From a virus (taxonomy: Duplodnaviria; Caudoviricetes), in the IMG/VR virus record IMGVR_UViG_3300035419_000202, positions 17,596-81,595 of that record: a DNA stretch of 64,000 nucleotides; one strand, 5' to 3'. The notes beneath the pieces are model-generated. The model was not told where the DNA came from, did no database searches, and was given only the letters and a program-made list of their open reading frames with translations. The position numbers and the translations under genes were made by a program. Below are positions 1 through 64,000 of the stretch, piece by piece; the first letter of the stretch is position 1; each line of letters starts with the position of its first letter.

Positions 1-1
1 T

Positions 2-1033
2 AACGGTTTTACTATTAGGAATACTAGAGCAGGTGATGATTTTAATATTCTTGTACGTGGCGCAAATGATGTACTTGACCAAACAAGTGCGTTAGTAATA
101 AAACCAACAACAAAACGTATAGGATTATTTAATGCAAATCCTGCTTATAATTTAGATGTTACAGGCGATGTACGTATCACTGGTAATTTAACAGTCGAAG
201 GCGACAGTTTTGTAACTGAAGCAGAAACACTACAAATAGCAGATAAAAACATTGAGTTGGCTGTAGTTGATAGTCCAACTAATTTAACATGTGACCAAGG
301 CGGCATTACACTTAAAGGTACTACTGATAAAACATTCCAATGGTTAAATTTAACAAGTTCATGGACAAGTAGCGAACACTTAGATCTAGCATCAGGAAAA
401 AGTTATAAAGTCAATAATGCTGATGTATTGTCAGCAACTACAATTGGCACTGGAGTAATTAACAGTAGCCTAAGAAACCTTGGCGTACTTGAAACACTAA
501 ACATTGGTACAGGCGGCACAGCAAGTGTAAACATATCTAATGCAGGTGTAATTACAAGACCAGGCCCAGGCTCAGGATTGTCAATTAACGTTGGCGGCGA
601 TGTTGATTTAAACAGTAACAAAATTACAAACTTATTAACTCCAACAGCAGACGGTGACGGTGTTAACAAAGTATATGCTGATCAAACTGTACAAACAGAA
701 CCATTAGTGATGTCACTAGATGTTACAGGCATGGTTAGTATCAACGATGAAATTATTACAATATTACAAAGTCTGTACCCTGCAACAACGTTTGCTAACG
801 GCAAAGAAGCAAGAATTGCTACAACGTCTTATGCAGGACAAACAACAGACCCAATTGATATTGCAACACCTACTACAACAACTGAAGTTGATGTTAATGC
901 AGCCGCAGGCGGTGTAGTAAGTGTAATACAGGGCATAAGTTTACCTAACTCTTTAACTCCGACGTTTACGTTAAGCGTTACAAGAGGGCAAAGAAACTTT
1001 ATAATTACTAATGGAGCGTGGGTTGCAAATTAG
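2..1033 (+). CDS. Tail fibre/baseplate-type virion protein, 5' truncated by the window edge
   Basis: Frame is open from nt 2 (NGFTIRNTRAGDD...LDVTGDVRITGNLTVEG), upstream of the ORF-track start at 257; Gly/Thr/Asn-rich beta-strand repeats typical of phage fibres. Confidence 0.7.
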   Translation, partial: NGFTIRNTRAGDDFNILVRGANDVLDQTSALVIKPTTKRIGLFNANPAYNLDVTGDVRITGNLTVEGDSFVTEAETLQIADKNIELAVVDSPTNLTCDQGGITLKGTTDKTFQWLNLTSSWTSSEHLDLASGKSYKVNNADVLSATTIGTGVINSSLRNLGVLETLNIGTGGTASVNISNAGVITRPGPGSGLSINVGGDVDLNSNKITNLLTPTADGDGVNKVYADQTVQTEPLVMSLDVTGMVSINDEIITILQSLYPATTFANGKEARIATTSYAGQTTDPIDIATPTTTTEVDVNAAAGGVVSVIQGISLPNSLTPTFTLSVTRGQRNFIITNGAWVAN

Positions 1034-1041
1034 TATAAATA
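1034..1041 (+). promoter_or_regulatory. T4-type late promoter TATAAATA
   Basis: Exact TATAAATA right after the stop codon, 36 nt upstream of a structural gene. Confidence 0.7.
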
Positions 1042-1077
1042 CAACGTGTAAACACAGGATTATATAGGACAAAAAAA

Positions 1078-2577
1078 ATGGCGTATCAAATAGATAGATT
1101 TAATAAGAGCCCCTTAACAACAGTGGAGGATGGTACTCTTGACGAAACTACAGATATTAAATTTGTAGGAAAAAATTATGCAGGATATGGAGAAATACAT
1201 AACGAAAACTTCTTATTCTTGCTAGAAAACTTTGCAGGTGCTAATCAACCACCTAAACCAGTAAGCGGTCAACTTTGGTTTGACAGCGGTTCGGATAGAA
1301 TGAAGTTTAGAGATGGCAACCAAAACTGGCGAACAGTAGGCGGTGCAGAAGTTTCCGGAGCTCAACCAGCAGGGTTAGCAGAAGGTGATTTTTGGTGGGA
1401 TAGTGCTAACGAACAACTTTACGTTTACAACGGTGCCAATTTTGTCCTAATTGGGCCACAAGACGCAGGTGAAGGCCAAACAGCAATGGTTAGTCGTACT
1501 GTACTTGATAATACAAGCCCATCGGGCATTTCAAGAAGTATTATTACAGCAACAGTAAATGATTCTGTACAGTTTATTATATCACCAACAGCATTTACAC
1601 TGGGCTCAGGCGCAGATAATGAAATAAACGGATTTAGTGATATTAAACAAGGTGTTACATTAAGAGACACGCCAGCTTCGGGTGTAACAAGTACAGCATT
1701 TAGATTCCATGGTACAGCAACAAACGCTGAAAAATTAGGAGGGTTAAGTGCTGCAGATTTTGTACAGGGCGGAACACCAAGTTTTTCAACTCAATTAGAT
1801 CTAACAGCAGGTTTAGTGACACATAGTAATTTTTACTTTACAATGCGTCCAGATAACCAAACTGGTTTAATTAAAAACACAAGTGCAAACGCAAACCAAA
1901 TTGATTTTGAATTAAAAGCACCTTCCACAGGTACACTTACACATTCTGTTGCAATTACATCAGAAGGTATTATGCCAGGTGGTGCTACTACTGATCTTAA
2001 ATTAGGTAAAGACGGTAATGCATGGGACGAAGTACATGCTACAGCATTTAAAGGTATAGCAGATAGTGCAAACGAATTAAGAATTGGCACATCAGGTAGC
2101 TCATACACATATGCTACTGCATCAAATGTAGGCGGAACTATTGCTGTAAGAGAACAAGACGGTTCTAATACAAAACTAGTTGCAGACATTTTCCAAGGTA
2201 TAGCAACACAAGCACAGTTTGCTGACTTGGCAGAAAAATATACAGTAGAAAAAGATCATCCTGTAGGTACAGTTATGTATGTAAGTACAGCAGGCGAATA
2301 TGAAATTGCACCATGCTTATTGGATAGTTATCCAGTAGGTGTTATATCTGAAAAACCAGCATACTTAATGAATGCAGAAGCAGACGGTCAAGCAATAGCA
2401 CTTGAAGGTCGTGTTCCAGTAAGATGTATTGGTGAAGTACGTAAAGGCGATAGAGTTTACGTAGACGCTGAAGGGTGTGCAAGTACAAAATTTGACGGTA
2501 ATCCTTTAGTTGGTGTAGCACTTGAAAGCAACTTAGACGAACAAGAAAAATTAGTAGAGTGTATATTAAAACTTTAG
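1078..2577 (+). CDS. Baseplate/tail-fibre structural protein, 499 aa
   Basis: N-terminal MAYQIDRF...GKNYAGYGE...NENF..LLENFA...GQLWFD and C-terminal ADLAEKY...GRVPV domain, both characteristic of large-myovirus tail proteins. Confidence 0.65.
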   Translation: MAYQIDRFNKSPLTTVEDGTLDETTDIKFVGKNYAGYGEIHNENFLFLLENFAGANQPPKPVSGQLWFDSGSDRMKFRDGNQNWRTVGGAEVSGAQPAGLAEGDFWWDSANEQLYVYNGANFVLIGPQDAGEGQTAMVSRTVLDNTSPSGISRSIITATVNDSVQFIISPTAFTLGSGADNEINGFSDIKQGVTLRDTPASGVTSTAFRFHGTATNAEKLGGLSAADFVQGGTPSFSTQLDLTAGLVTHSNFYFTMRPDNQTGLIKNTSANANQIDFELKAPSTGTLTHSVAITSEGIMPGGATTDLKLGKDGNAWDEVHATAFKGIADSANELRIGTSGSSYTYATASNVGGTIAVREQDGSNTKLVADIFQGIATQAQFADLAEKYTVEKDHPVGTVMYVSTAGEYEIAPCLLDSYPVGVISEKPAYLMNAEADGQAIALEGRVPVRCIGEVRKGDRVYVDAEGCASTKFDGNPLVGVALESNLDEQEKLVECILKL

Positions 2578-2587
2578 GAGATAACTT

Positions 2588-3601
2588 ATGCCGGCTGTTA
2601 CAGACCTAGTCAACTCATCCGTATACAATTCGATTAGAAGCACAGTAAACAACGTGTTAGGTGTTGGCGATGGCGCACAAACAGGCTATGGCAGAACATT
2701 AGAAAGTGAGTCAAAAGCAGATAATGATATTATATATGCTGCTGATATGCAAAAACTTTTTAACGATTTAGTTAAAGCAAGAACACACCAAAAAGGTAAT
2801 CCTCCAACATGGACAAATGCAGACGGACTTGCAGCTCCATCAATAGGAGAAATTGTTGGTGTATATGCTGCAGATGTAGGTCCAGGCGGAACAAGTGCAG
2901 ATGCAACAAACGATCAAGCAGAAGGATTTGCTGACTTTGAAGCAGCCGCACAGAATGTTCTAGATGACAGAGACGTATTTGATATATCACAGTTTTCAAC
3001 TACAATCGAAGATACAAACACAAGACAATCAAGTTGGAATGGCGAGATTGATCATACAGTAACAGTTACTTGGCAAAATGCCGATGAAAGAAGATACTTT
3101 TTTAATACTGGCGGAACAATTAAATTTAATGCTTCACTAACAGGTGGTACAAGTGTACCAGGTGATGTAACAACAACACCTCCAGGAACAAAAGACGAAA
3201 TATGGCAAACAATGTTAGGTACAATGGGTACTGTAAGATTTGCAAAAGGTATAACAGCATCAGATGGTTCCAATCCTGGCACAGGTACAGCGATTGGTAA
3301 TTATCATGATTGGTCAGGATCAAGTTCCTCAAGTCCAGTAAGAATTTTTACAAAAACTGGCTCCGGGTTGTATGCAGAAAACGAATACTATATTGATGCT
3401 TGGGAAACAGCGTCTAACAGTTTAAGATTTAAAATTGTATTTGTAGATAATGACATTGGTGACGAAGTTAGTGATCCTGCTTCATCAGGTCCTGAAGACG
3501 AGGATGTCACAGGGGTAACTGAAAGTACAGTTTCTTTTGTATATGCTAGTGGAGCGTTAGCAATTCCTAAACCGTCCTTAACAGTCAATTCAAATCTATA
3601 A
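2588..3601 (+). CDS. Virion structural protein, paralog of the N-terminal part of 3626..7114
   Basis: AGGAG RBS; shares blocks such as VLG.GDGAQ.GYG, NADGLAAPS and RRYFFNTGG with the next ORF. Confidence 0.6.
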   Translation: MPAVTDLVNSSVYNSIRSTVNNVLGVGDGAQTGYGRTLESESKADNDIIYAADMQKLFNDLVKARTHQKGNPPTWTNADGLAAPSIGEIVGVYAADVGPGGTSADATNDQAEGFADFEAAAQNVLDDRDVFDISQFSTTIEDTNTRQSSWNGEIDHTVTVTWQNADERRYFFNTGGTIKFNASLTGGTSVPGDVTTTPPGTKDEIWQTMLGTMGTVRFAKGITASDGSNPGTGTAIGNYHDWSGSSSSSPVRIFTKTGSGLYAENEYYIDAWETASNSLRFKIVFVDNDIGDEVSDPASSGPEDEDVTGVTESTVSFVYASGALAIPKPSLTVNSNL

Positions 3602-3604
3602 GTA
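3597..3604 (+). promoter_or_regulatory. Late-promoter variant TATAAGTA
   Basis: One mismatch to TATAAATA; overlaps the upstream stop codon, 21 nt before the 1162-aa gene. Confidence 0.5.
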
Positions 3605-3625
3605 CATACATAAGAGGAAACAGGA

Positions 3626-6600
3626 ATGGCTGTAGTTGGAACAAATGTTACCGCGGCAAATTATAATACAATCCAAGGTAAGATAGATGACGTTTTAGGT
3701 GCTGGAGACGGAGCACAAAACGGTTACGGCCAATCTTTACAAAGTTCACAAAAAAGCGCAGGCGATGTAATTGCTGCAACAGATATGCAACAGTTATACA
3801 ACGACCTTATCAAAGCAAGATTACATCAAACAAATCCAGTAACATGGTCCAATGCTGACGGACTTGCTGCACCAAGTGCGGCTGAAAATGTCGGTGCAAG
3901 TGCCGCAGACATTGGAGACGAAACTCCTCTAACTATTTTCTCACTTGTTGCGTCAACAGAATATATGATTGTTGATACAGGTGATTCTGATTTTACATTA
4001 ATAGGTGCTTCTGCTAACGAAGCAGGAATAAAATTTACAGCAACAGGACCAGGAACTGGTACAGGTATTGCAAAACTTTCACCTACAAGTGCTAACGCAG
4101 AAGACGATCAAGCAGAGGGATATTTAGACTTTGAAGCAGCGGCAGATGAAATTGTAGCAGATATAAATCAACATGATGCTGATAACTTTACAATATCAAC
4201 AGTAACCAGCACACGTACTAATCCGTGGGGCGGCGGCGACTTTGCTAGTCCTGGTTCTAAAATTACCAACGAAGTAGAAATTACTTGGCTTAATTCTGAT
4301 CAAAGAAGATACTTCTTTAACACAGGCGGTGAAATAAGATTTAATGCTGACCTTACAGGTGCTGTAACAGCAAATTCAAAAGAAGATAATTGGAACACTG
4401 TATTAGCCAACATGGGTACAATTACATTTGGTAAAAGCGCAACAACAGCAGATGGTTCGAGTCCAGGATCTGGTTCAGCAATTGGTAATTATTATGCAGA
4501 TTGGAATCTAACAAGTTCGAGTAATAGAGCGGTAATATATATAAAAAATGGCTCAGGCATATATGCTGACATTCAATATAGAATTGAAGCATGGGAAGTT
4601 GCTGCCGGTAATGCAACCACACCAAGCACACTAAGATTTAGAATAGAATTTCAAGATAACGATTACAGTAGTAGTCCTAGTGATGTAGATGAATATATCG
4701 ATAATGACATCGAAAGCAATGTAAAAATTTATCATGATACAGTTTTAGGAATACCAGCACCGTCACTCACAACAATTACAGCATTAGATGACGGCATACA
4801 AAATTCTGTTTCTGCTAACTTAACAAGAAATCCAGCAACAGGGTCTATTGACGAAGGCGAATCTGTAACGTTTACATTAAGTGTAAATCCTTCAGCTAAT
4901 GGCACTACAATAGATTATACATTGAGTGGTGTAGGTATAAGTGTTGGTGATCTTGACAATAGTCAAGGCATGGGCGGTGTATTTACTATTAATAATGGTA
5001 TAGGAAGTGTAACTATAACTGCAAAGAATGACGAAACTTCAGAAGGAGCAGAAACATTGACTTGTAGTGTTCCTGCATTTGGATTGCAACAAAGTATACA
5101 AATAAATGATACTAGTACTTCACCATCACCACCTGTGGTTAACACATACAATATAACAGGACCATCAAGTATTAATGAAGGAAGCACAGGCACCTATAAC
5201 GTAACAACCAACGACAATGATGGCACATATTATTACTCAGTAAGTCCGACAGGTGTAATGACCACAAACAATGGAAGTTTCAGTGTTACAGGCGGCAATG
5301 GATCATTCAATCTCACAGCAGCTAATGATGCTGTAGTTGGAGATAACGAAACTATCACAGTATCATTTAGAACAGGTGGAGTAGGTGGAACAATAGTAGA
5401 TAGTATGAGTACATCTATTGTAGATACTACTGTGCCTGCAAGAACGGAAAATTTATATGCAATAGAATATTATGCTCTTGCAGACCTTGATGCCGGAGGA
5501 ATGGGTAATGACGCATTTCAAACTTACGGAACGACCCAAAACAGGACAAGAATAGTTTCTGCAAATTCAGTCAGTCGTCCATCATTGCAAAATATTAGTG
5601 AAACAAGATACTATGGCGGCTTTGACACTGGCTATACGTGGGCTAAACAAGCTAACGACAATAGAATTGATATTGCTGTAGTTGGCGGCGGAGGCGGCGG
5701 CGCAGGTGTTTCAGTAGATAGTAGTAGAGAAGGCCCTGCAAGTGGCGGCGGCGCCGGCGGCGTTGCATTTAAGACACTACTGGACGGGAATATTCCAAAT
5801 ACAGCAAATATAATTGTTGGCAGAGGCGGAGATGGCTCACGCCAAGAAGGCGGGTCTAATGATTACAACTTAGGTCGCGCTGGAGGTATAAGCACTTTTT
5901 CATATAGCTCTACTATAGATAAGTATTCATTCACATTTGGTAAGGAAAGTTTTGTAATGCAAGGCACTAACTTACCATCTGTGTGGGTCTGGGAAGGCAA
6001 CGTAATTAGGACGGCAATTAACGATTTTGCTGGTTCTTTTGTTTACAACGGTGTTACGTATGAACGCGGCACTCAAGAAGCATCTTTTAATTGGGGAAGT
6101 AATCCCCTAGAACCAGAATTAGCTTTTTACTATAGAATAAAAAGAGCTGGAGGAACAATAGATGCCGGTCCTGGCCAAAACAGCGGCTTTTTTGGCGTCA
6201 CCGATATCTCAGGCGTAGGAGGGCTTGGTGGTCCTGCATCTGGCGGAGATTCAAACTTTGTAGGTGCTGCGGGTCTTAATACTTTAACTAATTTTAATAC
6301 TCTTCGATCAAGCACTGGCGGAACCATAAGCACAGGAGATGGTATTCAAGCAAACTTACCTGACGGTGATACACTTCCTGCTAGTGGTACTTTGGCAGAT
6401 GAAAACGTAGGTAACAGAGTAAAAGAAGGCGCTAGAACAAACATCAGCGCCAACAAGATACTATTACAATATCTAGAAGTGCAAGGCGGCACTGCGGCTT
6501 GCCAAATACCTAATTACGGAACCTACTGTAACGGTTTAGGAGTTGGTGCAGGAGGCGGAGGTATGTCTCAGCGTCAACAACCGTCTAGAGGCGGCGCAGG

Positions 6601-7114
6601 TCATCCTGGGGTAGTTGCTATAGCAAGATATAGTTCTACAGAACCTGCAAAATCGATAAACATTTATACAGCAAACGGTGTTGTAGGCATAACAACCTCT
6701 TTTCCAACAGTCTATGGTGCAGGCTGGAACGGTTCAACTATAGGCACAAATACAAATAATTTTACTACTACTAGCGGCAGTCATTCATTAGTAAGTGCAG
6801 TTATAACCAGGATCGTATCAGCTCCTACAGGCACAACGAATATGAGTGGTATCATGTTTTTTGTGGAATTCAAGTTAAGTGGCAATGTACCGTTTGAAAG
6901 ATTACACAGCGTTGATGTTTCACAAGGTACTAACAGAAATATTACTTTTGTAAAAACACAGCGATCAGCAAGAGGTTTCGATGGAACAAACACTACATTT
7001 ACTCTTAGTACGCAAGACGGGCTACCACCATTAGTAACGTCGGATGACAGTAACGGATTTATTTGGGTTTTGAATCAGGGCAACTGGAATTTTACACTAA
7101 GGACTTTTGAATAA
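3626..7114 (+). CDS. Large tail-fibre/adhesin-like virion protein, 1162 aa
   Basis: N-terminal domain paralogous to 2588..3601; two Ig/Calx-beta-like repeats (SIDEGESVTFTL, SINEGSTGTYNV); Gly-rich domain (VVGGGGGGAG...GGGAGGVA). Confidence 0.65.
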   Translation: MAVVGTNVTAANYNTIQGKIDDVLGAGDGAQNGYGQSLQSSQKSAGDVIAATDMQQLYNDLIKARLHQTNPVTWSNADGLAAPSAAENVGASAADIGDETPLTIFSLVASTEYMIVDTGDSDFTLIGASANEAGIKFTATGPGTGTGIAKLSPTSANAEDDQAEGYLDFEAAADEIVADINQHDADNFTISTVTSTRTNPWGGGDFASPGSKITNEVEITWLNSDQRRYFFNTGGEIRFNADLTGAVTANSKEDNWNTVLANMGTITFGKSATTADGSSPGSGSAIGNYYADWNLTSSSNRAVIYIKNGSGIYADIQYRIEAWEVAAGNATTPSTLRFRIEFQDNDYSSSPSDVDEYIDNDIESNVKIYHDTVLGIPAPSLTTITALDDGIQNSVSANLTRNPATGSIDEGESVTFTLSVNPSANGTTIDYTLSGVGISVGDLDNSQGMGGVFTINNGIGSVTITAKNDETSEGAETLTCSVPAFGLQQSIQINDTSTSPSPPVVNTYNITGPSSINEGSTGTYNVTTNDNDGTYYYSVSPTGVMTTNNGSFSVTGGNGSFNLTAANDAVVGDNETITVSFRTGGVGGTIVDSMSTSIVDTTVPARTENLYAIEYYALADLDAGGMGNDAFQTYGTTQNRTRIVSANSVSRPSLQNISETRYYGGFDTGYTWAKQANDNRIDIAVVGGGGGGAGVSVDSSREGPASGGGAGGVAFKTLLDGNIPNTANIIVGRGGDGSRQEGGSNDYNLGRAGGISTFSYSSTIDKYSFTFGKESFVMQGTNLPSVWVWEGNVIRTAINDFAGSFVYNGVTYERGTQEASFNWGSNPLEPELAFYYRIKRAGGTIDAGPGQNSGFFGVTDISGVGGLGGPASGGDSNFVGAAGLNTLTNFNTLRSSTGGTISTGDGIQANLPDGDTLPASGTLADENVGNRVKEGARTNISANKILLQYLEVQGGTAACQIPNYGTYCNGLGVGAGGGGMSQRQQPSRGGAGHPGVVAIARYSSTEPAKSINIYTANGVVGITTSFPTVYGAGWNGSTIGTNTNNFTTTSGSHSLVSAVITRIVSAPTGTTNMSGIMFFVEFKLSGNVPFERLHSVDVSQGTNRNITFVKTQRSARGFDGTNTTFTLSTQDGLPPLVTSDDSNGFIWVLNQGNWNFTLRTFE

Positions 7115-7584
7115 TGGCTACGTATTTTATAAATGAAGTATACGAGTTGTCAGAAGAATTTGTTGACGAATTACACAACGAGTTAGCTTTAGAATTTAGT
7201 AAACACAATCCACATTGTGATCTAAAAAATGCTTTAAGCACATTATACACTGATGTGTTTACATATTTTTTACTTACAATAGATAATAAACCAGTATCAC
7301 TTGTTATAGGTATAGCAGAAGGTGATCAGTTTACTATAGGTGAAATACATAGCATTGCTTATAATGGCTCTAGAGATTACTTGTATGAATCTACATATTT
7401 TGATACATTAAATAATGCATTAATTGAAAGAGGTTTTACCAGTAAAAAATTTATTACCTCTAAAACAGCTAGAGACGATAATTGGATAAGACGTACTTGT
7501 ACTGAACATCCACTTGCTGACAGTTATGCTCCAACGTTAGAAGAAACTGAAACTCATTCAATTTGGACTTGGTCTTTTTCTTGA
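7114..7584 (+). CDS. Hypothetical protein, 156 aa
   Basis: TAATG-coupled to the fibre gene; no recognisable motif. Confidence 0.55.
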   Translation: MATYFINEVYELSEEFVDELHNELALEFSKHNPHCDLKNALSTLYTDVFTYFLLTIDNKPVSLVIGIAEGDQFTIGEIHSIAYNGSRDYLYESTYFDTLNNALIERGFTSKKFITSKTARDDNWIRRTCTEHPLADSYAPTLEETETHSIWTWSFS

Positions 7585-7609
7585 CATTTGACTCCTAAGA
7601 GTGTATAAT
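7581..7609 (+). promoter_or_regulatory. sigma70-type promoter
   Basis: TTGACA (7581) - 17 nt - TATAAT (7604), perfect consensus, at the head of the enzyme cluster. Confidence 0.85.
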
Positions 7610-7635
7610 TACTATTATACCTTTGGAGATGTTGT

Positions 7636-7983
7636 ATGGACGAAAAACTAGCAAAAGCACTTGAAGCAAGCAATCTGCTTGACACAATAAACCAACAAAA
7701 AAAGATACTACAGCAGCAATATGATGCTGATCTAATTCATTATGAAAACGGGTGTCAATTTACATCCAGCAAAGAACTAATCAGTTTTTGTCAAAGTTTA
7801 ACATCTCTCGAACAAGATCAAATTGTTCTTATAGATGACAATGGACTTCCGTCTTTAATAAAAGACTTATCTGCATTTACAAAAAACTTAGTAAACACAT
7901 ATGCAACAGCATCCAACAAATACTTTAATGAATACAACAAATTAAAAAAACAACGTTCTGTTGAAGGTATTTTTAATGACTAA
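7636..7983 (+). CDS. Hypothetical protein, 115 aa
   Basis: GGAG RBS; first gene after the sigma70 promoter. Confidence 0.7.
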   Translation: MDEKLAKALEASNLLDTINQQKKILQQQYDADLIHYENGCQFTSSKELISFCQSLTSLEQDQIVLIDDNGLPSLIKDLSAFTKNLVNTYATASNKYFNEYNKLKKQRSVEGIFND

Positions 7984-8806
7984 AGGTATTCTTGTTTTTG
8001 CACACAACAATGCTGAAATTGATTATGTAAAACAAGCGGCATTTCTTGCCGGTAGAGCAAAACAATATCTTAACTTACCAGTTAGTATTGTAACTGACGA
8101 ACAAAGCATAGGTGATAGATATAAAGATTGGTTTGATAAAATTATTATCAATGATATATCTCAGTCGTCAACTAAAAAACAATATTACAATGGTGCAAAA
8201 ACTCACAGTGTTTTAGAATTTAAAAATGATAATCGTTGCCTAGCATATGATCTTAGTCCGTATGACGAAACAATAATGTTAGATAGTGATTATGTTATAG
8301 CAGATGATATATTTAAAAACTGTTTTGATAGTGCATATGATTTTTTACTCTACAAAGATGCTATAGATATTTGTAGTCACAGAGAAACAAAAGAATTTAC
8401 ACATATTAGCGAAACAAGTGTGGACTTTTATTGGGCAACGTGTGTGTTTTTTAGAAAAACAAAATTAAACAAATGCTTCTTTGAATTAATACAGCATATA
8501 CAAGAATATTATCAGCACTATAGAAGTGTTTACAATATACAGTCAACAACATATCGTAATGATTTTGCATTCAGTATTGCAATTCATATAATGAATGGAT
8601 TTAAAAAAGGGGACTTTGCAAAAAGAATGCCTGGTAAGTTATTTTATACAGCAGATAGAGATATATTACACTCCATAGACGGAGATAAGTTTATCTTTCT
8701 CTTACAACGTACAGGCTCACTAGACAATTTTAACCCTTGTAAGTTTCAAGGCAACAGTGTGCATGTAATGAATAAGTACACGTTGGAGGATAATTTAAGT
8801 GCCTAA
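7976..8806 (+). CDS. GT-A fold glycosyltransferase (GT8-like)
   Basis: Probable start MTKGILVFAHN at 7976; PYDETIMLDSDY DxD motif; YWAT.VFF, RNDFAFSIA. Confidence 0.65.
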   Translation: MTKGILVFAHNNAEIDYVKQAAFLAGRAKQYLNLPVSIVTDEQSIGDRYKDWFDKIIINDISQSSTKKQYYNGAKTHSVLEFKNDNRCLAYDLSPYDETIMLDSDYVIADDIFKNCFDSAYDFLLYKDAIDICSHRETKEFTHISETSVDFYWATCVFFRKTKLNKCFFELIQHIQEYYQHYRSVYNIQSTTYRNDFAFSIAIHIMNGFKKGDFAKRMPGKLFYTADRDILHSIDGDKFIFLLQRTGSLDNFNPCKFQGNSVHVMNKYTLEDNLSA

Positions 8807-9635
8807 TTTTATACTAGTTGCTCAGAACACTCTAGAAGTAGATTATGTAAAACAAGCGTGTGCCCTTGCAATGAGCATACATGCAACTACACCTAATAGC
8901 AAAATTAGCATACTTACTGATGACGATGTACCTGTAAAGTACAAAAAATTGTTTGATAATATAATTGAAATACCATGGGGTGATCTAGCAAACAAATATG
9001 ATTGGAAAATACACAATAGATGGAAGACATATTTTGTTTCACCATACGAAGACGCAATAGTGTTAGACACAGATATGCTTGTACTTGAAGATATTACATC
9101 TTGGTATGAATATCTACAACAGCATGATGTGTTTTTAACGTCTACTGTTTATGATTACAGAGGCAATAAAATTACAGATACCTTTTATAGGAAAAATTTT
9201 GTAAAGCATAATTTGCCTAACACATATATGGGACTACATTACTTTAAGAAAAGTGATTTTGCACTAGAATTTTATACATGGTTAGATACTATTACAAACA
9301 ATTGGAAAGAATTTTATAAACTAGGCGGCGAAAAACCAATACAAAACTTTGCAAGCATGGATCTTACAGCGGCGATGACTGTAGATATACTTGATTGCAA
9401 ATCAAAAGTTACTAACGAAAAAGTAACTGTGCCTAGTTTTACTCATATGAAAGCCAACATACAGGGTTGGGAAGAGCTTAGAGAGAGTTGGCAGACTAAA
9501 GTTGGTACTTACTTTACTGACGAAGGTGAGTTGTATATTGGACAATATAAACAAAGCGGAATATTTCATTACACAGAAGATGATTTTTTAACTGATGATA
9601 TCATTCAAGTGTTAGAAAAAAGGATAGACTTATGA
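8799..9635 (+). CDS. GT-A fold glycosyltransferase (GT8-like), paralog of the upstream gene
   Basis: SPYEDAIVLDTDML DxD motif; DYVKQA shared with the upstream gene; C-terminal FHY. Confidence 0.65.
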   Translation: MPNFILVAQNTLEVDYVKQACALAMSIHATTPNSKISILTDDDVPVKYKKLFDNIIEIPWGDLANKYDWKIHNRWKTYFVSPYEDAIVLDTDMLVLEDITSWYEYLQQHDVFLTSTVYDYRGNKITDTFYRKNFVKHNLPNTYMGLHYFKKSDFALEFYTWLDTITNNWKEFYKLGGEKPIQNFASMDLTAAMTVDILDCKSKVTNEKVTVPSFTHMKANIQGWEELRESWQTKVGTYFTDEGELYIGQYKQSGIFHYTEDDFLTDDIIQVLEKRIDL

Positions 9636-10207
9636 TTGTTTTAGAAACACCTACATTTGAGATAATATACAAAGTATATTTTGATAAACAAACAGGCAAT
9701 ATTAAGTCTATTTCAAATGTAGAACAAGATATAGAAGACTTTTTTGTAGCAGATATCGAAGATGTTCGTCCTTTTTTAAAGGGAATTAAAGATATTACAA
9801 AACATAAAGTTATGTATGATGTAAAAACATCAGCATATGTAATAGTTGATAAGTTTAAAAAGATAGAGTCAGATGTAAATGACAACGTATACAAAATCTT
9901 ACCTCAAGATAATGCACAGGTAATTGTGTCTTATAACAAATCTAAAAATGTTTGGAATGTGTCTTTATCAGACAAAGCAATTAACGAATTATCTTCTAAA
10001 AAAGAGCGTATCGATCAACTGTTAAAGTTTAGTATCACCCAAAAGAATAACCCCAATATTTTGCATGAGTATTTTACCACAACTGTAAAAAAGTTGTTGG
10101 ATAATCCCCAGTCATTTGACAGCCAGAGTCGGTATGATTTTGACAAATTTAGTGTATATACTAATAGGAAGTTCCAAAAGTATTCGTGCGAGGTAGTTAA
10201 TGAATAA
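9632..10207 (+). CDS. Hypothetical protein, 191 aa
   Basis: ATGA-coupled ORF within the operon. Confidence 0.65.
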   Translation: MIVLETPTFEIIYKVYFDKQTGNIKSISNVEQDIEDFFVADIEDVRPFLKGIKDITKHKVMYDVKTSAYVIVDKFKKIESDVNDNVYKILPQDNAQVIVSYNKSKNVWNVSLSDKAINELSSKKERIDQLLKFSITQKNNPNILHEYFTTTVKKLLDNPQSFDSQSRYDFDKFSVYTNRKFQKYSCEVVNE

Positions 10208-11090
10208 AATTAAAATCATTGATCAGGATATTATCTTTTTATCCTACGATGAACCCAATGCTGAAAAAAACTATGCCGATTTATGTAACAAGTTGCCTTG
10301 GGCAAAGCGTGTACACGGTGTAGATGGGTCAGATGCTGCACATAAAGCATGTGCAGACCTAAGTGAAACAGAATATTTTGTTACTGTTGATGGCGATAAC
10401 ATAATTGACACTGAATTCCTGCAACAAGAAATTGATATTGAAAAATTAGGAGTCACACCTGACCACGTTTTTAGTTGGTGCGGCAATGTTCATGTAAATG
10501 GACTAATGTACGGTAATGGTGGACTAAAGTTATGGACACGTAAGTTTGTTCATAACATGAAAACACATGAAAACAGCGATGCTAATGATACAGCAGGCTT
10601 AGTAGAATTCTGTTTTGATGAAAAATATTACCAATTCAACGACAACTACAGTACAAGTTACACAAACGCTACTCCGTTTCAAGCATGGAGAGCAGGTTTT
10701 CGTGAAGGTGTTAAAATGAGCCTAAATGAAGGTGCAAAACATGTTGATGTAAAAAACATTTGGTGGCAAAATTTAGACAGATTGCGTATTTGGTGTAGTA
10801 TTGGTGCTGATGTAGAAAATGGTAACTGGAGTATGCTTGGTGCAAGGATGGGTTGCTATATGACTATGTGTACAGATTGGGATTATACAAATGTACGTGA
10901 TTTTAAATACCTAACTAATTACTGGAAAGATGAAAAAGTTGCTGACTTAGATGTTAGTTCTGAGTTGTTTAGGTACGGCAATCTTATACGGTCAGAACTA
11001 AATTTAGAAATTGCTGACATAGACGCACTAGGAAGTAAATTTTTCAAAAGTGTATATCATAATACTCCAAGGATTATTAAAAAGAGATGA
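10200..11090 (+). CDS. GT-A-like glycosyltransferase
   Basis: FLSYDEPNAE, VHGV.G...AHKA, FVTVDGDN (DxD); homologous to the last domain of 18215..19894. Confidence 0.6.
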   Translation: MNKIKIIDQDIIFLSYDEPNAEKNYADLCNKLPWAKRVHGVDGSDAAHKACADLSETEYFVTVDGDNIIDTEFLQQEIDIEKLGVTPDHVFSWCGNVHVNGLMYGNGGLKLWTRKFVHNMKTHENSDANDTAGLVEFCFDEKYYQFNDNYSTSYTNATPFQAWRAGFREGVKMSLNEGAKHVDVKNIWWQNLDRLRIWCSIGADVENGNWSMLGARMGCYMTMCTDWDYTNVRDFKYLTNYWKDEKVADLDVSSELFRYGNLIRSELNLEIADIDALGSKFFKSVYHNTPRIIKKR

Positions 11091-12463
11091 ACACTGAATT
11101 AATTAGGATTAAGGAGATAATGCCAGGGCTCGAAAGAGAAACATCGCCTACTTTTTGTTTGGCTAAATGGCATCATGTAACAATCTACTTACAAACTGGT
11201 GAAACACATAGTTGTTATCATCCTGCTCCACACAAGATTCCGTTAGAAGGGCTGGAGCAAAATCCTAGTCAACTACATAACACTCCACAAAAAAAGCAAG
11301 AAAGACTTGCTATGCTTAACGGGCAGAAACCAAGTGGATGTCAATATTGCTGGAACATAGAATGTATGGGCAAAGACTATGTTAGTGACAGACATATAAA
11401 AACAACTAGCATTTATACTCCTGAACGCATTGAAGAAATAAAAAATAATCCTTGGGATTACGATATAAACCCTGAATATATTGAAGTTAACTTTAGTAAT
11501 GAATGTAACTTTAAATGCGGCTATTGTCATCCTAAATTTAGTAGTAGATACTACAGCGAAATAAAACAAAACGGTCCATATAGTAACAGTACAGAACATC
11601 GTAATGACATTGATTGGTTTGAATTGTATGAAGAAGATACTAACCCTTATGTAGACGCATGGTGGAAATGGTGGCCTGAAGTAAGCAAGACACTAAACAT
11701 TTTGCGTGTAACTGGCGGCGAGCCTTTGATGCATAAAAGCACATGGCGCCTGTTTGACGAACTAGAACAAAATCCTAAACCTCATTTAAATATTGAACTT
11801 AATAGTAATATGGGTGTTAAGCCTGCAATGGTATATAGGTTAGTGGAACGTGTAAAAGATCTAAAAGAAAAAGGTTGCATCAATAGTTTTAAATTATACA
11901 CAAGTATCGACACTTGGGGTAAACGTGCAGAATACACACGTACAGGACTAGACGTTGAACTATGGGAACGTAACTTAGATTACTATCTTACAGCAACAGG
12001 TTGGCCTGTAACATTTATGGTTACATTTAACTTATTTGTAGTTACAAGTTTTGATAGTTTGTTAGAAAAAATATTAGAATGGCGTAAAAAGTATAACACA
12101 GATGAAAATGAAACTCAGTGGCAACGTGTAAGATTTGATACACCGTATTTAAAAGAGCCACTACAATTTGATATGAATATTTTACCCAAAGACGAGTTTT
12201 TACCTTACATGGAAAAACATCTTAAATTTATACAAGATAATACTGATGACAAAGACCGAACAAAATTTAGTTCTTTAGAGTATGAAAGATTTAGGCGTGT
12301 AATAGACTACATGAAAAATACAGAATATGACCAAGATAAAATTATAAACGGTATGCGTAACTTCTATTCGTGGTTTTCAGAATATGACCGAAGAAGAAAA
12401 ACTAATTTAGTAGAAACATTTCCTGAGTTAGAAAAATTTTATAAGGATTGTAGTAATGTCTAA
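11087..12463 (+). CDS. Radical SAM enzyme with N-terminal Cys-rich domain
   Basis: CNFKCGYC (CX3CX2C), TGGEP; N-terminal FCLAKW...SC...CQYC. Confidence 0.9.
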   Translation: MNTELIRIKEIMPGLERETSPTFCLAKWHHVTIYLQTGETHSCYHPAPHKIPLEGLEQNPSQLHNTPQKKQERLAMLNGQKPSGCQYCWNIECMGKDYVSDRHIKTTSIYTPERIEEIKNNPWDYDINPEYIEVNFSNECNFKCGYCHPKFSSRYYSEIKQNGPYSNSTEHRNDIDWFELYEEDTNPYVDAWWKWWPEVSKTLNILRVTGGEPLMHKSTWRLFDELEQNPKPHLNIELNSNMGVKPAMVYRLVERVKDLKEKGCINSFKLYTSIDTWGKRAEYTRTGLDVELWERNLDYYLTATGWPVTFMVTFNLFVVTSFDSLLEKILEWRKKYNTDENETQWQRVRFDTPYLKEPLQFDMNILPKDEFLPYMEKHLKFIQDNTDDKDRTKFSSLEYERFRRVIDYMKNTEYDQDKIINGMRNFYSWFSEYDRRRKTNLVETFPELEKFYKDCSNV

Positions 12464-13730
12464 AACTTTAAGTTTTGCATACAAATGGTGCGGACCTAAA
12501 TGGCCAATAACTAACAATAGAGTGCCTACACTAGCAGACATAAATCATGCTATGAATGAAGGACACATAGATGATGATGTACAAGCGCCAGTAGTGTTTC
12601 AGTCATTTGAAAACAAAGAAATTATTTCTGCATTTGAGATTCCGCAAGACAAAAAGTATTTTTACGAATTAAATTTTACATCGTATTATTATAGAGATTG
12701 GACAAAACTTTTTAGTACTACTGATGGACCATTTGTTAATAATCCTCCTACTTCTACAGTTAGAGATCAAATACAGAATGGTAATGGATACGTACTTGTT
12801 ACTATTCCATTTGAAGGTTGGGCAACGCCTAAACATTGGGAAGTAATGACACGATTTTTTAATCATTATGAAATACCTTTAGACAAAGTTGTTTATTTTA
12901 CTAATTGTGCTAACGGCCAAGAGTTATATAATAAATGGGCAAATGGCACAGTAGGTCCTAAAATAAATGTAGAGTATTTCCCTACATTTAAAGTACATAG
13001 AACAAACGTAGAGCAAACACTTCTCAAAGAAGAACCTTATAAAGTGGGACCAAGAGAAAAAGACTTCTTGTGTTTTCAACGTAGATACAGCGATCATAGA
13101 CTTTCTTTTTTTATTAAAATGTTTAAAAGAAACTTACTTGATAAATTTTATATGAGTATGGATAGTAAACAACCAGAGTCAGGCCGATCATTTGAAAGTA
13201 ATGTTGATTACCTTATAAAACGTTATCCTAATTTAGGTATAGCCCAAGAAGATATTGCACCTAGTAAAAGCAAACTACCGTTAGTACTAGATAATCCAAA
13301 CTTTAACAGTTATCCTATGGAGGCAACTGAAGAGTCGATAGAACATTTTTTCAAAAACAGCCTAATAAATATTATTAGTGAAACTTTTTTCTTTACTGAT
13401 GAAATACACATTACAGAAAAAACTTATAAGCCTATTGCATATAAACAACCATTTATAATGATGGGTGCAAAAGGAAGTTTACAACACATAAAAAACATGG
13501 GATTTAAAACATTTGACCAGTGGTGGTCAGAAGATTATGATAATATTGCTGATCCTGTAGAACGTATAAACAGGATTTGTGACGTAGTACATATAATATC
13601 AGGTTGGTCTGATCTAGTAAAATTACAGTTTACAAAAGAAGTAGCAGAGATAGTTGAATATAATTTTAATCTTTTAAAAACAATACCTAATACTGAATTA
13701 GATTTAATAACAGAAAAATATGGAAACTAA
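12456..13730 (+). CDS. Glycosyltransferase-like protein (GT10/GT-B-related C-terminal domain)
   Basis: SLINIISET...ITEKTYKPIAYKQPFI..G motif resembles the GT10 donor-binding ENS...YITEK segment. Confidence 0.5.
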   Translation: MSKTLSFAYKWCGPKWPITNNRVPTLADINHAMNEGHIDDDVQAPVVFQSFENKEIISAFEIPQDKKYFYELNFTSYYYRDWTKLFSTTDGPFVNNPPTSTVRDQIQNGNGYVLVTIPFEGWATPKHWEVMTRFFNHYEIPLDKVVYFTNCANGQELYNKWANGTVGPKINVEYFPTFKVHRTNVEQTLLKEEPYKVGPREKDFLCFQRRYSDHRLSFFIKMFKRNLLDKFYMSMDSKQPESGRSFESNVDYLIKRYPNLGIAQEDIAPSKSKLPLVLDNPNFNSYPMEATEESIEHFFKNSLINIISETFFFTDEIHITEKTYKPIAYKQPFIMMGAKGSLQHIKNMGFKTFDQWWSEDYDNIADPVERINRICDVVHIISGWSDLVKLQFTKEVAEIVEYNFNLLKTIPNTELDLITEKYGN

Positions 13731-14700
13731 AATGAAAAAGAAAATACTAGTATGTGGAGCAGGCGGCTTCATAGGACATCACCTAGTTAATAAACTAGTT
13801 GAACAAGGACATTATGTAATAGGTGCAGATATAAAACAACCTGCTTTTGAACCTACAAAGGCACAAGAATTTTTTCAAGTAGATTTACGTAATCCAGACT
13901 TTGTTGCTGGTTGTGTAAAAACTGACCTAGATGAAGTGTACCAACTTGCGGCAGATATGGGCGGAACAGGATATATTGGCATTGGTGATCATGACAGTGA
14001 TATTATGCATAACAGTGCGTTAATAAATTTAAATGTATTGCATGAAGCAACTAAAAAAGGTATTAAAAAAATACTTTACACAAGTAGTGCATGTGTATAT
14101 CCTGAACGTAATCAGTTAGATCCTGACAATCCTTTTTGCGAAGAAAGTAGTGCGTATCCAGCAGAGCCTGATACAGAATACGGATGGGAAAAATTGTTTA
14201 GTGAAAGACTGTATCTAACACACAAGAAAAACTATGACATTGATGCAAAAGTTGTAAGACTACATAATGTATTTGGTCCACTTGGAAGTTGGGAAGATGG
14301 TAAAGAAAAAGCACCTGCGGCACTATGTCGTAAAGTTGCTGAAAGCGACGGTACTGTAGATATATGGGGACCAGGAAATCAAACTAGAAGTTTCTTGTAT
14401 ATAGAAGAATGTATTACAGGCTTACAAAAAATTATGGCAAGTAATATTGATCAACCAGTAAACCTTGGTAGCGAAAGAATGATTTCTATCAATGATCTAG
14501 CACAACTTATAGGTCAAATTGCTGGTAAGAATACTTTAGAAATTAACAATGTAGATGGTCCAATTGGAGTGATGGGTAGAACCAGTCATAACAATCTTAT
14601 TGAAGAATTACTTGGCTGGCGACCCGGCGAAGATTTAGAGTATGGACTTAAACATACCTATGCATGGATAAAGGATAAAGTTGATGAGCGTACACAGTAA
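13720..14700 (+). CDS. NAD-dependent epimerase, GDP-mannose 3,5-epimerase-like
   Basis: GAGGFIG, YQLAADMGG.GYI, SSACVYPE, YGWEKLFSE, EKAPAALCRK are signature segments of the GME subfamily. Confidence 0.85.
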   Translation: METKMKKKILVCGAGGFIGHHLVNKLVEQGHYVIGADIKQPAFEPTKAQEFFQVDLRNPDFVAGCVKTDLDEVYQLAADMGGTGYIGIGDHDSDIMHNSALINLNVLHEATKKGIKKILYTSSACVYPERNQLDPDNPFCEESSAYPAEPDTEYGWEKLFSERLYLTHKKNYDIDAKVVRLHNVFGPLGSWEDGKEKAPAALCRKVAESDGTVDIWGPGNQTRSFLYIEECITGLQKIMASNIDQPVNLGSERMISINDLAQLIGQIAGKNTLEINNVDGPIGVMGRTSHNNLIEELLGWRPGEDLEYGLKHTYAWIKDKVDERTQ

Positions 14701-15799
14701 AACAGGTAAGAAATGGTCACATGACTTAGCGTTTAGTGATGTACAAGACCTAAGCACAGTAGACCTTGAAAGTACAGAAGTTGTATACTACCATCATCCT
14801 TATGATTCATTGATGGAAGGCGTACCTTTGTTAAATGCATTAAATAAACCAAATTGGAATCATATCAAACGTTTTAAAGACGTTCATTTAGTACATGAAA
14901 ACGATAGTGAAACATTTAGTATTGACTTTGCAGAAGATCTAAAAAATACTTTAGTTGAACACAGTTTAGGATTTGACGATATTAAAGTTATTGTTATGGA
15001 TGAAAATCATAAACAATTTTTACAATCATATCTTGCAAAGCATGGCAGAGATTGTAATATTATAGTTGATAACTATTTGCTTAAAGAAGTAACTATACCG
15101 GAATCACACGATGCAGATATTACACACAAGTTTAGCAGCCTAAGCCGTAATTACAGAGACTGGCGAGCAATACTATATGTAAAACTAATTGACAGTGGTG
15201 TGTTACAAGAACATTTCAAATACAGTTTTTTTAATATATGGCCATATCAAAATCCTCCAAAAGTTTTTAAAGCAAAACAAATAGTTGAAGATTTAGAAAA
15301 AAGATTTGTACCAACAAGCAAAGAAGCATACCGTTGGCTCAAACAATGTCCACATGAATTAGATACAAATACCAGTGTATTAAACAAATGGTCAAATGTA
15401 ACATATGATGCAATATTATCAGCAGATTTTCATATTGCTATTGAAACACATTTTGATCAAACCTATTATACAAACAAAAGCGAGTACGATAGGACATTTG
15501 CACCCACAAGTATCACAGAAAAAACATACAAGGCTGTAGCATGTAAGAAACCATTTATTGCGTTTAGTACACCTCGCATGCTTGTGGACTTCAGGGCATT
15601 AGGTTTTAAAACATTTAATCCGTATATAGACGAATCCTATGATGTAGAAACAGACAACAAAAAACGGATAAATATGATTGTAGACGAAATTACTCGCATT
15701 TGCAATCTTCCTCCACAAGAGTATGCAGATGTACTAGAAGGTATAAAAGAAATTACCGAGTACAATTTTCGTAAACTTGTAGAGAAACAAAATGCATAA
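14684..15799 (+). CDS. Glycosyltransferase-like protein (paralog of 12456 and 17064)
   Basis: FHIAIETH...ITEKTYKAVACKKPFI...GFKTF..YIDESYD. Confidence 0.5.
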   Translation: MSVHSKTGKKWSHDLAFSDVQDLSTVDLESTEVVYYHHPYDSLMEGVPLLNALNKPNWNHIKRFKDVHLVHENDSETFSIDFAEDLKNTLVEHSLGFDDIKVIVMDENHKQFLQSYLAKHGRDCNIIVDNYLLKEVTIPESHDADITHKFSSLSRNYRDWRAILYVKLIDSGVLQEHFKYSFFNIWPYQNPPKVFKAKQIVEDLEKRFVPTSKEAYRWLKQCPHELDTNTSVLNKWSNVTYDAILSADFHIAIETHFDQTYYTNKSEYDRTFAPTSITEKTYKAVACKKPFIAFSTPRMLVDFRALGFKTFNPYIDESYDVETDNKKRINMIVDEITRICNLPPQEYADVLEGIKEITEYNFRKLVEKQNA

Positions 15800-16472
15800 T
15801 GAAATTTATCAACACTTTAACAGTTTAGATATTACACCAAAAAAAGTTAGCAGCGATCCTACAGATATCTGGATTGTTGATAATTTTTTGCCTCAGAACA
15901 TATACGAAGCAGTAGTTAAACAGATTACTGATATTCCTGATGCACAATGGAGTACATTTGCAAATGATTCTAGTAGTAGATCAGAATGCAGAAACCCTGT
16001 AAATGCACCACTACTAGAAACATTACAAAACACTTTTAATTCAAGTAAAACTATAAACTGGTTACAAGAACAAATTGGTATTACTGGACTTGTAGCAGAT
16101 CCACATTTACGTGGCGGAGGGCTATGTAAAGTACACAACGGTTACAAATTAGATCTACATACAGATTTTAATTGGAACGACCAAATTAAACTTAATAGAA
16201 AAGTTAATTTAATACTTTACTTAAATGAATGCTGGGATGAATCTTGGGGCGGAGATTTAGAATTCTGGGACAACGAAAAAACAAAATGTATGCATAGGTT
16301 AACACCTAAGCCTAATCGACTTGCATTTTGGATATACGATACAGATCTTGTACATGGATTTCCTAACCAATTACAAACGCCTGATGATACGTCAAGAGAT
16401 AATTTAATATTATTTTATTACACTAGCAATGGCACATGGGAAAAGGAACCAAGAAGATCTCAATTTATGTAG
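15792..16472 (+). CDS. 2OG-Fe(II) oxygenase, prolyl-hydroxylase-like
   Basis: LHTD (HxD), LILYLN..W...WGGDLEFW, distal VHG, terminal R. Confidence 0.85.
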   Translation: MHNEIYQHFNSLDITPKKVSSDPTDIWIVDNFLPQNIYEAVVKQITDIPDAQWSTFANDSSSRSECRNPVNAPLLETLQNTFNSSKTINWLQEQIGITGLVADPHLRGGGLCKVHNGYKLDLHTDFNWNDQIKLNRKVNLILYLNECWDESWGGDLEFWDNEKTKCMHRLTPKPNRLAFWIYDTDLVHGFPNQLQTPDDTSRDNLILFYYTSNGTWEKEPRRSQFM

Positions 16473-16479
16473 AGGATCT

Positions 16480-17064
16480 ATGGCTAACTTTCATCTTTAT
16501 GCAGAACCATTTATAAAACAATTACCTGACAACCGTTCTATTGTATTAGAGATCGGTAGCGAACGTGGCGAAGGTAGTACAGCATGGTTTGACAGCATTT
16601 CAAAAAAATTAAACAAAGAATTTTATACTGTTGACGTAACAGACTACGCATCTAAAACTCTTAAACATCTTAAAAATACAAAGTTCATTGTAGCAGAAGC
16701 AGGCTCTAGTTGGGCGAAAATTTATCTTGATAAATCGATTAGTGTTTTGTATCTAGATAATTATGACTGGATAAGCACTATGAATAATATACGTCCTGTA
16801 GAAAAAGAACTTATAAGCGAATATAATACTAGAGGTGTTAAAATGACAAACTTTGATTGTCAGCGTGAACACCTAGAACAAATGGTGCGTTGCATGCCTT
16901 ACATGGACAAGAAAAGTATTATAATATGCGATGACACACCATTTGACGAAAGCTCAGGAGTATACTTTGGTAAAAATGGACCTGTAATACCCTATGCGGT
17001 AATACATGGTTATAAAATAGCATACAGCGACAACAACGGTGTAATACTTACAAGAGGTATATAA
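16480..17064 (+). CDS. Class I SAM-dependent methyltransferase-like protein
   Basis: AGAGG RBS before ATG 16480; VLEIGSERGEGS motif I, LYLD, IICDDT. Confidence 0.6.
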   Translation: MANFHLYAEPFIKQLPDNRSIVLEIGSERGEGSTAWFDSISKKLNKEFYTVDVTDYASKTLKHLKNTKFIVAEAGSSWAKIYLDKSISVLYLDNYDWISTMNNIRPVEKELISEYNTRGVKMTNFDCQREHLEQMVRCMPYMDKKSIIICDDTPFDESSGVYFGKNGPVIPYAVIHGYKIAYSDNNGVILTRGI

Positions 17065-18194
17065 TGAAGTTACAGTTTATGAGACCAGACAGATTAAATT
17101 TAGATCATGTACCTGAAATAAAAAAAGTACGATCATTCAAACAGTTTATACAGAGATACAAAACACCCGAACTAGGAGTTGGATTTGGCAATCCAAGTAC
17201 TGAATGTATTTTTCCTATCGAAGTTTCTAAACTATCGCATCAATGGACAGGCGATGCATTGGACATTGATTCCTTTAACACACTATTAAATATTCCTATG
17301 GAAGTAATACGTCTTGTACAACAAGGGAAATGTAGAATTGCAATTATTAGTATTGTAGAAGGTGATTCATATATTGGAGAAAATTGGAATTCATTTAAAG
17401 CATTGCATCATGATATGGAACAAAGAAAATTACCAAACGATAGTGTAATAATTGTAAGTGGTAATTTGAGGTTAAATGAAGAATATCAACAATGGTGTAA
17501 AAATGCAAACGTTTATCCTAAGTTAGAAATACAGGGCGGTATAGAATGGGATGCCAAAACAGCGTATAAGGAAGATGATCTTGTAATTGATAGTGTACTA
17601 CGTAATTGGAGTGACCTAGCAAAATTTAACAGTCTTAATAGGACTGATAGGCCGCATAGACGTAGGCACATTGACTGGTTAGAAAGTCAACCAAGGTTTA
17701 CACATGACAACCTAGTATCAGGATATGGATACAAAGTAGATGTAGATAATACTGTTGGCGGTTTAGGTAATGTAACAAATAGAGACATTTACAATGCAAG
17801 TCAGCTCAGTGTTGTTACAGAAACGTTTTTTGAAGAACCTGGATTGTTTATTACTGAAAAAACATTTAGGTCAATTGCTATTGGACATCCTTGTTTAGTA
17901 TTAGGACAACACGGAATACTAGATTACTTTGATAGTATAGGTATTAACTTACGTTTACCAGGTTTAAACACCGACTACGACAGCGTACAAGACCCTACAG
18001 TGCGTTTTAATTTGTTCCACGATACTTTACAGTACTGGGTACATTTAGAGCATACAGAACGCTATAACTTGCTTAAAAGATGGCAACCTATCTTAAAAAA
18101 GAACGCACAAGTGTATAACAGCATTGATTTTAAGCAAGAAATAACTAGAAATATTGTTCGATCTACAGAAAAATATTTCTTGACTAAACCCTAA
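17064..18194 (+). CDS. Glycosyltransferase-like protein (third TEKT paralog)
   Basis: SVVTETFF...FITEKTFRSIAIGHPCLVLG. Confidence 0.5.
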   Translation: MKLQFMRPDRLNLDHVPEIKKVRSFKQFIQRYKTPELGVGFGNPSTECIFPIEVSKLSHQWTGDALDIDSFNTLLNIPMEVIRLVQQGKCRIAIISIVEGDSYIGENWNSFKALHHDMEQRKLPNDSVIIVSGNLRLNEEYQQWCKNANVYPKLEIQGGIEWDAKTAYKEDDLVIDSVLRNWSDLAKFNSLNRTDRPHRRRHIDWLESQPRFTHDNLVSGYGYKVDVDNTVGGLGNVTNRDIYNASQLSVVTETFFEEPGLFITEKTFRSIAIGHPCLVLGQHGILDYFDSIGINLRLPGLNTDYDSVQDPTVRFNLFHDTLQYWVHLEHTERYNLLKRWQPILKKNAQVYNSIDFKQEITRNIVRSTEKYFLTKP

Positions 18195-18208
18195 AAAAGT
18201 AGTATAAT
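18180..18208 (+). promoter_or_regulatory. sigma70-type promoter
   Basis: TTGACT (18180) - 17 nt - TATAAT (18203); ATG follows 6 nt after the -10 box with no SD, so possibly a leaderless mRNA. Confidence 0.75.
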
Positions 18209-18214
18209 AACAAG

Positions 18215-19894
18215 ATGTATGATATAATTTTCGTGTCTGCAAAAGAAAATAGAACACAGTATAAAAAACTGTGTGATAGATTCCCTACGGCTAAGTTTGC
18301 AACAAGTTTTGAGCAAGCACAACGTAAAGCTCTGAGCGATATGTTTTATGTTGTTTGGGATGATGTAGATGTACAGGATAGTTTTGCATTTGATTATGAA
18401 GTTCCTAAATGGGATAGAAAATATGTACATACATTTTTAAATGACACATACTTTGATGGTATATGTTTAGTACCAAAGGACATACATATATCAGCAAAAG
18501 AAATAAAACACAGATTTTTTGTAAACAAAAAAGAAGTCGACATAGTAGCAAGTATGCCAACTAGGTATGACGTTTTTCATATAGATTCTTATAAAGATTA
18601 CGAAGAAGCACTTGAAAAGTGTAATACCGATATGTTTTGGTGTATATGGAAGAACGTAGAACTAACCAAAAGTGTCATACTAGCGTCATACTTTAGTCAC
18701 CACAATAGTTATGATAGAAATGAAAACCATGTATACAAAAATGCATGTAACGATGAAGAAAGTTATCACGGTGGTGTTGTACTTGCATCTGTTAACAAGC
18801 CTTTGTCTAAAAGAGAAGTAGAACATAGATTTTTAATCAACAGAAAAGAAGTTGATGTAGTTGCTAGTAGATACAGATACCCAAAGCATGTTGTTAGCTC
18901 GTATGAACAGTATGAAAAAATACTATTAACAGAAACAAGTCCTTTGTTTTGGTTAGTTTGGGATAACGTTGATGTAACTGATAAAACAATATTTGATTTG
19001 TACTACAATCCTACAGATGGCAGGTATGATGCTGACAGAGAAATGCATCATGTGTATAAGCATTTATTTAAAGGCGAGGAAACATATCACAATGGTGTTG
19101 TGCTAACAACTACCAAACACACACTAGGTAGACGTGAATTTAACAGTAGGTATGTTGTAACAAGAAAAGAACACGAACGAGTAGTATCAGAGCCGTTGCC
19201 TTATGATGTCGTATTCATTAGTTATAAAGAGCCCAATGCTGATAAACATTTTCAAAAATTACAAGATAAAATTAGGCAAGACGATCCAAGAATAAGTTTA
19301 CGTTGGGTAAGAGATGTTAAAGGAATACATCAAGCACACAAAAAAGCCGCTGAGTTATCATCAACTAGAATGTTTTTTGTAGTAGACGGCGATGCTGATA
19401 TGTGTGATGATTTTAAATTTGATTACCAAGTGCCTGTGTGGGACGAAACAACTGTACATGTATGGAGAAGTATAAATCCTGTTAATGGATTACAGTACGG
19501 TAACGGTGGTGTTAAACTGTTACCAAGACTACTTACAGAAAATGTAGATGTTAACACAACTGACATGACTACTAGTATTAGTGATAGATTTAAAGTTGTA
19601 GACCAAATAAGTAATTATACAGTGTTTAATACTGATGCATATAATACTTGGAAAAGTGCATTTAGAGAATGTACTAAACTAGCAAGTAAAAGTATTACTG
19701 GACAAATTGATGATGAAACAGAAGATAGATTGCAAGCATGGCTACATCCTATACCAGATGCATCATTTAGAGCAGAAGCAAAACGTGGTGCTGAACAAGG
19801 CACTGTGTTTGGAAAAGAAAATAAAAACAAGCCCGAAGTCCTTGCACTTATTAACGACTTTGATTGGCTAGAGGAAAAGTTTAATGATCAATAA
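18215..19894 (+). CDS. Multi-repeat GT-A-like glycosyltransferase, 559 aa
   Basis: Four related modules; the last has FISYKEPNAD, GIHQAHK, FFVVDGD, YGNGGVKL and AWKSAFRE-like segments, as in 10200..11090. Confidence 0.6.
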   Translation: MYDIIFVSAKENRTQYKKLCDRFPTAKFATSFEQAQRKALSDMFYVVWDDVDVQDSFAFDYEVPKWDRKYVHTFLNDTYFDGICLVPKDIHISAKEIKHRFFVNKKEVDIVASMPTRYDVFHIDSYKDYEEALEKCNTDMFWCIWKNVELTKSVILASYFSHHNSYDRNENHVYKNACNDEESYHGGVVLASVNKPLSKREVEHRFLINRKEVDVVASRYRYPKHVVSSYEQYEKILLTETSPLFWLVWDNVDVTDKTIFDLYYNPTDGRYDADREMHHVYKHLFKGEETYHNGVVLTTTKHTLGRREFNSRYVVTRKEHERVVSEPLPYDVVFISYKEPNADKHFQKLQDKIRQDDPRISLRWVRDVKGIHQAHKKAAELSSTRMFFVVDGDADMCDDFKFDYQVPVWDETTVHVWRSINPVNGLQYGNGGVKLLPRLLTENVDVNTTDMTTSISDRFKVVDQISNYTVFNTDAYNTWKSAFRECTKLASKSITGQIDDETEDRLQAWLHPIPDASFRAEAKRGAEQGTVFGKENKNKPEVLALINDFDWLEEKFNDQ

Positions 19895-20447
19895 ACATTT
19901 TTGTGTACCTATTTTAGTTAAAGATAATTTTTGTTTGGAAGAAATTCCTGCAATGAAAAAAATTATTGATAACGAAGTAGTAACTAACACGACATTAGAT
20001 GCACGTATACAAACAACACATCACACTAACCAACAATTATTTCAATATAGAGAATTTGATAATTTTAATCAGGCTATGTTACAAGAGGCTTTTCACTTTA
20101 TGAAAGATCTTGGTTATGCTGGAGAGAGTGTTGGTATTACAAATATGTGGGCAAACAAAGTAGGCAAGCATGACTATCATATGCCGCATGTACACGGTGG
20201 AGCCATTGTTACAGGTGTGTATTATTTAGATGCTCCTAAAGATGCAAAAATTAACTTTAGTACAGCAAGTTATGATTTAGAAATACATCCTGAAGAGCAA
20301 ACAGAATATAACGAAACTAAAGTATCTTACGATTGTAAGCCTGGTAGATTAATTTTATTTAAAGGAACAACAAAACATTGGTGTGACAGTCATTTACAAG
20401 ATGACTACAAATACACACTAGCATTTAATGTTGCACGGCGTCTATGA
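19884..20447 (+). CDS. 2OG-Fe(II) oxygenase (TIGR02466-like)
   Basis: MWAN...HMPHVH...GVYYL...GRLILF...H...YTLAFN. Confidence 0.8.
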   Translation: MINKHFCVPILVKDNFCLEEIPAMKKIIDNEVVTNTTLDARIQTTHHTNQQLFQYREFDNFNQAMLQEAFHFMKDLGYAGESVGITNMWANKVGKHDYHMPHVHGGAIVTGVYYLDAPKDAKINFSTASYDLEIHPEEQTEYNETKVSYDCKPGRLILFKGTTKHWCDSHLQDDYKYTLAFNVARRL

Positions 20448-21427
20448 GTAACTACGAACAAATACCATGGCAAGATATAACAGAGTTTGGCCAGAAAACT
20501 ATGTTAAAGAGCCATCTTTTTAACGTTTCTTGGATACTGGCTAGATTTTGTAATTATTCATGCAGTTATTGCTGGCCATACGCAAGATCTAGTACCCCTG
20601 ACCACCAAGATCTAGAATTGTACTTAAACACTATAGATAGTATAAAGACACAAGCTCGTGCAAATGGTTTTACTGATTTCCACTTTAGTTTTTCTGGAGG
20701 TGAGCCTACAGCCTATAAATACTTTAACAAGATAGTTGAGCATTATGCTAACGATAGTGAACCAGAGTATCAAAGCATACACATGACAACAAATCTAAGT
20801 CCGGGCGAAAAATGGTGGGCTAGATTTATTGAAAATACTCAAAGTCTTGAACGTAGAAGTATAACCGCAAGTTATCACGCAGAATTTGCAAACGAACAAG
20901 AGTTTGGCGATAGATGCTTGCAACTAATAGATGGAGGTGTTTATGTTACGATTAATCAAGTTATGGTTCCAGAAATTTTCGGAGTTCTTTATGAAAGGCT
21001 GGAACGCTTTGCCGCCAGAGGTATTAGCGTCACTCTCAAGCCCCAGTCCGATCCTACCGCCTCCCACGTGGTACATGGATACACTGAAGACCAGATCGCA
21101 ACAATGCGAACTGGATTCCCACAAACATGGAAAGGCAAAGCCGTTCCACAAGTCCTACTCAAAGATAATAAAGGAGTAGAGTACGAATTAGATCAAGCAG
21201 AAAGATTTAATGCGTTTGGCTTTAATAAATTTAATGGTTGGGAATGTAACGCAGGGTATCAAAGTTGCGTTATACGTAGCAATGAAGTAAAGCGGGCATA
21301 TAGTTGCCACCAAGAAGCCTTAGGCACGCTTACAGACGGTTTTACGCTGTTTAAGACACCATCTAAGTGTGTTACTAACACTTGTGTAAGTAGTGCAGAT
21401 AGCAAAATACCCAAGAGGAAGATATGA
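20444..21427 (+). CDS. Radical SAM enzyme with C-terminal twitch/SPASM-like Cys cluster
   Basis: CNYSCSYC, FSGGEPT; C-terminal WEC.AG...SC...C....C. Confidence 0.9.
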   Translation: MSNYEQIPWQDITEFGQKTMLKSHLFNVSWILARFCNYSCSYCWPYARSSTPDHQDLELYLNTIDSIKTQARANGFTDFHFSFSGGEPTAYKYFNKIVEHYANDSEPEYQSIHMTTNLSPGEKWWARFIENTQSLERRSITASYHAEFANEQEFGDRCLQLIDGGVYVTINQVMVPEIFGVLYERLERFAARGISVTLKPQSDPTASHVVHGYTEDQIATMRTGFPQTWKGKAVPQVLLKDNKGVEYELDQAERFNAFGFNKFNGWECNAGYQSCVIRSNEVKRAYSCHQEALGTLTDGFTLFKTPSKCVTNTCVSSADSKIPKRKI

Positions 21428-22137
21428 TGTTTGGTATACTAGGGTATGGGTTTGTTGGCAAAGCAACTAAATTAGGATTAGATTTACCTGATGATACAAC
21501 TATCCATGACATTGATTTAGGTACAGATAGAAGTATATTAGATAGTGCCGAAACAGTGTTTGTATGTTTACCCACTGAAACAGATAGTGATATTGATGTT
21601 TTAATTAGTGAAGTACAACAGCTCAAAGCAGACACAGTTATAATACGTAGTACATTGCCACTTGGTACATGTAAAAGAATAAACAAATCATGTGTAATAT
21701 ACATGCCAGAGTTTTTACGTGAAAGGCATTGGAAAACAGACTGCCTTAATCGTCCTTTAGTTGTAGGATGTGATAGTAATATTCCAACATGGCTTAAATA
21801 TGACGAGGACATAGTAGAATGTTCTACATTAGAAGCAGAGCTTGTAAAAATGTTTTCCAACAATCTTGCGGTAATGCGTATAGCGTTTGCAAATATATTC
21901 TACGATATAGCAAACAATGTTGATGCAGATTACAACAATGTAAAAGATATGTTTCTTGCTGTACAACCAAAACAGTCATATTTAGACGTTCCAGGACTTG
22001 ACGGTAAACAAGGATTCGCTGGCAAGTGTTTGCCAAAGGACTTAGACTTTTTAATATCTACTATGAATAATTTAGACATGAATACAAATATATTTGAGCA
22101 AGTAAAAGAACTTAACAAGGGTTGGCGTGATGTATAG
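21424..22137 (+). CDS. UDP-glucose/GDP-mannose dehydrogenase family, C-terminally short
   Basis: GYGFVG, CLPT, PEFLRE, AELVKMFSN, GFAGKCLPKD (catalytic Cys); 237 aa. Confidence 0.85.
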   Translation: MMFGILGYGFVGKATKLGLDLPDDTTIHDIDLGTDRSILDSAETVFVCLPTETDSDIDVLISEVQQLKADTVIIRSTLPLGTCKRINKSCVIYMPEFLRERHWKTDCLNRPLVVGCDSNIPTWLKYDEDIVECSTLEAELVKMFSNNLAVMRIAFANIFYDIANNVDADYNNVKDMFLAVQPKQSYLDVPGLDGKQGFAGKCLPKDLDFLISTMNNLDMNTNIFEQVKELNKGWRDV

Positions 22138-23116
22138 GTTAGATCAAATAAGAGACATACATTTAGAAGTTACTTCGCGATGTCAAGCACGTTGTCCAAT
22201 GTGCCCAAGACGTATGCAAGGCGGTCCTATGATGCCGTTTGTAACACTAGACGATATAAACTTAGAAACATTTAAAGAATGGTTTCCGGTTAGTTTTATA
22301 CAACAACTTGACAAAGTTAATATGTGTGGCAACTTAGGTGATCCTATTATTAACACAGAGACACTTGACATATACAAATACTTACGCGAAGTAAACCCTA
22401 ACATCATTTTGCAAATGCATACAAACGGTAGTGCAAGGAATAGTGCATGGTGGCAAGAACTTGCTAGTGTTGGTGTAACTGTAGTATTTGGAATAGACGG
22501 TTTAGCAGATACACATTCTCGTTATAGAATAAACACAGACTTTCACACTATACTAGTAAATGCAAGAACATTTATAAAGGCAGGCGGCAATGCTAGATGG
22601 GATATGTTAGTGTTCCGTCATAATAAGCATCAAGTAGAAGATTGTAGACAACTTGCGAGCGAACTAGGTTTTAGTGATTTTAAATATAAGAATTCTAGTA
22701 GATTTAAAAATGGTCAATTTAATGTTTTAGATGATAATGGAAAAACAATTGATATTTTGTATCCAACAGAAACAAGTGAAAGTTTTATAAAAATAGTAGA
22801 AGAAGCAAAACAAGAAATAAACCCAACAATAACTTGTAAAGCACAAGAATCTAATTCTATATATGTTGGTGCTAATGGTAACATAGCACCTTGCTGTTGG
22901 CTAGACTTAGAATGGCTACCACCAGTTAGCGAAAGTAGAATTGATTACATGGATAAAATAGGAAATTTTCCTAATTTAAATAAACATACATTACAAGAAA
23001 TATTTGACAGTAACTTTTTTAGTAGTATAGAAAGCACATGGTCAAACGGATGTTTAAAAGAATGCCAAAAACAATGTGGCAAGTTTGATAAACTAGGAGC
23101 TCAGTTTGAAAGTTGA
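22130..23116 (+). CDS. Radical SAM enzyme with C-terminal SPASM/twitch-like domain
   Basis: CQARCPMC; C-terminal C...PCC...CQKQC. Confidence 0.9.
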   Translation: MYRLDQIRDIHLEVTSRCQARCPMCPRRMQGGPMMPFVTLDDINLETFKEWFPVSFIQQLDKVNMCGNLGDPIINTETLDIYKYLREVNPNIILQMHTNGSARNSAWWQELASVGVTVVFGIDGLADTHSRYRINTDFHTILVNARTFIKAGGNARWDMLVFRHNKHQVEDCRQLASELGFSDFKYKNSSRFKNGQFNVLDDNGKTIDILYPTETSESFIKIVEEAKQEINPTITCKAQESNSIYVGANGNIAPCCWLDLEWLPPVSESRIDYMDKIGNFPNLNKHTLQEIFDSNFFSSIESTWSNGCLKECQKQCGKFDKLGAQFES

Positions 23117-23705
23117 TATTGAAGACGTACTATTTTGGATGGACGCAATTCGTAACAGCGAAAATCGATATCGTACCTTAGAAAGTTTTTGGAAAGGTCA
23201 AGTACATAGCAAACTCTGGTTAATAGAACAAATGCAAGAATACAAAGTTCAAGGTAGTATTGCTGTATACGGAGGCTGGAATGGAGTACTTGCAAGTTTA
23301 TTGTTCAACAGTGACTTGTGCATACCAGAAATTGAAAGTATAGATATTGATCCTAGTTGCAAGCCTATTGCAGAAACTATTAACATGCGTTATCATATGG
23401 ACGGAAGATTTTTTGCTACAACAGCAGATATGTGCGAGTACACTACAGATGCAGATGTTGCTATTAACACTAGTTGCGAGCATTTAACACAAGAGCAATA
23501 TGATAAATGGTTAAGCAATATTCAGCCAGGTACTAAAGTAGTTCTACAAAGTAATAACTATGTTGACCTTGATGAACACATAAGATGTGCAAGTAGTATG
23601 GAAGATTTTGTACAGCAATCAAAAATATATGTTGCATATGTTGGAGAATTTAAAACACCTAAGTATACAAGATATATGATTATAGGACATAAATTTAATG
23701 CGTAA
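23106..23705 (+). CDS. Class I SAM-dependent methyltransferase-like protein
   Basis: VYGGWNG motif I, SIDID motif II, INTSCEH. Confidence 0.6.
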   Translation: MKVDIEDVLFWMDAIRNSENRYRTLESFWKGQVHSKLWLIEQMQEYKVQGSIAVYGGWNGVLASLLFNSDLCIPEIESIDIDPSCKPIAETINMRYHMDGRFFATTADMCEYTTDADVAINTSCEHLTQEQYDKWLSNIQPGTKVVLQSNNYVDLDEHIRCASSMEDFVQQSKIYVAYVGEFKTPKYTRYMIIGHKFNA

Positions 23706-24993
23706 AACGTTTTGCCCGTTACCGTGGATACATTTAGCAACTAGACCAAATGGCGATGTTAGAGTTTGTTGTACAGCAAACGCTAGTGGCGCAGGCAAGA
23801 CCGACGACAAGGAAGTAGGACTTGTTAAACAAGATGGTATTAACATGAATCTACGTGATCACACTATCGAGGAAGTTTGGAATAGTGAGCAAATGCGTAA
23901 TACTAGATTGCAAATGCTTAATGATGAAATCCCTTCAAGTTGCAGAAAATGTTTTGAAGAAGAAGAAAAGGGTATAAAAAGCAAAAGGAATTGGGAAACT
24001 GAAGTGTGGAATGAAAGGATTGATGTACAAGAAATTGTTGATCAAACACAAGAAGACGGCACGTTGCCTGTAAACATACCTTACTTTGATTTAAGATTAG
24101 GTAACCTATGTAATTTAAAATGCATTATGTGTAGTCCGCATGATAGTTCAAAGTGGGTCAAAGATTGGAAATTACAATATCCGAAATACGAACTTATAGA
24201 TTTAAAACAAGATCAAGGCTGGGATCCTAGTTTTGATTATGTATGGTATAAGAAAAGTAGTTTCTTAGACTCTGTAAAAAATCAAGCACACCATATAAAA
24301 GAATTATACTTTGCTGGCGGCGAGCCGTTACTCATACCAGAACATTATGCAATACTACAATTTATGATAGACGAAGGGTATGCAAAAGATTGTATACTTA
24401 GATACAATAGTAATGCTACAGACATATCGCAAAGGTTGCTAGATATGTGGGAATACTTCAAAGAAGTAAAATTTAATTTTAGTATTGATAGTGTTGGCGA
24501 AAAGAATGATTACATAAGACATCCTAGTAAATGGGATAGCATTGTAAGTAATATGCATTTACTTGATAACACTTCAGACCATATTACTGTTAATCTTGCC
24601 TGTGCTGTACAACTTCTCAACGTACATAGTTTAGCAGAACTTGCACAATGGAAGTTAGATCAAAACTTTAAAAAAATAAACCGTGCGCCTTATGGCGGAG
24701 GCATTATAGGGTTGCATTTAGTGTACTTACCGTCGTACTTAAATGTACGAGTACTACCTCAAGACTTAAAAGACCAAGCCGCAGATACGATAAGTAAGTT
24801 TGCTAATAGTATTAACACACACGAATTCATAAACAGTGCTTATGGCAAAATGCGTTGGTTAGGATTAGTTGATTATATGAATTCAGAAGATTGGTCACAT
24901 AAACTTCCAGCGGCTGTACAATACTTAGAAATATGCGATAAAACAAGAGAATTAAACTTTAGAAATACGTTTAAAGAATTGAGAAATATATGA
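23698..24993 (+). CDS. Radical SAM enzyme with N-terminal Cys-rich domain
   Basis: CNLKCIMC, FAGGEP; N-terminal FCPLPW...VCC...CRKC. Confidence 0.9.
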   Translation: MRKTFCPLPWIHLATRPNGDVRVCCTANASGAGKTDDKEVGLVKQDGINMNLRDHTIEEVWNSEQMRNTRLQMLNDEIPSSCRKCFEEEEKGIKSKRNWETEVWNERIDVQEIVDQTQEDGTLPVNIPYFDLRLGNLCNLKCIMCSPHDSSKWVKDWKLQYPKYELIDLKQDQGWDPSFDYVWYKKSSFLDSVKNQAHHIKELYFAGGEPLLIPEHYAILQFMIDEGYAKDCILRYNSNATDISQRLLDMWEYFKEVKFNFSIDSVGEKNDYIRHPSKWDSIVSNMHLLDNTSDHITVNLACAVQLLNVHSLAELAQWKLDQNFKKINRAPYGGGIIGLHLVYLPSYLNVRVLPQDLKDQAADTISKFANSINTHEFINSAYGKMRWLGLVDYMNSEDWSHKLPAAVQYLEICDKTRELNFRNTFKELRNI

Positions 24994-25646
24994 CACCTGA
25001 AGAAATTGAAAGAGGACTACGTTGGCAAAGTTTAGTCAACTTAGGTAACCAAGTAAAACTAAAATGGCATATTGACCATCACCAAGTTGAGCAACAACTA
25101 GAACAGTTTAAGGACAACTGGTGTCCATACAATGCTAAGAAAGACACTCACAATAATCGTTGGGGACTACCAATAACAAGTCACACTGGCGATGTAATGG
25201 ACAATTATCATTTGAATAGTTTTGGTCATATGCAGAAATACCATGATATAGAAATGAAGGAAGAAAATTTTAATACACCAACAGAAGTGTATAATAGTAT
25301 TCCAGAAATTAAAAGATTGGTAGATGTGTTTGCACCTGATATTGGTCGTGTACATATTGTAAAAGTAGACCAAGGAGGCTTCTTCCCTCCACATAGAGAT
25401 TTCCATGGTGTAAGTCCAGAATACTTTAGATTGCTAGTAGTGTTTGGACGTTGTAGTCCTGAAAATTATGTACAGATGATAGATGGTAAACCATTATATC
25501 CAGAACCTGGGTTTGTTTATTTTACAAACTTCCAACTAGATCACAGTGTGTTTAGTTTTAGTGATAACTTGTATTCGTTAATTTTAACAGTAAAATTAAA
25601 TGAACGTACACAACAACTAGTTCTAGATAACACAATGGCAGAATGA
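24990..25646 (+). CDS. Asp/Asn beta-hydroxylase-like 2OG-Fe(II) oxygenase
   Basis: GGFFPPHRD (HxD) ... DHSVF. Confidence 0.75.
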   Translation: MTPEEIERGLRWQSLVNLGNQVKLKWHIDHHQVEQQLEQFKDNWCPYNAKKDTHNNRWGLPITSHTGDVMDNYHLNSFGHMQKYHDIEMKEENFNTPTEVYNSIPEIKRLVDVFAPDIGRVHIVKVDQGGFFPPHRDFHGVSPEYFRLLVVFGRCSPENYVQMIDGKPLYPEPGFVYFTNFQLDHSVFSFSDNLYSLILTVKLNERTQQLVLDNTMAE

Positions 25647-26566
25647 AACTCTCTTACAAAGATCCTGCAAAGGCAGATTGGTTTTTAGTTAGTTGGACAC
25701 TGTCTAACAAATGCAATTACCGATGTTCCTATTGTCCAAGTAGACTACATGATGGAAGTACAGGGCATAAAAAGTGGGACACTGTTAAAAACTTTGTAGA
25801 AAACTTTAACGCTAATGGCAAACAAATTTGCTATAGGATTTCAGGCGGTGAACCTACCTACTGGAAACATTTTATTGACATGGCTAAACTTGTAAAACAG
25901 CAAGGACAGTATTTTAGTTTTCTAACTAATGCAAGCCAAAAAGTAGAATACTTCGCAGAGATAACAGAACATACTGACGGAATGATTATAAGTTATCACC
26001 CTGAGTTTGCTGACATTGATCATATAATAGAAGTTATAAAAGTAATGACTTGTCCTGTTGCTGTCAATCTTATGATGTTACCTGATAATTTTGACGAGCT
26101 ATTAGACATTGCAGAACGCTTGTTTAATTGTAGTGACAATGTAATGATATGGCCAAAAGTTATTTTAGACAAACAAGAAATTGAAGGCTACCCTACTAAC
26201 GAAGTAAGTGCATATTCAATGTCACAACAAAATATTATAACCAATTGGCCTTATACACGTAACCTAGATGACACAAAATTACACAGAGGCGGCTTACTAT
26301 TAGATAGCAAGGACATTAATGCAAATGACTTAATAGTCAACGAGCTTAACGCACACAAAGGTTGGAACTGTTGGGCAGGTTTGGATATGATTAGTATTGA
26401 CATGTGGGGCGACATATACCGTGCTGAATGCCAGCAAGGTGGCAAGATAGGTAATTTAGAAAAATATAATTTGCCTGATAAAACAATTACGTGCGGTAAA
26501 GAAAAATGTTATTGTTTAAGTGATATCTATTTACGTAAAGAGTTGATTGCTGTTCAACAACTTTAA
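25643..26566 (+). CDS. Radical SAM enzyme, paralog of 20444..21427
   Basis: CNYRCSYC, SGGEPT, SYH.EFA; C-terminal WNCWAG...EC...CGKEKCYC. Confidence 0.9.
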   Translation: MKLSYKDPAKADWFLVSWTLSNKCNYRCSYCPSRLHDGSTGHKKWDTVKNFVENFNANGKQICYRISGGEPTYWKHFIDMAKLVKQQGQYFSFLTNASQKVEYFAEITEHTDGMIISYHPEFADIDHIIEVIKVMTCPVAVNLMMLPDNFDELLDIAERLFNCSDNVMIWPKVILDKQEIEGYPTNEVSAYSMSQQNIITNWPYTRNLDDTKLHRGGLLLDSKDINANDLIVNELNAHKGWNCWAGLDMISIDMWGDIYRAECQQGGKIGNLEKYNLPDKTITCGKEKCYCLSDIYLRKELIAVQQL

Positions 26567-27673
26567 TTCACTATCAAATGTTAATACAAAGTGTTGACTG
26601 TCAGCCTTTCTGTATGCCATACAACATATTAAATTATTCTTTACATGTGGTCTACCTAACAGGTAATCTGTAAGATACAAAGTGTTAGTATTTCCATTTT
26701 CGTCAACACTCATTATAGGACAACTAGGTGTACCTGATGGAAAAAATATTGCTTTGTTGTTTAGTGCTACACCGCAACGATATCTATATTTGCCACCAAA
26801 GTTAAGACCAATACCAAAAGTTTTGCTTTCTTTTGTATCGGTATCAAATATTATGCCCCAATTACTGTCTTGAGTATATTCGTCTCCATACGGTAGTGCA
26901 ATTATTTTATTATTAACTAATACGCCACTATTGTATTTTTTAGCAAAGTCATGAGGTAGTCTCATGTTATAATATGTTGCTTTGTTAGTAGTTGTATCAA
27001 ATTCTACTATTTCGTTCATACCAGGTGTTTCGCCAAATGGCAAACTATACAGTATATTATCTTTGACTATTATATCACTAAACTTTCTAGTAATGTTACT
27101 GTTTACATCTAGCTCAAAACTTTCAAAGCCTTCGCCGTCAAAGCTCAACAGTTTGTTGTAACCAGGTTCATCGCCTCTTGGCATGCTCCAGTATTTTCCA
27201 TTACAGTACACAGTTCCCATGTGTAACTTTTTACCTTTGTAGGGTAGTTTATGTTCTGTAACTTTGCCGTTGTTAATATACAATCCGTAGTTAGTACCTT
27301 CGTAACCTAAAGGAAAACTAAAAGCAGACGTACCGTTTGATGCAATGCTGTAAAATTGTCCTTTGCCTGCAAATGGTAATTTGTGATATACTACATCATT
27401 GTCTTTAATTTGTACCACAACATTGAGTTCGTCGTATATACCGTATGGTATAAGCCATAAGTCGTTATCTAATACAATAGGAGCATTAGTTTTGCTAGTA
27501 GCAGGCGGCAGATCTAATGTTATAGTGTCTTTATTAAAACGCCAAACATCTGCATAATTTTTACATTGTTCTGTAGCAAATGGTGGGCTTGTTAAAGTAT
27601 TATTCCAGTCAAGGAGTAATAGGTGCTTTATACTTTCTTCTTTGTAAAAATCTTCAAATGCTTTATACATCAT
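26531..27673 (-). CDS. Beta-propeller repeat protein
   Basis: About 7 repeats of [NG]K/xxxxP[YFLR]G spaced roughly 45-55 aa apart. Confidence 0.65.
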   Translation of the reverse strand: MMYKAFEDFYKEESIKHLLLLDWNNTLTSPPFATEQCKNYADVWRFNKDTITLDLPPATSKTNAPIVLDNDLWLIPYGIYDELNVVVQIKDNDVVYHKLPFAGKGQFYSIASNGTSAFSFPLGYEGTNYGLYINNGKVTEHKLPYKGKKLHMGTVYCNGKYWSMPRGDEPGYNKLLSFDGEGFESFELDVNSNITRKFSDIIVKDNILYSLPFGETPGMNEIVEFDTTTNKATYYNMRLPHDFAKKYNSGVLVNNKIIALPYGDEYTQDSNWGIIFDTDTKESKTFGIGLNFGGKYRYRCGVALNNKAIFFPSGTPSCPIMSVDENGNTNTLYLTDYLLGRPHVKNNLICCMAYRKADSQHFVLTFDSELKLLNSNQLFT

Positions 27674-28889
27674 TTAAATCAAAAGTTTTTATAACTTGTT
27701 CCTTAATTGTATCGAATACTAGTACAGTTTGAAACGAATCACTTTCGCCGTATGGAAATGCATATATGATATCGTTAATAATTACACATTGGTTGTATTT
27801 TTCAATAGTAGTGTTGTCTGTAAAATGTTCACTTACATCAATAGTGTATGTTTCATTTGTTTCTGTATCTATAACTAATACTTCTGCTAAGTCTCCTTGA
27901 CTCTTCCAAGTGTCAACAGGTTCACAAACACAGCCGCCTCTAGGTATATAATATATTTTACGTTGGCTGTTTTCTAATCCAGCAAAATATTTTTTACTTT
28001 CTTTGCCAATGCCAAGGTCTTTTGTATAGTGTTCTCCGTTAGCAAGTATAACTAACATTTCACTCCAGTCTTCGTCATGCCCTGCCGGCGGAAAATAAAT
28101 GTTACCGTTGGTTGCTACAGTGTGCGAATAATATTTTCTACTAGTGCCTTTTATCCCTGTTCGTATACTTCCCCAAGCACCGTTGTATTTTAACATAATA
28201 TCGAAGTTTGGATTTTCACTGTATGGCGGAGCATACAATGTTCCATTACTATTAGCAAGGGTAGTAAATTTTTTATTTGTCATTGGCTCACTATCATAGT
28301 CTTGCCAATGGTTGCTTAGGTCAGTAAGTTTGTATGTTAATGAATCACAGTCAAACTCGATACATTCTGAAAAATAATTATCTAAGTTTTCGCCACGTGG
28401 AACGCCTATAATTTTATTACCTAGTAGCTGCGTAGTATGCCATTTCTTTGCATCACTTGCTGATTTAATATTTACATATGATCTAGTATATGTTTCTGTG
28501 TCAATAGATATTGCCCAACTAAAATCATTATGTTCACCATAGGGTAACGCAAATATACTGTTACCGTATACATGCGGACATAACCATTTACCTTTGTCGT
28601 CAAATGTATCAAGGTACTTAATGTCATTTGTCTTTGTATCTACAACTAGTATGTTACTTTCGTTATATGGTAAAAAGAATATTTTATCTCCAACAACTAC
28701 TCCACGTTGCCATTTTTCAAAACTGTCGTCTACTTGTAACTGTATTTTTTCAAATGAATCTGTATCAGTGTCAAACACTAGCATGTAGTCTACAACACTG
28801 TCTAATCCGTAAGGGGGAATGTATATTTTATTTTTATATACTGTAGGATAACTAAAACTTTGAGGGGTCAAATTTATCTCCAAATGCAC
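27663..28889 (-). CDS. Beta-propeller repeat protein, paralog (start possibly TTG at 28871)
   Basis: 8 repeats: KIYIPPYG, KIFFLPYN, SIFALPYG, KIIGVPRG, TLYAPPYS, NIYFPPAG, KIYYIPRG, IIYAFPYG. Confidence 0.65.
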   Translation of the reverse strand: MHLEINLTPQSFSYPTVYKNKIYIPPYGLDSVVDYMLVFDTDTDSFEKIQLQVDDSFEKWQRGVVVGDKIFFLPYNESNILVVDTKTNDIKYLDTFDDKGKWLCPHVYGNSIFALPYGEHNDFSWAISIDTETYTRSYVNIKSASDAKKWHTTQLLGNKIIGVPRGENLDNYFSECIEFDCDSLTYKLTDLSNHWQDYDSEPMTNKKFTTLANSNGTLYAPPYSENPNFDIMLKYNGAWGSIRTGIKGTSRKYYSHTVATNGNIYFPPAGHDEDWSEMLVILANGEHYTKDLGIGKESKKYFAGLENSQRKIYYIPRGGCVCEPVDTWKSQGDLAEVLVIDTETNETYTIDVSEHFTDNTTIEKYNQCVIINDIIYAFPYGESDSFQTVLVFDTIKEQVIKTFDLNDV

Positions 28890-29307
28890 TACGTAAATCT
28901 TTCTGCATTTTCTCTATAACCATATGTTTAGGATATACATTACAATTATCCCAATCAATCATGTACATGTCATCACCGTTAACAATTATATTACTTAACA
29001 CCCAATCGCCATGCACATATGGTAAAGTTTGCTCAATATTGTCTAAACAAAATTTATACACTTTTTCTATAAATTCTGGTGTGTGTTCTAGTGTACTTGC
29101 TGGAACTCCTTCTATCTCTTTTGTATCTAACCACATGCACTCGTCGTTGTGTCCATGGTATACAACATAATCAGGAACAATATTTTTAAGCATTTTTACG
29201 TGTTCGTCTAGCCATATTGTATCTACAAAGTGCCATAGTTTTCTATAGTAACCGTCACCTTTATAAACACTTCTCTTTTTTTGTTTATTTGTTTTAATTA
29301 AGTCCAT
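28852..29307 (-). CDS. Minimal APH/choline-kinase-like phosphotransferase
   Basis: HGDWVLSN catalytic loop and IDWD metal-binding loop; 151 aa. Confidence 0.75.
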   Translation of the reverse strand: MDLIKTNKQKKRSVYKGDGYYRKLWHFVDTIWLDEHVKMLKNIVPDYVVYHGHNDECMWLDTKEIEGVPASTLEHTPEFIEKVYKFCLDNIEQTLPYVHGDWVLSNIIVNGDDMYMIDWDNCNVYPKHMVIEKMQKDLRSAFGDKFDPSKF

Positions 29308-30328
29308 ATGCTTTTGCTACCGGAGGTAGGTAATCCTTTATATACATTTTACGCCAACTATCCAACTTAGTAATATTGTATTTAAATTCTTCTTGTTTTA
29401 GCAAGTTAGCAGGTTCATTCATCCATTTATCTACACCTTGAAATTGTGCTTTTAATTCGTCGGGTGCATTTTTAACATGTAACCAATCAGGAGTCATAAG
29501 TAAATTTTCAAAGATACTCCAGTTGCGTTTGTCTGCATATTCTTTTATGTCGTCATAGAACCATGCGTTCAAAGTACTAATAGTAGGACTTATATCAACT
29601 TTACAAAAGTCAGCCCAACGTTTTGCATTTTCTTCTGCTTCTTTCCATTTAGTGCCGTGTCTAATATAGTTTATACGATCGTCAGTAGCATCTAAACTAA
29701 AACTCATAATAACCATATTAAATTTTCTAAGTAACTTTTCTAATTTAGGATTCCAAATTGTACAGTTAGTATTAAAACGTATTATTGTTTCTGGGTCTAA
29801 TCTTTCTAAAAATCTAGGCAAGTGTTTTACCATCATAGGTTCACCGCCGGTCATGTATACTTCATTAATTGGTAGATCAAGTAATTTATCAAATGCTGTG
29901 TCATCTGCCCAATTAAAATGCGGAACATCTAATACACCGTGTAGCGGTGTAACACCTGCTTTCTGCATAGCAACTGCTTCTTCTGCTATTGAACTAGAAC
30001 TCATGTGCCAACAACTAATACATTTTAAATTACAACTATTGCCTAAACGTAAATCTAAATGACTGAGTCCTGGACCGTATCTTCTTTCTTTTTGACGTTG
30101 ACTTTGTAGGCCGTGTTCTTCCATTTCTTTGCAACGCCTACAAGCATCAGGCCATTCACCGCTTGCCATTTGCTCTCTAATACCTCTATGGAAATCACTG
30201 TCGTGCCATTCTTGCGGTGTGTGTGTTTTGATATTGTATTCGCCCTCAGGTTCTAAGCTCATACAGCACAATCTATATGATCCATTAGTACCTACATTGA
30301 TTTGATTATCAAGATATTTACATCTCAC
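29294..30328 (-). CDS. Radical SAM enzyme with N-terminal Cys-rich domain
   Basis: AGGAG RBS then GTG at 30328; CNLKCISC, TGGEP; N-terminal C...LCC...CRRC. Confidence 0.9.
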   Translation of the reverse strand: MRCKYLDNQINVGTNGSYRLCCMSLEPEGEYNIKTHTPQEWHDSDFHRGIREQMASGEWPDACRRCKEMEEHGLQSQRQKERRYGPGLSHLDLRLGNSCNLKCISCWHMSSSSIAEEAVAMQKAGVTPLHGVLDVPHFNWADDTAFDKLLDLPINEVYMTGGEPMMVKHLPRFLERLDPETIIRFNTNCTIWNPKLEKLLRKFNMVIMSFSLDATDDRINYIRHGTKWKEAEENAKRWADFCKVDISPTISTLNAWFYDDIKEYADKRNWSIFENLLMTPDWLHVKNAPDELKAQFQGVDKWMNEPANLLKQEEFKYNITKLDSWRKMYIKDYLPPVAKAYGLN

Positions 30329-30354
30329 GACTAAACACACTCCTTAAAAACTAG

Positions 30355-30370
30355 CATAAGTATATTTAAC
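30355..30370. promoter_or_regulatory. Back-to-back late-promoter-like motifs
   Basis: CATAAGTA on + (30355-62) abuts GTTAAATA on - (30363-70) in the gap between divergent genes. Confidence 0.5.
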
Positions 30371-30396
30371 ACTACAGGGTAAAGAAAAAAGTAAAC

Positions 30397-31098
30397 ATGA
30401 ACGCTGAATTAGAGAAGTACTTGTTAGAAAATGACAAGCAAATAGATATAACATATCCAGAACAATTCGATCCTAAATGGGTTGTAATGGAAAGCGGTTG
30501 GCCGTGTTTTAAATTAAGTGCATTAGACAATCAACCGTGGAAAGAAATGCACAAAGAAGCTGAAGCACTTGCAGATAAGTTTCATTTACATAGAGAAACT
30601 ACATATGGAAAAGGCTGGAAAAGCCTAACACTACATGGACTGAATGAAGATACCCAAACATTGAATAGTTATGGCGATAGACAAGAATCAATTAAACAGT
30701 TAGATTGGACTTGGGTAGCAGATGAATGTCCTGTTACTAAAAAGTTTTTAACAGATGTATGGCCCGCGGAGTTTTTAAATCGTGTAAGGTTTATGTTACT
30801 TGAACCAGGTGGATATATTCTTCCACATCAAGATAGATCAGATGAAGAAAAACGTTTGAGTGTTTGTAATATAAGTTTAAACAATCCTGAAGGTTGTAGA
30901 TTTGTTTTTAAAGATCACGGCAGAGTTCCGTTTGATGATAATGGTAGTGCATACTTAATGGATATATCTAATGTTCATGCTGTATATAATAACAGTGATC
31001 AGCCAAGAATACATATGATTATACATTACGAACTTGGTAGACGTATTAGAGATTTTTTCTATGTCTTAAGAGCAAGTTACTATACTAACAGAGGGTAA
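30397..31098 (+). CDS. Asp/Asn beta-hydroxylase-like 2OG-Fe(II) oxygenase
   Basis: RVRFMLLEPGGYILPHQD...VHAVYN...RIHMIIH. Confidence 0.8.
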   Translation: MNAELEKYLLENDKQIDITYPEQFDPKWVVMESGWPCFKLSALDNQPWKEMHKEAEALADKFHLHRETTYGKGWKSLTLHGLNEDTQTLNSYGDRQESIKQLDWTWVADECPVTKKFLTDVWPAEFLNRVRFMLLEPGGYILPHQDRSDEEKRLSVCNISLNNPEGCRFVFKDHGRVPFDDNGSAYLMDISNVHAVYNNSDQPRIHMIIHYELGRRIRDFFYVLRASYYTNRG

Positions 31099-31099
31099 A

Positions 31100-32569
31100 A
31101 TGAAAGACTGGAATAGTATTACTATTGATCGCTATTACGAAGATCTAAAAATTGATAACAGAGTAGGCATCGGCATACTTAATATTAATCGTGATATAGA
31201 TAATGCATGGCTACAAAAACGATGTTTTGATATGACTTATTTTTATATTAATCGTATGATTAAAATGGGCATGTGTAGTTATGTAGGATTTCATAAAACT
31301 GTTGAAGAAATATTAGAACAAAGTCTTCAAAAGAATAAAGAGTTTGCAATGATTGCATGTCAAGGATTGTTTTTATTTAGAGGACCTAGTTTAATAACTC
31401 AAAGTTTAAATTACTATGATAACAATAAAGACTTCTTTGCAATAGGTCATATAATGGACAAAGAAGCACAAACAGGAATGCAAGGTTCGTATCCTGGATT
31501 GCATAGACAATACCTATTTGTTAATTTACAAAAATGGGTAGAACTTGGCAAACCTAAGTTTGACGAAATGGGTGTATTTAGAGATAGAAAGCCTTTACTA
31601 CAAAATTACAAACTTAGTGAAGATACAGTACATAGCCATTATACTCCTAAGTGGATAGGTCCTGCAGACAATGCACAAGAAAAATATGTTGAGATTACAG
31701 CAGACGGAAGTAACTGGATAGACATTGCTATACGTGCAGGCATAACTATAGATAATTTAACAAATGATATGCGTGATTGTAAAGTATTTTTATATCCATA
31801 TGAGAATACCCAGCAACTTGCAAATGCATGGCTTAACAAAGATCAAGACGAAGGCTTAAATCAAAGTCAAGCGGCTTGGATACGCAAACTTGGATATCAA
31901 GAATTTATAGAAAAAGATAGAGTATACGCATTTAATACAGAAACACTTTCAGGTGAGGGAGTAAGAACAGATGGTAAATTAATTGATCATTTGTTTAGTG
32001 CCGCCGCCGGCTTTAAGCCACTTGCTATATTAAACACAAACGGCTTTCATAAAGATACTACAGTAAATTATTTTGATTGGTGTGAAGCAAGTTTAAATTA
32101 TAAAAAACACTTGCTAGAAACTTGGGATGGATATGATTTAGACAAATGGTTATTAGAACATGATCTTAAATATAACTTTAGTAGTACCTATAGAGGAAAT
32201 TACAAAAAGTTTTGGGAACAAGAAGTTAAGGAACATGGAGGCAGAGAAGCGTTTAAAGAGTTATGGGATAGATACAGACAACTAAAACATACTTTTAATG
32301 TAGTAGACTTAGTAACACAACCTAACCAATTATTTGAACTAATAAATACTGCACAAGGAACAAAAGTACTGTGGACTACAAATATTTGGTCAAGCGAAAT
32401 GCTCCAATGGAATGTAGAACCAGAACAACTTGAACAGCATTGGTTTAAATTTGAAGAAATGATTCCAGAAGACTTAGTGCTATATGGGCACGACTATGTC
32501 GCAATGGATATGAGAGAAAGGTTAAGAAATGGAAAACACACAACACATCCAAGATTTGAGAATAATTAA
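31100..32569 (+). CDS. Hypothetical 489-aa protein, possibly two-domain (GT-like plus Rossmann-like)
   Basis: Long ORF in operon; LHRQYLFVNLQKW resembles a GT-A segment; FSAAAGFK...NYFD resembles a Rossmann motif; family not established. Confidence 0.45.
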   Translation: MKDWNSITIDRYYEDLKIDNRVGIGILNINRDIDNAWLQKRCFDMTYFYINRMIKMGMCSYVGFHKTVEEILEQSLQKNKEFAMIACQGLFLFRGPSLITQSLNYYDNNKDFFAIGHIMDKEAQTGMQGSYPGLHRQYLFVNLQKWVELGKPKFDEMGVFRDRKPLLQNYKLSEDTVHSHYTPKWIGPADNAQEKYVEITADGSNWIDIAIRAGITIDNLTNDMRDCKVFLYPYENTQQLANAWLNKDQDEGLNQSQAAWIRKLGYQEFIEKDRVYAFNTETLSGEGVRTDGKLIDHLFSAAAGFKPLAILNTNGFHKDTTVNYFDWCEASLNYKKHLLETWDGYDLDKWLLEHDLKYNFSSTYRGNYKKFWEQEVKEHGGREAFKELWDRYRQLKHTFNVVDLVTQPNQLFELINTAQGTKVLWTTNIWSSEMLQWNVEPEQLEQHWFKFEEMIPEDLVLYGHDYVAMDMRERLRNGKHTTHPRFENN

Positions 32570-33278
32570 AGACTACGATCCTATTAATCACGGCTTAACT
32601 TACGATTTCTTATATAACAATAACGATTGGGATATAATTGAACTTAACTATAATGTAGATGTTGAAAGTCTAAAAGCATGGTGGACTGACGTTAAAGAAA
32701 ACTTTGATCACATGTTGTTTAACTTTAACAAGATGTCTGAAAAACTTAACTTAGAAAAAAGTAAAGAAATGGTAGAGCAAGGGTTTTGCGGTTACTATTG
32801 CGGACCAATTGATGGTGTAACCCTAGCATGGCCTATAGAACGTTATGAAGCACTACCGCCTCCAGCACAATGTAATGCTGAAATGTATCCTGAAGTAGAT
32901 TACGATAACTTTATTAACGATGCAAAAATTATGCCTAAATTACACTTTGGTTATTTTAAACAGTTAGTAGAAGAATTAGGGTCAGATGCTTTTAGACAAG
33001 CAATCGTTACTAGACATCATCCAGGTATGTACATACGTCAACACATAGATAGTAAAGTACTTAAATTACATATTCCTATAGAAAGCAACAAAAACAGTTA
33101 TTTCCATTTTGGTGAAAACAAAGAACGCTCTTATCATATGAAAGAAGGTAAAGCATATATTCTTAACACTGGCGATTGGCACGGAACTACTAACGATAGT
33201 GACGACTATAGATCTCATATTATTACAAGAGTAACTGAAGGCCATATCTTAAATGTAATAGGTATAACAAATGGATAA
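32529..33278 (+). CDS. Asp/Asn beta-hydroxylase-like 2OG-Fe(II) oxygenase
   Basis: QHID...LHIPI...WHGTTN...RSHII. Confidence 0.8.
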   Translation: MENTQHIQDLRIIKDYDPINHGLTYDFLYNNNDWDIIELNYNVDVESLKAWWTDVKENFDHMLFNFNKMSEKLNLEKSKEMVEQGFCGYYCGPIDGVTLAWPIERYEALPPPAQCNAEMYPEVDYDNFINDAKIMPKLHFGYFKQLVEELGSDAFRQAIVTRHHPGMYIRQHIDSKVLKLHIPIESNKNSYFHFGENKERSYHMKEGKAYILNTGDWHGTTNDSDDYRSHIITRVTEGHILNVIGITNG

Positions 33279-34014
33279 AGTTCTGCAACCTTCTCAAGTT
33301 GACTTGTCAGTTTTAGAAAGTTTAGAATGGGACATTATAATATTAGATAAAAAAATAGATGTTGAAAATTTACAACATTGGTATAATATTGTTATATCTA
33401 ATTTAGACTACTTAAAATTTAATTTTCAAACATGCTCTGAGTACATAAAAGAATCTGTTAATAATAAATTTACTACTGATACAAATGATTATGAATGGGA
33501 ACGTAACAAAACCTACGAAGCATTAATTAATTCGTGGACATTAACTTGGCCAGCTCACAGAGATGTACCACTTCCGCCTCCTTGGGCTGCTGACATAGAC
33601 TTTTTTACAGAATTAAAAAGTTACTTTGACAATAACGGTAATGTTATAAAGGACTTTGATTATAAAGATAATATATATCTTAGTCAATATAATTTTGGAG
33701 AATGGAAATCTATAGTAGAAGAAGTAGGCAACTATATTTACAATCCGCGTATTACACAACACCTGCCTGAACACATACTTCATCCGCACACAGATGGATA
33801 CTGTGCTAGACTACACATTCCTATGACATATGATAATAGCAAATTTTACTGGGGAGAAAAATGGAACAGAGAATATAATTTTGAACCAGGAAATATTTAC
33901 ATTATAAATTCTAGAGTTACGCACTCTACTACAAACTTTAGTCCTACATCAAGGGCAAATGTAATTGCTGATATACATAATAATAAATTTATGGATTTAG
34001 TAAATTGGAAATGA
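33271..34014 (+). CDS. Asp/Asn beta-hydroxylase-like 2OG-Fe(II) oxygenase
   Basis: PHTD...LHIPM...THSTTN...RANVI. Confidence 0.8.
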   Translation: MDKVLQPSQVDLSVLESLEWDIIILDKKIDVENLQHWYNIVISNLDYLKFNFQTCSEYIKESVNNKFTTDTNDYEWERNKTYEALINSWTLTWPAHRDVPLPPPWAADIDFFTELKSYFDNNGNVIKDFDYKDNIYLSQYNFGEWKSIVEEVGNYIYNPRITQHLPEHILHPHTDGYCARLHIPMTYDNSKFYWGEKWNREYNFEPGNIYIINSRVTHSTTNFSPTSRANVIADIHNNKFMDLVNWK

Positions 34015-34658
34015 AACGATATATAGAAGAACATCAAACAGTTGATTTAGGTTTTGACGTTAAACGTATATTTTGTGTTGATGTAAAAAAGTTACAGGAC
34101 TGGTATAATGATCTACAAGGAAATTACAAAGATTGGAAATTTGTTGTAGGAGAAAATCATCATGTGTGGCAGTTTCCAATTAGTGACCCTACTGGAGAGA
34201 CTGGACATATTATACCTGACGAAACTGGTTACTATACGTTATGCTGGAATAGTGACGAAGAAGGTCCTAAACCTTTTGAGCAAGGATGTGCAAAGCCAGA
34301 GTATAGAGACAATGACAACGATGAATTGAATCCTAGAAAATGTTTTACAGGATACGGATTAGACGTTGTAAAAAGTCTACCTTTTCGTAGTAAAAAATGG
34401 TTAGTAACTGAGCATGTAACTGGAACTAAATTGATCACACATCAAGATAGTCCTGATAAAATTAGAGTACATATTCCTATACACACTAACAAAGATAGTA
34501 ATTGGATTATAAACGGTAAAGAATATCATATGGAACCAGGTTGGGCATATCTTGTAAACACAACACTTCCTCATAGTGTTGAAAACAAAGGCACAACAGA
34601 CAGAGTACACCTTTATGGTAAAGTGTGGACTGAGGACGTAAAAGCATGGTTAATGTAA
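34005..34658 (+). CDS. Asp/Asn beta-hydroxylase-like 2OG-Fe(II) oxygenase
   Basis: THQD...RVHIPI...PHSVEN...RVHL. Confidence 0.8.
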   Translation: MEMKRYIEEHQTVDLGFDVKRIFCVDVKKLQDWYNDLQGNYKDWKFVVGENHHVWQFPISDPTGETGHIIPDETGYYTLCWNSDEEGPKPFEQGCAKPEYRDNDNDELNPRKCFTGYGLDVVKSLPFRSKKWLVTEHVTGTKLITHQDSPDKIRVHIPIHTNKDSNWIINGKEYHMEPGWAYLVNTTLPHSVENKGTTDRVHLYGKVWTEDVKAWLM

Positions 34659-35071
34659 AAACATATGCAATGAAAGATATGCACCCTATACCTAACAACG
34701 AATATCTTATTGGTATACACAGTAATGGTAATTGGATACATTCTGAGCCTGTTATGGCAGATGCAGATAATGTTTTAAATTTAAAATTTGAGGATGTTGA
34801 AAAGACAGGTTTAAAAGCAATCAAGTGGTACAATAACACACAACGAATAATACATGCTACAGCATGTAGCGATAAACAAGCAAAACAAATTATATATTTT
34901 GTACGCAAGATTCCTAAAAATGCAACACTACATGTATATTGTGCAAAAGGACAATCAAGAAGTGTTGCTGTTGCCAACTACGTTAAAAAGCATTATAATA
35001 ACGAAACAATAGATGACAGTGGTCATAACAAACATGTTTATAGTCTATTAGAAAGGTATCATGATGTTTGA
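34646..35071 (+). CDS. CX5R phosphatase (PTP/dual-specificity-like)
   Basis: HVYCAKGQSRSVAVA P-loop. Confidence 0.75.
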   Translation: MVNVKTYAMKDMHPIPNNEYLIGIHSNGNWIHSEPVMADADNVLNLKFEDVEKTGLKAIKWYNNTQRIIHATACSDKQAKQIIYFVRKIPKNATLHVYCAKGQSRSVAVANYVKKHYNNETIDDSGHNKHVYSLLERYHDV

Positions 35072-36236
35072 TTTTGATATTAAAGAATTACCTAACTTTA
35101 AATTTTCGTTGCAAGAACTAAAAGACTATTATGCTAAAGTATCTCAGTATGACAATTTAAAGTGGCAACCAGATAGTACAAATACATTAGATCACAAAGT
35201 AAATGATGTATACAGTTGGGCTATACAAAGTAATTTAAAGGATGCTACAAAGCCTTGTCCACCGTATGACATTAAACATGATACTGAAGTATTAGGCACG
35301 TTTGATAACCCTACAGAGCTTGTATTTGGTTTTGGCAAGTATATTGTAGATGCAATACCCGATGTTAGGCAAACAGTTATAAGTGCCCATCCACCTAATA
35401 CAGTTATACAACAACATATAGATAATACTGAGTTTGTAAAAGTACATATACCTATACAGACAAATGATCAAAGTTATTTTGTATTTGGCGATTCAAAGTA
35501 TAATTTACAAGAGGGTAAAGCATATCTTATTAATACTACTAATCAACATGGAACAATTAACCAAGGCGATACAGACAGAATACATTTAATATTTAAAATA
35601 CCTATCGACAATGTAGATGAACTACTAAACACAGATTGGATATTAGATCCAGCCCAAATAAACTTTGATTGTAAAAAAATAGAAAATGTAAAATTTAATT
35701 TTGATGAACTTAAAGAATACTATAATGACCTTGTAGATAATTTTGACTACTTGAAATGGACAATGCCTGAAGTTTCAGGAACTAATCTTGAAGGATTATA
35801 TGGTTACGCAATATTAACTAATTGTGAAAACGTAGACGAACGTCCATTACCTCCGGGTATGCGTAAAGACAAAAAAGCATTTGATCCTATTATAAAACCT
35901 ACTAAGATGCTCAAAGGGTTTGCTAAAAAACTATATGATCAAATTCCTTATATAGAAGAATTAGTAATTACTGGACATCCTCAAAATTCAGGAATACCCC
36001 CGCATGCAGATAAAGATGAACATGTAAGAGTACATATTCCGTTGTATGCTAATAACGATTCGCATTTTATTATTAACGAACACCCGTATGTATTAGAACC
36101 TAATAATGTTTACATTGTAAATACAAAACGCATACACACTACAATTAACAAAGGCTCTACAGATAGAATCCATTTACATTTTAAAATTCCCATAGGAAAA
36201 ATAAATATTTTTTTAAGGACACAAATAAACGTATGA
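35061..36236 (+). CDS. Tandem two-domain Asp/Asn beta-hydroxylase-like oxygenase
   Basis: QHID...VHIPI...QHGTIN..DRIHL and PHAD...VHIPL...IHTTIN..DRIHL. Confidence 0.8.
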   Translation: MMFDFDIKELPNFKFSLQELKDYYAKVSQYDNLKWQPDSTNTLDHKVNDVYSWAIQSNLKDATKPCPPYDIKHDTEVLGTFDNPTELVFGFGKYIVDAIPDVRQTVISAHPPNTVIQQHIDNTEFVKVHIPIQTNDQSYFVFGDSKYNLQEGKAYLINTTNQHGTINQGDTDRIHLIFKIPIDNVDELLNTDWILDPAQINFDCKKIENVKFNFDELKEYYNDLVDNFDYLKWTMPEVSGTNLEGLYGYAILTNCENVDERPLPPGMRKDKKAFDPIIKPTKMLKGFAKKLYDQIPYIEELVITGHPQNSGIPPHADKDEHVRVHIPLYANNDSHFIINEHPYVLEPNNVYIVNTKRIHTTINKGSTDRIHLHFKIPIGKINIFLRTQINV

Positions 36237-37339
36237 ATATAATTATTGTAGGCGGCGGAACAGCAGGTTGGATGACAGCCTCATACCTTTCTAAAAAGAC
36301 TGACTGGGATATTACAGTTATCCAAAGTCAAGATATACCTATAATAGGTGTAGGTGAAAGTACACTGCCTAGTATGTATGACTTTATACATGATTGCGGA
36401 TTAACTGAGCAAGACTTATTTGATAATTGCAATGCGGTTCGTAAGTATACAATTAAACATAAAAACTGGCACGGCGAAAGTTGGTTCCATCATTTTTGTT
36501 TTGATGAAACAGAACACGACGAACAAATGCGTTGGATGGAAAATTACGAGTTGCCAAATAAAAAATGGCGTCATGCATATCATATAGATGCAAATAAATT
36601 TGGTATTATGTTGCGTGATAAAGTAGCATTGCCAAATGGTGTTAAATTAGAAACACGTACATTAGATAATATTGATGATTTACAAGCAGACTTGATTATT
36701 AATTGTACAGGATTTAATAAATTATTTCCTCAAAGAGAAATGGTTAGTACACGTCTTAAAAATAATTGTGCTGTAGTAGCACCTAGTTATGATAAAGAGT
36801 TAAAATACTACACAGAAACAACTGCTATGAGTAACGGGTGGATGTGGAATATTTATTTACAAAATCGTATTGGTAATGGTTATGTGTTTAGTACAGAACA
36901 TCAAACAGTTGACGATGCTAAACGCGAGTTTATCGAAACATGTCCTTATAATCTTGAACTAGATAAAATGCGAGTATTACACTGGGAAAGTAAATATTGC
37001 CCAACACCGTATCAAGATAACATACTAAACATAGGGCTGAGTGCTGGATTTATTGAGCCTTTAGAAGCACAAGCAATTTGGCTAATACAATATCAGATTG
37101 AAATGCTAGTTAAACTATATGGTAAACAAAAAGTTTACAATAGACAATATGTTAAGATTGTAAAACATATTGAAGATTTTCTTGCATTGCATTATGAAGC
37201 AACAAGTAAGAATACACCATACTGGCAAAATGAAGTAAAAGAAATTGAAATTAAAAAGAAACCGTTTACTATTTTTGACGAATATAGTTTTAGGTGTTTA
37301 GCGAACGGTTACGCTCTTCCATATACTTTGAAACATTAA
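36233..37339 (+). CDS. Flavin-dependent (tryptophan-halogenase family) halogenase, compact
   Basis: GGGTAGW, IGVGEST, AVRKYTIKHKNW (position of the catalytic Lys), GWMWNI (WxWxI), GFIEPLEA. Confidence 0.85.
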   Translation: MNIIIVGGGTAGWMTASYLSKKTDWDITVIQSQDIPIIGVGESTLPSMYDFIHDCGLTEQDLFDNCNAVRKYTIKHKNWHGESWFHHFCFDETEHDEQMRWMENYELPNKKWRHAYHIDANKFGIMLRDKVALPNGVKLETRTLDNIDDLQADLIINCTGFNKLFPQREMVSTRLKNNCAVVAPSYDKELKYYTETTAMSNGWMWNIYLQNRIGNGYVFSTEHQTVDDAKREFIETCPYNLELDKMRVLHWESKYCPTPYQDNILNIGLSAGFIEPLEAQAIWLIQYQIEMLVKLYGKQKVYNRQYVKIVKHIEDFLALHYEATSKNTPYWQNEVKEIEIKKKPFTIFDEYSFRCLANGYALPYTLKH

Positions 37340-37835
37340 TACGCCACAAGTTCTGCGGAACATTGTATAACTCCATCCTACGATCTAAAGTCCAAATTCC
37401 TGTTTTAGCAAGCATTGGCATAATAGTATTGTTTATACGTTGGCTTTTGCCGCCGTCGTTGTTAATGTTAGTACTAATATAAAGTTCTGCGTTAGGATTT
37501 TTAGTTGCCCAATCAATCTGTATAGGCAATAGATAACTTAACTGTATTCCAGTTTTAAATATATTTCTACCAGTGCCTAACGTATAGCCTGGTAATTGTG
37601 CGCCTCTAAATAATAGTCTATAAGCATCAGGACTAACTTCAGGAAGTTTGTGAGCACCAGCAATACTTACAATACGGTCTTGGTCAAATGCTGCACACCA
37701 AAACGGACACCAGTCCCATTTCATTTTTTCTAAAGAAGTATTGTTACTATAAGACTGAGAATTACAGAATATCTCAACAGCACCTCTGTCAGTTTTAGAT
37801 AATGTTCTAAACGTCAGTCTTCCAAGTTTTTCCAT
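37290..37835 (-). CDS. Hypothetical protein, possibly GNAT-fold
   Basis: IVSIAG...YRLLFRGAQLPGY...G pattern; weak similarity by eye only. Confidence 0.45.
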   Translation of the reverse strand: MEKLGRLTFRTLSKTDRGAVEIFCNSQSYSNNTSLEKMKWDWCPFWCAAFDQDRIVSIAGAHKLPEVSPDAYRLLFRGAQLPGYTLGTGRNIFKTGIQLSYLLPIQIDWATKNPNAELYISTNINNDGGKSQRINNTIMPMLAKTGIWTLDRRMELYNVPQNLWRINVSKYMEERNRSLNT

Positions 37836-38475
37836 TTGCTTCTTTTCTTCTATGTGAGAATGTCATTGTGCTTGTATCAAAAATATCACCTGTAGCTCTA
37901 CCATTTATTATTGCTTCACCTAAAGAAGATGTTGCTGTTACAGGGTGAAACATTATATGATCATCTGTTGGTCGATTATGCAAATCAAAACTAGGACTAT
38001 CATAACCTATAAGAATAGGCGGAGGAAACTCAGTCATGCCATACCAGTTTGCTACACACTGTACACCTCTATTTTTAAATGCATTTATAAAGTCTTGATC
38101 TATTTTATTACTACCTGTTACCATGTAACGTACACAACTCATATCTAAGTCTTTAAAGCCTTTTGTACTTTGTAAAAGCTCTAAATGACGCGGTATAAGC
38201 GCAATATAAGACGGTTGTAAGCGTTTAAATGCTTGTATGTACGTATATGGTGTAAAGTTGCTACAAACGTACTGTGCGCCGCTTAAAACGCTAGGATACG
38301 CTGTTATAGTCCAATGTGCAATAGTATTAGCAGGAAACACATCTAATACAACATCCTTGCTGGTTAGTTGTATTTCTTTAGCACTACGTCTAGCACATTC
38401 ATTAATGTATTCCCAAGAGTGTGTTATTTGTTTAGGTTCATCTGTACTACCTGATGTGTAAAGTGTTATACTCAT
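37807..38475 (-). CDS. Minimal AMP-binding (ANL) adenylation enzyme
   Basis: YTSGSTDEPK P-loop, YGMTE, TGD; only 222 aa. Confidence 0.75.
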   Translation of the reverse strand: MSITLYTSGSTDEPKQITHSWEYINECARRSAKEIQLTSKDVVLDVFPANTIAHWTITAYPSVLSGAQYVCSNFTPYTYIQAFKRLQPSYIALIPRHLELLQSTKGFKDLDMSCVRYMVTGSNKIDQDFINAFKNRGVQCVANWYGMTEFPPPILIGYDSPSFDLHNRPTDDHIMFHPVTATSSLGEAIINGRATGDIFDTSTMTFSHRRKEANGKTWKTDV

Positions 38476-39287
38476 AGTAGTCTATCCTTTAATATATCTG
38501 CTGTATGTTTATGTACACCTATACCTGGATGGCCTGATATAGTACCGTTTTGTTTACAAATATCTCTAGCAAATTTTTTATTGTTATCGTCAATACCTAA
38601 TAGATCAATATCAATACGTATAATAGGCAAAGTAGTAGGAAAATAACTAAACATTGTTAATGGTATGTTGTTAGTTTTACAAAATACTTCTAACATGTTT
38701 ACGTATATTTCTGCTTCGTTTTGTAAGAAGTCAGTGCGTTCTAGTAATTCATAAGGTTCTACATAATTGCATTTAGGCCTATGACCGCCAGTAAATGTAA
38801 GAGCAAAATTATCTGTAAGAAATGTATATCCGTGTGCAGGCGGAAATTCAAAACATGCACTTTTTGGAGCACCGTGTAAGTTTACATAATTAAAAAATGA
38901 TATAACTTGTAGTTTAGTGCTGTATGTAGGACCAGCATAACTTAGCATAGGTGTGTCTAGTTCTTTAGACAATATATCAGTGTACCTATCTTTCTCGTCT
39001 ACACCAATACCTAAAGTATAACTTGTGCCACTAAAATAAATTAAGTCTTTAGTTAAATCCACTTCATTAGACATACGTAATCCTAAACTGTTAAAGTTGT
39101 AATTAATCTCTTTGCTATTGTATATCCAACTATTATCTTGATATTTTTTGTTACGCTCGTGTAGTCTTTCGTTATCAGGTCCGTAGTAATTAGAACTTGT
39201 ATTAGGAATCATACTGTCGTGTTGATACGGCCAGTCAGTCTTTTTGTAAGGAATACAAGTATTCAATCTTGTTTTAATATTAGTCAT
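38472..39287 (-). CDS. SGNH/GDSL-hydrolase-like protein
   Basis: FSGTSYTLG (block I G.S) and C-terminal GHPG...H. Confidence 0.55.
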   Translation of the reverse strand: MTNIKTRLNTCIPYKKTDWPYQHDSMIPNTSSNYYGPDNERLHERNKKYQDNSWIYNSKEINYNFNSLGLRMSNEVDLTKDLIYFSGTSYTLGIGVDEKDRYTDILSKELDTPMLSYAGPTYSTKLQVISFFNYVNLHGAPKSACFEFPPAHGYTFLTDNFALTFTGGHRPKCNYVEPYELLERTDFLQNEAEIYVNMLEVFCKTNNIPLTMFSYFPTTLPIIRIDIDLLGIDDNNKKFARDICKQNGTISGHPGIGVHKHTADILKDRLL

Positions 39288-40050
39288 TGTATGTAATATG
39301 AGTTTTGCTTTTTAATAATCTATCTACAGCATCATTTGATGGATCAGAGTGTAACAATATCCATTCATCATCGCCGTGGTTTACAGGAGCATGTACATTG
39401 CTAACATTAACTAGATAAACTTCACCGGGCTTAGGATTATAACTTGCACGTTCGTATTGCCAAGTGTCAGCAGGTGTTTCCCCTAACTGTGAAAAGAAAT
39501 GCCATGATGAATCCTTATTAGTTTCTAAATTAACATGTAACCTAATCATATGCTCTGACATATCTTCACCGTCGTGATCTCGATGAGGACCTATACCTGC
39601 TTCAGTGCCGCAATTCATAGCTCTACCCCAGGTCCATGCATCTTGTCCTAAGGTTTCAACCATATTTTTATATGCACCAAAATAATATTGATCTAAATGA
39701 TTGTTCATTCCACTTTCCCAAGTAGAAACTTCTAATTCAGGAAACTTTTCTTTATCACAAAACATTGGTCCTGGTATAGGATCTGTTCTTTGTACAGGCC
39801 ATTGTAAAGTCCAATAACCAGCATCCCCTACACAGATGCCGTTCATTCTAGGGTTTTCTAAGAAATGTGATTGGAATAAATCTTTCATAGAAAACAAAAA
39901 TAGACTTTCGGGAGAAGTAGTTTTTACAGTTTCAAACCATTCTAGTAAAGGTTTAGGATCTACAGTAACATTTAACTTTACCATATCCCAGTCTAAGTTT
40001 CTTAAATCTTCTCTAGTATAGTTTTGTGGATCTGTAATTATTTTGGTCAT
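39280..40050 (-). CDS. Asp/Asn beta-hydroxylase-like 2OG-Fe(II) oxygenase
   Basis: PHRD...RLHVNL...VHAPVN; WTLQWP..R.DP.P shared with 32529 and 33271. Confidence 0.8.
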   Translation of the reverse strand: MTKIITDPQNYTREDLRNLDWDMVKLNVTVDPKPLLEWFETVKTTSPESLFLFSMKDLFQSHFLENPRMNGICVGDAGYWTLQWPVQRTDPIPGPMFCDKEKFPELEVSTWESGMNNHLDQYYFGAYKNMVETLGQDAWTWGRAMNCGTEAGIGPHRDHDGEDMSEHMIRLHVNLETNKDSSWHFFSQLGETPADTWQYERASYNPKPGEVYLVNVSNVHAPVNHGDDEWILLHSDPSNDAVDRLLKSKTHITYND

Positions 40051-40052
40051 AA

Positions 40053-40095
40053 AAAAACTCCTTCTGTAGTATTTAACCTACATTTAGGAGTTTTT
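40053..40095 (-). promoter_or_regulatory. SD-sequestering hairpin / possible terminator with a late promoter in the loop
   Basis: AAAAACTCCT (40053-62) pairs with AGGAGTTTTT (40086-95); inner TGTAG/CTACA stem; loop reads GTTAAATA on -. Confidence 0.7.
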
Positions 40096-40107
40096 AAAGT
40101 AATGTGA

Positions 40108-41190
40108 TTAGTTTAAGTCTACCCAAGCACTGCCTGTGTAGCCTTGGAATTTAGTGTTTGTAGTATTAAAAATTATCATTCCTGCCGCTGGTGCTGTAAC
40201 AGCTGCATCACGTGCTGCATCGTCTGCATATACACCTGGCTGTAATACTGGAGATTGGAATACACCAACATTATCTAATGTTGCTTTTTTAGCATCTGCT
40301 ACGTCTGGTCCATTAAGAACAGCAAATACTAATTTACCAAGTGCTAATGTACTTACACCATCACTTGCTTGAGCAAGCTCTGCTCTAATGTTACACGGAG
40401 CAAGCGGAACTTCATTTCCGCCCGGAATTGTTACTAAGCCACCAAAGTCAAGTCTTCCTAAGTTATCACCAGTTTGTAATACTGTTTGACTTTCGTATGT
40501 TCCGTTGTGGTTATAAAATCCTAAGTTTGCACCAGATCCTTCAGTTGTACCATTTTTACTAGCAACAGTTAAACCTGCAACGTTTGCATTAGATACTACT
40601 GTAATACCTGTTTGTGATGTTAAATCATCATCTCTTGTATCAAACGTAGCATTTAGTGTAGTGTCAATTGCACCTTTAAATTTACCATCAGTGCCATCAA
40701 TAACTAGTGAAGAGTCATCTGCATATACACTACCTGATACATCACCTGAAATGTTAATGTCATAAGTAGCACCTGTAACTAATCCACCTGATGAATCGTT
40801 TGCTGGAACAAATGATGCACCGTCCCATTTTAATACTTGTCCTACAACAGGAGCATTAGATGCTAAGTCTACATCTTGTAATGAGTTAAGTGATTTGTTT
40901 GATAGTACAGTTGGATCGCCTGGTTCAAATTCGCCGTTGCCAGCATTCCATACTAAACCTTGTCCGCCTGTAGGTGGTGTAGTTGTAATATCTACATCGT
41001 TTAAATCGTCTACGCTTAAAGAGGAGTTAGCAACGTCAACAGCAATACCACCTGCAGTAGACCCATCGCCTACAAAAAGTTTTTTAGTATCTGTTGTATA
41101 TATTAATTCGCCTTCGGCTGGCACCGGCAAAGAAACACCATCGAGTGTTTGTCTTTGTGCATCTGTGCCTCTTCTTAATCGCAATGCCAT
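40108..41190 (-). CDS. Tail-fibre-like virion protein with Mtd_N-type N-terminus
   Basis: MALRLRRGT...GELIYTTDTKKLFVGDG; two L.DL.DV...GQ.L.W repeats; C-terminal GMIIFN...FQGY....W..L. Confidence 0.7.
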   Translation of the reverse strand: MALRLRRGTDAQRQTLDGVSLPVPAEGELIYTTDTKKLFVGDGSTAGGIAVDVANSSLSVDDLNDVDITTTPPTGGQGLVWNAGNGEFEPGDPTVLSNKSLNSLQDVDLASNAPVVGQVLKWDGASFVPANDSSGGLVTGATYDINISGDVSGSVYADDSSLVIDGTDGKFKGAIDTTLNATFDTRDDDLTSQTGITVVSNANVAGLTVASKNGTTEGSGANLGFYNHNGTYESQTVLQTGDNLGRLDFGGLVTIPGGNEVPLAPCNIRAELAQASDGVSTLALGKLVFAVLNGPDVADAKKATLDNVGVFQSPVLQPGVYADDAARDAAVTAPAAGMIIFNTTNTKFQGYTGSAWVDLN

Positions 41191-41224
41191 TTGTAATAAC
41201 TCCTAATATTTTAGTTCTTATATA

Positions 41225-41232
41225 TATTTATC
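41225..41232 (-). promoter_or_regulatory. Late-promoter-like GATAAATA
   Basis: TAAATA core 34 nt upstream of the fibre gene start. Confidence 0.55.
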
Positions 41233-41241
41233 ATAAAAGAG

Positions 41242-41562
41242 TTATTTTCTTTTCTTCATAAATATCTTTGTTCGCTTGGTAATATCCTTTTTTACACGCT
41301 CTATATCCACTACAAAGTTAACACTTTGCAATACATCTTCGTATTCTTGCATAAGATCTTCCATGCTTTGTTCGAACGCTTCGGAGTTTTCACCCATTGG
41401 CATTTTAGGATCGTTTTCTATAACCCATATTTTGCCGTCGGTAAATGTAACTTCAACGGCCTTAATGTATTCAGTAGGAACAACTTTTATGTCGATATTA
41501 CCGAGTACTTCAGGCCATTTGTCAATAACTTGTTTGCTGAGCTTATTCTTTTTCTTAGGCAC
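41242..41562 (-). CDS. Hypothetical protein, 106 aa
   Basis: ORF in the co-directional run, overlapping its neighbour. Confidence 0.6.
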   Translation of the reverse strand: MPKKKNKLSKQVIDKWPEVLGNIDIKVVPTEYIKAVEVTFTDGKIWVIENDPKMPMGENSEAFEQSMEDLMQEYEDVLQSVNFVVDIERVKKDITKRTKIFMKKRK

Positions 41563-42154
41563 TTTGGGCGGACTTCTTACTACTTTTCTTAGTAGGTACT
41601 AGATCTTCCGCCTGTTCTCTTAAACGCTTTGCTTCTTTAAATAAAGAATCTGCTTGAGAACGGTATTGTGCTGCTAAGTCTTCATCGCTTAAAACATCGT
41701 TAGATGTTGGAGCAACTGGTGCTTCTGCAATCACAGGTTGAGTTTCTTCAGACGTTTTAGCATTATTACTTGACTGAGGTTGTAGAGCTAAGTCTTCTAC
41801 TGTAACACCTTTTTGTGTTGCAATAGCATCATTTAGTTCTGACAATACAACAGTGTTTTGCATGTCTGGAGTCATTTCAATTGTATTAGTTGGCATCTTT
41901 GCAAACTTACCAGTAGCGGCAAATGCTCTAAGCATATTTCTACCATCTGGTAATACAGCTCTGTCCATTGCTTCTGCAAGTTCATATGCTGTTTGTCCTG
42001 CATTAGATTCAACTAATTGCATTAATGAGTCGTGTGCGTCTGATTCAAGACTGTCAGTGAATACAACCAAACACTGGTCTGCTTCTTTAGGTACAACTCT
42101 GTACGCTACAACGCAACGTCTTTTTGGATTTATTTGTCTTCCAATATGTTTCAT
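41555..42154 (-). CDS. Hypothetical protein, 199 aa
   Basis: GGAG RBS; coiled-coil C-terminus. Confidence 0.7.
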   Translation of the reverse strand: MKHIGRQINPKRRCVVAYRVVPKEADQCLVVFTDSLESDAHDSLMQLVESNAGQTAYELAEAMDRAVLPDGRNMLRAFAATGKFAKMPTNTIEMTPDMQNTVVLSELNDAIATQKGVTVEDLALQPQSSNNAKTSEETQPVIAEAPVAPTSNDVLSDEDLAAQYRSQADSLFKEAKRLREQAEDLVPTKKSSKKSAQSA

Positions 42155-42155
42155 A

Positions 42156-42404
42156 TTATTCTCCTGCTGGAGCCTCTTGTGCTTCCGCTTGTGCTTCTTG
42201 TTGTGCTTGTACAGCGTTTAAGAATGCTTCTAGTTTACTATACACCGTGCCAACAGTAGTCATTTCGTTAGGCTTAAAAGCGCCACGAGTTGATGCAACA
42301 TCAATAATTGACTTCATTGCTGTTAGATCTTGTACAGTAAGATCTGGAGCAGGTGCTTGTTCAGTAGCAGGTTGTTGTGCTTCTGTTTTGTTTTCGTCGC
42401 TCAT
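42156..42404 (-). CDS. Hypothetical protein, 82 aa
   Basis: AGGAG RBS. Confidence 0.65.
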   Translation of the reverse strand: MSDENKTEAQQPATEQAPAPDLTVQDLTAMKSIIDVASTRGAFKPNEMTTVGTVYSKLEAFLNAVQAQQEAQAEAQEAPAGE

Positions 42405-42444
42405 AATTTATAATCTCCTATATTAATATATATGCGTACTTTAT

Positions 42445-42732
42445 TTATTTGTACTTCAAATGTGGACATGCCAACATGAAATAACTTGCTTCTTTTGGAT
42501 CTTCAAAACCTACTTTAATATTACTTTGTCCAAGGCCACGATGTTTTTCTCGTGACACATGGTATCTATTTTTTAAGTTTTCGAATATCCACTTTTCAAT
42601 ACTACTTTCCATATTGTAAGAAATGGGTACGCTAACAACTTCAAAATGCCTAGGCAAATATTGAGTGCTGCGTACCCCAAAGTAGTTTAAAGGGTTAGGC
42701 TGTTTGAGCTTCATAGTGAGCTGTAACTCCAA
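42445..42732 (-). CDS. Hypothetical protein (start possibly MKLKQ)
   Basis: ORF in the co-directional run. Confidence 0.55.
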   Translation of the reverse strand: MELQLTMKLKQPNPLNYFGVRSTQYLPRHFEVVSVPISYNMESSIEKWIFENLKNRYHVSREKHRGLGQSNIKVGFEDPKEASYFMLACPHLKYK

Positions 42733-44002
42733 ATGGGGCTAGTAGTTCTTTATTATGATTACTGTGAATAATAAACACTGTATCACAGTAGTCGGGATCT
42801 CCCCAGCTATCCCAAGCATAACCGTCAGTAAACATTAAAAACTTTTTAGGCGTAATGCCTTGGTCTTTCATGTATGTCCAGTTACACATAAAGTCAGTAC
42901 CACCACCACCTAAGATTTCATATGACATCAAATCTTGGCCTTCTGCGGCAGTAAAGTCTTCCTCATTATAAACATTAGTATCAAAGCACCACAACTTAAT
43001 AGCATAGTCTTTGTACTCGTCCATAATACCTTTTACTTCACCTAAAAAGTCTTCAGCTTGCTGATTACCAATTGAACCACTCATGTCAATTGCAATACAC
43101 AAGTCAATTGTATCCATAAAGTTCATACCAGGCAGTATAGCACCGGTGTGCCAACCTTTACGTGAAGGACGACTAAACGTATAGTCGCTTTTAATTGTTG
43201 ATTGAATTTGCTGACGAAGCAGGTCACGCCAGTTGATTTTAGGCTCTGTAAGCTCTTTGATCATACGTTCGACACCTTTAGGAACATTGCCAGCACCTGC
43301 ACTCTGTGCGGCTGTTACCATGTTCTCTTTTATTTCGTCACGTATCTTTTTAAGTTCTTCTTTGCTGTAAGTAGGCTTCTTTCCTTCTTTACCTTTGCCA
43401 TCGTCTTTGCCGTCCTTGCCAGATGAACCGCCTTCATCGCCGTCACCGTCAGTCCAGTCAATATGTTCGTCTAGCAATTCACCTAATGCATTAAGTTGAT
43501 CTTCGTCATACTTTTCAAACAAGTCATCATAAACTTCTTCTGAAGTCCAGTCTTCATATTTAAAGTCTTGGTAACAGTCTACAATCTTAGGCTTAGTACC
43601 AATGCTGTCTCTTACAAGAATGTTGTTTACAATGTAGTCTTGTGCAATGTTAGACAGCATAGCATCTAAGTTTCGGTCTTGCCAAGTTCTACGTTCTAAG
43701 TGATCAAATACACAGTGTAAAATTTCGTGTGCAATAACAAACTCAATTTCTTTATTGTCCATTGCATTAAAGAACTGAGTGTTAAAAAATAAGTTTCTGC
43801 CATCTACGGCTGCTGTAGGACACCAGTCGTCTGCGGCTTGAATTTTAAGGCGTGTTGCCATATTACCAAAGAAAGGGTGCTTAAGAAGAAGTCCTACTCG
43901 TGCAACAATAATGCGATCAAGTACTTCTTCACGCATTACTTTAAGTTCGGATTCAGTAATATCTGGATTAGGTGCCCAGTTCTTTTTACCTTCTACGCTC
44001 AT
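42695..44002 (-). CDS. Putative metallopeptidase plus VWA domain protein (DUF2201-like)
   Basis: TAAVDG, AHEILH (HExxH), acidic/Gly linker, IDMSGSI MIDAS, GGGGTDF, FTDGY. Confidence 0.85.
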   Translation of the reverse strand: MSVEGKKNWAPNPDITESELKVMREEVLDRIIVARVGLLLKHPFFGNMATRLKIQAADDWCPTAAVDGRNLFFNTQFFNAMDNKEIEFVIAHEILHCVFDHLERRTWQDRNLDAMLSNIAQDYIVNNILVRDSIGTKPKIVDCYQDFKYEDWTSEEVYDDLFEKYDEDQLNALGELLDEHIDWTDGDGDEGGSSGKDGKDDGKGKEGKKPTYSKEELKKIRDEIKENMVTAAQSAGAGNVPKGVERMIKELTEPKINWRDLLRQQIQSTIKSDYTFSRPSRKGWHTGAILPGMNFMDTIDLCIAIDMSGSIGNQQAEDFLGEVKGIMDEYKDYAIKLWCFDTNVYNEEDFTAAEGQDLMSYEILGGGGTDFMCNWTYMKDQGITPKKFLMFTDGYAWDSWGDPDYCDTVFIIHSNHNKELLAPFGVTAHYEAQTA

Positions 44003-44032
44003 GTGCTATGTCCTTTCTAAGTTTATATATGT

Positions 44033-44061
44033 ATTATACAAGTATTTACTGAGTTTGTCAA
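44033..44061 (-). promoter_or_regulatory. sigma70-type promoter with embedded TAAATA
   Basis: TTGACA - 17 nt (aactcagTAAATActtg) - TATAAT. Confidence 0.8.
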
Positions 44062-44072
44062 CCATAAAAGGT

Positions 44073-44100
44073 GAAAGGGCGAGTATTAACCCGCCCTTTC
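44073..44100 (-). terminator. Hairpin after the AAA ATPase gene
   Basis: GAAAGGGCG/CGCCCTTTC perfect 9-bp inverted repeat 5 nt after the stop, followed by a short T-run. Confidence 0.6.
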
Positions 44101-44105
44101 TATTC

Positions 44106-45194
44106 TTATGAACCCTGTGCAGCCTTAATATACTTGCCATAACGTTCATGGAATTCATCAAAGCATTCCACAGCGTCCGGATCAATGGGCAATGAGTACT
44201 GAGTAAGTGCGAGCTTAATGCCCATTACAACTAATTCAGTATCAAAGTTATCCATCGAAAATCGCAGGAAGTTGTTAACTTTATTATCAAAGTCTTTGTC
44301 GTTCTTGTTATCAGCTTCTTGCAGCTCATAACACAATGACACAGTGAGGGAATACATAGCACTGATTTCTTTACTGGCCATCTCCTTGACTTTTCCTGCT
44401 AAGATATCACTTGGATTAGGCATCTGAGACGCAACTTTACGATGCGCCATAAACTTGACAGCCAAGCCTTCTCCAACTGATCCACTAACTAAGTCTGTAG
44501 TAGTGGTTTCGTCTAGATCGTCTTCGAGCAATTCACTCACAAACGACCATGAACGAGGTGTTGCAAATGATCGGCTTGCACTTCTTGGATCGAAGTCATA
44601 CAAGTCTTTCTTTGCAAATGTTAAGTAACCAACAACATCTTTGTGTTGATTGTTAGTAACAGCCCACTGGAACCAGTCATCAAATGACACAGTAAGTTCT
44701 AAGTGGATAAAACGGTTTGCTAACGGAGCAGGCATTCTATAAGTAACACCTTTGTCAGCTTCACGGTTACCAGCCGCAACAATTACCACATTGTCTGGCA
44801 ATTTGTATTGACCAACTCTACGATTAAGAATCAGCTGATATGCAGCCGCTTGTACAGCAGGCGCCGCTGAGTTCATTTCGTCTAAGAATAAAACGACATA
44901 GTCGTATTGTGATGCAAACTCTTCGGTAGGAAGTTCTGCAGGTGCGCCCCACACCATTGTACCTGAATTGCTATCAAAGTACGGAATACCTTTAATGTCT
45001 GTAGGTTCCCAAAGTGACAAACGAATGTCAATCAAATGTGAATTACCAAGGTCATTAGTAATTTGTCCTACAATCTCGGACTTACCAATACCTGGGGGAC
45101 CCCAAAGGAAGATAGGACGATTTTTGCGAATAGCATGATTAATGCTTGCTTTTGCGCCGTTGGGCGAAACTGTTCTTGTGATTACGTTTTCCAT
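44106..45194 (-). CDS. MoxR-like AAA+ ATPase
   Basis: GPPGIGKS Walker A, FLDE Walker B, AAGN, LANRF. Confidence 0.9.
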   Translation of the reverse strand: MENVITRTVSPNGAKASINHAIRKNRPIFLWGPPGIGKSEIVGQITNDLGNSHLIDIRLSLWEPTDIKGIPYFDSNSGTMVWGAPAELPTEEFASQYDYVVLFLDEMNSAAPAVQAAAYQLILNRRVGQYKLPDNVVIVAAGNREADKGVTYRMPAPLANRFIHLELTVSFDDWFQWAVTNNQHKDVVGYLTFAKKDLYDFDPRSASRSFATPRSWSFVSELLEDDLDETTTTDLVSGSVGEGLAVKFMAHRKVASQMPNPSDILAGKVKEMASKEISAMYSLTVSLCYELQEADNKNDKDFDNKVNNFLRFSMDNFDTELVVMGIKLALTQYSLPIDPDAVECFDEFHERYGKYIKAAQGS

Positions 45195-45241
45195 ATTGTA
45201 TTACCTCTAGTTATCAGTGCGAATTTCTAACTTATGTATAT

Positions 45242-45270
45242 ATAATACTACCAATAGAGAGTAAAGTCAA
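45242..45270 (-). promoter_or_regulatory. sigma70-type promoter
   Basis: TTGACT - 17 nt - TATTAT upstream of the ATPase. Confidence 0.7.
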
Positions 45271-45292
45271 CCTTTTTCTGCAGTTTTTTTAA

Positions 45293-45682
45293 TTATTTTT
45301 CGTCTTTATTTTGGCGGGCAAGTGCTTTAGCAAGTCCGTACTTGCGAAGATCACCGGAGAAAAGAGACAGTTCGACTGCCTTCTTTTGGTGTGTTACTTG
45401 TATAGATCTTGGTCCTATGTAGTACGGACAGTCGATAAACTTGTCTAAAAATATAATAACTTGAGTAGTCATGGGCATATCGTGTGGATAAGGAACATCG
45501 TATGTTGCCACTTCTGCTTGTGTAAGTGCATCTAAACCTGCATCTGTAAGTCTAAGTCCACCAGCATCCTTGCTACGTGTATTATGCCACCACAACGGCA
45601 TATGCTCCTTAACAGACAAGTCGTTAAAACTTTTGCCTAGTTCTTTTAGGAATAACTTTGTGTAGGTTTCTTTCCAGTTCAT
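45293..45682 (-). CDS. Hypothetical protein, 129 aa
   Basis: ATGA-coupled to the upstream ORF. Confidence 0.65.
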   Translation of the reverse strand: MNWKETYTKLFLKELGKSFNDLSVKEHMPLWWHNTRSKDAGGLRLTDAGLDALTQAEVATYDVPYPHDMPMTTQVIIFLDKFIDCPYYIGPRSIQVTHQKKAVELSLFSGDLRKYGLAKALARQNKDEK

Positions 45683-45966
45683 TCGGTTACAATTTCGCCA
45701 GATGACAACTTATATACTTTGAAGTCTTCACAGGAAAACAGTTCGTTAAGTTTCTGTGCTAAATTGTGTGCATGCCCTGGATTAGAAAAACTTGTTTTCT
45801 TATATTTTGGTCCAGGATAATTTGTTAAAGCATTTGAACTTTTTAAATTGAATGGTTTTTCTTTATAGAATACAGCCCAGATAGCATCAGCATCTAGGAC
45901 TTGCTCACATCTATAATTCTTTTTGTTTACATGTTCTAATAGAACATTTGGTTTGGGTCTGCTCAT
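45679..45966 (-). CDS. Hypothetical protein, 95 aa
   Basis: Preceded by GATAAATA at 45995-46002 (late-promoter-like). Confidence 0.65.
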   Translation of the reverse strand: MSRPKPNVLLEHVNKKNYRCEQVLDADAIWAVFYKEKPFNLKSSNALTNYPGPKYKKTSFSNPGHAHNLAQKLNELFSCEDFKVYKLSSGEIVTE

Positions 45967-46026
45967 ATATACGTACCTTAATTAACTACGTATATATTTA
46001 TCTCTTTTTACAGTTATCTACGTGCT

Positions 46027-46239
46027 TTATAGTTTTATAGCGAGTAATAAAAATATAGCGATTAAAACAATGTTTGTAAAGAAGATACCTATTGCTAGTA
46101 TAGTATGATACCAAATCCAACGAGTTTTATAAGCATTTTCTATTGTTAGTTCTGAAGGATCTACGTCATCCTTCATTACATCAATAACTATATGATTAGT
46201 TTCTTTTGGATTTGATTTCCAAAATGTATACCATGACAT
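46027..46239 (-). CDS. Small membrane protein
   Basis: C-terminal hydrophobic helix (ILAIGIFFTNIVLIAIFLLLAI). Confidence 0.6.
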   Translation of the reverse strand: MSWYTFWKSNPKETNHIVIDVMKDDVDPSELTIENAYKTRWIWYHTILAIGIFFTNIVLIAIFLLLAIKL

Positions 46240-46251
46240 AAATTATCCTAA

Positions 46252-46506
46252 TTATTTCCAGTCTGCTCCACCGTCTAATTGTACCTCCACAGGCTCATTA
46301 TCGATGTTTTGTACGTGTTCTTTTATGAATTGTTCCATGTCACCGTTTAGGCGAGACATAACCTCGCCTAGAGTAAATGCAAGACGTTTTGCATTCTCTA
46401 TATCAATTCTTACTTCTTTGGCTCTACTTGCGTCAGCACTCTTAACAGTTTGAATAAACTGTTGTATTGGAAAAGTGTTTATAGGATCAAGTTTTTTGGT
46501 TTGCAT
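46252..46506 (-). CDS. Hypothetical protein, 84 aa
   Basis: ORF in the co-directional run. Confidence 0.6.
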   Translation of the reverse strand: MQTKKLDPINTFPIQQFIQTVKSADASRAKEVRIDIENAKRLAFTLGEVMSRLNGDMEQFIKEHVQNIDNEPVEVQLDGGADWK

Positions 46507-46957
46507 TTGATAGTTCCTGACGCATAGTAAGATCGTTTTTAAAAGGACCTTTGTAATCGTAACGTTCTAATGTAATTAATTTAGGGCAAAAACTTTTGAC
46601 CCAGCCCTTATCAAAGTGAATAATATAAAATCCTGCACAATACAAACTCTTACTCTTAATACTTTTTGTAAACAAAGCAAACTTACGATGTACATCGTAA
46701 ATTACATTGTAAGGAGTAGTGCTAGTTGGAAAGCCATAAATTTCTTTTTCAGTCTCAATCTTTGTTGTTTCGTCTTTATCAAAGACTGTAAGGCCAAGTT
46801 CATTTTTTAATTGCTTTTTGTTTTCAAAGAATGCAACACCGTTGTTTGCTGAAAACATAAAACGTTCATCATTGAAACTTAAGGTGCCTAATTTTTCACC
46901 TTCTTCTTCAACAATCCAAAATTTGTCTTTTAATATTACTTTTGCTTTTATACTCAT
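46487..46957 (-). CDS. Hypothetical protein, 156 aa
   Basis: ATGA-coupled to the exonuclease gene. Confidence 0.65.
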   Translation of the reverse strand: MSIKAKVILKDKFWIVEEEGEKLGTLSFNDERFMFSANNGVAFFENKKQLKNELGLTVFDKDETTKIETEKEIYGFPTSTTPYNVIYDVHRKFALFTKSIKSKSLYCAGFYIIHFDKGWVKSFCPKLITLERYDYKGPFKNDLTMRQELSNANQKT

Positions 46958-47943
46958 TGTTGTTGATACCTCGCTTGCAACGGTTCAGCATAGTATTGTG
47001 CTTGGTCTGCAATACGTTGCATATCCCACTTAGCACAAAATTTCATAAGACGCATACCTACTTGCTGTACTTCTTTAGTAACAGCATTCTCTGCAATAGT
47101 AGCATCAATAATTTCTCTAATGTCTGCAGGTTGTGCTGTTAAGTCACACAGTACAACATTACGTGTATAGTCATCTAGTACACGATGTTCTACACCTTCA
47201 TGATCAGTCCAACGCTGTAACATCATATTATTCCAGTTATAGCCTTTGCTGTCTTTGTCTGCATACGCTTCAATAAGACCTACTTTGTTCTTAGTGCCTT
47301 TCTTACGTACACCTGGATATGCACTAAACACGTTATCACTAGTGTCACCTCGCATGCACTTTTCAAACAACATAAATTGTGGATCAGGTGCCGGCTTAGC
47401 CTCTTTAGTTTTCTTATCTATTACTTCTTTACCTTTGTCATCAAAGTAACCTTCATGTGTAATAGTAACGTTTTGTATGCCGTTATACTGACGTACATTA
47501 GGTGCAATAAGTTGTGCAAAGTCACCGTCAGTACTAATGATAACATGATCGTCATTAGGGTGTGCTTGTACCCAACCTGCAATAAGATCATCTGCTTCTA
47601 ATTGTTTATGACGCATAACTGTACAGTTAGTTTTGTTAGTTACAAAGTCTTTAAACTCGTCAAAGATTTCCCAAAACACTGTATCTTCTTCTTGTTGTGT
47701 AGGAGTCATTGCATCACGTGTTGCTTGCCTATTACGTTTGTAAGGCTCATAATAGTCCTTACGCCACGAACGGCCTTCTAAACAAAATACAACATGATCA
47801 GCGTTAAAGTCTTGCCATGCTTTCTTAATACTGTTAAGTGTAATATGAAGCGCCATACCAACCTTAGTGTCAAGGTCTCCACGTACTACGTGCCTTGCTC
47901 TAAAGAAGGTATTCGCTGTGTCTACTAATACATAAGTTGCCAT
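46954..47943 (-). CDS. rnh: 5'-3' exonuclease / T4 RNase H-like flap nuclease
   Basis: LVDTAN, LEADDLIA, IISTDGDFAQL, GDTSDNV (H3TH) acidic motifs. Confidence 0.9.
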   Translation of the reverse strand: MATYVLVDTANTFFRARHVVRGDLDTKVGMALHITLNSIKKAWQDFNADHVVFCLEGRSWRKDYYEPYKRNRQATRDAMTPTQQEEDTVFWEIFDEFKDFVTNKTNCTVMRHKQLEADDLIAGWVQAHPNDDHVIISTDGDFAQLIAPNVRQYNGIQNVTITHEGYFDDKGKEVIDKKTKEAKPAPDPQFMLFEKCMRGDTSDNVFSAYPGVRKKGTKNKVGLIEAYADKDSKGYNWNNMMLQRWTDHEGVEHRVLDDYTRNVVLCDLTAQPADIREIIDATIAENAVTKEVQQVGMRLMKFCAKWDMQRIADQAQYYAEPLQARYQQQ

Positions 47944-47975
47944 TGTGTTGCCTTTAGTAATTTAATAATAACTAT

Positions 47976-48004
47976 ATTGTACACTCATTTGTATACTATG
48001 TCAA
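47976..48004 (-). promoter_or_regulatory. sigma70-type promoter
   Basis: TTGACA - 17 nt - TACAAT upstream of the exonuclease. Confidence 0.75.
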
Positions 48005-48007
48005 GCA

Positions 48008-48403
48008 TTAAGATACTTCTGATTTGCCTTTATCGATAGGTACTACGTTAATATACCCTGCTTCTGCTTTAGGATCTTGTCCTTCTTCTTGAAGCATTTG
48101 GCTAACAATAGTTCTAAACCACTGGTCAACAATCTGTTCGTTTGATTCGCCTTGATATCCTGCATCAAGAAGCTCTTCAATAAATTCATTGTTCCAATCT
48201 AGTTCAAAGAATCCATTTCGAATGTTGTCTTTGTTAACCTGAGTATCTAATACAGCAACCCAAGGTTCGCCTGCTTTAGTAGCGGCAGCCTTTTCTGCAT
48301 CAAGTGCCGCACGTCTAACTTCTTCCGAAGTAGGTTCTTTTACAGGCTCATCAATTTTCTTTTTGATTCCTGCATCTCTTACAAGTTTATTCCACCAACT
48401 CAT
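48008..48403 (-). CDS. Hypothetical protein, 131 aa
   Basis: AGGAG RBS. Confidence 0.65.
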   Translation of the reverse strand: MSWWNKLVRDAGIKKKIDEPVKEPTSEEVRRAALDAEKAAATKAGEPWVAVLDTQVNKDNIRNGFFELDWNNEFIEELLDAGYQGESNEQIVDQWFRTIVSQMLQEEGQDPKAEAGYINVVPIDKGKSEVS

Positions 48404-48507
48404 AGTCCTGCTCTCCTTACACGTTTTTCTAAATCACCACCGTCATCAATTGGTGCTGTCATAGCTCGTTCGTGTTGTTCATTTTTGTATCTAGGTTCCC
48501 CATGCAT
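48400..48507 (-). CDS. Possible 35-aa peptide (MHGEPRY...RAGL)
   Basis: Fills the gap after queE; its stop overlaps the next ATG (ATGA coupling). Confidence 0.3.
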   Translation of the reverse strand: MHGEPRYKNEQHERAMTAPIDDGGDLEKRVRRAGL

Positions 48508-49378
48508 TACCGAATAAGTCGATATGTAATCGTGGTGTGAACCGCCATCCTTTTTCCATACAGAGCTCAGCCACCTCTTGAATGTTGAGCTTGTATTCTT
48601 CACTGCGTCCGCCCAGCGGCATACAATATACCGGACATTGTATCCCGGCGTCTCTATAACTCGCCACAGCTCTACCAGCTTCAGCAACGTCAGTTTCGTC
48701 AGCGACAACAAACTTAAAATAAAGGTCACTATTAGAAACACTGAAATACTCACTAGCAATATCAGGCATAATAGCATCCTCCCAGCGTTCTCCGCTAACT
48801 GAAAGTTTTGGGGAACAACTCCAAGTGACTTTAAATCTGTCTTGATTGTTGAGATAGTCTCTAAAATCAGGTCGTAACTTTTGTGTAGTATTTGTTTCAA
48901 ATGTAACATTTTTCAAGTCCTGCATACGCGGGTGTTCTAATAATTCAGCATAGAATCTTTGCCACCCTAACAAAGGTTCACCGCCAGTGAAAATCAAGTG
49001 GACATCCTGTCCACTATCCATTGTCCACTTACCTTCTGGAGTAAGACTTAACAAGTGCTCTACAACTTCATCTACAGTTCTATCCATCATAAACTTTTTA
49101 AACTCTGGATAGATACTTGCATATGTATCACAACCTGTATGTATTACAGGTAAGTCTTCAAACTTTTCAACAGTACTTATGATATTGCTATCTAGTAACT
49201 TTTTAACTTCTGGATTGTGTTTTACACCATCTGCTCTTGCAGGTGTGCCTCTTTCTAATCCAAAGTTCATGCATCGAAAGTTGCAACCAAATGTACGCAG
49301 GAATACACTAGGTACACCTACAAACTTACCTTCACCTTGCACACTATAAAATGCTTCACTATACCGTAACTTCATCAT
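48491..49378 (-). CDS. queE: 7-carboxy-7-deazaguanine synthase (radical SAM)
   Basis: GGAGG RBS; EAFYSVQGEG...VFLRTFGCNFRC...GCDT, FTGGEPLL, ETN, SPKLS, RLHIDLFGN. Confidence 0.9.
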   Translation of the reverse strand: MMKLRYSEAFYSVQGEGKFVGVPSVFLRTFGCNFRCMNFGLERGTPARADGVKHNPEVKKLLDSNIISTVEKFEDLPVIHTGCDTYASIYPEFKKFMMDRTVDEVVEHLLSLTPEGKWTMDSGQDVHLIFTGGEPLLGWQRFYAELLEHPRMQDLKNVTFETNTTQKLRPDFRDYLNNQDRFKVTWSCSPKLSVSGERWEDAIMPDIASEYFSVSNSDLYFKFVVADETDVAEAGRAVASYRDAGIQCPVYCMPLGGRSEEYKLNIQEVAELCMEKGWRFTPRLHIDLFGNAWGT

Positions 49379-49604
49379 TGACCTCCTCAATGTCTCCGAC
49401 ATCTTGGAACGGAACAACAATAGTCCAATTCTTTTCGATGTCGCGAACTTCGTAAAGTTCTTGTTTAGAGTCCTGTGTTAAAACTTCACACTCGCGTTCT
49501 AACACTTTAAATCCTGCAATAGGTAAGTCAGCCATACTATACATACCACCTGGCCTGCCAAAACTATCTACAGGGAATTTATATTTGTAAGTTGAAATAA
49601 ACAT
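49359..49604 (-). CDS. Hypothetical protein, 81 aa
   Basis: TAATG-type coupling to folE; lies between folE and queE. Confidence 0.55.
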   Translation of the reverse strand: MFISTYKYKFPVDSFGRPGGMYSMADLPIAGFKVLERECEVLTQDSKQELYEVRDIEKNWTIVVPFQDVGDIEEVNDEVTV

Positions 49605-50293
49605 TATCTATCACACGCATATGATTGTTGTAGTTTAATATTATCCATAAACTCTTTCTTTGTTCCTGCGTCATCTTTAAATGCGCCTTTCAATACAGTT
49701 GTCTGTGTTAGCGAACTGTGTGCCTTAACACCTCTGTTTTCAACACAACCGTGTGTTGCTTGTACATAAACACCCAAGTGTTCAGCACCTGTTGCTTTCT
49801 GAATCTCTCTGACAATATCGTTAGCAAGTTCTTCTTGTAATGTACCTCGCATAGCACACCATTGTGCAATACGTGTATACTTGCTTAGTCCAATTAGTTT
49901 GTCTGATGCAATAATACCAATGTATGCTACACCTCTAACAATCTGGTGATGATGTGAACACATACTTGTGAGCTCACTTCTCACAACAAGCATACCTTCA
50001 TAACGATCATCGCTATCATTAGGAAATGCTGTTGCCGCAGGCATTGCTTCATAACGTCCTGCCATTAGCTCATTGATATACATCTTTGCAAGACGTTTAC
50101 CTGTGCCGTTACTATTAGGATCGTTTTCTGTATCTATTACAAGACCTTGTAATACGTCTTCAAACTTAACAGCAAGCTCATCAATTAAGATTTGTTTTTC
50201 GCCGTCTTTAATATAGTCTGAAATGTTGTCGCCTGCCCAGAAGCGTTTGTTTGCTTGTTGCAAACGGGCTTTTATCTCTTTGGATTTATCCAT
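49604..50293 (-). CDS. folE: GTP cyclohydrolase I
   Basis: SMCSHH, GLSKYTRI, LQEEL, HGCVENRG zinc-site motifs. Confidence 0.95.
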   Translation of the reverse strand: MDKSKEIKARLQQANKRFWAGDNISDYIKDGEKQILIDELAVKFEDVLQGLVIDTENDPNSNGTGKRLAKMYINELMAGRYEAMPAATAFPNDSDDRYEGMLVVRSELTSMCSHHHQIVRGVAYIGIIASDKLIGLSKYTRIAQWCAMRGTLQEELANDIVREIQKATGAEHLGVYVQATHGCVENRGVKAHSSLTQTTVLKGAFKDDAGTKKEFMDNIKLQQSYACDR

Positions 50294-50358
50294 TCTTTTA
50301 TTCTCCGATGTTTAGGCAGTGGATTGCCGTTAATAATACAATGCACAATATAAGTTAT

Positions 50359-50387
50359 ATTATACATTGTATTTAGGTTTTTGTCAA
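50359..50387 (-). promoter_or_regulatory. sigma70-type promoter with embedded TAAATA
   Basis: TTGACA - 17 nt (aaaaccTAAATAcaatg) - TATAAT upstream of folE. Confidence 0.8.
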
Positions 50388-50392
50388 GTATA

Positions 50393-50599
50393 TTAAACAA
50401 AATATGTGTTTAACATATCAAGACGGTCATGTGCTGTAGCCATTGCATCTAATTCTTTTTGTATCGTTTCGATAATATCAGAATGCTCGCCAATACCTAC
50501 AACCTTTTGCATGTATACTTCAATGTTAGTCTTATGCAATTCTATCTCCGCTTCAGCGTGTAGTCTTGCCGCTTTAATCATTTGTTCCTTCAAGTCCAT
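50393..50599 (-). CDS. Small conserved-type phage protein, 68 aa
   Basis: AAGGA RBS; VGIGEHSDI motif recalled from small T4-like phage proteins. Confidence 0.65.
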   Translation of the reverse strand: MDLKEQMIKAARLHAEAEIELHKTNIEVYMQKVVGIGEHSDIIETIQKELDAMATAHDRLDMLNTYFV

Positions 50600-50610
50600 A
50601 GTTCCTTTCC

Positions 50611-50985
50611 TTAGTATTTTTGTTTAGATGGAATGACGCCTCTTACGCCACCTTTCGGATCTTCCATGTCTCCATCACGACGGAAGATTAAATGTACATG
50701 TGGGTACATAACTGTTTGTCCTGCACTTACACCTATATTTAGACCAATATTATAACCTGTTACATTATTCTTGGTTGTTGTAACATTGTCGTTACCCATT
50801 GACATAGCAAACTTAAAACATTTTTCTACACATTCCATAACGTTTACTTTAGGTACAACAAGTAAGTGACCTTCAGTAACTGGATACTTATCTTCGTATA
50901 CTACAAAGTCTCTAGTATCCAAGTATACGTTATCCCATGGTGCTCTGCCATCTTGCTGAGCTTGTTCTAAATTATCAAGCGTCAT
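50611..50985 (-). CDS. HIT family nucleotide hydrolase
   Basis: DKYPVTEGHLLVVPK, YNIGLN.G..AGQTV, HVHLI. Confidence 0.9.
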   Translation of the reverse strand: MTLDNLEQAQQDGRAPWDNVYLDTRDFVVYEDKYPVTEGHLLVVPKVNVMECVEKCFKFAMSMGNDNVTTTKNNVTGYNIGLNIGVSAGQTVMYPHVHLIFRRDGDMEDPKGGVRGVIPSKQKY

Positions 50986-51532
50986 ACTTACCTACTATTT
51001 CCCAAGGGTAAACTAACCAAACATCTTCTTCTGCTTTGTTAACTTCGTGTGCTGAATAATCAATACCGTCAAAATTACTAGAAAGGTTTTCAGTTAGTGT
51101 AGCAAATCTTACATTTTTATTCCACACAGTATTCCAACTACTTTCGTTAGGTAAACAACTTGCCTGCCAATCTTGTTTGATCCACTCAAGTGTTGCACCT
51201 GTATCATTAATATCGTCTACAATTAAAATATTTTTACGTTTGTTAACGTCCCAACGGCTTTTAGTTACAGCACGTTCTTCTTCGTCAACGTAACCAAACG
51301 CATCACTAGACATCCAACAGTTGCTTTCCTGATGACTATCGCCGTCACGTAATGCTACTTTAAGTGCTTCACAACGAACGCCTAACATATGCGACAGTAT
51401 TGTAGCAGGCACATTACCACCACGTGTAATACCTACAATATAGTCTGGCTTCCAGTTATCTTTCTGCATCTGCATTGCAATATCAATACACATTTTTTCA
51501 ACATGTCCCCATGTGTAATAATGTTTCTTCAT
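50975..51532 (-). CDS. Type I phosphoribosyltransferase (purine PRT-like)
   Basis: IVGITRGG, ILIVDDINDTGATL PRPP loop, WLVYPWE. Confidence 0.9.
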   Translation of the reverse strand: MKKHYYTWGHVEKMCIDIAMQMQKDNWKPDYIVGITRGGNVPATILSHMLGVRCEALKVALRDGDSHQESNCWMSSDAFGYVDEEERAVTKSRWDVNKRKNILIVDDINDTGATLEWIKQDWQASCLPNESSWNTVWNKNVRFATLTENLSSNFDGIDYSAHEVNKAEEDVWLVYPWEIVGKYDA

Positions 51533-51798
51533 TTATTATTCCTTTTGTATTCGTCGAGTAGTTTTTCACCACTAAGTTCTTTACCAAAAATCCGTACAGT
51601 GTTATCTTTTAGTGTACGTTTTATTGTACCGTTGTTGTATTCAACATCCATTACCATACCCATATCTGAATCTTCAGGATGAGTATCATACCACATACTT
51701 TTCAAACTATGAAAGTGCAAACTTTTTACACCCGTTGCCCATTTTTCTGCTGCTAACAAATCTCTTTGCCTTTCTACTACGTCATTATACTGACTCAT
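51529..51798 (-). CDS. Hypothetical protein, 89 aa
   Basis: AGGAG RBS; ATGA overlap with the PRT gene. Confidence 0.6.
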   Translation of the reverse strand: MSQYNDVVERQRDLLAAEKWATGVKSLHFHSLKSMWYDTHPEDSDMGMVMDVEYNNGTIKRTLKDNTVRIFGKELSGEKLLDEYKRNNK

Positions 51799-51801
51799 AA
51801 A

Positions 51802-52266
51802 TTACTCCTTAGCGAGGTAGTCTACGCTATTTTGCCATCTATAACCAATGCCTTGTACAAAAGGTACAAAGCCCCATTCTTTTGCTTTTTTGCCCATATA
51901 GAATAAACTCCAACATGGTATTTCATTACCGTCTTTGTCTTTTTCTAAAGTCAAAAAATGTAAGTCATTTGACTTACGAAATCTAAAGTGTCCTGGCCCA
52001 CGCCAAATACCACGTGATCCTACTATAGCACCTTCTCTACTAACAACAGGAACATTCTCCCAATAACCGCCTTTGAGTATAAGTGTCGCATAACTCCAAG
52101 GATGGTCATGTAAAACAGCTTCGTCGCTTTTTAAGACTTTGTGTAGTGTGACATTGAACGGAAAGTTCTTTCTGTCCTTTAGGAACAAGTACCAACGAAC
52201 CAAGTAAGGCTCGTTACTATTTCTATCTTTAATTACACGTTTACGACCTTTTAAAAAACCAAACAT
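51802..52266 (-). CDS. Cupin-like phage protein
   Basis: LHKVLKSD...LHDHPW...LILKGGYWE...H. Confidence 0.65.
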   Translation of the reverse strand: MFGFLKGRKRVIKDRNSNEPYLVRWYLFLKDRKNFPFNVTLHKVLKSDEAVLHDHPWSYATLILKGGYWENVPVVSREGAIVGSRGIWRGPGHFRFRKSNDLHFLTLEKDKDGNEIPCWSLFYMGKKAKEWGFVPFVQGIGYRWQNSVDYLAKE

Positions 52267-52309
52267 TATGCTGAGTCCTTTAGAGCTTCAAAAGTTTCAA
52301 TCTTTGCTA
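52266..52309. repeat. 44-bp perfect direct repeat, copy 1
   Basis: ttatgctgagtcctttagagcttcaaaagtttcaatctttgcta, identical to 52621..52664. Confidence 0.95.
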
Positions 52310-52320
52310 TTCCAAGTACC

Positions 52321-52590
52321 TTAAGCGTCATATTTAATCCTATAGAATGTTTCGTGCTTGTCTTCTAGTTCAAAGCCTACCACATGTGTTGTCATAAATT
52401 TTGGACTGTCGTAATATTGCTCTAGCACTTCTACTGATAAAGCATTGTCTGCTAGATATTTGAACCAATCCATAGTTTCGTAAGCATTTTCTAGTACAGC
52501 ATCTAAATCTTTACACCTAACTGAAAACGTGTTATCCATAGCACTGGTCATGCCGCCATTTGTGTCGAATGGTACTTTAACCACACCCAT
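52321..52590 (-). CDS. Hypothetical protein, 89 aa, between the direct repeats
   Basis: GGGGAG RBS; no recognisable motif. Confidence 0.55.
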   Translation of the reverse strand: MGVVKVPFDTNGGMTSAMDNTFSVRCKDLDAVLENAYETMDWFKYLADNALSVEVLEQYYDSPKFMTTHVVGFELEDKHETFYRIKYDA

Positions 52591-52620
52591 TTATAGTTTC
52601 TCCCCGTGATTCATTGGCAT

Positions 52621-52664
52621 TTATGCTGAGTCCTTTAGAGCTTCAAAAGTTTCAATCTTTGCTA
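52621..52664. repeat. 44-bp perfect direct repeat, copy 2 (3' end of the upstream gene)
   Basis: Encodes the C-terminus (A)KIETFEALKDSA* on the - strand. Confidence 0.95.
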
Positions 52665-53004
52665 GTTCACGTTCGTATGCTTCAGCCGCACGTTTTAGAC
52701 CCTTGTATTTTTCTTCTTTCTCAAGGTCTCTACTAACTACACCTAGTACACGTTGCATATCTGCAATACTTTGCATAACGTCTACGCCATTTACATTTAA
52801 ACTACCTTGAATGTCAACATTGCTATTGCCACTAGTAGTATAAATTGATGTAGGGCCAGTAGTAAAACTATCATCCCATCTACTTGTATCTATAGTAATA
52901 GTACCGCTAGTATTATAACTTCCTGTTGTAGGACTAGAAAAAGTAAAGTTATCACTACTACTAGAACCTAGATCAAAAGTATATGTATTACCATTATCGT
53001 TCAT
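52621..53004 (-). CDS. Hypothetical protein (probable start MNDNG at 53004)
   Basis: Ser/Thr-rich N-terminus and coiled-coil C-terminus; the longer ORF-track start overlaps the GT gene. Confidence 0.6.
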   Translation of the reverse strand: MNDNGNTYTFDLGSSSSDNFTFSSPTTGSYNTSGTITIDTSRWDDSFTTGPTSIYTTSGNSNVDIQGSLNVNGVDVMQSIADMQRVLGVVSRDLEKEEKYKGLKRAAEAYERELAKIETFEALKDSA

Positions 53005-54055
53005 CTTTAAGTCTTTCATATAATGCACTGCCACTAAAAAAGTCTTTGTTAAGGATTTTACGTTGTTTTTCCAAACTAACCAAATAGTCGGAATAATTTT
53101 CCATGTAGTCACGTATCTTTGCAACAACTTCGCCTCTATGCTTTCTATATGCGGTATAGTCTTCAGTCCATTTGCTAGGATATAAAAACTCTTGCACGGA
53201 CATTTCACTATAGCTCAGTCTATCTGGTACCATAGGAATAGCATCAACTAACGCTCCTTCGTACCAACTAATACCTAATGTTTCTTGTAGGTTAGCACTA
53301 AACACCATTTTTGCTTCACCTAATAAGTTGTGATATTCATTCTTTGTAAGATCACGTTCTTGGCACACAACAAACTCGTATTCAGGTAGTTGTTGTGCTA
53401 AGTCGTGGAATATATCAACTTGTTTTTCAGGAGCAACTCTGTGTGGGAAAAGTATAAGGTTACGTTTTTCCATACCCTTATAACTGTCTAAACTATTCTT
53501 TAGATACTCCATAGGCCAACCAACACGACTTATTCTATCAGTGTCAATTTGATAATCTTCACCTAGTGTTTCTACAAACATATCAATATGGAAGTCAGTT
53601 GCAAAGAAGTTATCATCATAACATTCAAACATTGACATTTCGGCATGTCTTACCCAAGGTTTATTTCCTATAAGTCTACCTAAGAAATCTTGAGGATCAT
53701 AAGACCCTGCATGCCACAAACCACCAATACAAATATCAACACCTAACAGTTCTGCCATATAACGAAGTTGTATAACAGTAGGATTCCAAGCGTCAGTATA
53801 TAAGAAATAATCACCATCGTTAACAGTACCGTTACAAAACATTTCTCCTATTTGCTCGAGCTGTTTTGATTTGTACACATTGGTGCCACCAAAGTTAAGG
53901 AATGCCCCAGGTGTTGTTGCCTGAGGCGTATCCCCGCCACTAATAACATTTACTTTTTCATTTGTAGACTTCAACAGTTGACGTGGAAGATAATCTTTCC
54001 ACTGCTTAGTATAGCGTGTGTCTACGGCTTCAATATCTACAATATGAATAGTCAT
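52994..54055 (-). CDS. GT-B fold glycosyltransferase (GT4-like) in the deazaguanine region
   Basis: LFPHRVAPEKQ, YHNLLGEAKMVFS...QETLGISWYEG (ExFG-like), PMVPDRLSYSE. Confidence 0.75.
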   Translation of the reverse strand: MTIHIVDIEAVDTRYTKQWKDYLPRQLLKSTNEKVNVISGGDTPQATTPGAFLNFGGTNVYKSKQLEQIGEMFCNGTVNDGDYFLYTDAWNPTVIQLRYMAELLGVDICIGGLWHAGSYDPQDFLGRLIGNKPWVRHAEMSMFECYDDNFFATDFHIDMFVETLGEDYQIDTDRISRVGWPMEYLKNSLDSYKGMEKRNLILFPHRVAPEKQVDIFHDLAQQLPEYEFVVCQERDLTKNEYHNLLGEAKMVFSANLQETLGISWYEGALVDAIPMVPDRLSYSEMSVQEFLYPSKWTEDYTAYRKHRGEVVAKIRDYMENYSDYLVSLEKQRKILNKDFFSGSALYERLKDER

Positions 54056-54285
54056 TAGTTTCTCCGTTTGTTATAGTTTTTACCAAGTTGGCGATTCTTC
54101 GCCTTAAGGTGGTTAACATGACGCTGGTATGAGCGCCATACGTAAGATCGTTCGTTATACAAATCTTTTTCATTGTATACGAAAGCCACGTTTTTAGCAT
54201 CGCCAACGAAGCGACAGAAGTCTTTAAAATTTTCCAAGTCACGAAAAATTTTGTCGTAAGCGGGCTTATTAAACTTGATTGCCAT
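54055..54285 (-). CDS. Hypothetical basic protein, 76 aa
   Basis: GAGG RBS; TAATG coupling to the GT gene. Confidence 0.6.
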   Translation of the reverse strand: MAIKFNKPAYDKIFRDLENFKDFCRFVGDAKNVAFVYNEKDLYNERSYVWRSYQRHVNHLKAKNRQLGKNYNKRRN

Positions 54286-54312
54286 TTTTTAATATCCTCT
54301 ATTAATAGCACT

Positions 54313-54783
54313 TTATGATTTAGGGTTGGGGTAGTAAATTACACAGCCGTTTTCATTGTCTTCAGCGACACTAATCTCTACAAATCGGCCAGGGAACTTT
54401 GTAGAAATTTCTTTATATAAGTCATCTGCAATCATCTCGCAAGACTTATAATCTAGAACGAGCACTTCACCGTCGGAAGAAGCACTATAGAGTCTTTCCA
54501 TCCATCTTTTGAATTGGATGAACTCGATGTCTCTATCGTTGTGGAACACTTCGATACGCACCCGGAAGTGGAAAATATGACGATGAGGCACAGCAAGAAA
54601 CGACACATCGTCCCAATCGCCTGTTGCAAGTTTTGGATCACTATCTGCTCCTGGATACTTATGGATGCCTTCTTTAGTAAAGGTTACCCATATACTTCTA
54701 GTAGCATTATTTATTGGATCATTCATCTTATTATTTTCCTCTCTTGTTCTACGTAACATGTAGTCATAATATCGTTCTTGCAT
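54313..54783 (-). CDS. QueD-like T-fold protein with LxxxHRHxF motif (DpdL-like); start at 54783 or 54726
   Basis: EGIHKYP, LAVPHRHIFHF, DRDIEFIQFK, SCEMIA, EDNENG; lacks the CxxxHGH of canonical QueD. Confidence 0.7.
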   Translation of the reverse strand: MQERYYDYMLRRTREENNKMNDPINNATRSIWVTFTKEGIHKYPGADSDPKLATGDWDDVSFLAVPHRHIFHFRVRIEVFHNDRDIEFIQFKRWMERLYSASSDGEVLVLDYKSCEMIADDLYKEISTKFPGRFVEISVAEDNENGCVIYYPNPKS

Positions 54784-54790
54784 TGTATTA

Positions 54791-54819
54791 AGTATACTTT
54801 CATTACAAAGGTTTGTCAA
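54791..54819 (-). promoter_or_regulatory. sigma70-type promoter
   Basis: TTGACA - 17 nt - TATACT, inside the 3' end of the upstream gene. Confidence 0.7.
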
Positions 54820-55321
54820 GTGAATATTTGGCCCAATCCGTAAACTTTTCACTATCCATTAAATCGTGGAGTCTATGACACCACACACCGGGATTGGTTG
54901 CTTTAAAATCTTTGTCATCAATTTTAATCATTGTATTGTAGTTCCACTGTTTAATATAAGGAACTACTACACGTATTTGTGGAATAAAGTAATCTGTTTC
55001 AACAAGTCCGCCATCTAAAAACCATTCCATATTAATTGTACTTGGTATGTCCAAACTACATAATATTTCCTGATCAGTAAATGCACGTATCATTAGTTCC
55101 CAGTCTTCAAAGTCATCTGAAGTTACAGGATTGTAACTATGATTAGCACCAAAGAAGATATGTTCACACTGTTCATCTGTATAGTGTTTCATTATTGTAT
55201 TATAGTCTTGTTTGCCTGTAACAAACAATGTTTTCATTCCTAATGCAGGAGTCTTTTCAACTTCTACACCTGTAAAGAATGTAATACTATCTGCTATGCC
55301 TGTATCATAATCTCTTTTCAT
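54803..55321 (-). CDS. Uncharacterised protein in the deazaguanine region, 172 aa
   Basis: ATGA-coupled, between the DpdA-like and QueD-like genes; FTGVEVE.T, HIFFGANHS, GVWCH. Confidence 0.65.
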   Translation of the reverse strand: MKRDYDTGIADSITFFTGVEVEKTPALGMKTLFVTGKQDYNTIMKHYTDEQCEHIFFGANHSYNPVTSDDFEDWELMIRAFTDQEILCSLDIPSTINMEWFLDGGLVETDYFIPQIRVVVPYIKQWNYNTMIKIDDKDFKATNPGVWCHRLHDLMDSEKFTDWAKYSLDKPL

Positions 55322-55518
55322 AATGTTTTTAACCTTGTTTCTAATCTGTGGATTTCGTCTTTATACCAAAGTTTTTTTGTTTTAAGCCTGTTAATAGAAC
55401 TATCACTTGCAAAAGTATTATACATTAATTTTATTTCTTCGTCAAGTTTTCTATGCTTCTTGTATAGCTCTTGTAAATAGCCTGCAATTTTATTGTGTTC
55501 ATCTGTGAAGTTGCTCAT
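55318..55518 (-). CDS. DUF465/YdcH-like small coiled-coil protein
   Basis: KHRKLDEEI...LKTKKLWYKDEI. Confidence 0.7.
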   Translation of the reverse strand: MSNFTDEHNKIAGYLQELYKKHRKLDEEIKLMYNTFASDSSINRLKTKKLWYKDEIHRLETRLKTL

Positions 55519-57037
55519 CCTCAAGATCCTCTAATTTTGTTTCATCTAGATCTTCTTCGTCTGTAATTACAGGTTCACCTACTTCTTCAAATAAGTTTCC
55601 AAAGTATGTACTACTGTTTACAGTCTTTTTACCAATCGCTCCTCTTGTACCAGGTATGGTCATCCAAAAGCGACTATAGTGTTCAATTATTGCGTTGGCT
55701 TCTTCTCTGCCGTTCGCCGCAAATATTGCTTCCACAACGTCTCTAAATAAAATCCTGTCAAATTGCTCTTGTACAAGCATCTTAGGAAGTATGCCTGCAT
55801 CGTATTGTCGGTTTGCTTCTTGTACAGCATTAATATGACTCCATACATTGTGCCCCATTTGAATAGCATATGAGAAACTATCCCACGAGGTCTTTCCTTC
55901 TTTACCAATTTTGTTTAACATTCCTGGTGCATAATGACACACGTCATTTACTTTAAGTTCTGCTGTAATTGGACTATTAGTAAAGTTTTTAAAGATACCA
56001 TCCTGTAACACAGCGTCACGGAATAATCTAGTATCTGCAGCATACTTCTTATCATCAATACTAGGAACCATTCGATAGACCCATTTGCTTCTATCGTCAG
56101 TTTCTGTTTGAATGTAAATTTGTCCGTTTGCTGTTGCTAAGAAAGGTGAAGCACAATCAAATGTAATCATAAAGTTTGGGTTATGATACTTACGAACAGC
56201 TCTTTGTATGTCTGTTAGTAACGTAGCCCATTCTAGTTTACTTGTGCCTAAGAAGTGCATTACATCGTGTACACCTGTTTGTAGTAGGTCATCATATATC
56301 AATGCAACTATACGTTTAAGAACCAAATGCACATCGCACATGTTCTGTCCACCCATTGACCAACCATTAAAATGATTGTCTGGATACACTTTAGGATCAC
56401 AATAATCTTTCATTTGCTCATACCAGTCATCTGCGTCTGCATGGTTCTCACCTTGCAATACGTTTAGAAACTTACAAGCACCTGTTCTGTGTTTCATCCA
56501 ATAGTCATTGTTAATGCGTGTTGCTTTGACTGCTTCGTCATATGTGCTAATGCCAGTTGCTTTAGCACCTGCTTCTGAACGTGCTACCCAGGCTGGAATA
56601 TCAAGCACCATGCCATAGTCCATATATGCGTCCATCCAACGGAGAACCCCGTCACGTTTCTTTTGTGCTTTAGGGCAATTAGGATCTTTCCAATCGCCTT
56701 CCCAAACACCTTTACCAATTTGGAAACCACCTGAGTCGCCTAGTAGCCAAGTGTTTTCTCTATCTCTGTTTCGAACCATGTCTTCTTTAGGTACTTCTTT
56801 AGTAGTATCTAAGTCCGCATGTCCTGCTGAATACAGTGTCCATTTATATGTAAACGCACCTTCGTTTTTATTTAGATAGTTTAAACTCTCAACACCATTT
56901 GCAAAGTTGCTTGGAATACGTGCTTTGTCTACGTATTCATCAAAACGTTGTTTACCTACATATGTAGCATAAAAGCCACTAAGTGCAGGTAAAAATGTTG
57001 CATAATCATTTTGTGTTGCGGTTAAATCTTTGTTCAT
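55499..57037 (-). CDS. dpdA: TGT-fold DNA 7-deazaguanine transglycosylase (DpdA/DpdA2-like)
   Basis: GDSGGFQIG, MVLDIP, VLQG, HFLG, TFDCASP; no C-terminal CxCxxC zinc site; 512 aa; near folE and queE. Confidence 0.75.
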   Translation of the reverse strand: MNKDLTATQNDYATFLPALSGFYATYVGKQRFDEYVDKARIPSNFANGVESLNYLNKNEGAFTYKWTLYSAGHADLDTTKEVPKEDMVRNRDRENTWLLGDSGGFQIGKGVWEGDWKDPNCPKAQKKRDGVLRWMDAYMDYGMVLDIPAWVARSEAGAKATGISTYDEAVKATRINNDYWMKHRTGACKFLNVLQGENHADADDWYEQMKDYCDPKVYPDNHFNGWSMGGQNMCDVHLVLKRIVALIYDDLLQTGVHDVMHFLGTSKLEWATLLTDIQRAVRKYHNPNFMITFDCASPFLATANGQIYIQTETDDRSKWVYRMVPSIDDKKYAADTRLFRDAVLQDGIFKNFTNSPITAELKVNDVCHYAPGMLNKIGKEGKTSWDSFSYAIQMGHNVWSHINAVQEANRQYDAGILPKMLVQEQFDRILFRDVVEAIFAANGREEANAIIEHYSRFWMTIPGTRGAIGKKTVNSSTYFGNLFEEVGEPVITDEEDLDETKLEDLEDEQLHR

Positions 57038-57038
57038 A

Positions 57039-57179
57039 TTATAATCCTAGGATGCCAAATAAGTTAAACCATCCCATTGTAGTTCCGATTGCAATAGGCG
57101 TGCCAATCATCATTAGAGCAATAATCAAGAATGCTAGGATAGCACCCTTTGTATCACCTGCTTCGTTTGGGTTACTCAT
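57039..57179 (-). CDS. Small membrane protein, 46 aa (MSNPNEAG...)
   Basis: GGAGG RBS before ATG 57179; one long hydrophobic helix. Confidence 0.55.
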   Translation of the reverse strand: MSNPNEAGDTKGAILAFLIIALMMIGTPIAIGTTMGWFNLFGILGL

Positions 57180-57477
57180 GTTCGCCTCCATAACCACGTG
57201 AATTAATTCCGTTGTCTCTACGAAATGAATTGGGTCTACGTTTTGCTGTTTCAAATGTTGCTACTGTTACTGCAACAGCACCAAGCAATAGTGTGTGTAG
57301 TATCATACTAAACACTCCTGCCCACATGCTACCTACAATAATAGCAAACACAATACACCACATCCAGGCAAGCACTTGCATCACCATATGACGTGTTTGA
57401 ACATCAGGAATAGAACTCAACGGATTGCGAGTATCATCCATTACTAATGTCCAACAGTTGTATATCCAATCCCGCAT
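57172..57477 (-). CDS. Two-helix membrane protein, 101 aa
   Basis: VLAWMWCIVFAIIVG and LLLGAVAVTVATF hydrophobic segments. Confidence 0.65.
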   Translation of the reverse strand: MRDWIYNCWTLVMDDTRNPLSSIPDVQTRHMVMQVLAWMWCIVFAIIVGSMWAGVFSMILHTLLLGAVAVTVATFETAKRRPNSFRRDNGINSRGYGGEHE

Positions 57478-57478
57478 A

Positions 57479-58207
57479 TTACTTGCTTTGCGCTGGAAGT
57501 ATGTAGTCGTACTTGACCATACCGCTATCTACTGAAATCATCATTGCACCTTGATCACTAATGCTCATAGTAATGTCGCCATCTAAGTTTAAGATGCTTT
57601 GTACTTGTGCTACAGGCCAACTCCAAGTGTGTTGTAATGATCCTTCGATATCATGTTGGAATACAAACTCACCTGCGTGTGTACTTGCATCACCAAAACT
57701 AAATGTTAGGCTGCTGTCGTTAGTGCTTACATTAAATGTAGGCTCTTCACTGTGTGCCGCACTCATAAGTTTCATACGTGCAATACTTGCCATGCTTGGT
57801 TGGAATGTTACATTCCATGCCGCACCTTTAAACTTAACTGTCTTAAGTTTTTCTTCAATAATTGCTTTGTTCATAAAGCGATAATCATTCTGGAAGTCAC
57901 CTGCCGCATTTTCAAAGTGAATATGTGTAGGAATAACTTCGCCATTTCTATCTGCTGTTACAACATCAAGTTTAGCATCTTTTTGATACTCAGGATTCTT
58001 TAAATGCAATGCTAACTTTTCTAAGTTAGGCATACCAAAAGTGCCTGAAAATTCTGCAACAGGAGTATGTGTTGCACCTGATAGAATTACACTTCTATCA
58101 TCTGCCATACTCTCTACTGAGGTATCTGAGTCGCTTGTTACTTTAACTAGACTCAAAAAACCTAGTGCATGTGTGTGGGCGACAATGTCTTGTAAAATAT
58201 CTTTCAT
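57479..58207 (-). CDS. Probable sliding clamp (gp45/PCNA-like)
   Basis: 242 aa with two alpha/beta halves, own promoter, near the polymerase; fold inferred by recall, not from a motif. Confidence 0.55.
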   Translation of the reverse strand: MKDILQDIVAHTHALGFLSLVKVTSDSDTSVESMADDRSVILSGATHTPVAEFSGTFGMPNLEKLALHLKNPEYQKDAKLDVVTADRNGEVIPTHIHFENAAGDFQNDYRFMNKAIIEEKLKTVKFKGAAWNVTFQPSMASIARMKLMSAAHSEEPTFNVSTNDSSLTFSFGDASTHAGEFVFQHDIEGSLQHTWSWPVAQVQSILNLDGDITMSISDQGAMMISVDSGMVKYDYILPAQSK

Positions 58208-58977
58208 AGGGGTTCTCCATTTGTAATGTTTATTATATTGCCTTTGTCTTCTTTTGTCAAGAAGTTTTCTATAAAGTATTTAGGTTTCCAACCTAATCCT
58301 TTAATTTTTTCTGTGTTTGCACAAGTATATTCTCTTTCTCCAGGTGTATTTAGGCGAATGGGTAAGTCTGGTGCAAGGTCTTGGATACGGACAGGAATAC
58401 CTGTACCAATATCAATTGTTCCATTTACTTTTGGTTTTGCTATTAGTAATTCAATAGCGTCTAATACATCTTGTAAATGCACAAAATCTCTATAATGCCT
58501 AGTGACATATTCTAATGTATCATTTCTAAGTCTTTGAAAGAACATATTCTTTCTAGGACATACATCTGCATACACTGTATGAAAACGCATACCTAATGTG
58601 TTAGGATAACGTTCTGCAAGTTCTTCTAAACAATACTTAGATGCCGCATAAGGATTTAGATCGGGCTCGTATGCACTACTAGAGCTTGCATATAGTATGC
58701 GTGTATTAGGGTAAGAGTTAAACAAGCGTCTACTTGCTTCTATGTTGTTTAACCAGTAACTAGCAGGGTCTTTAATACTTTCACGCACACCGCTTTTACC
58801 TGCTAGATGTATTACAAGATTTATCTTATTTTCTTTAGGAAGTGTACAATACATCAAGTCTTGATCTGCACTATCTGCAACATCAATTGTATGTACGTTA
58901 TGACCTAGTTTAACTGTAAGACGTTTTAAAAGTTCACGTCCTATAAAGCCACTTGATCCTGTTAATAATATATTCAT
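58204..58977 (-). CDS. NAD-dependent nucleotide-sugar epimerase/dehydratase
   Basis: TGSSGFIG, HLAG..GVRES, ASSSS, YAASK, RFHTVY. Confidence 0.9.
   Translation of the reverse strand: MNILLTGSSGFIGRELLKRLTVKLGHNVHTIDVADSADQDLMYCTLPKENKINLVIHLAGKSGVRESIKDPASYWLNNIEASRRLFNSYPNTRILYASSSSAYEPDLNPYAASKYCLEELAERYPNTLGMRFHTVYADVCPRKNMFFQRLRNDTLEYVTRHYRDFVHLQDVLDAIELLIAKPKVNGTIDIGTGIPVRIQDLAPDLPIRLNTPGEREYTCANTEKIKGLGWKPKYFIENFLTKEDKGNIINITNGEPL
58232..58260 (-). promoter_or_regulatory. sigma70-type promoter
   Basis: TTGACA - 17 nt - TATAAT, inside the 3' end of the epimerase gene, driving the clamp gene. Confidence 0.8.
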
Positions 58978-59405
58978 TTTTTCTCCGATTCAATAACACT
59001 TGCTCTAAGGTTTGAACTACTGAATCTGTGATCTCTATTATTAAAATATAGTTCTATGTCACGCCTGCGACATATGTCTTTGCCTGTAAACTCTTTATCT
59101 CTATATTCTTCTCCTAGAATACGTACATTAATTGTGTACAACTCTAAGATATCTTCTAGATCTTTTTCAGTACCATAAGGAATAATTTCGTCTACGTAAC
59201 TAACAGCCTTGAGCTGTGTGTATCGTTCTACAATGGATTGTACGGGCGAGTTCTTCCCAGGTCGATCATTTGAAGGATCAACTTGTAATCCGCAAATTAG
59301 ATAGTCACACTGTGCTTTTGCTTCACGTAACATTTGCACATGACCTGCGTGTAACAGATCAAATGTACTACATGTAAAACCTACTCTACCTGACATTTTA
59401 TTCAC
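58974..59405 (-). CDS. Cytidylyltransferase (TagD/RfaE-II-like HIGH family)
   Basis: FDLLHAGH, ERYTQLKAVSYVDEII, GEEY, HRFSSS. Confidence 0.9.
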   Translation of the reverse strand: MNKMSGRVGFTCSTFDLLHAGHVQMLREAKAQCDYLICGLQVDPSNDRPGKNSPVQSIVERYTQLKAVSYVDEIIPYGTEKDLEDILELYTINVRILGEEYRDKEFTGKDICRRRDIELYFNNRDHRFSSSNLRASVIESEKK

Positions 59406-59406
59406 C

Positions 59407-59589
59407 TCATTCGTTGTAGTTGATACTACTAGTTACTTTTTGTTTTTGAAATTTAGGATCTTCACGCCATTCATTCCAAACTTGTTTAGTTACTGGGTCA
59501 TTTACTTTTAAACAATAATATGTTGTGATACCACCGAATACCATTGGACACAAAAATACAGCCAGTATGCCTATTAGTCCTAAGTCCAT
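59407..59589 (-). CDS. Small membrane protein, 60 aa
   Basis: N-terminal hydrophobic helix; TAATG coupling. Confidence 0.55.
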   Translation of the reverse strand: MDLGLIGILAVFLCPMVFGGITTYYCLKVNDPVTKQVWNEWREDPKFQKQKVTSSINYNE

Positions 59590-59783
59590 TAGTGTATTTC
59601 CTTTAAGTTAGATACGCACACCGCTTGTTGACCAGCTGGAAAGTATCCGTTTGAGCCGCCAACATCTTGCGCTAGTTGTTCTCTAGCATGAAAACACTCT
59701 ACCATTGAATCATAACGACCGATTTCTTCTGCTATTGGATGACCGTGAAATGTAAGACTAATGTATACTAATACCCATTCCAT
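59589..59783 (-). CDS. Hypothetical protein, 64 aa
   Basis: GAGG RBS; two Cys (EC...VC). Confidence 0.6.
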   Translation of the reverse strand: MEWVLVYISLTFHGHPIAEEIGRYDSMVECFHAREQLAQDVGGSNGYFPAGQQAVCVSNLKEIH

Positions 59784-59785
59784 AA

Positions 59786-59896
59786 TTATTCCTCGTAATT
59801 TTCTGCTAATTGTCTTAGCATTGCAATTAATTCTTCAATGGTATTTAGGTCCTGACTGTTGTCAGTATCTATTTCCACTTGTATATTAACCTTCAT
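59786..59896 (-). CDS. Hypothetical 36-aa peptide (MKVNIQVEIDTD...)
   Basis: GGAG RBS; starts 1 nt after the polymerase stop; below the ORF-track size cutoff. Confidence 0.55.
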   Translation of the reverse strand: MKVNIQVEIDTDNSQDLNTIEELIAMLRQLAENYEE

Positions 59897-59897
59897 T

Positions 59898-62570
59898 TTA
59901 TTCTCCGAAATCAAACAAACTATTAAATGTATTGTGTCGCTTAGTATCTTCTAATGGATAGTTAAGCACACCAATTAAGTTGTCTAGTTTGTTATCAATA
60001 ATTGTTTCCGCCATTGCTGCGTCATCAAATGGCAATTCCTTAAACCAATCAGGAATGCGTAATTCGTCAGTTGGATATGCAACACTTGTATATCCTAGCG
60101 GATTTTGTTTTAATTTACAAACAATAACTTTCATACCATCTACAATTTCTTGCGAATACTTGTCGCCGTTCATACGCTTCAGTGTATTCCAGTTAATACT
60201 TGCTCGTACATGACCAGGCATATTAGCCTTGCCTTGTTTCTGTTCTAGTCGACCATAGTGGCCTACTTTATTTGCACGTTTAGGTGAACCTTTTTCCCAA
60301 CCAGGACGCTCACTAAATTCTTTTCTAAATACAGTAATACGTTCTAGTATTTCATCTTGTGGTACATCTGTTAGTACCATAAGTAATATTTCACTTAAAA
60401 ACTCCTGCATAAACACAGGCGTGTCTGACCTACGTAAGTCTAGACCCATTGCTTTTACTTTGCCAGGCTTGCCGTCAATGTCAGTTCGAAATCCTTCGTT
60501 ATCAATTACTAGTGCCGCATAACGCTTCTTAGTAATATACAAACCGGACTGTGCAATAATTTCACGTCCAGCCGCAATAACATCACTACGTGTTTTCGGA
60601 CAGTGAAATGCTTCTGCCATAAAGTCACCAAATGATGTGTTTGCTTGCTCGCACACTTGATCCATAAGTGTAATACACTTTTCTTTGGACCATTCTAGTT
60701 TGCCGCTTTCTACGTCATCTTTTAGCATAGGCCATGCACTAAAGTAACAAGAGTCTGTATCACCATAGATCATTGATTCACCTACGTGATCATAAGTTCC
60801 TGTAATAACTTTGTTAACTTCTGCTGACATGTGCTTAACAATAGTCCTACCTGTAAGCGTAGTTGACTGGCCGATGCGTTTATCGAAAAAACGGCAGCCA
60901 GGATTAAGAATAGCACCGTACAAACTGTTAAGGTTAATCTTTTTAACCAACTGTCGTTTGTCCCAGTACTCAATTTCAATTGCATTGCCAGCATCTTTTG
61001 CTTTCTTTAGTTGTGCTTGTAGATCTTTACGTTCAGCATACCAACGCTTTAGTAGCCCTGGAATAACGCCTTCAAACTCTGTTGTAAAAATTGTGCCGTT
61101 TGCACTAAGCATCCATGGCTGGTTACTGTCAAATATAATCTTGTATATTTCGGCACCACTTAGTACCTCTGTTTGGCCGTTTTCAAAGTCAACAGTAAGT
61201 GCAACATCTTTGCGTTGCTCCATAACCGCTTCATATTCTTCTGTGCTAAAACGTCCTTCCCAACTACCTGCAAATGACTTTTTCTTAAGAGTCATATCTT
61301 CGTGTACACGAGCTTCTGACATCTCAGGACGTATTTGTCCTACAACAGTTTCAGGAGCCATATTCAATGCACGAATCACACTAGGATATAGACTGTTCAA
61401 GTCCATTGACGCTACCCATTTGTGCAAACCCTTCTTAGGAAATGCTACGTATGCGCCAGCGGCTTGTGTATTTTCTGTGTCGTCACGTTTTGGTCTGTTA
61501 GGAACTTGTAAGCCTCTTGCATGTGCTTCGTTAACAATCGCTTGCTCTGTAACAGCAACAGCACCCATTGTGGTCTGTAGCAAAACAGTATTTGCGTGTG
61601 CAAGTTCGTTACTAAGATCAATAAATCTTAGTTTTTTGTCCAACTTGTCCAGTAGTGCGGTATCTTGTATGTTGTATTCAATGAACTTTCTAAAGTCATT
61701 GTTGTACAATTGATCCAAAGTGCCTTCATAAGGAACTTTGTTTTCACCAACTTCGATTTCACCAATAGCATCAAGTCTGTAACTGTGACGTTCTTCATAT
61801 GTGTATTTACGATATAATTCTAAACTATCTAAATGCACTCTACCTATTAGGTCAAAGGTAACAGCTGATTTACCATACTTTTCATATTCACGTTTCTTAG
61901 GCAACTGGCCCCACAAACAAAAACGTCTTGTGTCATCTTTGCTTAGTACACGACTAGTTCTGTTTACTGTATACGGAATATCATAACCTTCACTGTTCCA
62001 ACCTGACAAAATATCAGCGTCTTCAATTAGTGTTAAGAAAGTATCAATCATGTCGCCTTCTTTTTCAAACAACATTACATTTTCAATACCTTCAAGTGTC
62101 TTGTGTGCTTCGTCCATTGTAAGTGTCTTAGGCGGAACTGCCAAACATACCATTGTTTCTAGCCACTGTAAGTATACACTTATAGAAGTAATAGGCATAA
62201 ATGGATCAGCAGGATCAGCAAAGCCACGCTCTGGATCGAAGTCTGTCTCAATATCGAAAAAAGCAATGTTTAGTTTAGGCGCATCTTGATTAAGATAGTT
62301 TTCGCTTAAACATTGAAAGATGGGATTGATGTCGCTTTCGAATAAGTTCTTGCCTTTGTTAATAGCAACTTCTTTTCGAAAGTCTTTTGTGTGCTTACAC
62401 ACAACTCTTGTAAGGGGATCTCCATAGACACTTTTATACTTGCCTCTTGGATCTTCATAGTAAAAAGTATATTTTGCTTGATACTCGCGGTAATCTCTTT
62501 TACCGTCATTGCGTTCGACTACTCTGATTATGTCAGAGTCGCGATCAAATAGTGCGTCTACGTAACTCAT
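59898..62570 (-). CDS. polB: Family B DNA polymerase (T4 gp43-like), 890 aa
   Basis: FFDIETD (ExoI), YNIQD (ExoIII), DLNSLYPS, KINLNSLYG, YGDTDS, KKRY. Confidence 0.97.
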   Translation of the reverse strand: MSYVDALFDRDSDIIRVVERNDGKRDYREYQAKYTFYYEDPRGKYKSVYGDPLTRVVCKHTKDFRKEVAINKGKNLFESDINPIFQCLSENYLNQDAPKLNIAFFDIETDFDPERGFADPADPFMPITSISVYLQWLETMVCLAVPPKTLTMDEAHKTLEGIENVMLFEKEGDMIDTFLTLIEDADILSGWNSEGYDIPYTVNRTSRVLSKDDTRRFCLWGQLPKKREYEKYGKSAVTFDLIGRVHLDSLELYRKYTYEERHSYRLDAIGEIEVGENKVPYEGTLDQLYNNDFRKFIEYNIQDTALLDKLDKKLRFIDLSNELAHANTVLLQTTMGAVAVTEQAIVNEAHARGLQVPNRPKRDDTENTQAAGAYVAFPKKGLHKWVASMDLNSLYPSVIRALNMAPETVVGQIRPEMSEARVHEDMTLKKKSFAGSWEGRFSTEEYEAVMEQRKDVALTVDFENGQTEVLSGAEIYKIIFDSNQPWMLSANGTIFTTEFEGVIPGLLKRWYAERKDLQAQLKKAKDAGNAIEIEYWDKRQLVKKINLNSLYGAILNPGCRFFDKRIGQSTTLTGRTIVKHMSAEVNKVITGTYDHVGESMIYGDTDSCYFSAWPMLKDDVESGKLEWSKEKCITLMDQVCEQANTSFGDFMAEAFHCPKTRSDVIAAGREIIAQSGLYITKKRYAALVIDNEGFRTDIDGKPGKVKAMGLDLRRSDTPVFMQEFLSEILLMVLTDVPQDEILERITVFRKEFSERPGWEKGSPKRANKVGHYGRLEQKQGKANMPGHVRASINWNTLKRMNGDKYSQEIVDGMKVIVCKLKQNPLGYTSVAYPTDELRIPDWFKELPFDDAAMAETIIDNKLDNLIGVLNYPLEDTKRHNTFNSLFDFGE

Positions 62571-62632
62571 TTATCTCCTTCGTTGCTTCTGGCCAACTTA
62601 ACCTTCTACATGCCTGACTATTGTCATTGGCG

Positions 62633-62911
62633 TCATATAATATATAGTCTACTAAGTGCAATAATGTTCATAATAATGAACCAACCAGTGAGTACTAGTA
62701 CCCAAGGTAGTCCACGTCTATATGCACCAAAAAAACTAGCACAACTACCTGCAAAGTAGAACGGCAAAAATATGTCCGGTCTAGGATTTAGCACTGTCCA
62801 TGTTAGTATGCTACTACCAATAATAACACTTACAGCACCTATCATTTCTGCGTAGTGTGCGACGGGGTCTGATTTAAGACTTTCTGTATAAAAGTCTTTT
62901 ATGCTCTGCAC
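62633..62911 (-). CDS. Membrane protein (probable GTG start at 62911)
   Basis: AAGGA RBS; three hydrophobic helices. Confidence 0.6.
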   Translation of the reverse strand: MQSIKDFYTESLKSDPVAHYAEMIGAVSVIIGSSILTWTVLNPRPDIFLPFYFAGSCASFFGAYRRGLPWVLVLTGWFIIMNIIALSRLYII

Positions 62912-62912
62912 T

Positions 62913-63173
62913 TTATTTGTCCTTACCGACAGTAACAACCAATGTTTCAAGGTCGTCAAACTCGTCGGAAACTCTTTCCCAGTCACCCTTTTGTGCAATT
63001 TTAATTGCTTTGTTAATTAAACTTGGTTTAATATCAAGTTCTTCTGCAACAGCCTTTACAGTATCTTTTAAGCCTGCTGTTAAATCTTCTACTTCTTGAT
63101 AGACTGTAACACCTTCGTTAACTAGCCTTTCTAACTTTGCCTTTTCATCGGCACCGAATACACGACTTCCCAT
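62913..63173 (-). CDS. T4 DsbA/GapR-like dsDNA-binding protein
   Basis: LERLVNEG...EVEDL...KDTVKAVAEELDIKPSLINKAIK; GGAG RBS. Confidence 0.65.
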   Translation of the reverse strand: MGSRVFGADEKAKLERLVNEGVTVYQEVEDLTAGLKDTVKAVAEELDIKPSLINKAIKIAQKGDWERVSDEFDDLETLVVTVGKDK

Positions 63174-63201
63174 AAGAGGATCTCCTTTTAATTTATAAAC
63201 T

Positions 63202-63230
63202 ATTATACGGTATTATTAAGGATTTGTCAA
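63202..63230 (-). promoter_or_regulatory. sigma70-type promoter
   Basis: TTGACA - 17 nt - TATAAT, overlapping the upstream stop codon. Confidence 0.85.
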
Positions 63231-64000
63231 GAGCTTTTTTCGTTTAATTTACGATAAAGCATTTCTTTGATAGATTCTTGAGTAGGATCTGACTTATACT
63301 TTTGCTTGCGTGGAAGTACTTTAGTCTTATCTTGATGTGATCCACCTGCACCACTCTTGCGTAGAGCTTCTAGGTCACGCCAGTTTGGATCTCTTGATTT
63401 GATTACTGGCTTCTTGTTTTTCTTTGCCTCTGAATTCATCATCTGTTTTGAGTTTGCCTTTTTCATTAGTGCTAATAGTTCTTTCTTTAGTGCAGGATCT
63501 TTAAGTATCTTTTGAATTGTTTGATCAAAAGGTGATTTTGCACTTTTTTCTTTTTTATCTTTGCCTTTTTCTTTTTTGTCAACTTTGCCTGTAAATACAT
63601 TGCCTACAGCCTTGTTTAATGCATCTGGACCTAATGCTCCGCCTTTTTGCATTGCTTGGTAACCTGTTCGAAAGCCGTCTAATGCACCTTCTTCAACATC
63701 ATTATCTATGCTGTCGCCAACAAGTTTATTTCTTGCAGGATGCGGTGTTTCATTTCCACCTGGCTTTGAACTCTTAGTAAAGGCATCCTTGCCTTTGAGT
63801 TGACCTGCACTGCCATGTTTTTGTTTACCTTCGTTAAGTGTTACACCTGCTAGTTTAGCAAAGTCACTTACACTGTAGTCTTTATCTAATTGCATAGAGC
63901 CTTCTGGAACTTCTACACTTTCTTGTACGATGTTTTGTGGAACTTCAACACTTTGTTGCGGTTGACCTCCGAGGTCTGCCAACATCTTTGCCTTATCTGC
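63227..64000 (-). CDS. Low-complexity charged protein, 5' end outside the window
   Basis: Frame is open to nt 64000 (ADKAKMLAD...); Lys/Glu-rich. Confidence 0.6.
   Translation of the reverse strand, partial: ADKAKMLADLGGQPQQSVEVPQNIVQESVEVPEGSMQLDKDYSVSDFAKLAGVTLNEGKQKHGSAGQLKGKDAFTKSSKPGGNETPHPARNKLVGDSIDNDVEEGALDGFRTGYQAMQKGGALGPDALNKAVGNVFTGKVDKKEKGKDKKEKSAKSPFDQTIQKILKDPALKKELLALMKKANSKQMMNSEAKKNKKPVIKSRDPNWRDLEALRKSGAGGSHQDKTKVLPRKQKYKSDPTQESIKEMLYRKLNEKSS

Follow-up and report, generated by a model that had tools for sequence, protein, structure and literature searches.

A 64,000-nucleotide stretch of phage DNA (the window) was analyzed and found to contain 37 tightly packed open reading frames between positions 7636 and 40050, with overlapping stop and start codons in most cases (Table 1). 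The first-pass annotation had described an enzyme island of about 35 genes here, and its glycosyltransferase (GT), nucleotide-sugar, radical SAM, 2OG oxygenase, halogenase, kinase, phosphatase, adenylation and propeller classes were confirmed. Its SGNH protein was not recovered, as g36 has no match of any kind, and its two methyltransferases remain putative: g18 shows a Rossmann-like motif, and g11 matches Methyltransf_24 weakly (E = 0.022).

Table 1 Features of the island (g01–g37), its flanks (f01–f05, h01) and intergenic signals in the window.
Feature	Position	Strand	Assignment	Evidence
f01	2..1033	+	C-terminal part of 608-aa virion structural protein starting upstream of the window	PHROG 30158/6002
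Signal before f02	1034..1041	+	T4-late-type promoter motif TATAAATA, 37 nt before f02	
f02	1078..2577	+	Tail-fibre protein	PHROG 19602 tail fiber 1.3e-15
f03	2588..3601	+	Fibre protein, paralog of f04 N-terminal third	blastp 5e-78 to f04; homolog RsoM2USA_355
f04	3626..7114	+	1162-aa glycine-rich fibre protein	Weak Gly_rich_2 match
f05	7114..7584	+	156-aa protein after f04	No family match; co-varies with f04
f05–g01 gap	7581..7609	+	Perfect sigma70 consensus promoter	TTGACA-17-TATAAT, extended -10, 12/12
g01	7636..7983	+	115-aa conserved non-enzymatic protein, head of operon	No family; conserved end to end, including RsoM2USA_354 (33%)
g02	7961..8806	+	GT8-like (glycogenin-type) GT-A glycosyltransferase	Profile, invariant DxD; RsoM2USA_353 36%
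g03	8799..9635	+	GT8-like g02 paralog	blastp 2e-10 to g02; RsoM2USA_352 36%
g04	9632..10207	+	191-aa conserved protein	No significant family; aligns with RsoM2USA_351, equal in position and size
g05	10200..11090	+	GT-A/nucleotide-diphospho-sugar transferase fold, DGD motif	AF2 pLDDT 87; RsoM2USA_350 46%
g06	11087..12463	+	Radical SAM, N-terminal twitch domain	NF033640 4e-96, above cutoff; RsoM2USA_349 36%
g07	12456..13730	+	GT-B fold glycosyltransferase	AF2 pLDDT 68; Foldseek prob 1.0 to GT-B enzymes
g08	13720..14700	+	GDP-mannose 3,5-epimerase (GME)	phmmer 4.6e-87 to Arabidopsis GME 2c59
g09	14681..15799	+	GT-B paralog of g07	blastp 2e-12; E..TEK motif block common to both
g10	15792..16472	+	P4H-type 2OG-Fe(II) oxygenase	PF13640 3e-14
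g11	16429..17064	+	Putative class I methyltransferase	Methyltransf_24, below cutoff
g12	17064..18194	+	GT-B paralog of g07	blastp 4e-10 to g07
g12 end and g12–g13 gap	18180..18208	+	Near-consensus sigma70 promoter	11/12
g13	18215..19894	+	Three N-terminal ~110-aa repeats and C-terminal GT-A domain (g13C)	Repeats read in sequence; residues 331-530 paralogous to g05 (blastp 6e-20); RsoM2USA_348 41%
g14	19884..20447	+	2OG-Fe(II) oxygenase	PF13759 1.4e-13
g15	20444..21427	+	Radical SAM	PF04055 1.2e-10; CxxxCxxC at residue 36
g16	21424..22137	+	Truncated NDP-sugar dehydrogenase, 237 aa	PF00984 7e-16; TIGR03026 residues 68-294 of 413
g17	22127..23116	+	Radical SAM, C-terminal SPASM domain	PF04055 and PF13186
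g18	23106..23705	+	Conserved Rossmann-like, putative methyltransferase-like	GGWNG..DID motif; no PDB or Pfam relative; RsoM2USA_347 32%
g19	23698..24993	+	Radical SAM, N-terminal twitch domain	NF033640 9e-123
g20	24990..25646	+	AspH/LpxO-type cupin oxygenase	Paralogy to g26/g30; HxD..H
g21	25643..26566	+	Radical SAM, g15 paralog	PF04055 1.2e-11; blastp 4e-15 to g15
g22	26531..27673	-	Propeller-like repeat protein, g23 paralog	6-7 PYG-type repeats
g23	27663..28889	-	Propeller-like (Kelch-like) repeat protein	8 repeats; Kelch_FKB95 1.4e-4, below cutoff
g24	28852..29307	-	Small APH/RIO-type kinase-like protein	RIO1 7e-6, APH 1.2e-4; HGDxxxxN..DWD
g25	29294..30340	-	Radical SAM, N-terminal twitch domain	NF033640 8e-65
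g26	30397..31098	+	Asp/Asn beta-hydroxylase-type cupin oxygenase	PF05118 1.4e-13
g27	31100..32569	+	489-aa conserved protein, partner of g26	Fusion ORF L104:380-2581
g28	32529..33278	+	Cupin oxygenase	PF05118 4.2e-9; HxD..H
g29	33271..34014	+	Cupin oxygenase, g28 paralog	PF05118 weak; blastp 6.5e-30 to g28
g30	34005..34658	+	Cupin oxygenase	PF05118 6.6e-11
g31	34646..35071	+	CX5R(S) Cys-phosphatase-like protein	CAKGQSRS motif; DSPc E=0.039
g32	35061..36236	+	Double cupin oxygenase	PF05118 5.6e-23, two stretches; HxD..H in both domains
g33	36233..37339	+	Short flavin-dependent halogenase, 368 aa	PF04820 4.5e-72; PyrH 3.8e-45, VirX1 4.9e-44
g34	37290..37835	-	Conserved protein	No family or PDB relative
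g35	37807..38475	-	Truncated ANL adenylation core	PF00501 2.3e-19, profile 168-330 of 384
g36	38472..39287	-		
g37	39280..40050	-	Cupin oxygenase, g28/g29 paralog	blastp 1.4e-23 to g28; HxD..H
h01–g37 gap	40051..40107	-	Inverted AAAAACTCCT/AGGAGTTTTT arms around GTTAAATAC late-like motif	Read directly; function predicted only
h01	40108..41190	-	Fibre-like protein	Mtd_N 8.8e-11; PHROG 677 baseplate wedge tail fiber connector

Seven proteins (g02, g03, g05, g07, g09, g12 and g13C) are GT-like by fold or by paralogy. For g02/g03, profile A2 matched PDB glycogenin at E = 6e-4, and the DxD is invariant. The g05 model matched GT-A enzymes with Z scores of 9–10 (Foldseek, VIA), the capsid-glycosylating A64R of PBCV-1 being among its structural neighbours; neither these matches nor those of g07 are specific beyond the fold itself. 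Nucleotide-sugar enzymes are represented by g08 and g16. Assignment of g08 as a GME, an enzyme whose product is GDP-L-galactose/L-gulose, is well separated from the next SDR class (about 1e-26). Capacity for both activated-sugar supply and transfer was thereby upheld.

All six radical SAM enzymes (g06, g15, g17, g19, g21 and g25) carry CxxxCxxC, and the three with an N-terminal twitch domain (g06, g19 and g25) exceed the NCBIfam cutoff for NF033640. The nine Fe/2OG oxygenase genes comprise g10, g14 and seven AspH/LpxO-type (PF05118-type) cupins assigned by Pfam and paralogy (g20, g26, g28, g29, g30, the two-domain g32 and g37); HxD...H is kept in all eight cupin domains. The most conserved island protein is g20 (68–95%), which is 35% identical to an Asp_Arg_Hydrox protein of Pelagibacter phage Mosig. 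Further genes encode two propeller-like proteins (g22 and g23), an APH-like kinase (g24), a CX5R phosphatase (g31), a flavin halogenase (g33) and a truncated adenylation enzyme (g35). The halogenase g33 retains the catalytic Lys, WxWxI(Y) and EPLE; it does not have the small-substrate-binding C-terminal module and was counted with the protein-modifier families. The adenylation protein g35 holds motifs A3–A7 only, at a length unchanged in relatives (67–97% identity). No Pfam, PHROG or phage match was obtained for g27, whose nearest Atlas clusters are viral and without family; homologs of g26 and g27 are fused in a Bdellovibrionales genome. No transmembrane segment was predicted in any of the 37 island proteins, nor was a Wzx, Wzy, initiating transferase or exporter found among them.

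The island was compared with four diverged IMG/VR contigs from different metagenomes (G001, G002, G003 and G005). All four keep its gene order and its flanking fibre genes, at 50–97% amino acid identity. By the synteny test that the first-pass annotation had itself proposed, the island stays beside fibre genes and varies in content. The same order and junctions in these independent contigs ruled out a host-derived chimeric assembly. The block is a conserved accessory locus, 32 kb long, in a lineage of uncultured aquatic jumbo myoviruses; the DNA polymerase of this lineage is similar to that of Atu_ph07/Phosso.

Four layers make up the island. An old core (g01–g06, g13C and g18) is colinear with eight genes of the cultured Ralstonia jumbo phage RsoM2USA, where they directly follow the baseplate and fibre genes; structural and baseplate genes of that phage were confirmed by MS (PMC8504454). 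The second layer, g07–g12, is a swappable sugar cassette: nucleotide-sugar cassettes are exchanged between relatives in the g06–g13 slot, which elsewhere holds an NDP-sugar dehydrogenase and a DegT-type aminotransferase. The dehydrogenases in the G002 and G005 slot are full-length, in contrast to the truncated g16. None of the four relative regions gave a tblastn match to g10, not even that of the close relative G001; g14 likewise had no match in the four, yet is present in L017. A multi-radical-SAM block (g15–g25) and a cupin-hydroxylase/halogenase array (g26–g37) form the remaining layers, with g36 absent from G002 and G003 and matched weakly and partially elsewhere in G005.

Tail and fibre genes had been proposed to bound the island on both sides. 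The left flank is solidly fibre and structural, with a tail-fibre PHROG, a tail-collar domain, the 1162-aa glycine-rich protein and a 4615-aa ORF; the right side offers one fibre-like gene, h01, followed by h03 (PHROG HNH endonuclease), h04 (PHROG ATPase) and, further downstream, the DNA polymerase. The N-terminus of h01 is conserved and its C-terminus variable, the N-terminal 15% alone being kept in G002 and G003. All four relatives carry f02 (48–85% identical). Full-length f04 occurs in the window and G001 only, matches in G002, G003 and G005 being short and partial (11–16% of its length). In this small sample of relatives, f04 and f05 are present only where g07–g12 are present, and f05 is possibly a fibre chaperone.

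The first two operons of the island begin at sigma70-consensus (early-type) promoters, whereas f02 is preceded by a late-type motif. Perfect sigma70 sites number five in the window versus 0.23 in simulations, and TATAAATA occurs twice versus 10.4 expected. The -10 element of the f05–g01 promoter is kept in G001, G002 and G003, and both the g12–g13 promoter and the motif before f02 are conserved in G001. Since the island promoters share their class with those that precede replication-side genes of the window, and differ from that of f02, the enzymes may be made before the fibres.

A heavily modified glycan is very likely the product of the island; its attachment target is beyond the reach of sequence alone. 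We tentatively favour, at rather less than even confidence, a reading in which virion proteins for host recognition are glycosylated and tailored in the cytoplasm. This is favoured by the conserved position beside fibre genes in the four relatives, in RsoM2USA and in Mosig, whose radical SAM/Asp_Arg_Hydrox/methyltransferase island abuts its tail-fibre genes. It is also favoured by the glycan capacity (GME, NDP-sugar dehydrogenase, GT8-like, GT-A and GT-B), by sugar modules that swap in the g06–g13 slot while f04 and f05 track g07–g12, and by families typical of protein modifiers, namely AspH-type and P4H-type hydroxylases, a CX5R phosphatase and propeller scaffolds. Precedents are PBCV-1 A64R near g05 and the virion glycoproteins detected in jumbo phage XacN1 (PMC5852040), which was placed in the same clade as RsoM2USA (PMC8504454).

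The main rival, remodelling of the host envelope by the island, is considered unlikely. GT8 and LpxO-type families are classic LPS modifiers too, which counts against virion glycosylation, as does the generic nature of the g05 and g07 matches; the absence of transmembrane segments and of Wzx, Wzy, initiating transferase and exporter among the 37 proteins fits soluble acceptors. The position beside fibre genes may reflect merely a recombination-tolerant region. The radical SAM/GT-A/cupin/g27 cassette also occurs in bacterial chromosomes, mostly of Bdellovibrionota; no homolog of the window fibres was found in these loci, and tail-collar genes are absent or elsewhere in the bacterial genomes tested. 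This argues that the chemistry has no inherent link to phage fibres. The virion decoration suggested by the first-pass annotation therefore stands as far as a fibre-linked island with glycan capacity, and a simple fibre decoration operon is opposed by three results: the island's own sigma70 promoters, the bacterial cassettes, and fibres devoid of collagen or EGF-type acceptor/hydroxylation motifs.

The earlier statement that no characterised equivalent exists holds for biochemical characterisation but not for gene arrays, as comparable ones have been published in the host recognition cluster (HRC) of pelagimyophages and cyanomyophages (PMC7029224) and in the tandem dioxygenase and halogenase array of Syn9 (PMC2938197). 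New here are the colinear RsoM2USA core, cassette swapping between g06 and g13, the lack of membrane segments, the contrast between sigma70 and T4-late promoters, and the radical SAM/GT-A/cupin cassette in bacteria. Under virion glycosylation, the island enzymes would act in the infected cell's cytoplasm, where the GTs would build a lineage-specific oligosaccharide. The fibres or baseplate proteins with which the phage recognizes its host would receive this oligosaccharide, possibly at side chains that the AspH/P4H-type oxygenases had hydroxylated beforehand. Radical C–H chemistry, hydroxylation, phosphorylation, halogenation and acylation would follow, on the sugar chain, on the protein or on both. 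Related phages would end up with adsorption structures decorated in chemically different ways.

The island occupies positions 7636–40050 of the window and comprises 37 ORFs, designated g01 to g37, with overlapping stop and start codons at nearly all junctions. An enzyme island between fibre genes had been proposed in the first-pass annotation, and this arrangement was borne out by the 37 packed ORFs and by fibre genes on both sides. Genes were assigned by Pfam, NCBIfam and PDB searches, by paralogy and by two structure predictions. Four parts are distinguished here: a core (g01–g06, the C-terminal GT-A domain of g13, henceforth g13C, and g18), a sugar cassette (g07–g12), a radical SAM (rSAM) block (g15–g25) and a cupin/halogenase array (g26–g37).

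Seven glycosyltransferase (GT)-like proteins from three families were identified. The g02 and g03 proteins are GT8/glycogenin-like with an invariant DxD motif, g05 is confidently predicted to adopt a GT-A fold (pLDDT 87, Z 9–10) and has g13C as its paralog, and g07, with paralogs g09 and g12, is predicted to adopt a GT-B fold. A fold search with g07 returned generic GT-B enzymes (Gsy2p, OtsA, SdgB and MshA), and no GT10 enzyme was named among the top matches listed. For g07, g09 and g12 no Pfam or PDB profile match was obtained that would place them in GT10, and the GT-B fold alone is supported. The N-terminal 330 residues of g13 (window 18215–19200) form three tandem repeats of ~110 aa with a shared YD..F....Y...... 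W..W.NV pattern ahead of the GT-A domain; g13 orthologs in three IMG/VR relatives (G002, G003 and G005) and in Ralstonia jumbo phage RsoM2USA align to the GT-A half only. Among the nucleotide-sugar enzymes, g08 was identified as a GDP-mannose 3,5-epimerase (GME), matching the Arabidopsis enzyme at 4.6e-87 over residues 7–323 and UDP-glucuronate decarboxylase at only about 1e-26. The g16 product (21424–22137) is a truncated NDP-sugar dehydrogenase of 237 aa, with an incomplete N-terminal domain and no C-terminal domain. This short form is kept at 75–84% in close relatives, and distant relatives carry a full-length dehydrogenase (394–397 aa) elsewhere in the island (L061:11522–12706 and L066:13624–14817).

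The CxxxCxxC motif is present in six rSAM enzymes (g06, g15, g17, g19, g21 and g25). Three of these, g06, g19 and g25, are full-length members of NF033640, the N-terminal twitch family (322, 410 and 219 bits against a cutoff of 170); g17 carries a C-terminal SPASM domain, and g15 and g21 are a paralog pair. A RiPP cluster was considered and rejected: the gaps contain no small ORFs, conservation of g01 and g04 extends through the whole of each protein and disqualifies them as precursors, and the rSAM scores reached, for example, 20–30 bits against RiPP maturase cutoffs of 300–700. Nine genes encode Fe/2OG oxygenases, namely the P4H-type g10 (PF13640), g14 (PF13759) and seven AspH/LpxO-type cupins (PF05118). 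The cupin family is locally expanded (g20, g26, g28, g29, g30, the two-domain g32 and g37), and HxD...H is kept in all eight domains. The flavin halogenase g33 contains GxGxxG, WxWxIY (a P to Y change in WxWxIP), EPLE and a lysine aligned with the conserved lysine of PyrH, which we take to be the catalytic residue. Cyanophage halogenase VirX1 (PDB 6qgm) was among its best PDB matches (4.9e-44) and shares its flavin-binding and catalytic motifs. In g33 (368 aa, compared with 531 aa for VirX1) the C-terminal substrate module and some of the region that binds substrate are missing, and its alignments stop near residue 416–444 of enzymes of 511–550 aa. The remaining tailoring candidates are g24, with an APH/RIO-type (APH/choline-kinase type) motif and not a P-loop kinase; g31, with a CX5R(S) phosphatase motif; and g35 (37807–38475, 222 aa), an ANL adenylation protein reduced to motifs A3–A7 without the C-terminal catalytic domain. 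Since g35 has exactly the same length in relatives at 67–97% identity, it is not a recent pseudogene. The paralogs g22 and g23 contain 6–8 PYG-type repeats.

Not all first-pass assignments held. An SGNH protein and two methyltransferases had been listed, and on profile searching g36 gave no match, g11 a weak one and g18 a Rossmann-like motif only. PDB sequence-profile searches with the g07 family, the g05 family, g18 and g34 returned nothing usable, a PHROGs search with the first ten unannotated island proteins gave just two weak matches to families of unknown function, and lenient Pfam searches (E up to 5) with ten unknowns yielded sub-threshold hints only. Atlas look-ups for g05 and g27 led mainly to viral clusters without families. 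By a hydrophobic-segment criterion, no transmembrane segment was found in any of the 37 proteins, and no initiating phosphoglycosyl transferase, flippase, polymerase, ligase, chain-length regulator or exporter was detected among the 37 genes.

The left flank (f01–f05) is clearly fibre/structural. Upstream of the window lie a 4615-aa ORF with a weak CBM_5_12 match (G000:C1:226–14073, L069), a 206-aa ORF, a 692-aa tail-collar protein and further structural proteins; the first three in series suggest a giant structural or fibre protein ahead of the window's fibre genes. The right flank has a single fibre-like gene, h01, which matches Mtd_N and a baseplate-wedge/tail-fibre-connector PHROG and is conserved at its N-terminus but divergent at its C-terminus. 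Immediately past the fibre-like h01/h02 lie the minus-strand genes h03 (42695–44002), matching PHROG 1314 ("HNH endonuclease") at 4e-109 across its full 435 aa, and h04 (44106–45194), matching an ATPase PHROG at 7.5e-100; both are kept at 68–85% in all relatives. None of nine structural proteins searched contains a collagen (GXY) or EGF hydroxylation motif. The G+C content of positions 8001–40000 is 0.31–0.37, below that of the fibre and replication flanks (0.37–0.40).

The contig carrying the window, of which the window is bases 17596–81595, is linear, 81.6 kb long and without a terminal repeat. Its DNA polymerase gene (59898–62570, minus strand) best matches jumbo myoviruses, with 50% identity to Sinorhizobium phage Phosso, 45% to Agrobacterium phage Atu_ph07 and 42% to Rak2-like E. 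coli jumbo phages. A related IMG/VR contig (G002) measures 268 kb and is rated 75% complete, which suggests a genome of about 350–355 kb. None of 50,697 phage records searched by megablast matched the left flank at the nucleotide level.

Two protein-seeded scans of IMG/VR yielded 58 loci. Four long contigs, of 152, 268, 185 and 99 kb and originating in different metagenomes, were used to rebuild regions of 46–54 kb. In all four relatives the island is bracketed by the f02/f03 fibre genes on one side and h01–h04 on the other, with the same order and orientation. About 25 island genes are conserved in order, and g01–g06, the GT-A half of g13, g15, g17–g27, g30 and g33–g35 are kept at 50–95% amino acid identity. 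The variable features among relatives were the f04/f05 fibres, the g07–g12 block, the genes g10, g14, g16 and g36, and the copy number of the g28/g29/g37 paralogs. The synteny expected in the first-pass annotation, by which the block should stay beside fibre genes and vary in content, is thus observed in all four relatives, and the chimeric assembly that it had allowed for is excluded by the same order and flanks in contigs from separate metagenomes.

In two relatives the interval between g06 and g13 contains a full-length NDP-sugar dehydrogenase and a GT-B-like gene on the opposite strand, and in one of these, G005, also a piece of a DegT-type aminotransferase. The presence of different sugar genes at the same place points to a swappable nucleotide-sugar cassette. 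The DegT/DnrJ/EryC1 match of the 196-aa ORF in G005 (L066:12060–12650) spans only the first ~95 profile positions, and the next ORF on that strand (L066:11383–12063, 226 aa) has no Pfam match; the gene may be truncated or split. The f04 and f05 fibres are present only where g07–g12 are present, in a sample that is small and phylogenetically non-independent.

Among cultured phages searched by tblastn, g05 (46%) and g02 (36%) were matched only in Ralstonia jumbo phage RsoM2USA; no homologs of either were found in XacN1, Atu_ph07 or Phosso, and g27 had no match. ORF347–354 of RsoM2USA (MG752970.1) are colinear with g01, g02, g03, (g04), g05, g06, g13C and g18 at 32–46% identity, in the order f03-like fibre, g01, g02, g03, a g04-sized ORF, g05, the g06 rSAM, a g13C-like GT-A and g18. 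The genes lie directly downstream of ORF356/359/361, which encode virion proteins confirmed by mass spectrometry, and of the ORF362 baseplate wedge. Unlike the island, RsoM2USA has only this eight-gene core, without the sugar cassette, rSAM block, cupin array or halogenase. All eight genes are annotated as hypothetical, and the paper on RsoM2USA discusses none of them (PMC8504454).

Searching species-representative bacterial genomes with the N-twitch rSAM profile gave 78 loci (L073–L150), mostly from MAGs of Bdellovibrionota; several lie on contigs hundreds of kb to Mb long, and multiple copies per genome are frequent. The other loci come from Haliscomenobacter, from Legionellales and from isolates including Poseidonocella, Paenibacillus and Nitratireductor. 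The NF033640 family shows a striking concentration in Bdellovibrionota genomes, often as several copies clustered with other rSAM genes, and the multi-rSAM pathway of this group appears to be uncharacterised. Homologs of g05, g15, g17, g18, g20, g21, g26 and g27 co-cluster with the N-twitch rSAMs in the bacterial loci. A Bdellovibrionales MAG (3.04 Mb contig) has a single 733-aa ORF (L104:380–2581) that joins counterparts of g26 and g27, a Rosetta-stone arrangement which indicates that the two phage proteins act together; a 688-aa viral cluster with Asp_Arg_Hydrox in the Atlas is consistent with such a fusion. A Pfam tally of 119 neighbouring bacterial ORFs was dominated by further rSAM genes (20) and also included carbamoyltransferases, methyltransferases and one NDP-hexose 2,3-dehydratase, with no polysaccharide exporters or flagellins among the 25 commonest of 108 families. 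An operon in Haliscomenobacter is mostly unannotated. Homologs of the window's fibre genes were not found in any of the 78 loci, and tail-collar genes were absent from four of the five bacterial genomes tested and on another contig in the fifth. On these grounds the chemistry is not inherently linked to phage fibres.

The window contains five perfect sigma70 consensus promoters (TTGACA-17-TATAAT), compared with 0.23 in simulated sequence (dinucleotide model, maximum 2), and 7 of the 12 sites scoring at least 11/12 overlap intergenic DNA, which makes up 3.5% of the sequence (P about 4e-6). One of the 11/12 sites precedes g13. Three relatives retain the extended -10 element before g01; in the fourth, a terminator hairpin is found at this place. 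The host sigma70 RNA polymerase appears, on this sequence evidence, to be used for one class of phage genes.

Perfect sigma70 consensus sites in the window and an associated terminator hairpin
Feature	Position	Strand	Context
Perfect sigma70 site	7581–7609	+	51-bp gap before g01, just upstream
Perfect sigma70 site	63230–63202	-	Just upstream of gene, replication side
Perfect sigma70 site	50387–50359	-	Just upstream of gene, replication side
Perfect sigma70 site	44061–44033	-	Just upstream of gene, replication side
Perfect sigma70 site	58260–58232	-	Inside CDS
Terminator hairpin, 12-bp, GC-rich	44100–44073	-	Directly upstream of the 44061 promoter

The T4 late motif TATAAATA is strongly depleted, with 2 sites window-wide against 10.4 expected. 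One TATAAATA copy lies 37 nt before the fibre gene f02, as in a close relative. The second TATAAATA copy (20714–20721) is inside g15, ~215 nt upstream of an 82-aa alternative-frame ORF (20931–21179). Weaker xTAAATA motifs precede h01, g37 and g25. The GT/sugar/rSAM half of the island (g01–g21) may thus form putative early-type units apart from the fibre operon, and the minus-strand units may be late. In total, at least five transcription units on both strands, with differing promoter types, are predicted in the island.

Arrays of 2OG oxygenases, halogenases, rSAM enzymes and GTs near marine myovirus fibre genes have long been known (PMC2938197, PMC7029224). The host recognition cluster (HRC) of pelagimyophages and cyanomyophages is a variable island of 34–45 kb within the structural region, located between VrlC and gp14 in Kyanoviridae-type genomes and hypervariable among related genomes (Zaragoza-Solas et al. 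2020, PMC7029224). It mixes tail-fibre genes with many GTs (GT8 being commonest), LPS-type and nucleotide-sugar genes and rSAM cassettes; an Asp/Asn beta-hydroxylase is a core gene of these phages, and the GTs of the HRC were read by the authors as putative modifiers of the host O-chain (PMC7029224). The present island is similar in that fibre genes (f01–f05 and h01) flank its GT, sugar and rSAM genes. It differs in being one contiguous 32 kb run of enzymes with no interspersed fibres, in having a conserved core and a defined slot, so that only g07–g12, a few single genes and the fibres vary, and in belonging to a jumbo lineage with an Atu_ph07/Phosso-like polymerase, whereas HRC phages are T4-like Kyanoviridae of ~140–190 kb.

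In cultured phages, g20 is matched best by an Asp_Arg_Hydrox protein from Pelagibacter phage Mosig, whose island of ~15 kb (L072, MT647606.1 51355–69954) abuts tail-fibre genes and is of just the kind named HRC by Zaragoza-Solas et al. (PMC7029224). It encodes three rSAM enzymes (annotated "MoaA"), two Asp_Arg_Hydrox proteins, methyltransferases, a carbamoyltransferase, sugar aminotransferases, nitroreductases, a TauD oxygenase and a GNAT acetyltransferase, and Mosig is a second cultured system in which such islands could be tested. The Syn9 array contains ten tandem dioxygenases and two halogenases, for which secondary-metabolite synthesis was proposed, and in bacteria beta-hydroxylase-type dioxygenases were predicted to hydroxylate co-encoded tail-collar and collagen-like proteins (Iyer, Abhiman, de Souza and Aravind 2010, PMC2938197). 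Like that array, the island has tandem, non-identical Fe/2OG dioxygenases in a myovirus genome (PF05118 in seven genes, PF13640 and PF13759) and a halogenase, g33, that keeps the Rossmann motif and the aligned lysine. In contrast to Syn9, one expanded PF05118 family dominates and is physically joined to GT, nucleotide-sugar and rSAM modules. Neither a JOR/JmjC (MINA/No66-type) domain, as found in the Syn9-type array, nor Cupin_8 was matched in Pfam scans of the 37 proteins, which remote members could escape.

Virion glycosylation by viral GTs is represented by PBCV-1 (A64R/Vp54), by XacN1, an indirect precedent whose virion is reported to have at least two glycoproteins attributed to phage GTs (PMC5852040), and by mycobacteriophages, with capsid and tail-tube glycosylation according to Freeman 2023 as cited in PMC12619734. 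In these systems GT-A and GT-B enzymes act in the cytoplasm on virion proteins, independently of host secretory glycosylation, and PBCV-1 A64R is a structural neighbour of the g05 model. The island likewise encodes GTs beside structural genes, but those systems have a few GTs and no rSAM, cupin-hydroxylase or halogenase set. O-antigen and capsule clusters likewise combine nucleotide-sugar enzymes, several GTs and tailoring enzymes and vary in cassettes, there between strains, but the island has no initiating transferase, Wzx/Wzy, ABC export or any membrane protein (37 proteins; Pfam). A study of post-translational modification in marine phage virions covered phosphorylation and acetylation only and is uninformative for the island (PMC12014285), and a "moraphage" paper mentions core GTs only, in another aquatic lineage (PMC12619734).

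The island very probably makes a glycan, given its dedicated supply of activated sugars, its seven GT folds or GT-like paralogs and its cassette-type variation. All of its steps are cytoplasmic and soluble. Host-recognition proteins of the virion are tentatively favoured as the acceptor, a possible assignment rather than a firm one, because the position beside fibres is conserved in three myovirus lineages, the hydroxylases and the phosphatase are of protein type, the halogenase lacks a small-substrate pocket, membrane machinery is absent, and XacN1, PBCV-1 and the mycobacteriophages provide precedents. It is somewhat unlikely that the enzymes instead remodel the host envelope, acting early at the cytoplasmic membrane face on LPS core, O-antigen or capsule intermediates; L-galactose, uronic or amino sugars would be added or tailored and lipid A or Kdo hydroxylated, and the altered surface would block superinfection or re-adsorption of progeny to infected cells and debris. 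Early-type sigma70-consensus promoters ahead of g01–g12 and g13–g21, the APH/choline-kinase-type motif of g24 and the occurrence of the cassette in bacterial genomes with no fibre genes nearby are in keeping with such remodelling. The GT8 and LpxO-type families of the island also fit, since GT8 is typical of LPS GTs and the lipid A hydroxylase LpxO belongs to PF05118, and O-chain modification was favoured for the analogous pelagimyophage HRC (PMC7029224). However, the 37 genes include no membrane protein, initiating phosphoglycosyl transferase, flippase, polymerase or ligase; the island cupins are soluble and LpxO is membrane-anchored; six rSAMs, a halogenase and a CX5R phosphatase are not known as LPS-modifying activities; polysaccharide export genes are absent from the 25 commonest families of the sampled bacterial neighbourhoods; and exclusion alone would be a poor return on 32 kb.

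A single pathway need not exist if a recombination-tolerant fibre region has collected unrelated cassettes (an old GT/rSAM core, a sugar cassette, an rSAM block and a dioxygenase/halogenase array) with no shared substrate. The five or more transcription units with differing promoters on both strands, the single gains and losses of g10, g14, g16 and g36, and the different partners found elsewhere (the core in RsoM2USA, the rSAM cassette in Bdellovibrionota, dioxygenases with halogenases in Syn9; PMC2938197) would suit such a mosaic, which is nevertheless unlikely: most modules stay together in the same order in relatives down to about 50% amino acid identity, and g05, g15, g17, g18, g19, g21, g25, g26 and g27 co-cluster in bacteria too, which speaks for a functional link between at least the rSAM, GT-A and cupin parts. 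A diffusible glycosylated, hydroxylated and halogenated metabolite, derived from an amino acid or sugar and made during infection, is decidedly unlikely. The tailoring set resembles that of natural products (a halogenase close to VirX1/PyrH, an ANL fragment and rSAMs), carbamoyltransferases occur in homologous bacterial and pelagiphage islands, every enzyme is soluble, and small molecules were already proposed for cyanophage dioxygenase/halogenase arrays (PMC2938197). Against this, no NRPS, PKS, terpene synthase, ATP-grasp, carrier protein or exporter was detected in the island, the adenylation enzyme g35 is truncated and without its C-terminal catalytic domain, no precursor-like peptide was found, g01 and g04 being conserved from end to end, and seven GTs are too many. 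Known base hypermodification pathways use phage GT-A/GT-B enzymes, kinases and rSAMs (compare Pyle et al. 2024, as cited in PMC12619734). These enzyme types and the early-type promoters would accommodate modification of phage bases against restriction by the GTs, kinase, oxygenases and rSAMs, but this is very improbable, as Pfam and NCBIfam searches detected no TET/JBP-type oxygenase, P-loop 5-hmdU kinase, hydroxymethylase or DNA-binding domain, the oxygenases are of AspH/P4H types, and the place among fibre genes is conserved in three myovirus lineages.

The general phenomenon of such islands is already published. New in this case are the occurrence in a jumbo phage, a layered organisation that includes a defined sugar slot, the finding of a colinear core in a phage in culture, the bacterial cassette, rich in Bdellovibrionota and with a g26–g27 fusion, and the split between promoter types. 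To our knowledge, nobody has shown the product or target of the marine myovirus arrays, and the main value of this unusually complete and well-ordered example is that an old open question becomes experimentally approachable. The presence of the eight-gene core in the cultured, plaque-forming RsoM2USA makes deletion and virion mass spectrometry feasible. The sugar slot also provides a prediction, namely L-galactose or L-gulose on the product of phages with the epimerase, and uronic or amino sugars in the relatives with a dehydrogenase or aminotransferase.

The bacterial homologs point to an uncharacterised multi-rSAM pathway common in Bdellovibrionota. A more speculative proposal, improbable in our judgement, is that the GT-A enzyme g05, the N-twitch rSAMs, g15/g17/g21, g18, and g26 with g27 constitute a mobile cassette common to jumbo phages and bacteria, above all the predatory Bdellovibrionota, which would install an undescribed rSAM-tailored glycan on surface adhesins or fibres and so represent a new class of protein glycosylation for agents that recognise Gram-negative surfaces. 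Should the host envelope be the target, the island would allow the virus to rewrite the cell surface on a large scale. Should virion proteins be the target, no virus-encoded system for protein modification known in phages would be more elaborate, and the island would have a bearing on host range, escape from receptor-mimicking decoys and phage engineering.
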